Assembly: GCA_951406725.2 (NCBI GenBank) | Contig: OX597818.1 | Location: forward strand, 89,404,001-89,468,000 | Reading direction: 5' to 3' | Length of the DNA: 64,000 bases | Origin: Octopus vulgaris | Lineage: Eukaryota | Part shown: piece after piece, positions 1 through 64,000 of the stretch | Layout: each line of letters opens with the position of its first letter | Position numbering within the stretch: the first letter of the stretch is position 1 | Program-made: the position numbers and the translations under genes | Notes under the pieces: model-generated | What the model saw: the letters and a program-made list of their open reading frames with translations, nothing else | The model's database searches: none | What the model was told of the DNA's origin: nothing

Positions 1-20
1 TTCTCTCCAGACTTTTCCTC

Positions 21-256
21 TTTCTTATTTCTTTACTGCCCACAAGGGGCTACACACAGATGGGACAAACAAGGACAGACAAACGGATTAAGTCGATTAT
101 ATCGACCCCAGTGCGTAACTGGTAATTATTTAATCGACCCCGAGAGGATGAAAGGCAAAGTTGACCTCGGCGGAATTTGAAATCAGAACGTAACGGCAGG
201 CGAAATACGTCTACGCATTTCGTCCGGCGTGCTAACGTTTCTACCAGATCGCCGCC
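21..256 (-). mobile_element. SINE family A copy
   Basis: Reverse complement of the 18937 family. Other copies at 1409-1638 (TSD TGTGTGTTTCTTAAAT), 7195-7410, 19760-19930, 38680-38898, 48600-48815, 49092-49327, 50255-50475. Confidence 0.88.
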
Positions 257-389
257 TCTTTCTGACGAAGTCATGCTCGAAACGTCACACTTCCTCTTCT
301 TTCCATCTTAAACTGAGCATCAACCAAATACATTTCCTGTGTACATCCATTTGACTCTTGTTTTTGTTTTCATTATTGATTTACATGTG

Positions 390-450
<61 letters not shown>

Positions 451-1207
451 ACGTACGTACGTATGTATGTACTGACAAATACATGTTTATTGACAAAGGG
501 GAGAACAGCTGGATATGTGCTGGATTCTAACAGATCTGATGCAACCTGCGTTACTCTGCGTGTGTGATAATTATTATTGCACTAAACAGCATGTATGGGT
601 AATTTGAAATGTGTTCTGAGGCAAACATAACGTTTCTAGTGATCACTGCAAATGCTTGAACTAATATAAAACAAACACTTGTAGTTTCACATAAATTTCC
701 TTTCCCCTTTTGCTCACATACATATCCTCACCTATTGTTATCTAGTATATTGTATGTTATATCGACCATCTTATTGCTTCCTTCTTACATTACATAGATA
801 TGCAACCAATCATTAAAGCTTCTCATATATAATCCGTTTTGGGTTATTCAGTTGTTTTCTAAGATAAACCATCCATTTTATTACGTTTATCGTTCAGCCA
901 TTAATCCTTTCAACTTGCGAGTACGCTTTAACGGGGCCGATTTCGTTTGAATTACTTATGGAAGATGCAGAAGAGGGTAACCAAATGGTTTTGTGCTTAC
1001 GGCTTGCTAAATAGCAAAAACAGCGTTATTTTTCGGCTGTAAACTCGCAGGTTCAAAAGATTAATGATGGACTAAAGATTATCTCGGTTGCAATTATAGA
1101 CATACGTCGACTTCTTTAATGATATTACTTCTATATGATTTACGGAGATGTACTTGCATAGCAAGTGACCTGATCAGAGATCGTTTGCTAAAGCAAAAAC
1201 ACTTGCA

Positions 1208-1398
1208 CCACACAAAAACCGTTAGATTCACTTCAACATTTAAATTTAATCTGTGTCAAAATATTTTCGTTTTCAAACTGCGACCTGTTCTCTGACAAAA
1301 TTCCGTGATGCAGCGAACAGGTCGCGGTTTCAAAGCGACGAAAATATTTTGACAAATTAAATTTAAATGTTGAAGTGAATCTAACGGCTTTTTGTGTG
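1208..1398. repeat. Palindrome with ~80-bp arms (MITE core)
   Basis: CCGTTAGATTCACTTCAACATTTAAATTTAAT..GCGACCTGTTC / GAACAGGTCGC..ATTAAATTTAAATGTTGAAGTGAATCTAACGG with a ~25-nt loop. Confidence 0.8.
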
Positions 1399-2564
1399 TT
1401 TCTTAAATATATCTTTACTGCCCACAAGTGTCTAAACACAGAGGGGACAAACAAGGACAGACAAAGGGATTAAATCGATTACATCGACCCCAGTGCGTAA
1501 CTGGTGCTTTATTTATCGACCCCGAAAGGATGAAAGGCAAAGTTGACCTCGGCGGAATTTGAACTCAGAACGTAACGGCAGACGAAATACGGCTGCGCAT
1601 TTCGGCTGGCGTGCTAACGTTTCTGCCAGCTCACCGCCTGTGTGTTTCTTAAATGGCTTACAAACACCTTGCACGCTGCAATTGTTCTATATTATACTAC
1701 TGATATTTTTATGATCCTCCTCTTGCGTTATTTGCCAAATTTACTTTATTTCATTATATTTTTGTGAACTGTTCTGATAATGTCATCTTCATCACATACC
1801 CTTGTAACGAATAAAAGAAATCATTACTGAAATCATAAGCACACATGACAAAATGCGTTGTGGTATTTCTTCTGGTTCTTTAAGCAGAAAAGGCTGTGTG
1901 GTAAGTAGCTTGCTTACCAACCACATGGTTCTGGGTTCAATCCCACTGCGTAGTACCTTGGGTACCTTCTAATATAGCCTCGGGCTGACCAAAGCCTTGT
2001 GAGTGGATTTGGTAGACGGAAACTGAAAGAAGCCCGTCGTATATATATGTATGTGTATGTATGTCTGTGTTTGCCCCCCAACATCACTTGACAACCGATG
2101 CTGGTGTGCTTACGTCCCCGTAACTTAGCAGTTCAGCAAACAAACACGATAGAATAAGTACTAGGCTTACAAAGAATAAGTCCTCGGGTCGATTTGCTTG
2201 ACTAAAAGGCGGTACTCCAGCATGGCCACAGTCAAATGACTGAAACAAGTAAAAGAGTACTGAGATCAAATTCCACCAAGGTCAACCCTGCCTTATGGGT
2301 TCGATAAAATAAAGTACCAGTTGAACACTGGGGTTGATGTAATTGACCTACACCATACCCTAAAATTACTTATCTCAAGCCAGAATTTGAAATAATCATT
2401 ATCATAATCATCATCACTATTATCATCAACTTGGGAGGTAATTAAGACCTTTTCTTTCTACTAGTATGAAACAGGGAAAAATCTACATTATGGCTTGACC
2501 AGTTAGAAATACCAGTTAAATCTCCCTCAAAGCATACACGATCGTCTTTAAAATTTAGGACATA

Positions 2565-2970
2565 CTAGGCTGAGGCAAAAGATTTTTCGGATTTTCACTG
2601 ACGGTTTTTGACAACTTGCATCTCCATGTTATATCATTAATTTGATACAACTTGTCCAATTATTGTTGAATAGTTTGTTTTATTTTCATGTATAGCATAT
2701 AAACATGGTTTGTTCTTTATTTTACAGCTTTGACAACGTGTGATGAAAATTACAATTGGAGCCATTTTACGCTACCTGTGGAAAAATAAAAAGGGACTGA
2801 GTGCTAGGGTAACAGTGAAACAAATCAACGATGTTGAAGGCCCAGGAACTGTCAATGAACATACGACACAAAACTAGTTCAGATGTTCCAAGGAAGATGA
2901 TATCAGCCTCAAAGACAAACCTTCTGTTGTGGAAGATGTGGCCTTGTTTGAAATGGTTGAACAACAAATT
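2565..2970 (+). mobile_element. Decayed mariner 5' fragment
   Basis: Translates as VNEHTTQN*FRCSKEDDISLKDKP, resembling the mariner HTH region. Confidence 0.55.
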
Positions 2971-3194
2971 AACAGGTGATGGTAAATCAATTAATGCTCT
3001 ATTTACAATTTGTAAAACAGGATGAGTTTTTCGTAATGAACTAAGCATATTTATATTTAAATACCGTAATACAAGTACTCGTGCTTTGTCAGCAAAACTT
3101 GGTCCTTCACAAAGCATCTTCAATAGACACCTCCAGAAGCTCGTCCTTGTGAACAGACACTGTTGAGAAGCTCTTCATGAACTGACCAATGACC

Positions 3195-3229
<35 letters not shown>

Positions 3230-4225
3230 ACTGTATATGCTAGCATGAAAAATGGACGTTACAAGATGATGATGATGATGATATATATATATATATATAT
3301 ATATCATCATCATCGTTTAACGTCCACTTTCCATGCTGGCATGGGTTGGACGTTTTGACAGGGGACTGGCGAGCCAGATGGCTGCACCAGGCTCCAATCT
3401 GATCTGGCAGAGTTTCTACAGCTGAATGCCCTTCTTAACGCCAACCACTCTGAGAGTGTAGCTGGTGCTTCTACGTGCCACTAGCACGAGGGCCAGTAAG
3501 GCGGTACTGCCAACGGCCACGCTCAAATGGTGCTTTTACATGTCACCTGCACAGGAGCCAGTCCAGCGGCACTGGCAATGCCCTCGCCCAAATGTTGTTT
3601 TTCACATACCACCGGCACAAGTGCCAGTAAGGCGACACTGGTAACGATCACACTCGAATGGTGCTTTTTATATGCCACCGGCATGAGGGCCAGTCAGCAG
3701 CCCTGGCAACAATCACACTCGGATGGTGCTCCTAGCACTCCACTAGCACGGATGCCAGTGATACAGTGCTGTTATCGAATTATTATCATTTAACGTCCAT
3801 GTCCCTTTCTAAAATGTGTGTATTGGATGCTTTGCTATCGTGTTCCAATGTCAGCTTTGGTATAGTTTCTATGACTGGATGCCCTATGACTAGATGCTCT
3901 TCCTATGCCATGTGTATGTATGTATGCATGCATGTGTGTGTGTGTATGGGTGTGTGTGCATGTGTGTGTGTGATTATGGGTACATGCATGTGTTTGTTTA
4001 CATTTTCAGTGAGTGTTAGCAACATGAACAGCATCAGGCTGGAAAACAATGCCTGATCAAAACATTCATCTAACTCATGCTACCACAGCAAACCGGACAT
4101 GAAAATGAATGGAAAGAGTGAATTACAAAATAAAAATTTTATTTTGTAATTCATTATATAATAAAAAAACAACAAACATTTAAACAAATCATTAAAAATG
4201 TGTAAATAAGATTTTATATATATAT

Positions 4226-4321
<96 letters not shown>

Positions 4322-4365
4322 AGCAGACAGTATTTGTTTTATTCAAGTTTTAAATACATCAGTAT

Positions 4366-5427
4366 CTACCACATGAAACGTTGTGCATCTTTTACTCCAG
4401 GCCATGTGAATGTCTTGTAGACAAATAGATAAATAGTGATTGCATTTACAAAAGTGCTGACGGTAAATTCCAACAGCATCTTACTCAGGGGTGTGGGCAG
4501 CGGCATGTTTAACCGAAGCAATAAATAAGGAATTATGAAATAGCGAAACTCCAAGAGTTTCTGTGGAACCAAAGAGACAGTGATGCAAATAGCAAAAGCT
4601 ATTTTCCAAAAGATATTTTTCTTTTTTAAGTCTAAGTAAACTTGGCATATAGTGTACCAATAAATGGGAATTAGTAAGAATCGTACTAGGTAATGTCTTT
4701 TAAAGATTTTGGACCATACATAGAATGTATAGTGCCGATTGTCAGCTAGGAGGTACTCGTGTACGTATGTAAATTTAGCGATTAACAATGCAGATATGAC
4801 AGAGAAAGTGATGAAGCTGATGGGTTTCTGAATAGATTGTGAGAGCCAGTTGTAGATTTTTTGAAATGATATCAAATGTGGGCTCGCAAAAAATAAGACA
4901 GTCGACAGAAAGTAATAAATTTGAGGGAAGTTGAACGTGACTTCATGGTGACTTCTGTCACCAACAACAATGCCGTTGTTGATGTAGACAAACAGAAGGA
5001 AAAGAAGAGTAACAATTATATAACACCAAGTTTTCATCAGGATGGAGAGCACAAGCTCTACAATAACCCATGGATTCCGCTGAAGATTCACAGAGAATAA
5101 ATTGAAGAAAGTATGTAGCAGCAACCAGTCGTGTTTCCGCTGAGTTTTCAAGTTCTTCTTTTGCACAGCCATCCACTGAAGGAGAGTGTGCTGGGCAGAG
5201 ACACCGACCATAAACACAACCCAGATGATGTTCGTCTGGCGGAAGAGGATAGCTATGACACCGATGAGGGCAGCAGGTATAGTTTGGTGATGGAGATGAA
5301 GGAGGTACATGAGAAGTGTGAAGAAAGTCGAACCAGCATCAGTGTAGTAGAGAAACGTGAAGAAATAGAGCATTGGGAAGCTGCCCAATGTCGATGCCAC
5401 CAAAAATGTGTAACTGGAACTCATTTT
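4366..5427 (-). CDS. ALG10: ALG10 coding exon 3 (last)
   Basis: [56 protein letters not shown] and C-terminal QRFMW* motifs; acceptor ttttgcAG at 5428-5429. Spliced protein is 472 aa. Confidence 0.96.
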
Positions 5428-6899
5428 CTGCAAAATAACAAAAGAGATCATCATCATCATCATCATCATCATCATTTAACGTCCGCTTTCCATGCTAGCA
5501 TGGGTTGGACGGTTCAACTGGGATCTGAGGAGCCTGAAGGCTGCACCAGGCCAGTCAGATCTGGCAGTGTTTCTACAGCTGGATGCCCTTCCTAACGCCA
5601 ACCACTCCGAGAGTGTAGTGGGTGATTTTATGTGCCACCGACACAGTGCCAGACGAGGCTGGCAGACGGCCACGCTCAGATGGTGTTTTTATGTGCCACC
5701 GACACAGGTGCCAGATGAGGCTGGCGAACGGCCACGATCAGATGGTGTTTGTTATGTGCCCACAGCACGGAGGCCAGTTGATGCGGTACTGGCTACGGCC
5801 ACGTTCGGATGGTTTTCTTGTATGCCACCGGCACTGGTACCACGAGAAATGTTAAACATATATGGGCCACTGACCTCGACTGTGGTCACTCAACAGTGTC
5901 AAATTAATAGTAGAACTTGAGGCAGTTCAGCAGCGCTATATCAAGATCACATCAATGGAACTACTGAGCTACTGAAAAAGACTGAAAGAGCTACAACTTT
6001 ACTCCCTGGTATGCAGTGATATATGGAAGATCATGGAGGTGCTAGCACCAAACTTTGGTATCAAGAGCTATATCAGCCCCCACACTAGACGTCACTGCAC
6101 TATTCCAAAGGTCCCATTTATCTCATCTAGAGTGAGGACCATGTGCTTCAATAACTTAGGATTCTGTATTTAAATGTGATATATAACAAGAAAAATTCAA
6201 ATACATATATGTAGAAAGGGCATCCAGGCCACGGAAAATGCTTTTACATGCCACCAGCATGGGTGCATGACACAGGTATCTGCCACAACTGCAATTTTGC
6301 TCGACTTGATGGGTCTTCTTCTCAAACACAACATAACGCCAAAGGATAACAGACGTTAAATGATGATGATGATGATATATACATAACATAAATGAGTCTG
6401 TGTTTAGATAAATATTTTTATATATAGGCATGTATAAAGATTGATACACAGAGAGAATACCCTTGACAGGACCTCTTACATGCTAAATAAAAAATTTATT
6501 TTTTATTTTGTTCACTCTAGTGCCATTAACAGTGGGCCTTAAGAATTTTTTTTTTTTTTGTGGTTTGGGTTTAACTACCCTTTTTAACATGTAAGAAGTC
6601 CTGCCAAGGGTCTTCTCTCTGTGTATAAATCTTTATACACTCTTATATGTGCACACATGAATCCCTGTACATGTGTCTATAAGTGCAGATAGTAGTTTGA
6701 ATTCCCAGCAAATTCTCAAGCAAAAACATTTCATTTCACATTGCTCAAGTCCACTAAGCTGTAAGTGGGTAATCCAGCAAGAATGACATCCTGTTGAGGA
6801 AGACTGTAGGCCTGCCTGCATGGTGGACACAGACACATGTAGGTGTGTCTGTGAGGGTGTGTGTGCGTGATTATGTGCATGTATGAATGCAGTACTTAC

Positions 6900-7088
6900 T
6901 GGGTGCATCCTGTTAAGCAGCAGAAAGATAAGGGCCACATTTCCTGTAGAGAAAAAGAGGTTAGTACATCGTAGTATGTAAGGGGTACAGAACATGTCCC
7001 CCTTGTTGAACAGCAGTCGACCTGGTATGGAGAGGGGAAGACTTGATGAGAGGTAGAGACCAGGTAGGGTCGTTATCATTGGATCCCA
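6900..7088 (-). CDS. ALG10: ALG10 coding exon 2
   Basis: WDPMITTLPGLY...LLLNRMHP; acceptor ttttgcAG, donor GTAAGT; 189 nt, phase 0/0. Confidence 0.94.
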
Positions 7089-7452
7089 CTGCAAAAGACA
7101 AAAGAAAAACAAAAACGTAAGTTATAAGAGTAAAAATCACAATGACAAAAACAAACTAGATGAAATACTAACAAGAATAATAATAATAATAATCTTTTCT
7201 ACTAAAGGCACAAGGCCTGAAATTTTGGGGGAGGGAACTAGTCGATTATATCGACCGCAGTATTTTACTGGTACTTAATTTATCAACCCCTGAAAGGATG
7301 AAAGGCAAAGTTGACCTCGTCAGAATTTGAACTCAGAACATAGTGATGGGCAAAATACCATTAAGCATTTCACCCAGCTTTTTAACAATTCTGCGAGCTC
7401 ACCACCTTAATAGAAGAAGAAGAAGAAGAAGAAGAAGAAGAAGAAGAAGAAG

Positions 7453-7485
<33 letters not shown>

Positions 7486-7587
7486 CTTTTCTGCTATAGG
7501 CACGAGGCCTGAAATTTGGGGGAGGGGATTAATCAATTACATCGACCCCAGTATGTATATATATATATATATATAGATATAGATATA

Positions 7588-7811
7588 GTTAATCCAAACA
7601 TGAACAAAGAGAAAACACAACAACGTGAGGACGTGAAACAAGTATAGTGTTATTGGACACTCAGGAAAGGAAAGAAAGAAGTAGGATTTAACGTTTCGAG
7701 AGGAGCTCTTCGTCAGAAACATAGAAAAAGGAAAGGTCCAAGGAAGAGAAGACAGAGAAAGAAAATCGCCAACGATACACATGCGGTCATATATTGAAAT
7801 GACCGGAAGGG
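7588..7811 (-). mobile_element. Short TA-flanked element with minimal hammerhead motif (7686-7720)
   Basis: Minus strand reads GTTT-CTGACGA-AGAGCTCCTCTC-GAAACGTT-AAAT; TA repeats on both sides; a related decayed copy lies at ~258-390 (+). Confidence 0.62.
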
Positions 7812-7820
7812 ATATATATA

Positions 7821-9051
7821 TTGGGTCATCCCATAAAAAATGCGGTTTTTTAAAAGTCCGAGGGGATGGCATAAACTACCTGCATCAACTTGCTATAAAA
7901 GCAAGTAGCAATTTTACCATGGCCTTATTATTAGTGCAAGTTTTGAAGTTTGCAGTTCGATTTTAACAATTATTTTTTCAAAGCTATAATGGAAGTGACA
8001 AAGGAGCATATTTGGCCATATTTTGCTTTATGAGTTCAATAAAGGCAACAATAGAAAATGCAAGGAATATTAATGCAGTATATGGGGATCAGATAATAAG
8101 TGTAAGTCAGTGTCAACGGTGGTTCCAGAAATTCCAAGCTGGAAACTACAGCCTAGAAGACAAGCCTCATCCTGAAAGATCTGTAGTGCAAACCCTGGTG
8201 GAACAAAATCCCAATGTAACTGTTGAGTACAAGCAGAAAAGCTTGGATTTGGTCATTCAACAATTCATCAAGACCTACATGCCATTGGAAATGTCAGTAA
8301 ATTGGGTCAATGTGTTCCTCACAAACTTTTTGAGTCTAATCGCACACAGAGAATGAATGTGTGCTCTTCTTTGCTGTCATGTCTCACAACTGAACCTTTT
8401 TGAGACCAAATAGTGATTGGTGACAAGAAGTGGGTTCTCTATAAAAATCTCAAGTGCCAAAGACAATGGATAGGGAAAGGAGAAATACCAGCACCCCAGG
8501 CTAAAGAAGGTCTTCACCCTCATAAGGTGTTGTTATGTTGTGTGGGATATGAAAGGTTTAGTCCACTTTGAACTTTTAAACCCAGACCAAATAATACCAA
8601 AGGAGATCTGCTTGAGCAGCTTAAGTCAGTACTAGAAGAAAAATGACCATCATTATTTTCAAGACAAAAGATGTTCTTCCATCAGGATGATAGTCATATA
8701 CAGTGAGGATGACATTCCAAAGGTTGAAGCAGTTTGAATGATGCCCCACCCACTGTATTCGCTGGACGTTAGGGTTTCATCTGATTATCATTTATTCGGC
8801 AGTTTTTAAAATCATTTGGACAGAAAAAATATGGATTCTGTAGACGAGGTCAGAACAGTACTGGAGGAGTATTTTTCATCAAGGACAAGTGAATTTAGGA
8901 AGAGGGACCTTGCAAGTCTACCAGATAGATGGAAGAGCATTGTAGAAAATGGAGGAGAGTAAATTTTTGATTAAAAAAGAATTTTGTTTATCTTAATTTT
9001 GGAAAATAAAAGAGGTATAAAAAAACCAGCATTATTTATGGGATGACCCAA
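7821..9051 (+). mobile_element. Mariner (Tc1/mariner) transposon, full length but decayed
   Basis: TIRs TTGGGTCATCCCATAAA / TTTATGGGATGACCCAA with TA TSD; 1.23 kb; frameshifted transposase from ATG 7989 (WFQKFQAGNYSLEDKP, IVIGDKKWVLY, remnants of the YSPDL..SDY region). Confidence 0.92.
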
Positions 9052-12000
9052 TACACACACACACACATACATAAATGCATGTATTGTAAGTGAGAAAGGA
9101 TCTGGAAATCCAGGTTAACTTTGGTTGTGGAGTATAAGATAACAATCGAAGAATGGAGTTATTGTTAGCATGTTTCGACAAAATACAGGTGACAAATCAT
9201 ATAGTATGTTAAGAAATATATTCATACATAGGTGCAGGAGTGGTTGTGTGGTAAGTAGCTTGCTTACCAACCACATTGTTCCGAGTTCAGTCACACTGTG
9301 GTACCTTGGGCAAGTGTCTTCTACTATAGCCTCGGGCCGAGCAAAGCCTTGTGAGTGGATTTGGTAGATGGAAGACTAAAAGAAGCCCGTATGTGTGTAT
9401 GTGTGTGTGTGTGTGTTTGTCCCTATCCAACATCGTTTGACAACCGATGTTGGTGTGCTTGTGTCCTGCAACTTAGTGGTTCAGCAAAAGAGATTGATAG
9501 AATGAGTACTAGGCTTAAAGAAGAGTAAGTCCTGAGGTCGATTTGTTCGACTAAAGGCAGTGCTCCACCATAGCCACAGTCAAAATGACTGAAACAAGTA
9601 AAAGAATAAAAGAATACAGGCATGGTGGTGTCGTAAAAAGCTTTCTTCCCAACCACCCACTCCTTGGTTCAGTCCCACTGCGTAGCAACTTGGGCAAGTG
9701 TCTTCTACGACAGACCCAGTTTAATCAAAGCCTTGTTAATGGATTTAGTAGATGGAAACTGAAAGAAACCCGTCATATATGTGTGTGCATGTTTTTTGTC
9801 CACCACCACCGCATGGCAACCAGTGTTGGTTTCTTTACATCCCGTAGCTTAGTGTTTCGGCAAAAGAGACCGAAAATGTAAGTACTGGGGTCAAATTTGT
9901 TCGACTAAACCCTTCGAGGAAGAGCTCTAGCATGGCTGCAGTCCAATGACTGGAACAAGTGAAAGGTACGATGGATATAGTTTTATTTAACCGACGCATT
10001 GCCCTCTAAAAGTATAAAGCAAAGTTGGATTGAACAGGATTTGACCTCAGAACGTAAAGAGGTGAAACTAAACCTCAGCTATAATTCACTTAACGCTGTT
10101 AACTAAAATGCTGCTTTGCGTCTTCTAAAGTGCAGAGAAAAAAAAGGGGGGGGGCTATCAAGGGAGAATACTTTGTATAATTCCTATTGTAAGTTGTCTC
10201 CCTTACTTTCCGCTTATTTTTTAAAAATATAAGTGATAATTTCATGCAACTTTATGTGCATCCGTAAAAGAAAATGTCTTATGATATTTCCTCCGGCTCG
10301 TTATATCCTAAATTCATTAGTTCAAGTCCTGGCGATGTCAACTTCGCCTTTCCATCTTTTCGGGAGTAATAAAACAATAAGATTCAGTTAAGTACTGGGG
10401 TCGATGGTTTCAGCTAACTCCTTAAAAGTTGTCCTTGTGCTTAAGTCAAAAACAATTACTTCCGGTTCAATATAGTGTGAAAGTAGCATTGGTGACTAAA
10501 ATTATTCTTCTTACTGGATTTCAGTCTTATACTGATCCCAATTTCCAAGCTATGGCCAAACTGGAGTACATGGCTGTCCGTTCGAGCGGACTCTACTGCG
10601 ATTTTTAAACCCCAAGAGGACATCTCTAGCAGGTTAACGATGCACAGCTGCATCCGATAAAATTGTGAGCAGGGGAGCGAACCCCTACCATCTCCTAGCA
10701 ACAAGACCAGTAGACCAATTCTAGTTTCGGGTTATTTCTGCCACTCCTCAGTACTGGACACCTCATCTGCTAGAGATAATAACAGCTCGCTTCTGCACGC
10801 AATAAATATATATATTTCAAGCGAACACACAGTCGCTGATTTTGCAACAAGCAAAAATAGTGGAGGACTATCATTCAATTTAGCCCCAGGACAACCCTGG
10901 TCAAGCATTCCGGCCATGAGCATTCTGTCGTTTTGGAAATATGTATAACAACACTGTTATACGGTAGTGTAATGAGAGAGAACGGGCTGATATTTCTAGT
11001 GAGTCAAGCAACCACATAGAGGTTACCATATTGAGAGTCCAGATTTATTTCATTGTGTAGCATTATGAGGGTCATCCAGTTGTAGAAATCAAGCCAAATC
11101 AGACTTGTTGCACCTGGCTTGCTTGCCAACCCTACTCAAACCGTCAAACCCATGGCAGCATAGAAAGTGGACGTTAAATGATGATGATAATATATATATA
11201 TATATATTGGGCTTCTTTTAGTTTCTATCTACCAAATCTACAAGGCTGTAGTAGAAGACACTTGCCCAAGGTGCCGTGCAGTGGGACTGAACTATGTAGC
11301 TGGGAAGCAAAGTTCTTACTACACTGCCACGATTGTTTATTTTCAGAATAACATTGTTGAGTAGGTGTGACAGGCCAGCTCTGGCTAGTTTGAACATCAA
11401 ACAAGTAGAATATTTTGGGTTGAAAGTGGCCTGTTTGAATACTGTATGGTTAAATCTCTTATTGGCCATCAAGTGACCTATTCAACCTGCTTCTGTACTG
11501 AGACATGATTTAGAGGCTGCAGCATGGTAGATATAAAAGTGTGGGAACCGTAAGTGAAATAATGGTTAATAAGTTTTAATCTGACACATGTAGTTATAGT
11601 AAACATGACAAATATGACACATAATGACAGACACTAATCAAAACATTCAATACATAATGATTTACTAAAACATAACACGATAAAGGAAATTGACCTGCTA
11701 GAAATTACAGCAAATAAAATCACTCTCAAATTTCACTATGATTTATAAGATTGAAGAAGGACATTAGATAGTGTAGCCTGAAATAAACTACTTGAAAATG
11801 GTTAGAATGTCTTTGATCAAAAATATGGTGAATCAGAGCTGATCTAGCACTACACTACAACAACAATAGATGTAGACAGGATACTTATATCTCACCTACT
11901 TAATGTCATAACACCAATAAATGCTTAATGCAATGACAATAGCCATAGAGTTGCACATAGGTCCTTGATATCTTTGCACCAATAGCTAAAAAATGGGATG

Positions 12001-15000
12001 GACCATATGTTTTTGCACAACAATGATTAGTGCAGACCTAACTGAATTTTATATAAAAAATATTATTTGCTAATTTTAAAATATGTCATAAAATACATAT
12101 TGTTAGTGTGTATTGATTAACAGTAGGTCTGATTAGACAAATTAGTGCAACTTAAGAAATCTTTTATCATTTCAACCAATGAAAATGAAGTTTATGAAAT
12201 CTTTTATCAGGGTTCAGTCCCACTGCAATGGCACCTTGGGCAAGTATCTTCTACTATAGCCTCGGGTCAACCAAAAGCCTTGTGAGTGGATTTGGTAGAC
12301 GGAAACTGAAAGTAGCCCATTGTATATATGTATATGTGTGTGTGTGTGTTTGTCCCGCCAGCATCGGTTTATTTTATTTTTTTCTCCTTGTCTTGCAAGT
12401 TACCTGACCATTTCACTAGTGCTAGTGTCACAAAAAAAAATCCAGTACACACAGTAAAGCGACTGGCATGAGAAAGGACATCCAGGTGTCGAAACCATGC
12501 CAAGAGACACACTGAAGTCTGACACAATTCTACAATCGATAGATCCTGACAAACCATCCAACCTAGGCTAGCATGGAAAATCAACATTAACTGATAATGA
12601 GATATTCAATACCATCACCCCACCCTACTAGAATTTGACTGATACTTTTTTTTTTCTATCACCTCTGAAAGGATGAAAGGCAACGTTGCCCTTAAAGGGA
12701 TTTGAACTCAGAATGTAAAACTTGGGAAGAATTACTGCAAAGCATATATTTCGGATGCTCTAATGGTTCTGCCAGTCTACTGACCTTGGAGCTACACACT
12801 AATAAAAACCACAGTGCAGCTGCAAACTGTCATCAGAACCAATGGGAACCTCTTGGTCAGTGGTTCTCAACCATTTTTTACCTGTGGGCCCTTTTGATTC
12901 CTATTTTATTTGGATGGACCCCCAAGGCCATTTGATGTTTAAAAAAAATCTCATTATATTTTAATAATCAAATATTAATAGGAACTGGACAAAAAAAATT
13001 GTTAAAATATTTTGTGCATTGTAGAAAGTATAACCTATTTATTACACCTAAGTGGCTGTTCAACTTCTTAGAAATAGTAGCCAAATTTCCCTCAGATCAC
13101 ACCCTAATACATTATTATAAGGACACAATGGATGATTCAGTCCAAGCTACACGATTTCAGGAAAAAAAAAAAAACAGAAAACAAAAAAGACAGGATGGAC
13201 ATGACTCAAATGTTTTTTTGAAGTGGTTGACCTCGGGTTAAAAAAAAACAATATGAAATAGACACAGAAATGTGAATTCAGAAGCAAATAAAACGAATCT
13301 AAAAGATTACATATTTATACATGTAAAACACATTTCCAGGCACTGAGAGTCAGGAACCTCTTAGAATCTGCACTAATTTAAAAGCAGGAAATTTACAGTA
13401 AAGACCCCCTTTGGTCATGAATGACTATGGATTGCACCTAGAACGTTCCACTCCAAGTTACAAGTCCAGGCAAAGTTGTTTATGGAAGACCAGCAGTCGC
13501 CCATGCATACCAGCCTCCCCTCTCCACACCACCGATGTCATCCAAGGGAAAGGCAAAGGTCGATACAGCTTGGCACCAGTGACTTCGCAACTCATTTCTT
13601 CAACTGAGTGAACTGGAGCAACATGAAACAAAGAACACAACACAGCCTGGATCAGGAATCGAACTCACTACCTCATTAGAGCCTGATGCTCTAACCACTG
13701 AGCCATGTGCCTTCACACCTATTAATAAACTTGTATCATTTATACTAATGTACAAGTACTGGTATAGCATTTAATTATTTAAGGAAATTTAATATTTGTT
13801 AAATTTAGAATGTATTAACCAAGGTTCGGAAAAATCATTAATCCAGAGAGGCTTTGGAAACAAAGCTTCCAGAAAATCGCTATTGTGTATATTTTTAAGT
13901 ATCCATAAACAATGGAAGAGTGTATGTGAGTGAGTGAGTGTATGTGTATGTGTCTTTGTTCACCACCGTAAATTAGCGGTCCACAAGAGACCGATAGAAT
14001 AAGCACCAGATTTTAAAACATAAGTCCTAGTGTTGACATGTTGGACTAAAACCCTTCAAGGCAATGCCCCAGCATGGCCGTTGTGTAGTGACTGAAAGGA
14101 GATTGTTTTTTTTTTTGTTTTTTTTTTAATACGTATTTAAAAAAGAAATTATTTAAAAATTCTAAAATAAAAAAAAAGCGAAAAAAAAAATGTTTAGAAC
14201 AAAAGATTTGAGGGGTGGGAGAAAAATTATAAATTTAAACAGCTGAAGTAATGAGGTGATAAACCGTAATTTCCGTTGTTCAAAATATAGGAAGCTAAAA
14301 AAATTTTGAGGTAGGAGGAAGGTTTGGGCGCCTCTTTGACACGTCAACCTTGCCGATTAGTGTTAATAATTCAACTTTCATTTTCTGATCGTAAAAAAAA
14401 AAGAAAAAAAAACGGAAACATTAAAGTCACAATCAACCTTTAGATTGCGATATTTATAATTATAGTACGCTGCCAAAACAGTATTGAGCGATATTTCTAT
14501 TACATTTAAAATATTTAACATTTTTATAAATAACTTTACATTAAAACAAATAGGATTACACACACATGTACGCTTCCATGTATTTGTATCTAGATATATG
14601 AAAGAGTCTGTATACATATATATGCAAGCGTAGGCTTGTATATTTATAGCTATAAACACACGTCACTACTGCTGCTACTAGTACCAAAGAGTTCAAACAA
14701 GAACACCAGAAGAATATTGGAAAATTCGATTTCCTATTCTGGTATAGTACAGTAGTAACAGTAGCATGAATAACAATACCACGACTGTTGTGTTCAATCA
14801 ATAACTATTTGAACTGTTATATAAAAGTGCAATAACACGCACGCACGTGTATGTGTACAATATAAATATACATGTATGTGGTTGTGTGTGTATGCGAATC
14901 TCTCTCATTATATACATTTACATATGGCTGTATGTATGTAAGTACGTATACACGTGTGAATGTTTATATAAACACATACACCGATACATCTATGCAAAGG

Positions 15001-15226
15001 CACATATGTATACGCCATACAAACATGATTCACACAAAATCGCATATGTACACCTCATAAATATTACACACACACACGTATACACACATAAAAATCACCA
15101 CATCCACAAGTAAAAGGAAGACAGACATATACATAAACAAATATTAAATTGTGGGAAAATGCAAGAGTGTGCAAGACGAATACAAAGAGAGAAGTTTTAA
15201 CGGGAAAGAGATAATAATGATCGTAC

Positions 15227-15394
15227 ATGCGAGAAGTTGCCATCACAATAGTGCTGTGCTTGGGGTATGTGGAATATCTCATCCATGTAAGGCTTAGGTT
15301 GGACAGAGTGCAGCCACTTTAAAAGAACCGTGGCCAAAGCGAAGAAGGTGACCAAGCCAAAGTAAAAGGGACATGCGAAGATTGATGTCGCCAT
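15227..15394 (-). CDS. ALG10: ALG10 alpha-1,2-glucosyltransferase (DIE2/ALG10 family), coding exon 1
   Basis: MATSIF...VQPKPYMDEIFHIPQAQHYCDGNFSH carries the ALG10 motif PYMDEIFH.PQAQ.YC. ATG at 15394 in aagATGg context; GT donor (GTACGA) after 15227, phase 0. Confidence 0.93.
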
Positions 15395-15539
15395 CTTGGA
15401 AAAGGACTTAGCACTGTAAGGGGAGCTCACTCTCTAGATTCATTTAACCTGCTTGTCTCTCTTGAGGCTTTTTTGATATTCCTTCTTTCTTTCTCTTTTT
15501 TTTTCTTTCTATCTTGATAGCTAGCTAGTGCGATAGATA

Positions 15540-16275
15540 AGTTTCTTTATTGGCCACACAGGGCTGCACACAGATGGGACAGTTACAAGGTAGAGCTTTT
15601 CTTTTGGGGGATGAAGAAAACAAAAAAAAAGGGGGTGGCGTAGGTTTTCGATCAAGAGGGATCGTAAAAGGGAAGAAAAGAACAAAATAAATAAATAAAT
15701 AAATAAAATAAAAAATAAAAAGAATAAAAAGAAAAAAAGGAAAAGGAAAAGGAACAAGAGAAAAGAGAAATGAAAAAAGAAGAAAAAAGGGGGAAAAAGG
15801 GGGAAGAGGAAAAAAAAAGAACGATCAATAGGAATCGAGTATCACAGTGTTATGATATATGGTGTAAAGAGGAAAGCAAGTAAGGTTTATCCGTGGGAAG
15901 AAAAGCCTACGAAAAAGACCACGGTAACCTTGGTCAATATTGTTATATGTTACCACATTTGTTTGCAAGTGGGTAACCCTCTGTTTTCAATTTCTGGGTT
16001 CATAGGATTATGCTCAAGGTGGCTTCGTCATTCATACGTGCCATCCTTGCTACATTCACAACATCTTTTTTTAAAACATTTGCTAGACAAAACTTGCCTC
16101 TCAACTCTCACTTTCCTCTTCAAGTGGTACTTGAAGAAGTTGATGAGAGATTGACCAGAGAGGAAAGTGTTTGTCTCCAATCCTTTCAGACGCGTCCACC
16201 AGATACATTCTTTCGCCATAGCCACAAGGATGATGAAAATAGCTCTTCCTTCCCGTTTGAAGGAAGGAGGCGTGA
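15540..16275 (-). mobile_element. L1/Tx1-like LINE 3' end (ORF2 C-terminus plus pyrimidine-rich 3' UTR)
   Basis: [21 protein letters not shown]...[14 protein letters not shown], then a T-rich UTR ending near AATAAAGAAA; lies ~150 bp upstream of the ALG10 ATG. Confidence 0.65.
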
Positions 16276-16277
16276 CA

Positions 16278-16658
<381 letters not shown>

Positions 16659-16796
16659 ATTTGCAAAACGTTTTTCAAGTTAAAACGCGAATTTATATTT
16701 TGTCATCTACATTCCAACGACGAAGCTTTGTATCTTTGTTAGAAACCAGCTTCTCCCTCAGAGGAACATTTCAAATAAATAAAATCAGAAGAGAAC

Positions 16797-17518
16797 TTAC
16801 ATACATATATACATACATACATACATACATACATACATACATACATACATACATACATACATACATACATACGTACGTACGTACGTACGTACATACATAC
16901 ATACATACATACATACATACATACATACATACATACATACATACATACATACATACTTACGTACGTACATACATACATACACACACACACACATACATAC
17001 ATACATACATACATACATACATACATACATACATACATACATACATGCATACATACATACATATTGGTTAATAGCTTTGTAAGGGTATGAAGCACGGGCC
17101 CTAAAAGTGGTTGACACCACACGACTAAGGTTATTCGACATAATGTAATAAAAGAGCGTTGCAGATCTGTTGGACAGACTGGACAGTACAATGAACGTCT
17201 CTGTCTTGGAGAAGGCGGGCGGGCAACGAAAGTTGGTGACGATGGTCAGATGATGGTATTTCAATATTTTAGCCACGTTATCAGAGCTTAGGACCTCTGA
17301 ACTCGCATCGCGGTGTGTAGGTGGACGGGAAACAAGCTCCTAATTCACAGAGATGAAGAACGAGAGACGATACCAAGAACTGAAAGAGGAGAACTCTGGT
17401 GGAGTGCACGGCAGCAACAACATGAGACCGTATGGCATGGCAAGAAATCATGATTGTGTCTGAGACCTCCGATCCTCAGCCAGAAGATTGGGCATATCTA
17501 CACGCTCATGTATGTATG

Positions 17519-17552
<34 letters not shown>

Positions 17553-18303
17553 TGTATGTATGTATGTATGCATGTATGCATGTATGTATGTATGTATGTA
17601 TGTATGTATGTATGTATGTGTGTATGTATGTATGTATGTATGTGTGTATGTATGTATGTATATATGTACGTATGTATGTATGTATGTATTATGTGTGTGT
17701 GTGTATGTATGTATGCATGGCTTAGTGGTTAGGGTGTTGCACTCACGATTGTGAGATTGTGGTTTCGATTCCCAGACCAAGAGCTGCGTTGTGTTCTTAA
17801 GCAAAACACTTCATTTCACGTTGCTCTGCAATAATTTTGTCATCTGACACGTGACAAATCGGACATCTGTACAGGTAAGGTCAATTTGATGGAGAGAGTG
17901 AGTGTACAGAAACATTTGATCACTATAAACAAACCGTCTGCGTAGCTGTTCTGCAAGAAACTACAGAGCCCTCGTGCGTCATACGTCGTCTAACGACAAG
18001 AAAGTCCATCGTGTATGTCATTATTTAATTCTATTTCAAGATTTGTTGCCAATAGGGAAAGAGCCGGTTTCTAACCTATATCCAAGGCTTCATTGGCAAT
18101 TCAACAACATCAACAACGTATGTATGTATATGTATGTATGTATGTTTGTATGTATGTATGTATGCATGCATGTATGTATGTATGTATGTATGTATGTATG
18201 TATGTATGTATGTATGTATGTATGTATGTATGTATGCATGTATGTATGTACGTACGTATGTATGTGTGTATGTATGTGCGTTCGTGTGTGTGTGTGTGTG
18301 TGT
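16797..18303. repeat. Three (CATA)n/(TATG)n microsatellite blocks (16797-17062, 17508-17716, 18118-18303)
   Basis: Directly visible; source of the spurious MYVC/HTYI ORFs. Confidence 0.95.
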
Positions 18304-19490
18304 GATCTTTCATTCATCCTTAAACTTTGCCGGCCATACATCATCCACACACAACCTAGACACCACATACTAAACTTTTTCTGACTCCATGAACAAAAAC
18401 TTTGAAAGAATTCTCTAATGAAGCAATGCCGATCTCTTTTAACAGAAATAACCCCCCGAAAACTCGAGTACTACCCTTTCGAGAAAACCTCATTCATCGA
18501 ATGCCCTCTCTGTCGCTCTAAATACTGGGCCTCGCTATCATCAGTTATATCTCTTCGTGAAAGCACGTCCTGAACATAGTTAGGACCACATCCCAAAGGT
18601 TGACCCTTCTTTTCAGTGTCAAAAATATTGTTGCCACTTGCTGTTTCTAAAATCTGAATATCACGATTAGTTTTATATGGGAGCAGCACACGGCCAGACA
18701 AAATAATCCATCTCCCAGCTAATCAAAGACCACACGTGATCCAGCCTCTGCCCCATAACCGCACTGCCTCCTCTCTTTACCTTCTTTTACTACTATAATC
18801 GCCTCTGCTTCTCAGAGCTGGCTGGTTTCGTACCAACTCAACTTAAACATTCCCTACCCACTCGCCTCACTTCTTCTTTATCTCTCTTGATGAGCTCACC
18901 CCATCATTCATACCCAGAACAATCCATTGTGTCCAAAGGCGGCGAGCTGGCAGAATCGTTAGCACGCCGGACGAATTGCTCAGTCATATTTCGTCTGCCG
19001 CTACGTTCTGAGTTCAAATTCCGCCGAGATCGACTTTGCCTTTCATCCTTTCGAGGTCGATTAAATAAGTACCAGTTACGCACTGGGGTCGATGTAATCG
19101 ACTTAATCCGTTTGTCTGTCCTTGTTTGTCCTCTCTGTGTTTAGCCCCTTGTAGGTAGTAAAGAAATAGGTATTTCGTCTGCCGTTACGTTCTGAGTTCA
19201 AATTCCGCCGAGGTCGACTTTGCCTTTCATCCTTTCGGGGTCGATCAAATAAGTACCAGTTACGCACTGGGGTCGATGTAATCGACTTAATCCGTTTGTC
19301 TGTCTTTGTTTGTCCCCTCTATGTTTAGCCCTTTGTGGGTAGTAAAGAAATAAGAAGTAAGAAATAAGAAACAATCCATTGTGTCCAACTTTGCTTCCTC
19401 GGAACACTGATTCCCTGAAATTCTCTCACTGCCCATATCTTACCTGCTGGCGTTGACTAGCAACAGTTTCAACGGAACATTAATAACGTC
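18302..19490 (+). mobile_element. Heavily decayed CR1/Jockey-group LINE ORF2 3' part, interrupted by a SINE dimer
   Basis: Degenerate RT C-terminal motifs read across frameshifts (YYN.LC.SEL; remnant FPRT..WNSL region); insertion bounded by a 19-bp TSD. Confidence 0.5.
18937..19369 (+). mobile_element. Head-to-tail dimer of tRNA-derived SINE family A (Nin/Deu-like central domain)
   Basis: GGCGGCGAGCTGGCAGAATCG head, GAGTTCAAATTCC B box, GCCTTTCATCCTTTCGGGGTCGAT core, (AAGAAAT)n tail; TSD AACAATCCATTGTGTCCAA at 18918-18936 / 19370-19388. Confidence 0.88.
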
Positions 19491-19958
19491 AGTATTGCCA
19501 ATCTCGGAGGTTCTGCATAGCCATGAGCACCGTCTCTTCATCCAGACTCAGTAAAGTAGAAAAAAATTGTTTACTGAAGATGAGATTCAATCGTTATACC
19601 TTAGAATGTTCTGTTTTTTTTCTTTATTTTTAATTTTTTTGTATTTTCTCACTGAATGCGTGCGTAATTAAGACTTTTCTTGGCCTTGATGAGCTTTAAG
19701 TTATACTAGCCATTGGACCTACGTTTCTGGTTGCCTAATTACAATTGAATCCGAACTGGCTTCAAATTTTGGCGGAAGGGTGTAAGTTTGCATCGATTCC
19801 ATTGTTCAACTGGTTCTAATTTAATCGACCCCGAAAGGATGAAAAGGCAAAGTCGATCTCGGCGGAATTTGAACTCAGAGCGGAAAGACGGACGAAATGC
19901 GCTAAGCATTTTGTCCGGCGTGTTAACAATTAAAATACGCGTTAACACTTCCGTGTGT

Positions 19959-20021
<63 letters not shown>

Positions 20022-20414
20022 ACTCATTTCTTTCTTTTTAATTGTAATTATTGAAATGAAATAAAAGTTTTCTTAAAATTAAAAGCCCGGGGTAGTCTGG
20101 AAAAAAATAACTGTAGAAACTTTATTGTATTGAGACCGTCAACTATTTTCCTGTAACACCGCCTTATTTATTGTATACATAACAGAAACTAAATTGAAAG
20201 AAATTTCCGTTTTAACCTATATTGTTCTTCTTCGATACATTTATATAAAACGCAATAAACCGAGAACAAACAATCTTTAAAAGATAATATAAAAATTGTT
20301 TTCTTAACTTCAAATAACAACTCAATTATAATTGAAATAATCAACAATCAACTTGTTTTAATTCTTCAATAAATACTAAACAGTGTCTGCGAATGAAATT
20401 TCAAAGTAAGCCAC

Positions 20415-20606
20415 ATGGCTGAGACAAGTGTTCCAGCTGCATCGGCAGCTGATGCTGGTGATATCTCATCTAATGTGGTCACTATCAACATACAAGGAGG
20501 AGGTCATGTTACATTTGCACTGTTTAACAACGTTGGTAATATGAAAGAAGTACGACAGTCTGTGATGAACGGAGAAATTGAAGCTGCGCTCTTAAAAACG
20601 TCCATG
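20415..20606 (+). CDS. TPRKB: TPRKB/CGI-121 (KEOPS complex subunit), coding exon 1
   Basis: MAETSV...VTFALFNNVGNMKEVRQSVMNGEIEAALLKTSM resembles the CGI-121 N-terminus; donor GTAACC, phase 0. Confidence 0.88.
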
Positions 20607-21559
20607 GTAACCACCGTTTATTCGTCTTTATTTTATCGTTAGGGCTGAAGAATGTCGGATTAAAATTAAAAATACCTCTTTTATATTTGCACCCCAAACA
20701 CTGTATCTATTTATAAATTGTTCATTCGCTAGAGATATCACTCTTAACATTCCTTTACACTATGGTCGATTTTTATATTTCCTTTCGAGATCCATAAAAC
20801 ACCAAAGATTGCCCTATGATTATTATGATAATTATTATTATTCGTCCTGACGGAATGCACATATTTGTCCGCTCGTAAGTTTTTGCTCTAAATTTTTGTT
20901 TACAAAAGCGGCTTTCAATCGTTTTGAGTCTCAGACTTGTCAAGATTCGTTCGTTAGTTTCCTTGTGCTTGACGGCACGTGTTATCAACTGTAAACACAT
21001 GAAATATTATCACTAATACGGCTTTTTCGACGTCGATCTAGTTTTCTTCTGGGAAATTTACATACACAAATGAAATAGGTAAGAACAAACCCTAGCCGCA
21101 TACACTACATGCACAAAAATGCATGCATACATACATACATAACTTGCACATTATAAATATGCAAGGCTTTCCTTAAGTTTAAAATGCAACATGAAACTCA
21201 AAACGATTGAATGGCCCAATAGTTATCAATTATACTCAAGGGCGGACTATACTCGAGGATTTACGGTATTCATTATCATTCTGATAAAGCAACTTTTTTC
21301 AAAACTCATGAATATATCTTTAACTTCTTCAAATGTTGAAAGAATAATGAAATACGCTTTCTAGCAATTAACACAGTTCAACTTGTTTAACTCGAAATTT
21401 AACATTTAACACAGTTCATGAATCTCTCTTTTCCTGGAGCTCTTCTCAAATTCAAAAGTTCTTGATGACAACCTCGTTATTGTTCCGGCATGTTGGTATT
21501 TCGTCCGGATCTCGTAGTTTGATTACAGATAGTGTCTGTAGTCTCAGACTAATTTGTAT

Positions 21560-22115
21560 CACAGTTCATAGTTTCTTCACATTCTCCGTTTGTCTGAGTT
21601 GTTGGATTCTCAGCAGCTGTCGACAGATGACGGCGATTTCATCAATACTGTCTTCCATCTGACGCTGTTATGTTAGGATCTTGGTGTGTCATCAACTGAT
21701 TTGACAACTCCAGTCTTCCATAACTGTTTTTCTTGGATCCTGACTCGCTGTCCAGGATTCAAGGGAGGTAACTCTACTTTCTCTCAAAGAAGTACTTTTG
21801 TTGTTCTTGACATGCTTTCAGCTGATCATGTAGCTGTTTCTGGTCTTGTACCTGAGGTTTCAGCAAGGCATCGGCCACAGGTAAGCGACTCTTCAGGTGC
21901 CTGCTCATTAGCATTTGAGCTGGTGATAGATTGACCGTGTCAACTTGTGTATTTCTGTATTTAAGTACAGCTAAGTAGACATCTTGGCCACTAGCTTCTG
22001 TTTTCATGAGCAAATTTTTTACTGTTTGAACTGTACGCTCAGCTTGTCCATTTGATTGTAGGTATGTCAGACTTGATGTTGTGTGTTTGAAGTCCCACTC
22101 TAGACCAAAGTGCCT
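21560..22115 (-). mobile_element. Gypsy-type LTR retrotransposon integrase fragment in TPRKB intron 1
   Basis: DFKHTTSS.TY.QSNGQAERTVQTVKNLL...YRNT...LSPAQMLMSR is a typical rve C-terminal motif set. Confidence 0.85.
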
Positions 22116-22447
22116 ATAGTAGAAAGGATTATTATTATTAATTATTTTTTATTTAGGTGGATAGGTGTCAGAATTAGTAGAGCCTCAGACAAAATGCTTC
22201 ACGATATTTTTGGGGGGTCCCTTAAGTTCTGAGCTCATATTCCATCAAGGTCAACCCAGCGTATCATCTTTCTTGACTAGGCTTAAAAAAAAAAAATTAG
22301 TACTCGGGTCAATTTGTTTGACTGAGCTTCTTCAAGGCAGGGCCCCAGCCTAATGACTGAAACAAGTAAAAGATAAAAGATGACAGTTGATCTTATTTTG
22401 TTGTTGTTCTTCAATGAAGCTGAAAAAAGTTTTGTTTTCATTTTCAG

Positions 22448-22570
22448 ATTCATGACCAGTTCCAAGTCCTCACAGCAGCACACAAGGCTCTTCATCACAG
22501 ACGTACTAAGAAGATGATTACCAAAAACATCCATTCTGAGATACTGTATTGCTTGTCTCCTTTGAAAGGG
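22448..22570 (+). CDS. TPRKB: TPRKB coding exon 2
   Basis: Not in the ORF track. After ttttcAG it reads IHDQFQVLTAAHKALHHRRTKKMITKNIHSEILYCLSPLKG, then GTAAGT; matches the CGI-121 core FQ.L.AA.KA...M.T...SEI...LSP. Confidence 0.92.
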
Positions 22571-22696
22571 GTAAGTCCAGTTTGAGAATATGTTGTTGTA
22601 TGATGTAGTTGAGTTCATTTTAAGTTCATCTGCCACATCAACTGGAAGGTGTTATAATGTGGTGTGAGGAAATTCATCTCAGGTTTACCTAAGTTT

Positions 22697-23790
22697 ATGG
22701 TTCTCAACCGGGGTTCATATGACCCCTGAGGGCCCATAAAAGATTTTGGGGGTCCATGCAAGTAAAATAATAAATTGGGGATCTAGGGTAGTATTTGAAG
22801 AACCCCTAAAAAAATTTTTGCTTTAGATGTATGTATTGCAAGAAACAGCTAGATTTTTTTCTCTAACATTTTACATAGTTCAAACTACACAGGTGAATGT
22901 GTAATGAACACAATAGATATCAACCCTTTCGTTAAGGTATTTATTTTGGGATGCCCTGTATTTCTTTCAGTTACTTTAAATATAACAAAGAATTTAGTAT
23001 CAGCTTAAAAATAGACTCCGCCGGTTACGACGACGAGGGTCCCAGCTGATACGATCAACGGAACAGCTTGCTCGTGAAATTAACGTGCAAATGGCTGAGC
23101 ATTCCACAGACACGTTGTACCCTTAACGTAGTTCTCGGGGATAATCAGCGTGACACAGAGAGTGACAAGGCTGACCCTTTGAAATACAAGTACAACTCAT
23201 TTTTGCCAGCTGAGTGTACTGGAGCAACATGAAATAAAGTGTCTTGCTCAAGGACACAACGCGTCGCCGGGAATCGAACTCACAACCTTACGATCATGAG
23301 CCGAATGCCCTAACCACTAAGCCACGCGCCCTCACCCTAGTATCAGCTAGTGTTAGGAACATAAATTGTGACCAAGGTTTGGTGGAAGATTTTAATTCAA
23401 AACTTATGAAAACAAGACATTTGTACTACTGAGCCAGAGCCGGTTTCAGCCGGGTTGGTAACAAAAGGGTTAAGTATCTGTAAAAGAAATTTTAACCTTT
23501 TAGCATTTAAACTGGCCAGATCTAGCAAATCTATTCCATCTGTATTATGGTCAAATTGGACAGAACTGGCCACTCACACCAACCTTACAATATCATTCTA
23601 AAAATTAAGTTACTTCGTTAAAATCTCAGAAGCTATATTTCATGATTAGTTCAAAGCATTGGAAATAAGCATCACTTTTCACAGAGAAATCTGAATACTA
23701 AAGGGTTAAACATCAAATGGTCAAGGGGTCCACCAAAATAAAATAGTAATCAAAGGGGTCTGTAGATAAAAAAAATAGTTGTGGACCACT
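22697..23790. mobile_element. Nested cluster: hAT-like MITE containing two TTAA/piggyBac-like MITEs, one of which contains a SINE
   Basis: Outer TGGTTCTCAAC...GTTGTGGACCA; inner AACCCTTTCGTT...AACAAAAGGGTT (22922-23471) and TTAACCTTTTAGCATT...AATACTAAAGGGTTAA (23492-23709); SINE 23010-23337 with GTATCAGCT TSD. Confidence 0.7.
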
Positions 23791-23902
23791 AAATGAAGTC
23801 ATAAGTGACTCGAAAATATTTGTATGCTATGAAGTTCATCTGCAGTTTATCCACCACTAACTGGAAGATGTTGTTTAGCCTCAGATCAATCTTGATTGAG
23901 TA

Positions 23903-24062
23903 AATCTATGATCATGGCTCCAACCATGACCACCCAGTCACAGAACTGATCAAAAGTATTTGACTGTGACCGTCCTGTCACAGATCTATGATCAAAGGCA
24001 TTCCAGCTGTGACCATCCTGCCATGGAATTATAATCAAAGGCATCCTAGTTGGGACCATATC
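23903..24062. repeat. Four ~39-bp degenerate tandem repeats
   Basis: Unit approximately ATCTATGATCAAAGGCATTCCAGCTGTGACCATCCTGTCACAG. Confidence 0.7.
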
Positions 24063-24825
24063 GTGTCACTTTTTAAAAATGAACTATGTATTTTGGACTA
24101 GATTATCCAATGAATCCATTCCTTATTTAAGATAGCCAGGTGTAATTTGAGGGAAATTTGGTTGCTATTTCTAGCAGGTCAAATTACCATGTAAAGATTG
24201 CCTTTAGTGTGTTGTGGTGGAACTCTTCTTAGATTCCCTAACTTCGACAAATTCTTCTGTTGCAAGATTTCAGCCATACTCTCCGTTCTAACATAACATG
24301 TCACCCCATTAATGCAAGCTAAAATGCCTTTATTCAAAGTTGTTCCAGCCATGACCTTACCAGTGAATCAACTGAATCAGTAATGCAAGGTAAAATACCT
24401 TTATTCTGAACAAAAAGCAGGTACAGTGTGCCAGTAGGTAGACTAGTATGAAGGTCTGTCAGTCAGAGATTTTGTGTTTTTGTTTTTTTTGGTGGGGGTC
24501 CCCAGATTGGTTACGTGTTTAACAACAGGTCCAGCATGCCACTAATCTTGGAGTACTTCTTCTTGTTCGTTTAACATCTGTTTTCCATACTGGCATGGGT
24601 TTGACTGAGGTCTGGAAAACCAGCAGCTACACCAGGCTCCAATCTGATCAGTCAATGTTTCTACTGCTGGATGCCTTTCCTAACACCAACCACAGAAGCA
24701 AGTCAGGCGGGCCTGGCATCAATCAAGTTTAGGTATTGCTTGTTTAGCAGAATTCAATATTAAAAGCAGGGGTGGCTGTATGGTAAGAAGCTGCGCCTAT
24801 GTTTATTATGTTTTATATATTTCAG

Positions 24826-24999
24826 ATTTCTGATTCCTTCCGTAAGTTTGGTGTTGGTGACAAAGACAATACATTGTTCACAGTCATCGTTGATGATGTC
24901 AACCACACTGTCCTGACACAGATGAAGACAAAGATCAAAGGGGACTTAGTCTCAGTCTCCTTGCTTCCTCAGTTCTCTGATGAAACAGAAATAAAGAAG
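24826..24999 (+). CDS. TPRKB: TPRKB coding exon 3
   Basis: ISDSFRKFGVGDKDNTLFTVIV...FSDETEIKK; acceptor tttcAG, donor GTGAGT, phase 0/0. Confidence 0.92.
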
Positions 25000-27829
25000 G
25001 TGAGTGAATCGAGTGAACCGTATCACCGCTATTTATATTTAATAACTTTTTTGATACCAACCCAGTTGAAACCAGCTCTGGCTCAGTTGTACAAATGTCT
25101 TATTTTCATAAGTTTTGAATTAAAATCTTCCACCAAACCTTAGTCATAGCTTATGTTCCTTACACCAGCTTAATGATAACCAAGTTATTTTACTAGATTC
25201 TTTGTTATTCTTTTACATGTTTCAGTCATTTGACTGTGGCCATGCTGGAGAACCACCTTTAGTCAAGCAAATTGACACACAAATACAGACACACGCATAC
25301 ATACATATATATATATATATGTATGTATATACACACACACATATATACAATGGGCTTCCGTCTACCAAATCTACTCACAAGGCTTTGATCGGCCCGAGGC
25401 TATAGTAGAAGACACTTGCTCAGGGTGCCACACAGTGGGACTGAACCCGGAACTATGTGGTTGGTAAGCAAGCTACTTACCACATAACCACTCCTATGCT
25501 TTATATATTCAAAATTAATTGAAAGAAACACAGAGAATCTCAAAATAAATATGGTAACAAAAGGGTTAACTCTTTGCAGTTCTTGCTAAGCATTCTCACT
25601 TTCTATCTCTCTATCTCAAATATTGGTTTCAAATTTTGGCACAAGGTCAGCAGGTTCAGATAAGGGGTCAGGTCAATTATTTTGGCACAACTGATATTTA
25701 CTTCAACTGATATTTACTTCAATGACCCCGAAAGGATGAAAGGCAATGTCAACCTTGGCAGAATTTGAACTCAGAATACAAAGATGGGCGAAATGCTGCT
25801 AAGCATTCTACCAACTCGCTGCTTTAAGCATAAAAGGCAAAAATCGACCATGGCAGAATTTTAACTCAGAACATAAAGACAGACCAAATGCCACCAAGCA
25901 TTTTACCTTGCATGCTAACAATTCTATCAGATTGCCACCTTAAGGATGCAAGTCAAAAATTGAACTCAGAATGTGAAGACAGATGAAACGCCACTCAGCC
26001 TTTTGCCCAGTGTGCTATTGATTCTGTCAGTTCGCCACCTTATGGATGAAAAGCAAAAATTGACCTTTCAAAATTTTGCCATAAAAGCATAACACAGAGG
26101 GAGTAGCTTGCAGGCTGGACAAAAACATTGATGAGATGAATGATGAAAAGGGATGATATTGTTGGGAGAAGACAAAAAACACCCGCCGATTTTTTGCTTC
26201 TCTAAAACATTATTCTTTTTTTTTTTACACAGTAAAAACAATACGAGGTATTAAACCTCTTACTTTAGTTCCATAGTTCATTATAAATTGAGGCACTGAG
26301 CCTCTTAAAGACAACAAACCGAGGCATTAAACTTCTTACCTTAATTTTGATACACAATATGAAGCTCTAAGCCTCTTAATTTTTCCCACTCCACCGTCAC
26401 CCGACCAGGCTCAATGCCTCACTCAAGCACCTTGATGGTTCTAGTTTGGAGTGCTTCAGCATGAAGCAGAATGTGTCTTCGAGGAAGGACTCCGTTACCT
26501 TGAACAAATTTGTTTCCTACACGACCTCCGCAGCTACCTGTGGAGGCCAATCAGGGTTCTTGGTACAGGTAAGAATCCCTTCCCTTCAACCTTTTTTATT
26601 AAACTTATTGATCATTTTTTGGATTTCCCCTCCCTTGTGGAACAGGCCTACAAATTCCTCCTTTACATAGGGAGAGTCTTCAAATCCCCACTCCGGTGGC
26701 ACAATTCCCACCGAAGGGGTTTTGGGATATGCCGGCAGTGTACTAGCAACAGCTGGCAATCATAAAGGAGATTAGAACTAGCTACTTTGCTTAGTAATAT
26801 CTCTTATCCAGATAATCATACTAGTTAAGTCAATTGTGAAAACACATCAAGCCTCTATTCAGTCACTTAACCAGTTAGATGTAACAGCCAAATCTCCCTC
26901 AAAAATGTGAACCCTTGAAAAATATGTAAGGATTAGTGACCAGAAAATGATCCGGTTACAAAGCAATGCCTCATTATATTTGTCTAATCTGTACTTTAAT
27001 GACAAAAGAAAAACACAAAATGAATGACCCAACACACTAGTTCAGTGTTATTTAGCTAATATTTAATTTCATGGTCAAGTCATGTATGAATGAGGACAGC
27101 TGTGTAAAGAAGTGCTGATTTTCTAATTGTGGAGGGAGTCTGTGAAAGGTGTCGTCCCAGGAAGACATGAGACAACATGGTGAAATATGATCTTTGGTTG
27201 TTGAGTTTCACAGAGGCGATGGCAAGTGACTGAGACTTCTGGCGATTTGCTGTGCTTGAGAAGATACATCAAGCTAAGTGAATCTTGGTGGTTGCTACCA
27301 CCTATGCTGGTGACACGTAGAGGAAACTAACGCTGGTGATTCGTAGAAGGAACTCATGTTGATGGCACATAAACAGTTCCCATGCCAGTGACACGTACAG
27401 GGCACCCATATCAGTGACACATACAGTGGGGCTGTGCCAGTGACACATACTGAGTGCTGTGCTAGTGACACACAAAATATACCCAGTACACTTTGTAAAA
27501 TGGTTGGCATTAGGAAGGGCATCCAGCCATAAAAACCAAGCCTAAACAGGTGATTGGAGCCTGGTGCAGCTCTCTGGCTTGCAGCTCCAATTAAACCATC
27601 AGACCTACGTCAGCATGGAAAATAGATGTTAAATGATGACGATGAATACACAGCAGTGTTTAGCAAGCATTGAATGTGTTAGACAGTTGTAGTTAGTGTA
27701 TGACTATGATAGTTGTTTAGTTATTACTGGACTGTATAAAATACTTATTGTTGTTATTGATAATCTAAGTATCATTAATACACTGCAATAAAGAATAGAT
27801 TATACTTTCACTTTGTTGTTTACTTGCAG

Positions 27830-27922
27830 ATGTACAAAGTTACGGCTGATGAATTAAACATTGGTAACCTTGTCGATGCTGTTGTCTGTAGAATCGCTGT
27901 TAAAGAAATCATTGCAGTCTGA
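27830..27922 (+). CDS. TPRKB: TPRKB coding exon 4 (last)
   Basis: Acceptor ttgcAG, then MYKVTADELNIGNLVDAVVCRIAVKEIIAV* (CGI-121 C-terminal YK...E....L.DA...R.A.K pattern). Spliced protein is 193 aa. Confidence 0.9.
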   Translation: MYKVTADELNIGNLVDAVVCRIAVKEIIAV

Positions 27923-30830
27923 CAATTTGCTAATGGTAACAGGGAACAACATTGGACTTTTGAATTTGCGTTTGTTATTGTTCATATTACATACAATCAA
28001 AGCCTTCAGTGTTGTTGTTTTTGAGTTCTGATCAAGTACATCTATAAAGACATTCCAGCATAATGCTAACATAATCTAATATGTCCTTGCCTTATTTATG
28101 ACAATAGGGTATGATCTGAAATGTTTAGCTACTATTTCTAGCAGGTCAAGCAACTATGTAAGAACTTACCCCTTTGGCTCGAGAACTTCAAAGATTGATA
28201 CTTCATGCAGATGTAGCTAAACACTTAAAATACAGACATCAGTATTGCTCAACCTCCACCCCCACCCTCAACAGCTGCTGGGTTTAATTAATAAATTTTT
28301 TTAAATAATTATTATTATAATATTGGGTTTCATTTCTTTTGTTTGGTAATTCTTTTACTTGTTTCAGTCATTTGACTTGGCCATGCTGGAGCACCTCCTT
28401 TAGTCGAGCAAATTGACCCCAGGACTTATTCTTTGTAAGCCTAGTACTTATTCTATCGGTCTCTTTTTGCCGAACCACTAAGTTACAGGGACGTAAACAC
28501 ATCAGCATTTGTTGTCAAGCAATGTTGGTGGGGGACAAACAGACACACAAACACATACATATATATATACACACACACATATATACGACGGGCTTCTTTC
28601 AGTTTCCGTCTACGAAATCCATTCACAAGGCTTTGGTCAGCTTGAGGCTATAGTAGAAGATACTTGCCCAAGGTGCCACGCAGTGGGACTGAATCTGGAA
28701 CCATGTGGTTGGTAAGCAAGCTACTTACCACACAGCCAGTTAATTTTTGATATTATTTTAGATTCAAAACAAACTTTTGCTTTTAGCTGTTTTAAAACCA
28801 TTCTCTCTGTTTTGGAGTATTTTAAAACTGGAACCGGTCAATAAATGTCAACATTATCATTGCTTTAACACCATGAATGTGTGTGACTTAGTGGTCTGAG
28901 TTGTCAGCTCATGATTGTAAGGTTATGAACACAATCTTTGGTGGTACTTCGTGTCTTTGAGCAAGACACTCTATTTCACATTCAGTTCACCCAGCTAGCA
29001 AAAGTGAGTTCTACCTGTAATTCAAAGGGCCAAACTTTTCATATTGTGTCACACTGAATCTCTCTCAGAACTATGTTAAGGATATGCATGCATGTGGAGT
29101 GCTCAGCCACTTGCATGTCAATTTCACAAGCAAGCTGTTCTGTTAATTGAATCAACTGGAATTTTTGTTGTAACTGATGGAGTGCATGTTGTTTTAACAC
29201 TCGTTTTTCCATGCTCGCATGGATCGGAATGATCCATACAATTTAGGCAGATTTTCTGTCAAGCCTCACCTGTTTCCAAGCAAGGTGATGCTTACTATGC
29301 CCAAATATTTTCATTGAAGATTACAAGTGGACACCACCTGCATGACCATCACACACAATGTGTCCAACCCATGTCAGCATGGAAAATGTATGTTAAATGA
29401 TGATAATAAGCATTAGTGTGGCTGTGGTGATAAGTTACTTCCCAACCAAATGGTTTCAGGTTCAGTCCCGTGTGTGGCACCTTGGGCAAGCATTTGTTAT
29501 ATAGCTTCACACTGACGAAAACCTCTTGAGTTGATTTTGCTGAAGGAAACTGAAAGAAGCTCATTGTATGTGTATATTATGTTTGTTAGTGTATACCCTT
29601 ATGTTGACATCATGTAATGTTTATAAACAAGCATTGCTGTCACACCAGAGAGGTTTCCAGTCATCCATGGAGAAATATTACCTCACTTGGAAACAGGTGA
29701 GGGTTGATTACAAAAATGACAGCTAACCATAGAAAATCTTCCTCAAAATGCTATCTGAGCCATCAAACATGGAAAAGTGGACATTAAATGACAATGACAA
29801 AAAGAAAGGCTTCTTTCAGTTTCCACCTATCAAATCATATTCAAAGCTTTGGTTGGCTTATTGGTATTTTAGAAGACACTTCTTCAGAAAAACTTGTTCT
29901 GTTACTGGGTTTCATAAGAAATACCTGTAGTCTGATTCCTGTTTTTATTAACTAGTCAAGTATCTTAGTCAGAAACATAAGTTGATTCTACATAGAGAAC
30001 CACCAGCATAGTATCTGTGTCTAGGAAGATTAGTCCTACTTTGAAGTTCAGAGTTTTCCAAAACATTTGTGCCATTCCCCTCAATCAAGACTAGGGAGCA
30101 TCCGATTTAAAAATTTGCCCACAATCCATTTTCATCATTAACAAGGTGTGTGGTGGGGTTATAATCAAATGACCAGTAGTATTGTTATCAAATTAACAAA
30201 TGACCAATAGCACTGTCTTCCGTTTAACTTTGTAAGGTACAACAAGGCATTGAGCAACATGGTTAAGGTTTCGATACTAACTACAAGAACTATAATGCTT
30301 TGCCTCCATGCAATGTGTATCAGTTTGCTTGCTATTTTTCCTTAAGGTCGTGAGAAGTGCAAGCAGCAGATGAAACATAACACTGAGAAATAGTGAAAGG
30401 TTACATCAATATAATGATTTGTAATATTTATTTCACATGGCTCCTGTTCACTCATTGGTGCCAAGATGTGTTGTAGCCTTTACCTTTCCCTTGGATAACA
30501 TCAGTGGTGTAAAGATGGGAGGTTGGTATGCTTTGGCGACTGCTGGTCTCCCATAAAACAACCTTGCTTAGACTTGTGCCTCGGAAGGGAACTTTTTAGG
30601 TGCAATCTCATGGTCAGTATAAAGAGACATAACTCAACTTCAATTTCTGCCGGTTCTGCTTATCACCGCCATATTTTGAATGTCCATTTTTCCATGTTCA
30701 CATGAGTTCACAACTCGAGGCAGTTTTCAAGTAAGGTAATATTGGAAATGAATGACAATAACACTTATTTACAACTAAGATGCAATGTCAAGACAAGGAC
30801 AAACATATATGTACGACAGGCTTCTTTCTT

Positions 30831-31078
30831 TACATTATTTACATTCGACGGATATTTGTCCTCATCTTGTTTGTTGTTAACACAACGTTTCGCCTTCTTC
30901 AGGTGTCTTGGGGAAATTTCGAACCTGGGTTCTCATTCCTAAGGTATTCTTCAATGGACGTAGAAGGGACATAACTCAACTTCAATTCCTGCCAACGGGC
31001 ATATGGTGTAGTGGTTAAGAGCGCTGGGTACTAACCCCAAGATTCTGAGTTCGATTCCAAGCAGTGACCTGAACAGTA

Positions 31079-31112
<34 letters not shown>

Positions 31113-31289
31113 CATCGAAAAATACCTTAGGAATGAGAACCCAGGTTCGAAATTTCCCCAAGACACCTGAAGAAGGCTTGGAAGGTATATCAGCTGAAAC
31201 GTGAACAACAAACAAGATGACAAATATCCGTCGAATGTAAATAATTTAAATAATGTACATAATTCATCGTCTCATAAATATAGAACTGT
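30831..31289 (+). mobile_element. tRNA-headed element with minimal hammerhead and inverted 5' copy; 13-bp TSD
   Basis: TSD AGGCTTCTTTCTT at 30818-30830 / 31290-31302; inverted arms ~30831-30956 / 31113-31257; A box TGGTGTAGTGG 31004-31014; B box GAGTTCGATTCC 31047-31058; (AAT)n; GACAC-CTGAAGA-AGGCT..AGCT-GAAACGT at 31162-31202. Confidence 0.8.
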
Positions 31290-31465
31290 AGGCTTCTTTC
31301 TTGTTACTAAGTCTACTTACAAGACTGGTCAGCCTGGAGTTAAAGTAGAAAACAATAGCCCAAGGTATTACACACAAGGAGACTGAACCTGAAACCATGT
31401 GTGACCAAGAAGAAAGCTTCTTAGCCTCACAGCTACCCTTGCACAATTGATAGAATCAGTATCAT

Positions 31466-31773
31466 TTAACACTAGAAGTACCAACATTTCTTACTTCCTG
31501 CAAGGACCATAGTGGTCGTTTTTGACCGATATTGAAAATCTTTATTTAATATAATTTATTTTAAATGTAAGCTAATGCAGTGAATAAAGGATTCGAAAAA
31601 TTTATTTATGTTCAAAAATATATACACACACATATATATGAAATGGGTTCAAAAATATATACACACACATATGTATGAAATGGTGCTCATGATTGTGCAT
31701 TCAGTAGTCGTAGAAATTAAAAAGTAGAAAGCAAAAGCGGTCATACACGACTGCTTGGTACTTCTAGTGTTAA
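31466..31773. mobile_element. TTAA-flanked MITE
   Basis: TTAACACTAGAAGTACCAA / TTGGTACTTCTAGTGTTAA inverted termini. Confidence 0.8.
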
Positions 31774-31796
31774 GTTATAAAAATAAAGAAAACTTC

Positions 31797-32309
31797 TATC
31801 GTTGTATTTCGGAATGGTCATTTTGCCAGTTTAGCCAATAAAAACATGCGCACTATATTGGTGTTACTTTGCTTCAGTGTTATTTATTTTTTACATTGAA
31901 CTTAATCTTATTTCGAATGTATATAAACAGAAGATACAAATATTACAGGCATTTCCCCCCACACAAACACTAACTAAACATAGACGCACATAGAGATATA
32001 CGCATGCACAAATGAAGACACATACAATAGAAATACAAAATGGCTGACAGTTAGTAAGGAGAGACACAAAGAAGAAAGCAAAGGACCACTGATGCGGTCA
32101 CAGGAGTGTGACAAAAGAACTCTGGCCGTAATAAGATTAAGTTTAATGTAAAAAATAAATAACACTGAAGCAAAGTAACACCAAATATATAGTGCGTGTG
32201 TTTTTATTGGCTAAACTGGCAAAATGACCATTCCGAAATACAACAATATCTGTTTCAACACAAGATTTTACATTAAAAAAATCATGCACAACAAATATAT
32301 AAACGTAAC
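31797..32309 (+). mobile_element. Non-coding element with degenerate hammerhead and inverted 5' copy; 12-bp TSD
   Basis: TSD AAAGAAAACTTC at 31785-31796 / 32310-32321; arms 31797-31912 / 32130-32248; GACCA-CTGATGC-GGTCACA GGAG TGTGAC-AAAA-GAAC-TC-TGGCC at 32084-32127. Confidence 0.72.
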
Positions 32310-33781
32310 AAAGAAAACTTCAAAACTTAACAATATTTAATTATCCAAGAAATAAATACAATAAAATATTTTAAAGGAAAAAAAAAAACATAATTTGAGA
32401 AAACTTCCGCCACCAATGACAAAAACTAAGAAATGTCAACCATCTTCAAGGTTAGCAACACTATAAACCAAACACCAAGAAGTATCATGGTTGACTGAAT
32501 CGATACCCACTAAAGTCGACCTCCACTGTCATATTTCAGAATTCAAACAACACATGCTCATCCAACTTCAAGACAATAGCACAGTAATGCAGGGTGCGGC
32601 AGAGAGGACAGACGTTTTGAAATGGCTATTACTCAGCCCCAGACGGAGGGACATATGTCCGACAGGTACCATTCAGTCCATGGTATCTTAACATTTTCTC
32701 TTTCTTTCCAGGTGAAGCCATGGTGCTGTGGTTGATAGAGCATAACGAATCTGTCACAGCAGTTTAGCGTGAGTTTCAACACCACTTCAACATTTACCAA
32801 GCTGTTCTCATTCGTAACACAATCTTATGTTGAGTGAATGCACTTAGTACATAAGGTACATTAATGAATAGGAGACCGGTGGGGGCCCCATGAATGGTAT
32901 GGACCCCAGAATGCATCAATGAAAACAGACACTACATGATGGATGTTGTTTTCCACACTTGATTTTGACAAATGCTAATTCAATATGGACACACTGATGT
33001 CGATAAAAATTTGTTTGCAGCTAAAATTATTGATTTTGTGAATTTTTCAAAAACGTCCATCTACTCTGCCCCACCCTGTACTTTTGAGTCTGTTGTATAG
33101 GCTTATGGGACCCAGGGTGGTGGGATGCAGTAAACTAAAGACCTGCCCCAGGAACTGTGGAATGTTTTGTTTTTTAAATATGTATGAAGAGGAGATTAGG
33201 TGGGTTCTTAAAATACAAATAATGGTTTATAACCTAGTCTGGAAGAATGGAAGGCAAAATTGAAGCCCCCACCCCACCCCATTATGCTTGAGTTCAAAAA
33301 TCCTACTAAAAGGTGTAATAATACTGTAAGACATCTTAACTTTAGCTCTACTAGTGTTTTTAATTCACCGATGTGATGTTGCTTCCTAATGGAACAACAT
33401 ATTGGCTGAAGCTATCCATTATTACTTTGTTACAAACGTATCGAGACCTGGGAGACTAAGTTTCCACCATCCTTCCAAGAACAGATCATCATCATCATCA
33501 ACATCCGTTTTCCATACTGGCATAGGCTGGATGGCTTGACAGGATCCTGTGAGCCACAGGGCCATGTTAAACACTAATCTCAGTTATAACTTGGTTTCTA
33601 TAACTGAATGCCCTTCCTAACACCAACCACTTTATAGTATGTACTGACTGCTTTTTTTTTTTATTTTGTCACCAGCACTAACTACAAACTAAAGCAGTGC
33701 ATTGGAAAATAATGTAAAGTACTTGTTTCTTCAATATTCTTTAAACCAGAACTTTCGGTGATATCAAGGCAACAAGTAGGA

Positions 33782-34009
33782 TTAACCTTTTAGCTTTTAA
33801 ACTGGCCATATCCGGCCAAAATATTTTACCTGCTTTAGGTTCAAACAGGCCAGATCTTGCCTATCACACCTACCCTACAATGTCATTCTGAAAATAAACA
33901 GTTATAACATCAAAATCTCAAAAATACAAGATAATCTAGGATTAATTTCAAGTAATGTAAGTAAATAAGCATTTCATTCAATAGAATAATCTAAATGCTA
34001 AAGGGTTAA
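33782..34009. mobile_element. TTAA-flanked MITE (same family as 23492-23709 and ~59800-60011)
   Basis: TTAACCTTTTAGC...GCTAAAGGGTTAA termini. Confidence 0.75.
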
Positions 34010-35284
34010 GAGAAAGATAATCATGTAAGACCATTTGTTTACTCTGTTCTGTTCCATTATATTACGTGGTTGAGAAAAAACACTACCTTAGAAATAAGAC
34101 TATCACAGGCTAATCCCACTCTCACCAAGAAGATTCCTTGTACCAGTTATATATCCTATGCCAATCCCTCAGAAATTGAAATGATGTAGAATTTAGTGTT
34201 CTTTCTATAAAATGAGACACCCGTGTGAGTCTTGTGAACCTGCAAACTGCAAGATGATTGTCAAATCATTTTTAGACTTATCTGCTTGCAGTGGATGGAT
34301 AGGTGGGAATCAGAGTTAGATCTGTGTCGAATGAGATGGATGGAATGACACGAAGAGAAGAAATATAACAGTCGTTATCTGTTTCACAAGAGAGAATTAC
34401 AGTGATATGGCTGAAGTGGAATTAGAGGGAAAAGTCAAGATGTTTTAATATGTCTGGTCTATATAGACATAATCATCAGTGACGTAGATAGGCATCAGCA
34501 ATAAATACAAGGGTGACAGGGAATAACTTCGTCCATCATATTTGTAACAACACATTCAACAAGATCAATCAACTCCAGTGGGGCTGATCTATAAACTTCA
34601 TAACGATTCAAATGAAATTTCTTTTTTTTTTTTATTTCTTAACCCATTAAGGCATAGTGTTCCCCCAAACAGATCAGTCAGAAAAATTATACATAACAAA
34701 ACATTTATCGATTATAATTAATTGTTAAATGAAAATTAAACTTATGCATAAATGGGTTAAAAAAGTAAAAGAAACAAAGATGAAAAAACAAAAAAAAAAA
34801 AAAAAAAGATCAGAGGGAGAGAACATTTGTGTTTCTAGCAGTGGCCCTTACTTTATGAATATGTTCCAGGCACTGTTAATCATTAGAGAAGAAGAGTCGA
34901 GATTAAAACATCAGTCAGTATTCTCTTCAAAACACATTTTTTAAATCCATTTGTAGAGCACTTGGTTTTCTGGAGGAAAGGGGGGGGGGGGGTTCTCTCC
35001 AGACTCAGATGAGCACTGGTTTCTTTCTATTAATGCCAGTGTTTTAACTTTGTTGTTTTAGCAACAAACGTTAACAGCTTTCTGTAGCTACTGAAACGCA
35101 AGAGCCACCTCACACTATATAATGGTGGGAACAAATGGAGAGAGGAGATGAGAGAGAGAGAAAAATAGACATTATATCAGATATATTTACAATTCATTAA
35201 GCAGAAAATATTATCGAATATATTTATACTGTATACACACACATATACACATGCATACATATATACACATATACATACACACAC

Positions 35285-35341
<57 letters not shown>

Positions 35342-36694
35342 CATACATGCACACACATACATAAGCTTTTAGCAATATATATATATATATATATATACAT
35401 ACATAAGCTTTTAGCAACTGTATAAGCATCCATAGACACAAAGCATTGATATGGTTTAGGAGCAGAAGCTGTTTCAGATTAACCATAATCCTTTCACAAA
35501 CTACAGAGGATCATCGAGTCATGTAATGTAACTAACTCTGAACTAAGACACCAGTGTATTACTTCAGGTAACAAGTCCCTGTCTGCCTTCTGATAACCAG
35601 GTAGAGCAGGACAATGTAGCATTATAGTTTATTTCTTTAGTAATCAAACTGCCAAGAGAGAGGTTTGTTCTATATCACAGCATGAACTAGCTCCTTCATT
35701 ATGGACATTATTTCTAACTACCAAAACAGTATTTTCTTCACTAATATCCGCTGTACATATGTATGAGTTTATGCGTAAATATACAGATGTGGAGACACAC
35801 ATATTGCTGTATATGCATTTACAACTGTGTGTATGTACGTTTATTAAAAAATTACTGATGACTCAACCATTTTGTTACCATATATCTGCTGAAATGCACT
35901 GCCTCTGTTTCATATTTTGCAAATAATCAAGAATTAAAATGAGTGACATTATTAAGCTGTTGTTTGTAATATAAATTTACATGAAATTTTAAAAGAAAGT
36001 TTTAATTTAGATCGTTTTAAAACAAGGAATTCAGATCATAGAACCAAGAGTGGTTTCTGGTCGGATGGCATCAAAAGGGTTAATAGAAACCCAGTGTTTG
36101 TGCACACAAGTGCAAGTATGTGTGCACTGATTTGTGAATGTGTGCACATATATTGAAGCAGGGGTTCAAAACATAATAAAGCTTTAAAGTAAAATTACAA
36201 CTTGTGGAAGAGGATCTTATAAAGGGAGAGCACAGTAAACTGGGGATGGGACCATATGTCTTGAAGGCAGGATTTCAGAGACCAACAAAAGGGAGAGAAA
36301 CCGTATGTGTGTATATAAAGATATAACTGTGTAGGTTTATAAATCCTTTGTTCTTGCTATATATCACAAAGATGGAGTTAAAAATGGCTTTAATTTACAT
36401 CAATTTTATTGGAATGCTTCAACTGTTACCTGTGGTATCAATATGTTAGTGAGTATGCATGTATATTTATATATGTGTGTATTTCATATATATATATATG
36501 TAAAGAGAGAGAGAGCACAGATTACACAAATATATCTGCTTACATACCTTGTATATGTATAAATAAATATTCCATTCATTACTGTATTTAGTATTTACAC
36601 AAACATTATCAACAGAAACATGTGCATGTGTGTATATGTATATTTCGCCATATATGAATATACTTTACACACAAACTACATATACATATATATA

Positions 36695-36730
<36 letters not shown>

Positions 36731-36856
36731 AAACAGTGTATGTTTTATAAAATATTAAGGTTTACAAAGGAAAAGAAGTTCACAGTACATGAAATGCCAG
36801 TCACCCAGTGGAAAGGTGGCTGGCAGATTGGTCAGCTCTTCTGGTCAATATGTAAC

Positions 36857-36881
36857 TCATCGCAGGTTCAATTCTTGAGAT
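36857..36881 (-). CDS. TMEM30A: CDC50A probable terminal coding exon
   Basis: Strong poly-T/ccttgtAG acceptor; phase 2 gives (R)SQELNLR*. Short, so supported mostly by splice signals. Confidence 0.6.
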
Positions 36882-38189
36882 CTACAAGGGAAAAAAAAAA
36901 AAAAAAAAGGAAATTTTAAAAGAGATATCATATACACTATGTGTCCTGAAATTGCCTTCTACCACATATCTTAAAGGCCCATTTTTACAGCTTATCATTA
37001 TCATCCAACATCCGTTTTCTAAGCTGCCATGGGTTGGATGGTTTGGCAGGGGCTTTTGAGGAAGAAAACCAAACTACGCTTCACTGTCTGTTTTTAAAAA
37101 ATGCTACCAGTTTTTTAAACCTTTCCTACACCTCCCACCCTCACTTCTAAAATGTGAGTAGTCACATAGCCTCTCTACAGCATGAAACCTGTTCTGCGCA
37201 AGCCCTTTTCTCTCATACTCTACCTCTCCCTACTTCTTATTCCTTGAGCATAAACTTAAGTTGCCCCACCCACTTAAGGTTAGCAGTCTTGCAAGCATTA
37301 CTGACATCCTCAACAGTGCTAGAATCATGAAAAATGCACCCTGCATGTGCTGCAAAGTGGTTGGTGCTAAGAAGGGCATTCTCCACGCCACAGAAGACAT
37401 TAGTGCATGATGCAGTCCTTGAGCCCATCAAATCCTGTCAAACTGTTCAACCCATGCCAGGGCGGAACAAGGGACATCAAATGATGATTATGAGATGATA
37501 TTAGATTTTAAACCTCTCAACACCAGATACTGTGCCTCCACTCAGTCAAGGAGTCTTGTCATGCAAGGACTACAAAAAAAAAAAAAAAAAAGCACCCAAA
37601 TACACACTATAAAGTGGTTGTCATCAGAAAAGGGCATCCAGTTTTAGAAATCATGCCAAAGTAGACATTGAAGCTCAATGCAGTCCTCTGAACCATTCAA
37701 TCCATGCCAGCGTAGAACATCAGCATCATTTAACCTCTGTTTTCCATGTTGCCATGGGTTGGACAGTTTGACCAGAGCTGGTAAAGGCTCTATCATCTGC
37801 TCTGGCACAATTTCTGGCATAATTGAAACCACAACCTTATGATCATGAGTCTAATACCCTAACCATTAAGCCACATGCCTCCACAAAAAAAAACAAAAAG
37901 GGGTTACATAACAAACAAACAAAACAAGGGTTAAATAAGAAAAAAAATACCATGGAGACACACACACAAAACACATCAATGCTAGATATGTATGGAAAAC
38001 AAAACGTTTTGGTGTTACTGATTTAATGCTTACTTCCCATAAGGCACTTACGCTTGTCTCTTTCTCTCCCTCTTTCCTTCTGTTTATGCATGCGAGCTTC
38101 TTCTTGTCTTGAGACAGCATTCACCCAGGGTGGGTTGAGCTGGCTTCAGTCATCGTCAATGCTGCATCTCTCACAAACGCCGACCAGAC

Positions 38190-38531
38190 CTGGCGATTTG
38201 AGGCTAACAACCACATGATCTCCAACCACTCCTTATTCCAGTGGCGAACACCATAGATATTGGGACCTAGGTTGGGTTACAGATCAGCCTTGACTGTCAT
38301 CAGCCAGGTTTTTCGTTGTCCACCACATCGCTTTTGCCAACCCTGAAGGGAAGCTGGGTCAATTGCTTCATGGAAGAATTCTCCTGGTTGACGACGGAGG
38401 GCATGACCCAGCCAACGCAGACGTCTCGTTAGGATGACTTTTCGGAGGGAGGTGATTTTGCACTGGTGTCGCACCGAATTGTTGGAGACAAAGTGATGCC
38501 ATCGGACACAAAGGATGCGGCGTGTGAGCAT
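38190..38531 (-). mobile_element. RTE LINE ORF C-terminal fragment
   Basis: RRILCVRW..FVSN..V...RRLRWLGHALRR...GGQRKTW motif. Confidence 0.82.
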
Positions 38532-39041
38532 CTAGTTATGGTGGTATATGTGTATGATGTTTTTCTCTTTCTGCCTCACTCACTTTATCTGTATGTGTAC
38601 ATTTCAGTGCGGGTGTGTGTACACCAAAACGTAGTTGCTTAAAGAGATCCAAAGTCCAATCAGCCGTGCCAGATCGTCAGGCGGCAAGCTGGCAGAATCG
38701 TTAGCACGCCGGGCGAAATGCGTAGCCGTATTTTGTCTGCCGTTACGTTCTGAGTTCAAATTCCGCCGGGGTCGACTTTGCCTTTCATCCTTTCGGGGTC
38801 GATTAAATAAGTACCAGTTATGCACTGGGGTCGATATAATCGACTTAATCCGTTTGTCCTCTCTGTGTTTGGCCCCTTGTGGGTAGTAAAGAAATAAGTG
38901 TCTAAACGGCTGCAGCCAATCATTTCATTCTGAAGACAAACACACACATACACAAAAGCACAAATATGCACACAAAAACACACACACACACAAGCACAAA
39001 CATGCACACAAATACACAAGCCAATGCAAGAGAACACTTAC

Positions 39042-39207
39042 CTCTTTCCACATCTGAAACGAATGAAAAACAGAACGATTCCTAGGAGGATACAGATGCA
39101 GCCAACAACCAGGTAAGTGATGCCCAGAAAAGGATTCTTGCCTCCCAGCCATGACATTGTAGTCAACACAATACGTTTGGTGCCACCGAAACTGGTCACA
39201 GGATAAT
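39042..39207 (-). CDS. TMEM30A: CDC50A coding exon (second TM helix)
   Basis: (N)[54 protein letters not shown]; this frame is not in the ORF track; donor GTAAGT, phase 2. Confidence 0.93.
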
Positions 39208-39574
39208 CTGGGAGTCACTGGTTAAAGAAATCAACAAAACAAAACAACACAAAAAACACAGTTTCCTGTATGTGCATCTCAATTTTAGAGAATGTATATG
39301 TGTGTGTATATACGGCCCATGTTTTGCTTCATGGCAGTGAAACATGGGCTGTGACTGCTGAAGACATGCAAAGGTTCGAAAGAAATGAAGCTAGCATGAT
39401 CCACTGGATGTGTAATGTCAGTGTGCACATGTGACAGAGTGTAAGCGCCCGGAGAGAAACTTGGACATAAGAGGTATTTGATGTGACATGCAAAAGGAAT
39501 TAGCTGTCTTTTGGCTGCTATTTCTAAATTTTATGTATGTGGTGAAGCAACTTGTTGCTAAACCCTTAATTATA

Positions 39575-39612
<38 letters not shown>

Positions 39613-39937
39613 CATCCATCCATCCATCCACACACACACACACATATATATAACCTGTGTCAATGGGTATAAGTATGTGCTGTTCTTGTGGGTGTCTTTT
39701 ATTCATTTCAGTCATTAGATTGTGATCATGCTGGAGCACTGCCTTAAGGAAATTCTAGTCAAATCATCCCCAATACTTTTTTTCTTTTTTTTAAAACATG
39801 GTACTTACTCAGTCTGGTTGCTATATTTAGAAGGACAAAATACCCACATATAGGCTCCTTCATTGATTTGCATGAGAGAGTTGAAGAAAAAAAATGTCAT
39901 GATAATCAAAGAATTACAAACATAAAAACAAGGATAC
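39208..39937 (-). other. U12-type (minor spliceosome) GT-AG intron
   Basis: 5' site GTATCCTT; branch sequence TTTCTTTAAC (39230-39221) ending 13 nt from the exon; no polypyrimidine tract. Confidence 0.9.
39312..39492 (+). mobile_element. RTE LINE fragment inside the U12 intron
   Basis: LLHGSETWAVTAEDMQRFERNEASMIHWMCNVS (YGSETW-like motif). Confidence 0.72.
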
Positions 39938-40159
39938 TGTAGTTGATTGTTACCCAATATCTACCAGCCGGTAGATTATCCGAAAATATACCAGTATGGT
40001 TAATACGGCGGTGAAGTTTACGGAATGTTGGTAACGCTGCAGTGCGCATCCACACAATTAGATCTTCATTGTGGTAGCCATTATCATCATCTGTGTTGTT
40101 TGGATCAAGGTCCCAGATGCTCTTCTGCCAATAGGGAGGCTTAACATACTGTGAGTTCA
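39938..40159 (-). CDS. TMEM30A: CDC50A coding exon
   Basis: NSQYVKPPYW...GYHNEDLIVWMRTAALPTFRKLHRRI...YWVTINY. The acceptor ttcaAG at 40160 was chosen for phase compatibility and is less certain. Donor GTATCCTT is U12-type. Confidence 0.9.
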
Positions 40160-40434
40160 CTTGAATTGAAAGACGATTTCACATTTAAATAGCTTATCAG
40201 ATTTACATAGTTTGACTTTCTATCAATATCATATTACACGGTCAGTCCAAAATTACTTGTAATTTAATCAAGTTTATCTCCTTCAAAATAGCCCCTTCAA
40301 CTCTTAACACCCACACCAAATGATTTCCTGGTTTTGTTTTAATGCATTTAATTTACTCTCAAATATTAGAAGAATTAATTTTAGCAGAGAGTCACAATAA
40401 TTATAATAACAGTAAATAATATCTAATAACAATA

Positions 40435-41970
40435 AATTATTCAAATTTTGGCACAAGGCCAGGAAGGGTTGAGGAGGGTCAGCTGATTACATCAACCCCG
40501 GAACTTGGCAAGTATTTTATTTTATCAACTCCAAAAAGGATGAAGGGCAAAGTTGATCTCAGCAGGATTTAACCTCAGAAAGTACAAAGCTGGAAGAAAT
40601 GCTGCTGAGAGTTTTGTTCAATGCAGTATTGGTTCTACCAGCCTCCAAGCTTTCAAATAATTATAATTTCTTTCTACATTAGGCACAAGGCCTGAAATTT
40701 GGGGGGAGAGACTAGTCAACTACATTGACCCCACTGTGTGCAGCTGGTACTTATTTCATCAACCCAAAAGGGTGAAAGGCAAAGTCGACCTCAGCAGCAT
40801 TTGAACTCAAAACAGAAAGATGAACGAAATGTTGCTAAGCCTTTTGTCTGGCATGCTAACAATTCTGCCAGCTCACTGCCTTAAATAATAATTTATTTCT
40901 TTATTGCTCAGAGGGGGCTAAACATAGAGGGGACAAACAAGGCGATTAAGTCAATTACATTGACCCCAGTGATTAACTGGTACTTATTTAATTGACCTCA
41001 AAAGGATGAAAGGCAAAGTTGACCTCGGCGGAATTTGAACTCAGAACGTAACGGCAGATGAAATACCGCTAAGCATTTCGCCCTGCGTGCTAATGTTTCT
41101 GCCAGCTCGCCTTAAATAATAATAACAATATTCCCTTCTATTACAGGCACAAGAATTGAAATTTTGTGGGAAGAGGGCCAGTCAATTACATCAATGCCAG
41201 TGCTCAACTGGTACTTATTTCATTAACCCCAAAAGAATGAAAGGCAAAGTCAACCTCAACAGAATTTGAACTCAGAACATTAAGAAAGACGAAATGCCAC
41301 AGTGCATTTCACTCAGCATGCTAACAATTCTGCCAGTTCATCACCTTTATAAATTTCAAATTTTGGCACAAGACCAGCAATTTCAGAGCAGTGGGGGAGT
41401 CAATTACATCGACATCAGTGTGCAACTGGTACTTACGTCATCAACTGGTTGGCATTTGAACTCAAAACATAAAGATGGATGAAATGCTGCTAAGCATTTT
41501 GTACAGCATGCTAAAGGTTCTGCCAACTCACTGCCTTAAATAATAATAATAATAATAATAATCCTTTCAACTAAAGGCACAAGGCCTAAAATTTCAGGGG
41601 AGGGGACAAGTCGATTACATCAACCCCAGTGTTTTACTTAATTTATCAACCCCAAAAGGATGAAAGTCAAAGTCGATCTCAGCAGAATTTGAACTCAGAA
41701 TGCAAAGACAGGCAAAAATGTCACTAAGCATTTTGCCCGGCATGCTAACAATTCTGCCAACTCGCCGCTTTAATAATAATCCTTTCTACTATAGGCACAA
41801 GGCCTGAAATTTGTGGGAGGGGGATAGTCAATTACATCAACCCCAGTGTTTCACTTGTACTTAATTTATCAACCCCAAATGGATGAAAGGCAAAGTCGAC
41901 CTTGGCGGAATTTGAACTCAGAACGTAAAAACAGACAAAATGCCGTTATGCATTTTGCCTGGCATACTAA
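40435..41970 (-). repeat. Tandem array of about 7 SINE family A copies separated by (AAT)n
   Basis: Recurring GGCACAAGGCC...GGATGAAAGGCAAAGTCGACCTC...GAATTTGAACTCAGAAC...GCTAACAATTCTGCCAG every ~200-240 bp. Confidence 0.85.
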
Positions 41971-42042
41971 CAATTATAATTACAAACAACACAGAAGAAA
42001 AAAATAAACAAGAAACACAGAAGAAAATATAAGTGTCTTTAC

Positions 42043-42153
42043 ATGGCTGTGATGGGTTACGAAATTTCACTTTCTTATCAGAATCCCAAGCAATCCCAGT
42101 CTTGATCAGTGGCACAGTTCTTGATCTGTTCACATAGTCCAATTGGAAAGAAT
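42043..42153 (-). CDS. TMEM30A: CDC50A coding exon
   Basis: (D)SFQLDYVNRSRTVPLIKTGIAWDSDKKVKFRNPSQP; taacAG / GTAAAG, phase 1/1. Confidence 0.88.
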
Positions 42154-42904
42154 CTGTTAAAATAAAATAGAAAATGTAAACCATTAGTATTTAAGATTTC
42201 GCATTGCAAAAAAAAAAAAAAAAAAAAACATGAAAAGAAACACAAACATTATTTTGGAAGAGAACAATTGTTTTAACACTTCGCCTACCAACCCTATTTT
42301 GTATCATATTTTGTTATGAATTATGCATTTTCTTCCCAACCACATGGTTCCAGATTCAGTACCCACTGCATGGCGCCTTGAGTAAGTGTCTTCTTGGGTT
42401 GACCAAAGCCTCATCAGTGGATTTGGTAGGTGGAAACTGAAAGAAGCCCATTGTATGTGTGTGTGTGTGTGTGTGCTCTGTTTGTTCCCCACCAGCACTT
42501 GACAACTGGTTTTGGTGTGTTTATATCCTCATGACTTAGCAGTTCAGCAAAATGGTCCAATAGAATAAGTATCAGGCTTCAAAAAGACAATACTGAGGTT
42601 GATTCATTCGACCAAAAATTATTCAAGGTAGTGCCCCAGCATGACCACAGTCTTATGACTGAAACAAGTAAAAGATAAAAGATATACATGTTCTAGTTTA
42701 CTGTATAAACTACTACAATATTTTATAGCATGGGTGTCACCTGTAACTCCTGTGGTACAGAACAAATATTATATTCATTTTGTGCTGTGGGAGTTACCAG
42801 TGAAGCACATCCATTTTCAATATTGGAGCAGTCCTCTGGCTCACCAGCTTCTACCAAACCATCCATCCAATCCATGCCAACTTTGAAAATGGGCATTAAA
42901 TGAA

Positions 42905-43632
42905 GATCTTTACCTTTTGACCGACAGATTTAAAAAATAATTTTTTGTAACTAAACACTTTCAAACTTTGTATACTGATAGAATGTGTCACATAAAACAT
43001 CTTTTACTCTTGGCGTTGTTGAAAAGATTCTGTATTTTGGAAGTTATTTCTTGTTAAAGTTGTTGTATTTCAGTAATTTCAACCAATCAATGATGTGTAT
43101 TCAGCTGAATAAAATTACTGCCATTGTTTGTCAACAACTTCCAGCAGTGTATATGTCGTTTGTCACTGTTATTTATGACATATTTCATCTCAGTTACGTT
43201 TGTATGAATAAACGAGTGTATATGAAGCATGTTTACTTCATTGCACCACCATAATCGTTCGTGCTTCATTTTTCATTTTTTTCCCATAACTCTAACCCTA
43301 AAACCCCAACACCTTAACCCTAACCCTAAAACCAGTACAAACACACGAACGATGTCATAAATAACCGCGACAAACGAAATATGCACCGCCGATAGTTGTT
43401 ATTGACAAACAACAGCAGTAATTTTATTCAGCTGAATACATGTCATTGATTGGTTGAAATTACTGAAATACGACAACTTTAACAAGAAATAACTTCCAAA
43501 ATACAGAATTTTCTCAACAACGCCAAGAGTAAAAGATGTTTTATATGACACATTCTACTAGTATACAAAGTCTGAAAGTGTTTAGATACAAAAAATTATT
43601 TTTTTAAATCTGTCAGTCAAAAGGTAAAGATC
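42905..43632. mobile_element. Foldback/MITE with ~300-bp terminal inverted repeats and central (TAACCC)-like repeats
   Basis: GATCTTTACCTTTTGAC... / ...GTCAAAAGGTAAAGATC ends; arms pair from ~42905-43205 to ~43335-43632; centre CTAACCCTAAAACCCC..TTAACCCTAACCCTAAAACC. Confidence 0.85.
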
Positions 43633-44356
43633 CTTAAATAACGAGGATGACAGGGAAGAAAAATGACACATTAAAGGCGCTCATGCCAGTGACATGTAAA
43701 GGAGACCCGGTATATTCTATGAAGTGGGTGGCTTTAAGAAGAATAGGGCAGACTGGAGCCTGATGCAGCCCTCTGGTTTACCAGATCCAGTCAAACCCAT
43801 ACAAGCATGGAAAACAGACACAAAATGATGATAGATACACTATGTCTGAATAAAAGACAGGAGTGTCACACTTGGAACGTTTGATCATAATCAAGGCTGA
43901 GCTGGAGGTTAAACAGCAATTATAAACATGCATAATATAAAATATAAATATGTGTATATAAAAGGTAGACTCTGTATGTGTGTGTGTGTGTGTACATGAA
44001 TGCAATTTATGCACGTCCACCAATTAGCACGCATGTCGCTCCAATTTTAGGAGGACATTCGTCATGACTCTAGCTGTATTTTTGTCAACTTATTTTCCCC
44101 CAGAGGCACCAGCGAATAGCAGTAAAAATAAAATTTTCAACCAAAACATTTAACAATTTTCAAGTTGGAGAAATCACCACTGTTTGCAAACAGGTGTTGA
44201 GTCCCCTTCTAGCGACAAGTAAGTTTTTGTTAAGACTTTTGTTTTTTTCCCATTGTGGAAAAAAGTGTTTTGTTGATGTACGGGCAACACACACACACGA
44301 ACATGTATGCTATAGGCATACGTGTGTGTATGTTGCTCATATATATATATATATAT

Positions 44357-45001
44357 ACTAGCAGTAATACCCGTCGTTCATCAGATAATTACTTTTACTC
44401 TTTCTCAGCAGTCACATTCAAAGTATTATTATATATATAATAGATCTCTCAACAGGGATTTCAAGGAGTCGCTGGCGATGTATCATGATGATCAAAAATC
44501 CGGCCTGCTAAAATTTGGTTAAAGTGATTCAAACTGCAGACTCAATGCAAAATGGTCACATTTAATTCAAAGTATTAAAAATGTTATGAAAACAATTGGT
44601 ATCTGTTCACAAAGTCCAAACAATTAATATGAAAAAACCCTCCAGGCTACATCCCGAAAATTCATTTCTTTGCCGAATTTCTACAATGTTTACGGCGATT
44701 CGTTTTTATATCTTGATTTTTTTATTTTTCATGAAATTTACGCATGCTTGCACGCGTGGTGAACACAGTTCACGTCAAACAGCTGACTGAGTAAAATTCA
44801 CTATTCAATGCATGGGATAAGGCCTAAACAAACACATTATCAATTTTTGCACTTGCGAGATGAATTTCAGAACAGAAATAGCGCAGATCAATTCTCATTC
44901 GCCTAAACTTTAAGTGACCCATTTTTGGTGGTTCTACGATTTGTTGGCTAGGAGGAGATGTGCCGGGAAGTTAAACACACAGACACACACACACAGGTTG
45001 A

Positions 45002-45049
<48 letters not shown>

Positions 45050-45170
45050 CAATTTCAACAGATTTCGCCCAAATTTGATGTCGATATTACTTAGTTTGGT
45101 TTGAAATAAAGAATTTGATTAGCTTAATATCCTAACTTAATCCCGGGCAAAGCCGGGTTATACTGCTAGT
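44357..45170. mobile_element. Two non-autonomous Helitron-like elements joined 5'-to-5' across a (TA)n tract
   Basis: Plus copy ends CCCGGGCAAAGCCGGG hairpin + CTAGT (45142-45170). Minus copy ends at ACTAGCAG (44358). Both start with TATATATAAAA. A further 5' end (ATCTATTATATAAAA) lies on minus at ~63194. Confidence 0.62.
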
Positions 45171-45210
45171 ACAAAATAAAATAGAGAAGAGTTAATTTGA
45201 ATCAACATAC

Positions 45211-45409
45211 CATTGAACAAACTGTTAGCTATAGCACCACATGGTGCATAACCAATTGTTTTGTTGTACAGACGGAATGGCTCACATTCTCGGACAAGTT
45301 CATTTGGTGGGAATATATCGCCCTTTAGCTGCCTATCATCCCGGGAACGGACATAGCGTCGGTGATTCTGATAAAAGTTGGTCAGTCCATAATACAAGTA
45401 CACTGGGGC
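45211..45409 (-). CDS. TMEM30A: CDC50A coding exon
   Basis: APVYLYYGLTNFYQNHRRYVRSRDDRQL...APCGAIANSLFN; gacAG / GTATGT, phase 0/1. Confidence 0.95.
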
Positions 45410-46558
45410 CTGTCAAGACAAAAGAGAATTCATTTTAAAATAGTCCTTTCCTAACAAAATTGTTGTGTGTATTCCATTTTCATCATCATTATCATCATCG
45501 TTTAACATCCACTTTCAATGCTAGCATGGGTTGGACAATTTTGACTGAGGGCTGGCGAACCAGACGGCCGCACCAGGCTCCAATCTTGATCTGGCAGAGT
45601 TTCTACAGCTAGATGCCCTTCCTAACACCAACCACTCTCAGAGTTCTTGGTGTTAGAAAGGGCATCCAGCTGTAGAGACCAAGCCAAAATCGGACTGGAG
45701 CCTGGTGCAGCTCCCCAGCTTTCAGTCAAAACTGTCCAACCCATGCCAGCATGGAAAACAAATGTTAAATGATGATGATGATGGATGGATGATGATGGAT
45801 AATGATGGATGGTTGGATGATGGATGGATGGATGATGATGGATGGATGATGATGATGGATGGATGATGATGGATGATAGATGATGATAGATGATGATGGA
45901 TGAGGATGATGGCTGACGATGATGAGGAGGAGGTACATATGCATGTGTGAGTGTGTGTATGTTTGTGTCTGCGTGATGACTTTGCGTGAGTTCGTGTAAA
46001 TGACTGTCATTCATTTCCAGTATTCTGAAAAATCATGGATATAACCCAGCATCAGTGATAGGATATAAATCAATAATCACCCAGTTGGTCATCTAGTAAC
46101 CTTATTGAACGAGAAACAAATACATGGGGAAACAGAGATAAGGGTATGGAGAAAAGAAAAGCAAACAGAGATAGAGATACGAAAAGAAAAACAGAGATGC
46201 TCTCTCTTTCTCTTACACACACACACACACAAAGGTAAAAACAGATATAAGAAAACAGATAACTACACATATATACACATATGTATATGAGCAGAGACAG
46301 ATATAAGAAAACAGAGGCATACTCACACGCATACATCAGAGACAAAAAGATGGAAGAACACATGCAAACATACACACACAGAGGCAAGCATCAGGCACAC
46401 ATACATGCATATAGGGGCAAACAGTGTGATTTCAGTCACTCAATACAACAGATAATACAGAGAGAGAGGTAGAGGTGTGAAAGTAAGAAAGACTGAGAGA
46501 GAAGGAGGGAGACAGCGGTAGAAAGAGAGAGGCAGAGCTGTGTGAAGAAATCCCTTAC

Positions 46559-46699
46559 CTTAAAGTTATTCTTGAGATCAATCTCTATACGACACTGACA
46601 GTTAGATGTACTGTTGATCTTGAGGATTTCAGAGCAGGTTGTATTGGCAGTACTCTGAATACTAACACAGTGGGTGTAGTCAGCTGTTATTTCCATCAC
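46559..46699 (-). CDS. TMEM30A: CDC50A coding exon
   Basis: VMEITADYTHC...CQCRIEIDLKNNFK; ctgcAG / GTAAGG, phase 0/0. Confidence 0.9.
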
Positions 46700-47233
46700 C
46701 TGCAGTAAAAGACAAACGTACAGTTGCACTGTTCAGTTATTTATCCACACTCATTACAAGGGACCCACTTCTATGTTGGGAGTACAACACAGCAAGAAAA
46801 ATCTCAACAACTAACATTTCAGCAAGTGCCACAACTTAGTAAGCACTAACATTCACACATCTATACACACACACACCACATATATCTATCTATCTTAATT
46901 TCACAACAAAAGATCTTATCTTAGACCCTTTCATTACACCATACACACACACAGACATATATATATATATAGGCATGGCTGTGTGGTAAGAAGCTTGGGC
47001 AAGTGTCTTCTACTATAGCCTTGAGAGTGGATACGGTAGATGGAAACTGAAAGCCCATCATATATATATATAGGTGCCGGAGTGGCTGTGTGGTAAGTAG
47101 CTTGCTTACCAACCACATGGTTCCGGGTTCAGTCCCATTGCATGGGACCTTGGACAAGTGTCTTTTACTATAACCTTAGGTCGACCAAAGCCTTGTGAAT
47201 GGATTTGGTAGACGGAAACTAAAAGAAGTCTGT

Positions 47234-47305
<72 letters not shown>

Positions 47306-48104
47306 AACAGGTTGCTTGACTGCATACCGAAAAATAGAAATAGCAGTCAAGAATGCTTATTTCTATCAAAGTTGGACTCCAGGCACGACAAACCCTGTAA
47401 TTCACATACGCAAAACAGAAGGAAAAAGCCTTTAAAAGCCTTTATAGAAATTATTTACTCTTATCATTATATTACTATTTGGATTTTTCACTCCCTTTGA
47501 CAACCTAATTGTTCCCATCTTACGGAACTATTTTTGTAATGCGCATGGCAAAATTTTGGAGGGAAGATTTATGAATTCAAACGTCTATGTAGGTTTAGCT
47601 TTTGCTCACTTTCTTCAAATATTTTGATGTCGCATGGTCAGAAGGTTTGAGGTACGTAGCATTTGATAAATCTATGATAAATCTTTTTCAATGGAAAGCT
47701 GTGCTGAAGAAGGATGTGAAATATATATGCAATATATATGAAATATATCAAAAATATATGGAATATATATTCAATATGTTTATAATCCAGAAACATGATG
47801 TTCACAGATAACCGCCAGACTTCGTATTCGTTATCTATTCCTTCTGTTTTGCGTATGTGAATTACAGGGTCTGGCATGCCCGGAGTCCAACTTTGATAGA
47901 AATAAGCATTCTTGACTGCTATTTCTATTTTTTCAGTATGCGGTCAAGCAACCTGTTTTGCCTGTCCCTTTTTCTTATATACAATATATATACTGAACTT
48001 TACAGAAGTTCCTGCCGGTAATCGGCTATATTTACATACCGAATTCTACCAGTAAATAATTGGGTTTTTTTTAAAAGCCTTTATAGAAATTATTTACTCT
48101 TATC

Positions 48105-48109
<5 letters not shown>
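47306..48109 (+). mobile_element. Non-coding HHR-bearing element (retrozyme-like / non-autonomous PLE) with partial tandem and inverted 5' copy, in (TA)n
   Basis: Inverted repeat 47306-47424 / 47838-47957; 40-bp direct repeat 47431-47470 / 48070-48109 defines a 639-bp unit; (TA)n on both sides. Confidence 0.8.
47699..47807 (+). ncRNA. Type I hammerhead ribozyme with long AT-rich stem II insert
   Basis: Stem I CTGTG/CACAG; CTGAAGA (47704-47710); GGAT...ATCC; GAAA; stem III ACA-TGA-TGT; GUU triplet. An A-A apposition sits at the stem II base. Confidence 0.72.
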
Positions 48110-48171
<62 letters not shown>

Positions 48172-50573
48172 TTATGTGCCTGTGTTTCTCCCCAAAACAT
48201 CGCTTGACAACCGATGCCAGTGTGTTTATGCCCCCATAACTTAGCAGTTCGGCAAAACAGACTGATAGAATAAGTACTAGGTTTACAAAGAATAAGTCCT
48301 GGGGTCAATTTGCTCAACTGAAGGTGGTGCTCCAGCATGGCTATAGTCAAATGACTAAAACAAGTAAAAGAATATATATATATATGTGTATCTTTGTGTC
48401 TATGTTTGTCCCCCTCCACAGCTTGACAGCCGGTGCTAGTGCGTTTACATCCCTGTAACTTTGGTTATAATGACCAATGGAATAAGTACCAGGCTTATAA
48501 AAAATAAGTACTGGGGTCGATACATTCAAGCAACATTCTTCAAGGCAGTGCCCCAGCATGGCCGCAGTCTAATGACTGAAGCAAGATATATATATATATC
48601 TTTATTGCCCACAGAAGGCTAAACATAGAGGGGACAATCAAGGGGATTAAGTCGATTACAGCGACCCCAGTGCCTCACTGGTACTTATTTAATCAACCCT
48701 GAAAGGATGAAAGCAAAGTCGACCACAGTGGAATTTGAACTCAGAACATAACGGCAGCCAAAATACTGCTAAGCATTTCGCCCAGTGTGCTAACGTTTCT
48801 GCCAGAGTGCCACCCTATATAAAAGATATATACACACACACACACACACACACATATAGAGGGTGCTCTGGCTAAATTTAACAGTTTGCATAAAAGGAAA
48901 AGAAAACACAATATCCCAAGCAAAGATAAAAAAAATTTCAAAAATATCAGAAAATACCAATTTTGCTTACAGCTGAGAGATAATAATTTAATCCAAGTAG
49001 CTGCCCTCAACTTCCACCACAGCCTCAAAACAACCCCAGAACCTGACAAGTGTTTCTGTGTCCCTGAGAAGATCTTCAAATACTTCATCAATCTTATTTC
49101 TTTACTGCCGACAATGGGCTACACACAGAGGGGACAAACAAGGACAGACAAACTGATTAAGTCGATTACATTGACCCCAGTGCATAACTGGTACTTATTT
49201 AATCGACCCCGAAAGGATGAAAGGCAAAGTCAACCTCGGCAGAATTTGAACTCAGAACGTAACGGCAGACGAAATACCGCCAAGCATTTCGCCCGGTGTG
49301 CTGACGATTCTGCCAGCTCACCACCTTATCTTGGCCACTTGCTAAGCCTTGGTGTTGCAAGCAGTAGTTGGTGCCTTTCTCAGGCACACACTACACAGTA
49401 AAAGGGTAAAGACCCCACTTCAGTCAGGAATGTGATCATAGGATTGCTCCTAGAACGTACCCCTCCAAGGCACATGTCCGGGCAAGGTTGTTTGTGGAAG
49501 ACCAGTAGTCGCCCATGCATACCAACCTCCCCTCTCCACACCACCAATGTTATCCAAAGCAAAGATCAATACAGCTTGGAACCAGTGACATTGCAACTCA
49601 TTACAACAGTTGAGTGAATTAGAGCAACATGAAATAGTGTTTTGCTCAATAATACAACACACAGCCCAGTCTGAGAATTGAACTCAGTACCGCATGATGG
49701 TGAGCCCAACGCTCTAACTACTGAGCCAGGTGCTTTCACAGTAATCTATGGGATTACAATCAGGAGAATGAGGCCAGAAATTGGGGCTGAATCCTGCAGC
49801 CAAACATATGGCTTTCAAGCAGCAACCTTCTCAAGGCAAAATTTGACCACAGTCTCCAGTAGCTTCACATAGCCACCTGATCTGAACTTAAGGACCTGTT
49901 CATCAGTTGTTGGATGAATTCTGGCATGCAGGCACAGCCAGAATGCTTGCTGTGTCCCTTCCTGCTGGTCATGGCTTTGTAGTCTCTATTGCAGCTATCC
50001 ATGTCACAGAACACTGAACAACAGTCATGATGTTGACATGAATCATCATGATACAGGTAACTGTTTTCCAATATTCAGATGACTTCCAGTCCGCCGTGTC
50101 AGCTGACTTTTTCTCAATTGCAACTTCAATCTTTATATTCTCCAATGCTGTTGACTATTCACCAATACATCAAGCTGTTCCCAAAAAAGGAAACAAAAAA
50201 AAACATCAGTTATCCCAAACACCTTGTGTGTGTGTGTGTGTGTATAGGTGTGGCTGTGCTGGCAGAAACATTAACACACCAGACGAAATGCTTAGCGGTA
50301 TTTCATCTGCTGTTACGTTCTGAGTTCAAATTACGTTGACTTTGCCTTTCATCCTTTCGGGATCGATAAATTAAGTACCAGTTATGCACTGGGGTCAATG
50401 TAATCGACTTAATCCCTTTGTCTATCCTTGTTTGTCCTCTCTATGTTTAGCCCCTTGTGGGCAATAAAGAAATAAGAAGCTTGCTTCCCAACCACATGGT
50501 TCCAGGTTCAGTCTCACTGCGTGAGCCAACCAAAGCCTTGTGAGTGGATTTGGTAGATGGAAACTGAAAGAAG

Positions 50574-50604
<31 letters not shown>

Positions 50605-50904
50605 CTGTCCCCCTACCATCACTTGACAACCAATGTTGGTGTGTTTACGTCCCTGTTACTTAGCAATTTGGCAAAAGAAACTGATAGCATAAGTCCTGGG
50701 GCCGATTTCTTCAATTAAAACCCTTTAAGGTGGTGCTCCAGCATAGCCACAGTCAAATGACTGAAGCAAGTAAAAGAATATACATATATCTCAATATAAT
50801 GAACCCCGCATCCAAAATCTTAACTATTCTGAAAATCAATTGGAACATAAAAGCAGTCAACAGATGAGGAAAACAATCATGAATTGGTTAATGTGATCAC
50901 TTAC

Positions 50905-51038
50905 ATGGTTTGATGTCAGCAGTAGGACAGCTCCGAGAGGAATGAAGGTGATTCCAAGAGCAAAGAATGCTGGAAGAACAGTTTCTGCTGTTAGAATAGG
51001 CTGCCATGCAGGGAGACGTTGCTGCTTAAACTTTGTAT
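50905..51038 (-). CDS. TMEM30A: CDC50A/TMEM30A P4-ATPase flippase beta subunit, first visible coding exon (start exon lies upstream, probably beyond the window)
   Basis: (D)[25 protein letters not shown]...LLTSNH with hallmark [11 protein letters not shown]; acceptor tcttctAG phase 1, donor GTAAGT. Confidence 0.94.
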
Positions 51039-51270
51039 CTAGAAGAAAACAGAAAAAGAAAAGAAAAAAAATAATAATAATAATAAAAAGAGGATGTAAG
51101 GTCAACGTAGGAGATAATTAAATGGCACTGACCAAGGGGATATAACTCATGTTTAGAGCTAAGCTCTACAGTTAATAATCTTTCAAACACACTTTCTAAT
51201 AAACAGAAATTTATTGAAAACAATTTGATAGAAACATAAAAAAGCTTAAGTTCTTTCTTCAAAACTGACA

Positions 51271-51706
51271 AGGCGTAGGAGTGGCTGTGTGGTAAGTAGC
51301 TTGCTTACCAACCACATAGTTCCAGGTTCAGTCCCACTGTGTGGCACCTTGGGCAAGTGTCTTCTACTATAGCCTCAGGCTGACCAAAGCCTTGTGAGTG
51401 GATTTGGGAGACGGAAACTGAAAGAAGCCCATCATATATATATGTATATGTGTGTGTGTGTGTGTGTGTGTTTGTCTGTATTTGTCCCCCCAACATCGCT
51501 TGACAACCGATGCTGGTGTGTTTACGTCCCTGTAACTTAGCAGTTTGGCATAAGAGACCGATAGAATAAGTACTAGGCTTCCAAAGAATAAGTCCTGGGG
51601 TTCATTTGCTCGACTAAAGACAGTGCTCCAGCATGGCCACAGTCAAATGACTGAAACAAGTAACAGAGTAAAAGTCTAATTCAAATGACTGAAACAAGTA
51701 AAAGAG
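51271..51706 (+). mobile_element. tRNA-derived SINE family B (CORE-like CCTTGGGCAAGT box, internal TA/TG microsatellite)
   Basis: GGAGTGGCTGTGTGGTAAG head, GGTTCAGTCCC B box, TGACTGAAACAAGTAAAAGA tail. Other copies at 1890-2258, 9230-9610, 9620-9965, 25205-25497(-), 28352-28738(-), 42330-42680, 47072-48370 (split), 50475-50780, 58812-59238(-). Confidence 0.88.
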
Positions 51707-52609
51707 TAAGTCTAATTCCAGTTTTACTTTTGGGATACCATCAGTTTTTGTGTACCAACAGTTGTTTTTTTCCCTTTCAATTTACTAAATATAAACATCC
51801 GCCTCCCATTTTTATCTTCAAAACTTCCATATCTATCATCATCATCGCTTAACGTCCGCCTTCCATGCTGGTATGGGTTGGATGGTTTGACAGGAACAAG
51901 AGCTGACCAGGCAGGAAACTACACCAGGCTTCTGTATCTGTTTTGGCATGGTTTTTACTGCTGGATGTCCTTCCTAATTCCAACCACCCTGCAGAATGGA
52001 CTGAGTGCTTTTTACGTGGCACCAATGCTAGCAGGGTTACCAAGTAACTTGCAAAACAAGGAATCCTTGAGAGGGAAGAGAGATTTGGAGGAGATGATCT
52101 TGTGTCAGATGATGAAAGGTTAGAGTGTGACAACAAATTTTTATTCTGATTCATCATCATCATCATCATCATTTAATGTCTGTTGTCCATGCTGGCATGG
52201 GCTGGATGGTTTGACCAGAACTTGCAAACCGGGGACCTGCATCAAACTCAAGTCTGATTTGGCATGGTTTCTATGGCTGGATGCCCTTCCTAACACCAAC
52301 CACTTTACAGAGTGTACTGGGTGCTTTTACGTAGTGCTTTGATGTGGTGTCACACGAGTGCTTTTACATGGTGTCGCATGTGCGCTTTAACATGGTATCA
52401 CATGGGCACTTTTACATGGTGCTTTTATGTGACACTCCGCAATCTTAACATGAAACAATAATCTTGTGATCATTAAGGCAACGCCCTAGCTACCAGTCCG
52501 GGCTCCTTTACTTTATTATAGTGGAAATTTGGTTTCCAAATTTAATTTGTTCCTGAAGGCTGTTCCTCACCCCAAATGTTTATAAACCAAAACTATAGTG
52601 ACCGAGACC

Positions 52610-53228
52610 GTTGGAAATATGCTGTGCTTGAGAAGACCTGGCAAGCCAAGTGAGACCATTACCCGTGGCTTATGTCAGGGGTGCAACCAGCCCACTTATG
52701 CGTACCTTTCCTGCATTGGACACTAAACTCTGCTTGCGAAGACCTGTTGAGGCAAGTGAAATCAAAATCAAATTCGATGACTGGCATCCGTGCTAGTAGA
52801 GCGCTAAGAGCACCATCCGAGCATGATCATTTCCAGAGCAGCTGACTGGCTTCCATACCGGTGGCACGTAAAAAGCACCATTCAAGCGTGATCGTTACCA
52901 TCGCCGCCTTACTGGTACTTGTGCCAGTGGCACATGAAATAACATTTGAGCATGGTCATTGCCAGTGCCGCTGGAGTGGCTCCTGTGCAGGTGGCACGTA
53001 AAAAACACAGTTTGAGCATGGCTGTTGCCAGTACCGCCTGACTGGCCCTCATGCTGGTGGCACATAAAAGCACCCACTACATTCTCTTGGCGTTAGGAAG
53101 GGCATCCAGCTGTAGAAACTCTGCCAGATCAGATTGGAGCCTGGTGCAGCCATCTGGTTCGCCAGACCTCAGTCAAATCGTCCAACCCATGCTAGCATGG
53201 AAAACGAATGTTAAACGATGATGATGAT
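52610..53228 (+). mobile_element. Non-autonomous repeat family D (RTE-associated-like) with internal ~55-bp subrepeats and (GAT)n tail
   Basis: GGCGTTAGGAAGGGCATCCAGCTGTAGAAAC...CCATGCTAGCATGGAAA..GTTAAACGATGATG. Copies at 3305-3780(-), 5462-5845(-), 27240-27645, 45485-45780 (two, inverted), 51835-52440(-), 58480-58750, 60055-60520(-), 61280-61625, 63270-63590. Confidence 0.8.
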
Positions 53229-53276
53229 CAAATTCAAGAGAAAACACTGTAAATTTGAACATGGATGTGTGCAGAG

Positions 53277-53322
<46 letters not shown>

Positions 53323-53348
53323 AAAAAAGCAACAAGAATGGATTAAAA

Positions 53349-53436
53349 TCTCGGTACGATCGTTTCGTACGAGGACATCTTTAATAAGCTACAAAAAATG
53401 CAGTGAATACAGATGGCTCGTACTCGTCAGCCGAAA
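53349..53436 (-). ncRNA. Type I hammerhead ribozyme, inverted copy
   Basis: Reverse complement of 56868-56955 within the left inverted arm. Confidence 0.83.
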
Positions 53437-54369
53437 AAACATCAGAGAATTCCCAAACATCAAAAGGGGTAGATACAAAAGAGGTTGTAAGATTAACTGC
53501 ATCGAAGAAAGTTCGATTCATGGAGATCCGATGAAAGGTTTTAAACTTACAGAATTTGTGCATGTCTACATATAGCTCATATTGAATTGATAATCAAGTT
53601 GTGTGAAGAAATCTTCGGATACAGTCATGCAAAATTTCTGAAAATCCGAGTAAGAAGCAAAGTGACTGTCATATCGTGTAGAGGAAAGTCTGAGTAAAAA
53701 GCAAAGTGACTGTCATATTGTGTAGAGGAACAGATTGTTATTGAAATTTACAAGAATTCGCATATAAGTTCGATTCTTGGAGATCCGATGAAAAGTCTTG
53801 AACTTACAGAAAATGTGCATGTCCTTATAGTTCATAATCCAGTTTTGTGAAGAGATTTAGGGTACAATCATGCGAAAATATCAGGGAATCCGAATGAGAA
53901 GCAAAGTGACAGTCTTATACTGTAGAGGTGCAGGTTGTTAATGAATTTTACAAGAATCACAGAGAGAGGAGGAAGGAAGTAGAATTTAATCAGTTACTGC
54001 TATTAAAGCTATCAAAGAGAAAGGGAAGGGGAAGCTAAGGGGATGGACACAAATTGATACTACCAGAAAATCTAAGCTTGTTTAGTGCAAAATTCGAACT
54101 GAGGTCAACAATTTATTTCTTTATTTATAAATGTTACTATTAATAGATTGTCAGGTTACAATGAGAGGTCACTAGAAAGGAAAGAAAAATGGGGTTGTTT
54201 TTTAATGAAACCAAACAATTATATTATTATTATACTATACTATACTACACTACACTATATTATATTATATTATTTTATATTATATTATATCACATCACAA
54301 TACACTACGATAGGTTTGGGATTAGCAGAATTAATTATTAGTGTAAAAGAAACTAAGAGATTTAACTAA

Positions 54370-55665
54370 CTAATTTTACATAGATGTAGATCTAATACAA
54401 CATCTAATCGTAATGATAATAAGTATAAGGATAAATACATAGACCATAACATAGATAGCCCTGATAAGACAATCTTAAATAAAATTAAGAAACATACAAT
54501 TAGTAACGTAGACAACAATAATGACCAAGCCAGAAAGGATAGTAGAAATAGTTTTACAACGGCAAAGTACCCTAATGATATTAAGAACATTAATAAAAAC
54601 ATAACAGTGAACACTTATAATAAGGATAAAATAAACTTGGTTAAAACTAGCAAACATGTTAACAGGAACATTAACAAATACAAAGAATCTGATGATGGTA
54701 GGATTAATTTTAACAACCCTAACTCTAGTGGGAAAAATTCTAGTAGCCCTAACTCAAATTCTAAGAAATTTAATAAGAAAGACATAATATGGCTAAACAT
54801 CCCTTTTAACTGTGCGGTTTCATCAGATATTCAGAGTAGATTCAAAACAATTCTAGAAAAAAATTTCCCATCCTCTCATAGATATCATAAAATTATTTCT
54901 AAAAAAACAGTCAGAATTTCTTATTCAACTCTCCCAAATATGTCCACTTTAATAGCTAAGATCAATAATAATAACTACAATAATGATAACATTATTTTAG
55001 ATAGCAGCACCAATAATATTAATAATGTTAGTAGGGCTTTAGAACCAAATGAAAATGTAGGAATACCAATAAATGATAATACTATTTTAGATAATAATAT
55101 TAACTACAATAATGATAGAGTTTTTTTAGATAATAACAATAATCAAAATCATGATAAATTTACCCGCTCTGCTTCGAACAACAGTAATATGAGACTTCTA
55201 TCCTCAAGTTATTCCACCTCTAATTATAATGCCCCTAGATGTAATTGCAGAATTAAATCAAAATGCCCGGCCCCTGGTTTATGCGGGTTAATTAACATAA
55301 TCTACAAATGCTCCGTAACCACAAATAATAATAAGTTCTCTTATGTTGGATGTACTGTAAATTTTAAACAGAGATTGAATAACCATCTCTCATCCTTCAA
55401 ATTACGTCATAAAGCTGATAGCACCACTCTTTCTAGTAAAATTTGGGAACTAAAAAACAAGAATATCAAATATAACCTTAATTGGGAATTAGTCAGAAGA
55501 GCAAAACCCTATAAAAATAGCAGAGTAGGTTGCCAACTTTGCTCCATGGAAGCATTTGAAATACTAATGTATAGAAATAATAGAGAAATTCCTTTAAACA
55601 GCAGAATTGAACTTGGAAATTCTTGTATACATGCTCGAGTTAAGACTCTTAAATATTTTAAATGA
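54370..55665 (+). CDS. Penelope-like element ORF C-terminal part: low-complexity linker, post-RT region, Cys-rich linker and GIY-YIG endonuclease; RT core absent
   Basis: IIWLNIPFN...VRISYSTLPNM; CNCRIKSKCPAPGLC; IIYKC...YVGCT..FKQRLNNH; CQLCSMEAFEI...LNSRIELGNSCIH. The frame stays open from the inversion junction (~54378) with no initiator ATG there. Confidence 0.88.
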   Translation, partial: LILHRCRSNTTSNRNDNKYKDKYIDHNIDSPDKTILNKIKKHTISNVDNNNDQARKDSRNSFTTAKYPNDIKNINKNITVNTYNKDKINLVKTSKHVNRNINKYKESDDGRINFNNPNSSGKNSSSPNSNSKKFNKKDIIWLNIPFNCAVSSDIQSRFKTILEKNFPSSHRYHKIISKKTVRISYSTLPNMSTLIAKINNNNYNNDNIILDSSTNNINNVSRALEPNENVGIPINDNTILDNNINYNNDRVFLDNNNNQNHDKFTRSASNNSNMRLLSSSYSTSNYNAPRCNCRIKSKCPAPGLCGLINIIYKCSVTTNNNKFSYVGCTVNFKQRLNNHLSSFKLRHKADSTTLSSKIWELKNKNIKYNLNWELVRRAKPYKNSRVGCQLCSMEAFEILMYRNNREIPLNSRIELGNSCIHARVKTLKYFK

Positions 55666-56867
55666 TATTTCAATTGATAACTGTATACTGGAATCACTTT
55701 GTATAAAATTCACTTTGACTTATATATCACTCCTACATAGTATATTATATATTTGACTAGAAAGATAAGATCTAACTAGCTATGATTATATTCTATCTCT
55801 GATTGCACTATTTAATACTTATTGATTTAAATTATTTGATTTATTTCTATTGGACCATATTAATAATTTAAATTTTGCTCTATTTTTATCTCCATTTCTT
55901 AGTCTATTTCACTTTAACCCATATATAAAAATTAGTTAGTTAAATCTCTTAGTTTCTTTTACACTAATAATTAATTCTGCTAATCCCAAACGTATCGTAG
56001 TGTATTGTGATGTGATATAATATAATATAAAATAATATAATATAATATAGTGTAGTGTAGTATAGTATAGTATAATAATAATATAATTGTTTGGTTTCAT
56101 TAAAAAACAACCCCATTTTTCTTTCCTTTCTAGTGACCTCTCATTGTAACCTGACAATCTATTAATAGTAACATTTATAAATAAAGAAATAAATTGTTGA
56201 CCTCAGTTCGAATTTTGCACTAAACAAGCTTAGATTTTCTGGTAGTATCAATTTGTGTCCATCCCCTTAGCTTCCCCTTCCCTTTCTCTTTGATAGCTTT
56301 AATAGCAGTAACTGATTAAATTCTACTTCCTTCCTCCTCTCTCTGTGATTCTTGTAAAATTCATTAACAACCTGCACCTCTACAGTATAAGACTGTCACT
56401 TTGCTTCTCATTCGGATTCCCTGATATTTTCGCATGATTGTACCCTAAATCTCTTCACAAAACTGGATTATGAACTATAAGGACATGCACATTTTCTGTA
56501 AGTTCAAGACTTTTCATCGGATCTCCAAGAATCGAACTTATATGCGATTCTTGTAAATTTCAATAACAATCTGTTCCTCTACACAATATGACAGTCACTT
56601 TGCTTTTTACTCAGACTTTCCTCTCCACGATATGACAGTCACTTTGCTTCTTACTCGGATTTTCAGAAATTTTGCATGACTGTATCCAAAGATTTCTTCA
56701 CACAACTTGATTATCAATTCAATATGAGCTATATGTAGACATGCACAAATTCTGTAAGTTTAAAACCTTTCAGCGGATCTCCATGAATCGAACTTTCTTC
56801 GATGCAGTTAATCTTACAACCTCTTTTGTATCTACCCCTTTTGATGTTTGGGAATTCTCTGATGTTT

Positions 56868-56955
56868 TTTCGGCTGACGAGTACGAGCCATCTGTATTCA
56901 CTGCATTTTTTGTAGCTTATTAAAGATGTCCTCGTACGAAACGATCGTACCGAGA
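56868..56955 (+). ncRNA. Type I hammerhead ribozyme in PLE 3' region
   Basis: Stem I TTTCGG/CCGAGA; core CTGACGA (56874-56880); stem II GTACGAG/CTCGTAC with ~43-nt structured insert; GAAA; palindromic stem III ACGATCGT; GUA cleavage triplet. Confidence 0.85.
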
Positions 56956-57105
56956 TTTTAATCCATTCTTGTTGCTTTTTTCCTATTTGAAATCACCCCA
57001 CTTGTCGTATGGTTAACACCATATAGATTTCCGGTGCATCCTAGTTAAGGACCATATTCATGTGAATTCTTTAGAATTCACTTGAATCTCAATTACTTAA
57101 CCATA

Positions 57106-57198
<93 letters not shown>

Positions 57199-58292
57199 CA
57201 AACACACTCATGTTAAGTTCATCAGAAGACTGTCCACTGGAGGACAGTTCCAGGAGAAAATTCTCCTACATATGTGTCAGGTTCCACCTACCCCTTGCCC
57301 ATAACTTCATTTTAATCCTTCTGTTACTCTGTCTCTAATGAAAAGCAAATGCTTTCATCAAAATTCATTTTGAAAATAACGAAGATTCTAATAAAATAGG
57401 TCATTATTAAGCTGGCTTTTGTAACCTACAAACAAAAAAGTGTTTTAATTTAGATCACTTGCAATTAGGAAGTTTGTATTAGAAGCAAGGGCAGTCTAAG
57501 TTGAGTTGGTATCAAACAGACTAAGGACTTTTTGGTGGGGCTTTCTAGGTGGAGATAATAGACAAAGAGAATCCCACTTAGAGTACAGTTCTGAGAACCA
57601 CAGAACCTTGAGAGAGAGAAAGGAAAGAGAGAGGAGAGAAAGAGAGATAAGTTAATCAATAGCAAGGTATAGTCACTGGTAGCATATGTTTCCCTCAGAG
57701 GTGGGACAGAAGCTTCAATAAATGTATTATGGAAATAATAAACATCTTCAAAAGAAAAAGTATGTTTGTGTTTATTTGTAAATATATCCACACAAACAAG
57801 CCTATTGATTATATCATTTTAAAATATACATTTCCAGTCAGGCTTGGGTGGTACTATAACTTTCATCTTTTATTTTTCACTCATTTCAGTCATTAGACTG
57901 TGGTCATGCTGGGGCACAACCTTGAAGAATTTTTACTCGAACAAGTCAACCCCAGTACTTCTTTTTTGTTAAGCCTGGTAGTTATTCTATCAGTCTCTCT
58001 GCTGAGCTGCTAAGTTATGATGATAATGTAAGCAGTATCCTTTTTTATTTCCAATCATTCACAAAATTCCATCACAAAAGTTATATTCTTGCACATGAAT
58101 TAGAAATTATTGTTATCATCATGAAAATGGTAGTGGATAGAAGAATCAGTAAGGTGATACATTTAATGCAATGCAGTGCAATATTTAGTTTCAAATTTTA
58201 TGCTTTGAGAACAAAACTCACAGCAGCCTACATAACTAGCGGGTACTGAAAAGTTCCTGACTTTAGATAAAAGAAAATACAGGAGAATCAAT

Positions 58293-58460
58293 TACCGTAT
58301 TTTATTGTGTATAAGGAACCCTCTTTTGTCAAAAATTAGGTTAAAAAAAAATAAAGAAGTTTCATATACAGGAATAGTATTATAATCTCTTACAAAACCA
58401 TTTTTCCAAATTCTAAGCCCAAAGAATTAGGGGGTTCCTTATACACATTAAAATACGGTA
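58293..58460. mobile_element. Tigger/pogo-like MITE
   Basis: TACCGTATTTTATTGTGTATAAGGAACCC / GGGTTCCTTATACACATTAAAATACGGTA inverted termini. Confidence 0.75.
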
Positions 58461-59025
58461 GTTATGATTTTATTCAACATGCCAGGTATGGCTGATACAT
58501 GTACCAGCTGACTGGCCCCCATGCAGGTGGTACATAAAAAGCACCCACTACACTCTCAGAGTGGTTGACGTTAAGAAGGTCATCCAGCTGTAGAAATCTT
58601 GCCAGATCAGATTGGAGCCTGGAACAGCCTCCTGGCTTGCCAGTCCCCAGTCCTCGGCAAAAGAGAACGATAGAATAAGTACTAGGCTTACAAAGTACTT
58701 ATCCAACCAATGTCAGCATGGAAAGCAGACATTAAATGATGATGATGATGATTCTCCTCTCAGATTCACAGACTTATTGCAGTGGTCCTTCAGATTTTCT
58801 AAGCCCTCTTTTACTCTTTTATCTTTTACTTGTTTCAATCATTTGACTACGGCCATGCTGGAGCACCGCCTTTAGACGAGCAAATCGACACCAGGACTTA
58901 TTCTTTGGAAGCCTAGTACTTATTCAATCGGTCTCTTTTGCCGAACCGCTAAGTTACGGGGACGTAAACACACCACCATCGGTTGTCAAGCAATGTTAGG
59001 TGGACAAACACAGACACACAAACAT

Positions 59026-59060
<35 letters not shown>

Positions 59061-59469
59061 CACACACACACATATACGACAGGCTTCTTTCAGTTTCTGC
59101 CTACCAAATCCACTCACAAGGCTTTGGTCGGCCCAAGGCTATAGTAGAAGACACTTGCCCAAGGTGCCACGCAGTGGGAATGAACCTGGAACCATGTGGT
59201 TGGTAAGCAAGCTACTTACCACACAGCCACTCCTGCGCCTTGTAAAAGAACTTGGAAGGTTGGGCCTCCAACCAGGCCTTTCACAATACCCCTAAAGCCA
59301 GGAACTTTACAGCACATTTTAGCCTTCTAGGGAAGATTAAATAGAGTACCAGTCAAGTACTGGTGTTGATGGTATTCACTAACACTCTCTCTGAAACATT
59401 GTTGGCTTTGTGCCTAAATCAAAAACAATTACTTTAGCATTCAGATTATTGTCAAATGTTCTGAGACTC

Positions 59470-59788
59470 CCTTAGGTCACAACACAGACCATGGGATTGC
59501 ACCTAGAAAGTTACCCTCCCAAGCACAAGTCTGGGCAAGGTTGTTTATGGAAGACCAGCAGTTGCCCATGCATACTGGCCTCCCCTCTCCACACCACCAG
59601 TGTTATCCAAGAGAAAGCTGATACAGCTTGGCACCTATGACCTCGCATTTCTACAGCTGAGTGAACTGGAGCAACATGAAATAAAGTGTCTTGCTGAAGA
59701 ACACAACACGCAGCCCGGTCTGGGATTCGAGCTCACAACCTCACGATCGTAAGCTCGACGCTCTAACCACTGAGCCATGCGCCTTCAC
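59470..59788 (-). mobile_element. tRNA-derived SINE family C
   Basis: Minus strand has GCATGGCTCAGTGGTTAGAGCG A box and a B-box-like GAGCTCGAATCCC. Copies at 13398-13717(-), 49400-49740(-), 30450-30615(+). A related head occurs in 23010-23337(-), 17715-18000(+), 28880-29185(+). Confidence 0.82.
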
Positions 59789-60899
59789 TAAATGTGAAGG
59801 ATTACATTCTGTCAAATGTAATGCTTATTTATTAACATTGTTTTGAATTAATCATGCATTATATTGTAGCTTTGATATTTTATTGATGTGATTGCTTATT
59901 GTTCGAATGACATTGTAGAGTAGGTGTGACAGACCAGATCTGGTTAGTTTGAACATAAAACAGGTAGAATATTTGGTCCTGATACAGCCAGTTTAAATGC
60001 TAATGGGTTAAAAGGACAGCAAGCTTAGAGAATTGTTTGAGCACTACAAAAAATCATCATCAACATTTAACATCCGTTCTCCATGCTAGCATGGGTTGGA
60101 CGGTTCGACCAGGGTCTGGAAGCTATGGAGGCTGCACCAGGCTCTAGTCTGATTTGGCAGTGTTTCTACAGCTGGATGCCCTTCCTAACACCAACCACTC
60201 CGTGAGTGTAGTGGGTGCTTGTTTTTAATGTGCCAGAGCAGGCTGGCAAACGGCCATAATTGGTTGGTGCTTTTACGTGTCACCGACACGGACCCAGTCA
60301 GGAGGCGCTGGCATCTGCCACGTTCGGACGGTGCTTTGTACGTGTCACCGGCACGGGTGTCTTAAACTACAATTTCCATTTGAATTTTTATTTTGATGTT
60401 GATGTACTTGACTCAATAGGTCTCCTCAAGAACAGCGGGTCACTCTACGATCCAAGGTTAGCACAGCAGGCCGTCCTGCGAGCCATGAACTCACTTCATT
60501 TGTCGGGTCTTTGGCATAATTTCTTATGAATCTTTATGTTCAAAGTTCAAATCCCACAAAGATCAACTTTGTTTATCACCCAGCCAGGATCAATAAAATA
60601 TAGTATCTGTCAAATATTGGGGTCTGTAGTTTCGACTAATCTCCCAGCAAAATTGTTGGCCATAATATCAAGGAAAAAAAATGCCCTGCAGTATTTGCTC
60701 CAGCTCTTTATGAGTTCAAACCCTGTAAAAATCAACTTTATTCATTGTCCCTTCAGGGTCAATAAACTGAAGTACCAGTTTAAAGGCTAGAGTCAATGAA
60801 CTCAATGAAAACTCCAACCACAAAATTACTGGCTCTGAGTCTAAATTAAAAATATTAATCTACTATAATAATACTCTTGTGGTTTTCTCTGTTACAAAA

Positions 60900-62612
60900 T
60901 ATGAATGAGAAAGAAAGGGGTGATAGATGAATAAGGAAGGAAGGGGTGATGGCAAACTTGGTAGTGGGATGATGAAAATTCTACACTGAAAAAAAAATCA
61001 AACAGCTTTTCAACTATGTGAGTATATGTGTTTGCATGTAGAAGGAGGTATATGAATGTGTGTGCAATGGAAGTGGGATGGTGAACATTGAAAGCTGAAA
61101 AAATCAAACAGCGTTTCAACCCTGTGTGAGTATATGTGTATGTTTGCACAAGGGAAGTATGTGAATGTTTGTATGTGTGAGGCAGCGTTCTTTCAGTAAT
61201 AAATGATGATCGATGTCACATCTCAAAAGACAACCAATAGATAACATTGACAAGTGTATTAATTTGAATTACCATCAAATAAAAATCAAATGGAAATTGT
61301 AGCTGTGATACCTGTGCCGGTGGCACATAAAAAGCACCATCCGAACGTGGCCGATGCCAGTGCCACCTTGACTGGTTTCCATGCCAGTGGCATGTAAAAA
61401 GCACCAACCGATCGTAGCTGTTGCCAGCCGCCCCCTGGTACCTGTGCCGGTGGCACATAAAAAGCACCTACTACACTCACGGAGCGGTTGGCGTTAGGAA
61501 GGGCATCCAACTGTAGAAACACTGCCAGATCAGACTGGAGCCTGGTGCAGCCTCCTGGCTTCCCAGACCCCGGTCGAACTGTCCAACCCATGCTAGTATG
61601 GAAAACGGACGTTAAACAATGATGATTCTATCTTTTGTCCTTGTTTATATATGAAATACAACAATTAGTCATCATTTTTGACAGCATGGGGCCAGCTAGT
61701 TGCAAATGTTTCTTCTGGTGAGGTTGACTTTGCCATTCATTCTTTCAAGGTCGATAAAATAAGCACCAGCTGGGCACAGGGGTTGGTGTAATCAACTAGA
61801 CCAATTCCCCAACAATTTCAGGCCTTGTACCTATAAGAGAAACAGTCATTCTAAATGCGTCTAAGGTAGCAAGCTGGTGGAATTATTAAATCATCAGACA
61901 AAATGCTCTACATAATCTCATCCAGTTTAAAATTCCTTGTTCAAATTCTGCCAAGGTCAACTTTGCCTTTCATCCTTTTAGTGTCAATAAGATCAATACC
62001 AGTCAGGTACTGGGGTTGGTGTAATCAACTAAACTCACCACCCCAAATTACTGGCCTTGTACCAATAATAGGGAGAATTATTATAAACTAGCTGGCCCCA
62101 TGCCATCAAAAATGATGGCTAATTGTAGTATTTTATATGGTAAATCAAATTAATACACTTGTCAATGTTATCTAGTGGTTGTCTTTTGAGATGTGACACT
62201 GATTACCATTTGTTACTGGTTTACACATACAAACATTCACATACTTCCCTTGTACACATACACACATATACTCACAGAGTTGAAACGCTGTTTGATTTTT
62301 CTTTTCAGCACTGAATGTTCACCATACCACTCCCTTCTTTATTCATCTATCACCCTTTCCTTTCTCATGCATGGAGCCAGCTAGTTGTAAATGTTTCTTC
62401 TGCTGAGATTGACTAAGCTATTCATTCTTTCAAGGTCGATAAAATAAGCACCAGCTGGGCACAGGGGTTGGTGTAATCGACTAGCCCCATGCCCAACAAT
62501 TTCAGGCCTTGTACCTATAAGAGAAATAGTCATTATAAATGCTTCTAAGGTAGCAAGATGGTGGAATTATTAACTCATCAGACAAAATGCTCTGCATTAT
62601 CTCATCCAGTTT
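60900..62612. repeat. Local inverted-plus-direct duplication complex
   Basis: ~60900-61700 (interrupted by a family D copy) is inverted relative to 62086-62372; 61692-61928 is directly repeated at 62376-62612. Confidence 0.72.
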
Positions 62613-64000
62613 TGAGTGATGGAGAAAAACACGAGTATTATTATAGACAAGCAAAACGCCCCCACCCCCGTCCAATGGACTGTGCTGAGTTGTCAAACAT
62701 TTAAACCAAATTTTCTCAAAACAACTTGTCCAACCATCCCATAGGCCTCCCCTCTGAGAAAAACTAATTTAACCTAAATTTGAGACACCAGCAAAAGAAG
62801 AAATAAAGATAGACTTCCTTCCTTCATGCCAAGTTTGAAGAAAATATCTCTTTTGCATCTTACTTTTTTGGTCTCTTAAATATACTGCATTTTGTGGCAT
62901 TATTTCAAGCCAGCTGGCTTTTTTTGTGCAAACTGCACGTGCATTTTTCTTGCGTACATGTAGTATTGATCGTAACAGCTGATGTACTTGCACATACAAA
63001 TGCACGTTCCCACGGCTTTATCGATCGCATTCTCACCTGGAATCGATTTTTGTAATTTTTTTCAAGACTTATACACGCCCTGATACCGTTGGTATCTACA
63101 TATCAAATTTGAGCGCAATCGGATGGAGGGTGCCCAAGATCCTAGAAGACACACACACAGACAGACAGACAGAACGGATTTTATATAATAGATATTTCTT
63201 GAAGAATCCAAACCTAGTAAAAACAGAGGTTGACAATTGGTTTTGTTCTTAACCAAGCATGCCAAGATTTTAAAAGCATTGGTGCTAGTGTCACGTAAAA
63301 AGCACCCAGTACACTCTGTAAAGTGACTGGCATTAGGAAGAGCATCCAGTCATAGGAACCATGCCAGAACAAACAATGGAGCCTGGTGCGGCCCCTGGCC
63401 TTACCAGCTCCTGTCAAACCATCCAACCCATACCAGCATGGAAAACGGGCATTAAATGATAATATATATGCATCGATACCACATAAAAAGCACCTGTGCC
63501 ACTGCCATGCCAAAATAGACAATTGGTGCCTGGTGTAGCTCCCTGGCTGGTCAGCTCCTGTCAAACTGTCCAGCATATGCCAGATAATGACATCACAGCC
63601 ATTAATTTCTCCTAACATCCATGTCCAATCCGGCATATAAAGTGAGCAGCAGCAATGGCCAATAGCAGTCTGTTTGTATGTGGTCACTCGAGAAGCTAGA
63701 AATAGCAGCCAAATCTCTTTCAACTTATACCTTCTTTCTCAAAAGAAACTGTTGAGTTTTGTAAAAGCTATCACAACCTCATGAGGAAGTAAAAGGATAT
63801 GAAATTGATTTGAGTGGGGCGGGTGTAAAAATGTAGAAAACAATTAAAATTTTCGGAGAAAAATTATTCCAGAATCGTAATTCCTGTTGTACGAAACAAG
63901 AACACTTTATAAACAATCAAACAAAAGCTACTGAATTCTTTTGCCTTCCTCCTTCCTTACGAAGGGCCACGTTCTGGAATAGCTACCACTATCTCATAAA

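Follow-up and report, generated by a model that had tools for sequence, protein, structure and literature searches.

Four inverted-head insertions in the window

The window, the whole 64,000-nucleotide stretch of Octopus vulgaris DNA analysed here, carries four insertions (E1 to E4), each consisting of an inverted copy of a subterminal segment, a body, and a tail lying outside the inversion. This layout, attributed to Penelope-like elements (PLEs) in a preliminary description, matches the published PLE insertion signature, and the four insertions are without common sequence with the exception of one low-complexity match. Their arm pairs are 83% identical in E1 (30826-30956 against 31113-31253), 93% in E2 (31797-31915 against 32127-32248), 94% in E3 (47306-47424 against 47838-47957) and 99.5% in E4 (53318-54377 against 55928-56986). 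Tails, described as 30-150 nt, measure about 36 (E1), 61 (E2), 152 (E3) and 119 nt (E4). Also as described, two elements have target-site duplications (TSDs) of 13 bp (E1) and 12 bp (E2), and two, E3 and E4, sit in (TA)n. The individual features are:

30818-30830, + strand: left TSD of E1, 13 bp (right copy 31290-31302)
30831-30956, - strand: E1 inverted arm, which stops at the inner (tail-less) end class; its hammerhead (core 30896-30902) has lost stem II
30957-30996, + strand: E1 junction, with a templated insertion at 30964-30993 that was copied from flanking DNA 30622-30651
30997-31071, + strand: E1 module resembling tRNA-Arg (A box 31004-31014 and B box 31049-31057); a fixed part of the parent pseudo-LTR
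31072-31112, + strand: E1 (AAT/AAC)n spacer from module to start codon
31113-31289, + strand: E1 "tail", formed by the start of the following unit's Poseidon-type ORF (ATG 31133), ending at the outer end class
Core 31167-31173 and GAAA 31196-31199, + strand: E1 minimal type I hammerhead overlapping the ORF start, cleavage site damaged
31785-31796, + strand: left TSD of E2, 12 bp (right copy 32310-32321)
31797-31915, - strand: E2 inverted arm, which stops at the inner end class (window 32248-32249)
31916-32309, + strand: E2 direct arm, 3' UTR/pseudo-LTR of a Neptune-like PLE; degenerate hammerhead 32089-32122
47306-47424, - strand: E3 inverted arm, after (TA)n 47238-47303
47425-48109, + strand: E3 direct arm, made up of a single retrozyme unit of 640 nt and a terminal redundancy of 42 nt (47431-47472 = 48070-48111)
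47704-47802, + strand: E3 type I hammerhead; (TA)n 48107-48158 then adjoins
53318-54377, - strand: E4 inverted arm, a copy of 55928-56986, with an intact hammerhead 53355-53430; after (TA)n 53281-53320
54370-55665, + strand: E4 ORF, truncated; covers residues ~530-730 and 869-1090 of an RT+GIY-YIG protein of the Hydra clade at 91-95% identity
55666-57105, + strand: E4 3' UTR; holds an intact type I hammerhead with a palindromic stem III (56874-56949) and a tail of 119 nt (56987-57105), then (TA)n

Coding parents of E1, E2 and E4

E1, E2 and E4 are each a piece of their own endonuclease-bearing (EN+) PLE family. All three parents have a single ORF in which RT is followed by GIY-YIG, and the families include 5'-truncated copies with an adjacent inverted copy and an optional tail, as well as partial tandems in which the 3' end also stands ahead of the ORF (loci L151/L152, L189 and L385/L388/L399). 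Pfam gave no match on the full E2 and E4 parent proteins, and the assignment is by motifs. Incidental matches (0-4 loci per family) are too thin for density estimates. E1 and E2 had been taken for separate non-coding RNAs mobilised in trans, a view overturned by the finding that each is the pseudo-LTR of its own RT+EN PLE; of the three non-coding families originally proposed, only E3 stands, E1 and E2 being the 3' ends of such elements.

E4, previously read as an endonuclease-only element, is a truncated copy of a Hydra-clade PLE whose parent ORFs encode RT+EN proteins of 1090/1091 aa; the missing RT is explained by 5' truncation. Consistent with the Hydra clade, the parent encodes RW[KR], DKT, CxCx5C, CxxC and CxH motifs, lacks CCHH, and targets (TA)n. 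Its ORF alone (3.2 kb, owing to Asn-rich inserts) exceeds the usual Hydra size of <3 kb, which is given as a tendency only (PMC8557442).

E1 belongs to a decayed Poseidon-type PLE, of which it is the pseudo-LTR and whose coding unit is ~2.65 kb. Despite the decay of the ORF, the parent has an RVT_1 match, its RT and EN are colinear with an 847-aa relative, and its CCHH endonuclease without a CX2-5CxxC linker is characteristic of Penelope/Poseidon. It shares 35% identity with an 836-aa Anolis protein that we take to be Poseidon, and the RT tree was a quick one with unnamed references. At the ends of the parent ORF the tRNA-like module directly follows the stop codon in 84 of 96 arms and the tail is present in 79 of 96, which puts the module after the stop codon of one unit and ahead of the start codon of the following one. 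Two other candidates were rejected: E1 as a SINE in its own right whose PLE partner was unknown, given that the parent was found with the module attached, and a longer E1 variant at L194/L195 as a parent remnant, which is another element inside (AAT)n.

E2 is the end of a Neptune-like PLE. Of 30 EN-anchored loci, 29 have E2 sequence 3' of the endonuclease, and the thirtieth has only its first 63 nt at the locus edge. The parent has an ORF of 1312 aa, whose N-terminus is encoded by the last ~85 nt of the window copy (ATG 32224). The E1 and E2 tails are shown to be the start of the next tandem unit's ORF. A CX4CxxC linker at residue 1186 together with a CCHH endonuclease is as expected for Neptune; in a quick tree the parent forms a long branch apart from the other linker-bearing family.

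E3, a non-coding retrozyme

The proposal that E3 is a non-autonomous tandem hammerhead repeat was borne out: it is a non-coding tandem retrozyme, a class already described, with a longest stop-free frame of 85 aa. Arrays of 9 and 7 full units were recovered in which units are mostly less divergent within an array than between arrays, which fits a circle and a multimer equally, and contigs from presumed RNA runs cover the unit and jump back by 639, which fits a tandem or circle and carries no information on start or strand. Among the matches listed, no PLE ORF lies next to E3 or its sister family (30 + 30 loci), and E3 sequence had no match at a small sample of 30 GIY-YIG ends; its parent was not found. 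E3 would presumably use the enzymes of some (TA)n-targeting PLE; retrozymes have been interpreted as non-autonomous PLE derivatives (PMC7229834; bioRxiv 10.64898/2026.07.22.740005).

Hammerhead motifs

A type I hammerhead had been claimed for every element. This holds for E4, intact in both copies, and for E3, which has a full core with a bulged stem II, but the E1 copies are damaged (the direct copy lacks the cleavage site, the inverted copy stem II) and E2 is non-canonical, with CUGAUGC for CUGANGA and AAAA for GAAA in the window copy. A strict type I descriptor matched the window twice, at the two E4 copies, against 0.10, 0.05 and 0.0 matches expected at three stringencies (20 shuffles). 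Rfam returned no hammerhead match in the window, and neither a hammerhead nor a tRNA match on the window's elements, 17 loci and one short head stretch. Family-wide, CUGANGA plus GAAA is intact in 75/79 copies of E4, 55/58 of E3, 44/77 of E1 and 4/91 of E2. CUGAUGC occupies the hammerhead position in 78 of the 91 E2 copies, a family that has spread with its non-canonical core. The stems covary between sister families. A second E2 hammerhead near 32165 lacks a closing stem and was dropped.

Insertion ends and junctions

Genome-wide, outer ends fall into two fixed classes, and inner ends are independent and variable. Pairs combine one long and one short outer end in 15/15 cases for E4, 20/23 for E2 and 23/28 for E1, the tail can be carried by either arm, and the E3 inner end is not a single fixed site. 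Junctions in E4 comprise microhomology of 1-5 nt (13), blunt joins (5) and filler (10). An anole (lizard) PLE has been shown in vitro to prime both nicks at two internal sites of one RNA and to extend both strands, the two start sites accounting for the tail and hammerhead cleavage being unnecessary (PMC11167929). Extending this published work to the octopus copies, the RT-endonuclease would nick both DNA strands, two cDNAs would be started on a read-through RNA that has not been cleaved, each at one of two internal positions 3' of the hammerhead, and the truncated cDNAs would then be fused head to head through short microhomology or templated filler.

Alternative origins of the inverted arm fare poorly. 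Folding back of a single cDNA, or twin priming of the L1 type, in which a more upstream stretch of the RNA becomes inverted, could produce the short fold-backs at the E1 5' hairpin and the 2 of 28 E4 pairs with inner ends within 20 nt of each other; we consider it extremely improbable as a general account, since the arms overlap in sequence and end at two fixed sites, inner ends lie >100 nt apart in 24 of 28 E4 pairs, and either arm may bear the tail. Inverted ends and target duplications would also be expected of DNA MITEs, a reading whose probability is negligible and which is refuted by the lack of a fixed-length terminal inverted repeat and fixed TSD: in line with the earlier suggestion of variable arms, these span tens of nt to kilobases, an inverted arm is missing from many copies, E1 TSDs vary in length (16 of 28 pairs have 6-16 nt), and RT is encoded by the parents.

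The preliminary description posited an endonuclease-only PLE and three unrelated non-coding hammerhead RNAs, all moved in trans via circular RNA. A common geometry without common sequence and the non-coding, tandem nature of E3 speak for this model, yet we judge it very unlikely as a whole given that E1, E2 and E4 each have their own RT+EN parent, that E2 spread with a degenerate core, and that 114 head-to-head junctions called by script join copies of one family against 1 joining two. It is refuted for E2 and E4, and for E1 survives only in so far as short copies may also replicate themselves. Mixed-family inversions were rejected as evidence of trans action, as 1 in 115 junctions by script plus one by eye, at the same locus, are too few.

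A tRNA-like module in the Poseidon-type parent

The A and B boxes of the module are conserved across the E1 family, and of 25 distinct tRNAs this genome's tRNA-Arg genes match it best (z 7.4 and 6.1). Any tRNA scores against the module via the shared boxes. ARAGORN made no tRNA call in the window or on the head majority sequence, and Rfam did not call the module a tRNA. Short E1 copies have a sharp start ~7 nt before the module, 33 of 61 short arms matching the parent for exactly 7 nt upstream of it. None of the 19 tail-anchored arms that reach the module continues into the ORF, while 69 of all 130 arms reaching it, mostly ORF-anchored, pass the hairpin into the ORF; these short and ORF-linked sets were chosen by best score, and the head query included part of the palindrome. 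No fixed diagnostic column separates the 69 ORF-linked from the 61 short arms, hence a separate SINE lineage is not supported, and the lower divergence of the short arms is confounded by their selection. Short copies resemble SINEs in their tRNA-derived head, A and B boxes and length (<700 bp), but have no partner LINE, their 3' part and insertion pattern being PLE-derived; the short form may already be catalogued as a SINE.

Runs of four or more T are absent from the parent coding strand (2382 majority columns), and four near-full-length copies contain 1, 0, 1 and 0 against 4.1-5.4 expected, in a comparison made after the module was seen and in which the 5' half of the strand is represented by 2-5 copies. 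Five other PLE ORFs in this genome have 4-13 such runs each (2-4 T4 per kb in control PLE ORFs), and 33 Poseidon-like metagenome stretches have 152 in 43.9 kb, with total absence in 0 of 18 for which at least 2.5 were expected.

These patterns suggest that the module likely acts as a Pol III promoter. Transcription would start ~7 nt upstream of it, and RT, beginning ~300 nt into such RNAs, would run off the 5' end and snap back on the terminal hairpin to yield SINE-like short copies such as E1. A stronger version, which we advance tentatively and at somewhat less than even probability, is that the E1 parent is a coding retrotransposon transcribed end to end by Pol III from a captured tRNA promoter, with terminators purged from its coding strand, and emits its own hammerhead-bearing SINE. 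The need of uncapped RNA for an unusual translation route counts against Pol III transcription. In addition, the start of three long copies lies 25-80 nt past the site of hammerhead cleavage rather than at the module.

Alternatively, the module could be a fragment of an old SINE that inserted into the 3' UTR of a Poseidon master copy and has been carried along as a passenger, with all RNA made by Pol II, the 5' pile-up caused by RT stalling and snapping back at the hairpin, and the T4 deficit due to chance. The hairpin coincides exactly with the sharp 5' peak, which an RT stop could thus account for; palindromic extensions there vary in length, and the ORF-linked copy L356 folds back and then returns to ORF sequence. 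The T4 deficit is modest under element-internal nulls (P 0.039 for synonymous shuffling, 0.083 and 0.23 for first- and second-order Markov models), and those four near-full-length copies are likewise poor in G4+ runs (0, 1, 1, 0 against 2.6-2.9 expected). Moreover, Pol III promoters have been described only in short non-coding retrotransposons, and autonomous, coding elements are argued to require Pol II because Pol III is weakly processive (PMC10886601). The passenger reading is nevertheless rather doubtful in view of the crossing of the hairpin by ORF-anchored arms and by no tail-anchored arm, the location of the boxes at promoter distance from the 5' peak, and the T4 frequency of control PLE ORFs. 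Taken together, the four insertions are probably best explained as PLE-made, E1, E2 and E4 deriving from their own parents, with the module of the E1 parent as a candidate Pol III promoter.

Comparison with known systems

The inverted-head layout as originally posed is known biology; what the present data add is an extension of the two-internal-start-site model, based on one lizard element in vitro, to genomic copies of three further PLE lineages. Two accounts of canonical EN+ PLEs (Craig et al. 2021, PMC8557442; Frangieh et al. 2024, PMC11167929) describe the same single RT+GIY-YIG ORF starting inside a pseudo-LTR that also holds the hammerhead, the same 5'-truncated copies with an inverted copy next to them and, in some, a tail bounded by the two RT start sites, and AT-rich or (TA)n targets. 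Their tails are 30-40 nt as opposed to 36-150 nt here, and their available parts make no mention of a tRNA-like module in the pseudo-LTR. The E4 parent shares its motif set, absence of CCHH, hammerhead and (TA)n target with the Hydra clade (PMC8557442, section 11 and supplement), and differs from the Hydra-1_Obim family (protein start and hammerhead compared by eye) and in its greater length, at 1090 aa with Asn-rich inserts.

E3 resembles the animal non-LTR retrozymes of Cervera and de la Pena 2020 (PMC7229834) in its non-coding tandem units with one type I hammerhead each and proposed PLE dependence. Its 616-643-nt unit lies inside the 51-972 range of Li, Clavereau and Pollet 2026 (bioRxiv 10.64898/2026.07.22.740005) and is longer than the 170-400-nt retrozyme circles shown experimentally (PMC7229834; bioRxiv 10.64898/2026.07.22.740005). 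In contrast to known animal retrozymes, arrays here have PLE-type inverted heads, the parent pseudo-LTR not having been found.

The new element of this locus is the E1 parent with its tRNA-Arg-like A/B-box module. In the literature searched, no coding PLE is described as having a Pol III promoter or a tRNA module; Repbase, Dfam and the supplements of the 2026 preprint and SINEBase may list these families. If the Pol III reading is correct, a coding PLE with a tRNA module at the promoter position would represent a SINE that arose within its helper element and not through fusion with the tail of a LINE, and an origin route for tRNA-bearing PLE-type repeats. Were the whole unit a Pol III transcript, the translation of uncapped RNA would be at issue and with it the role of PLE hammerheads; one study reports cap-independent translation after self-cleavage (PMC13725137).

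The tRNA-derived SINEs reportedly described in octopus by Ohshima and Okada in 1994 share a tRNA-derived head with the short E1 copies, and an octopus-like host also agrees with the repeat content and with a 69% match to an Octopus sinensis record. A small-RNA-derived Pol III promoter in the terminal repeat, a candidate one in E1, is also found in the TRIMp3 elements Cassandra, Helenus and Ajax (Kojima 2024, PMC10886601), which are non-coding LTR elements of 0.3-1.3 kb, whereas the E1 parent is a protein-coding PLE of ~2.65 kb. The arrangement of the short form, a Pol III promoter (candidate in E1) followed by a type I hammerhead, recurs in the SINE-like Sm-alpha hammerhead repeat of schistosomes (PMC6765202, PMC8490949); no coding parent is given for it in the available parts of these papers, whereas the candidate promoter-hammerhead segment of E1 is the end of an RT+EN element.

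Layout and insertion geometry

All four elements have the layout claimed for them in the preliminary description, namely an inverted arm, a tail left out of the inversion, and either a TSD or a (TA)n setting, and sequence comparison bears out that no sequence is common to E1, E2, E3 and E4.

Inverted-arm elements in the window
E1, 30831-31289: inverted subterminal copy, tail of ~36 nt, 13-bp TSD
E2, 31797-32309: inverted subterminal copy, tail of ~61 nt, 12-bp TSD
E3, 47306-48109: inverted subterminal copy, tail of ~152 nt, within (TA)n
E4, 53319-57105: inverted subterminal copy, tail of ~119 nt, within (TA)n

A search of the 2.8-Gb genome gave 1,500-2,500 first-look candidates per family, 40 of which were scored and 30 fetched, and the genome-wide geometry counts rest on these best-scoring copies (30 of 1,500-2,500 per family). 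Arm length among them ranges from tens of nucleotides to kilobases, and many copies have no inverted arm. Outer ends of head-to-head pairs fall into two classes, long and short, with one of each in 15 of 15 E4 pairs (57105/56986), 20 of 23 E2 pairs (32308/32249) and 23 of 28 E1 pairs (31289/about 31236-31263); in E3 a long end is common to 13 pairs and the short end is scattered. The tail was found on either arm of a pair. Inner ends are independent in E4, with a separation of >100 nt in 24 of 28 pairs, and inner-end junctions show 1-5 nt of microhomology, are blunt or carry filler. Head-to-head junctions were formed within one family in 114 cases and between two families in one. This pattern has already been described for Penelope-like elements (PLEs; PMC8557442, in part). 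Passages of PMC11167929 report that in vitro a PLE protein cut both strands and extended each of them, began at two sites within the RNA that bound the tail, and had no requirement for hammerhead cleavage; the octopus outer-end and inner-end geometry fits this two-strand, two-start-site result. The layout is genuine and corresponds to the PLE signature already known.

Several further junctions and features were observed. The E1 junction filler (30964-30993) is a copy of flanking DNA at 30622-30651, ~200 bp from the insertion site. Two apparent mixed-family inversions, both microsatellite-bounded, occur at one locus, one between the sister family of E3 and an E2-like end (L193:5810-6140) and one between an E4-family copy and a Neptune-type PLE, joined via short templated pieces (L193:6521-9860), each pair being in head-to-head orientation; a single enzyme dimer carrying two different RNAs would fit, as would separate insertions. 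The window also holds two fold-back elements of likely DNA MITE type (1207-1400 and 42929-43607; arms of ~90 nt and at least 210 nt) with no E1-E4 sequence, and an uninterrupted 369-aa frame (4366-5475, minus strand) matching DIE2/ALG10 glucosyltransferase (E 6e-86), which is either a large exon or a retrocopy.

Hammerhead cores

A strict type I descriptor found only the E4 hammerhead and its inverted copy in the window (0-0.1 expected), and an Rfam search of the window returned no hammerhead match. The claim of type I cores in all four elements is partly borne out: in the window the E4 hammerhead is intact, the E3 core is complete with bulges present, the direct and inverted copies of E1 are each damaged, and the E2 hammerhead is non-canonical. 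CUGANGA plus GAAA was tallied in 75/79 copies of the E4 family, 55/58 of E3, 44/77 of E1 and 4/91 of E2, where 78/91 copies have CUGAUGC. Hammerhead stems show compensating changes between sister families; in stem I, for example, E3 differs in this way from sister family X and from an element in L252, as does E4 from F155 and from an element in L234.

The E2 hammerhead (32089-32122) belongs to a young, abundant PLE family, most copies of which carry C at position 9 of the core; this may represent either a ribozyme that died without stopping amplification or a putative core variant. Neptune-type families at L233-L252 and L193:9700-9860 have a U3/A8 core variant, described previously (PMC4209133).

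Coding parents of E4, E2 and E1

E4 had been regarded as an endonuclease-only element. Its window ORF corresponds to residues about 530-730 and 869-1090 of 1090/1091-aa ORFs at other loci that encode both reverse transcriptase (RT) and GIY-YIG endonuclease (EN), and E4 is thus a truncated coding PLE. The parent ORFs contain RWR, DKT, CxCx5C, CxxC and CxH and lack CCHH, a combination given as marks of the Hydra clade in section 11 of PMC8557442; the E4 parent differs, in a by-eye comparison, from the octopus Hydra family listed in the supplement of that paper. The E4 3' UTR (56344-56795) has internal direct repeats of 160-180 nt, ~77% alike, 5' of the hammerhead. A segment of a public octopus protein annotated as ankyrin-repeat (P0010) is 69% identical to Hydra-clade RT, which may stem from a gene model joined in error or from capture of the RT segment.

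Longer E2 copies extend upstream into a GIY-YIG ORF; a search with this ORF recovered ORFs of up to 1312 aa and found E2 sequence 3' of the endonuclease in 29/30 loci, which argues against E2 as a non-coding family. On its motifs (DKSG, YVDD and a CX4CxxC linker) the parent protein would be Neptune-like; a quick tree left it unplaced. As the last 85 nt of E2 encode the first residues of the parent ORF, the E2 tail is where the next tandem unit begins.

The direct arm of E1 consists of a 75-nt A/B-box module, an (AAT)n run and a hammerhead segment. Module and segment travel together, since the segment is present in one arm of 28/29 loci anchored on the module (head). Of 25 distinct tRNAs compared, the module aligns best to the tRNA-Arg genes of this genome (z 7.4 and 6.1), but neither Rfam nor ARAGORN recognised it as a tRNA. 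The parent was found by a pattern search for segments without a preceding (AAT)n, plus tblastn, and its RT+EN ORF ends about 25 nt 5' of the module. Of 2,823 candidates from a protein search, 150 were scored; among 102 loci examined from these best 150, the module lies 3' of the ORF end in 84/96 arms and the segment in 79/96, so that E1 is not a separate non-coding family. The endonuclease has CCHH and lacks the linker finger, which would place it in the Penelope/Poseidon pattern. All parent copies examined are decayed (~12-16% apart). In near-full-length copies the tail continues into the ORF, in a frame matching the N-terminus of an 847-aa relative, which gives the unit order module, (AAT)n, ATG, hammerhead, RT start sites, ORF, stop, hairpin, next module. 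The module would sit where the promoter of the pseudo-LTR, the repeated PLE end, must lie. A different retroelement, which we take to be Dong/R4-like, lies with its 3' end inside the (AAT)n run of E1 at L194 and L195.

E3, a non-LTR retrozyme

E3 copies are arrays of 604-643-nt units, commonly with an inverted head, and the largest holds nine full units at a single (TA)n target. No stop-free frame in the unit exceeds 85 aa, a sister family ~72% alike has an equal layout, and a search for a coding PLE parent of E3, covering 30 loci each of E3 and its sister family and 30 GIY-YIG ends, found none. E3 is a non-LTR retrozyme, a class described in PMC7229834 (in part), and retrozymes have lately been proposed to be non-autonomous PLE derivatives (parts of bioRxiv 10.64898/2026.07.22.740005). 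Because the window copy exceeds one unit in length and runs across the cleavage site, a cleaved linear monomer would be ruled out as its template, leaving an uncleaved multimer or a circle. Contigs from presumed RNA runs span the unit and step back by 639 nt, which fits tandem or circle alike. Of the three non-coding hammerhead families proposed, E3 is upheld by its tandem units and short frames, while E1 and E2 are ends of RT+EN PLEs; the supposed community reduces to one retrozyme.

The E1 module as a candidate Pol III promoter

We consider a working Pol III start at the E1 module somewhat probable, and full-length Pol III transcription of the parent a more doubtful proposition. In favour of Pol III, the A and B boxes are conserved, none of 19 tail-anchored arms reaching the module continues into the ORF, and in 33/61 short arms the match to the parent extends exactly 7 nt upstream of the module, often with a palindromic extension next. 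Runs of T4+ are absent from 2382 majority columns of the parent, and four long copies have 1, 0, 1 and 0 against 4.1-5.4 expected; for comparison, five other PLE ORFs in this genome have 13, 9, 9, 4 and 6, and 33 Poseidon-like metagenome stretches (those of 0.8-2.8 kb among 57 fetched) have 152 in 43.9 kb, with one stretch having none. Against Pol III, element-internal nulls for the absence of T4 give P 0.039, 0.083 and 0.23, G4+ runs are scarce too, the 5' half of the parent alignment rests on 2-5 copies, and the copy sets are score-biased. The 5'-end peak coincides with the hairpin, L356 shows a fold-back inside an ORF-linked copy, and no alignment column separates short from ORF-linked copies. 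Moreover, three near-full-length copies (L385, L388, L399) start 25-80 nt 3' of the hammerhead cut site, not at the module. None of them crosses that site, hinting that long templates may have been self-cleaved (n = 3).

Comparison with published systems

Pol III promoters are known in the terminal repeats of non-coding LTR elements, whose coding partners are held to need Pol II (parts of PMC10886601). Schistosome SINE-like repeats combine a Pol III promoter with a hammerhead (PMC6765202, PMC8490949, both in part), and SINEs are defined as LINE-dependent (PMC3531059, in part). Short non-autonomous Penelope elements of butterflies are mentioned with no tRNA link in passages of PMC6685494, and passages of PMC13282606, an octopus repeat annotation, make no mention of ribozymes. 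Cap-independent translation can be driven by self-cleavage (PMC13725137). No coding PLE carrying a tRNA module turned up in our literature search, with Repbase, Dfam and most subscription papers outside its scope. Set beside these systems, the novelty would be a Poseidon-type element carrying a tRNA-like module in promoter position.
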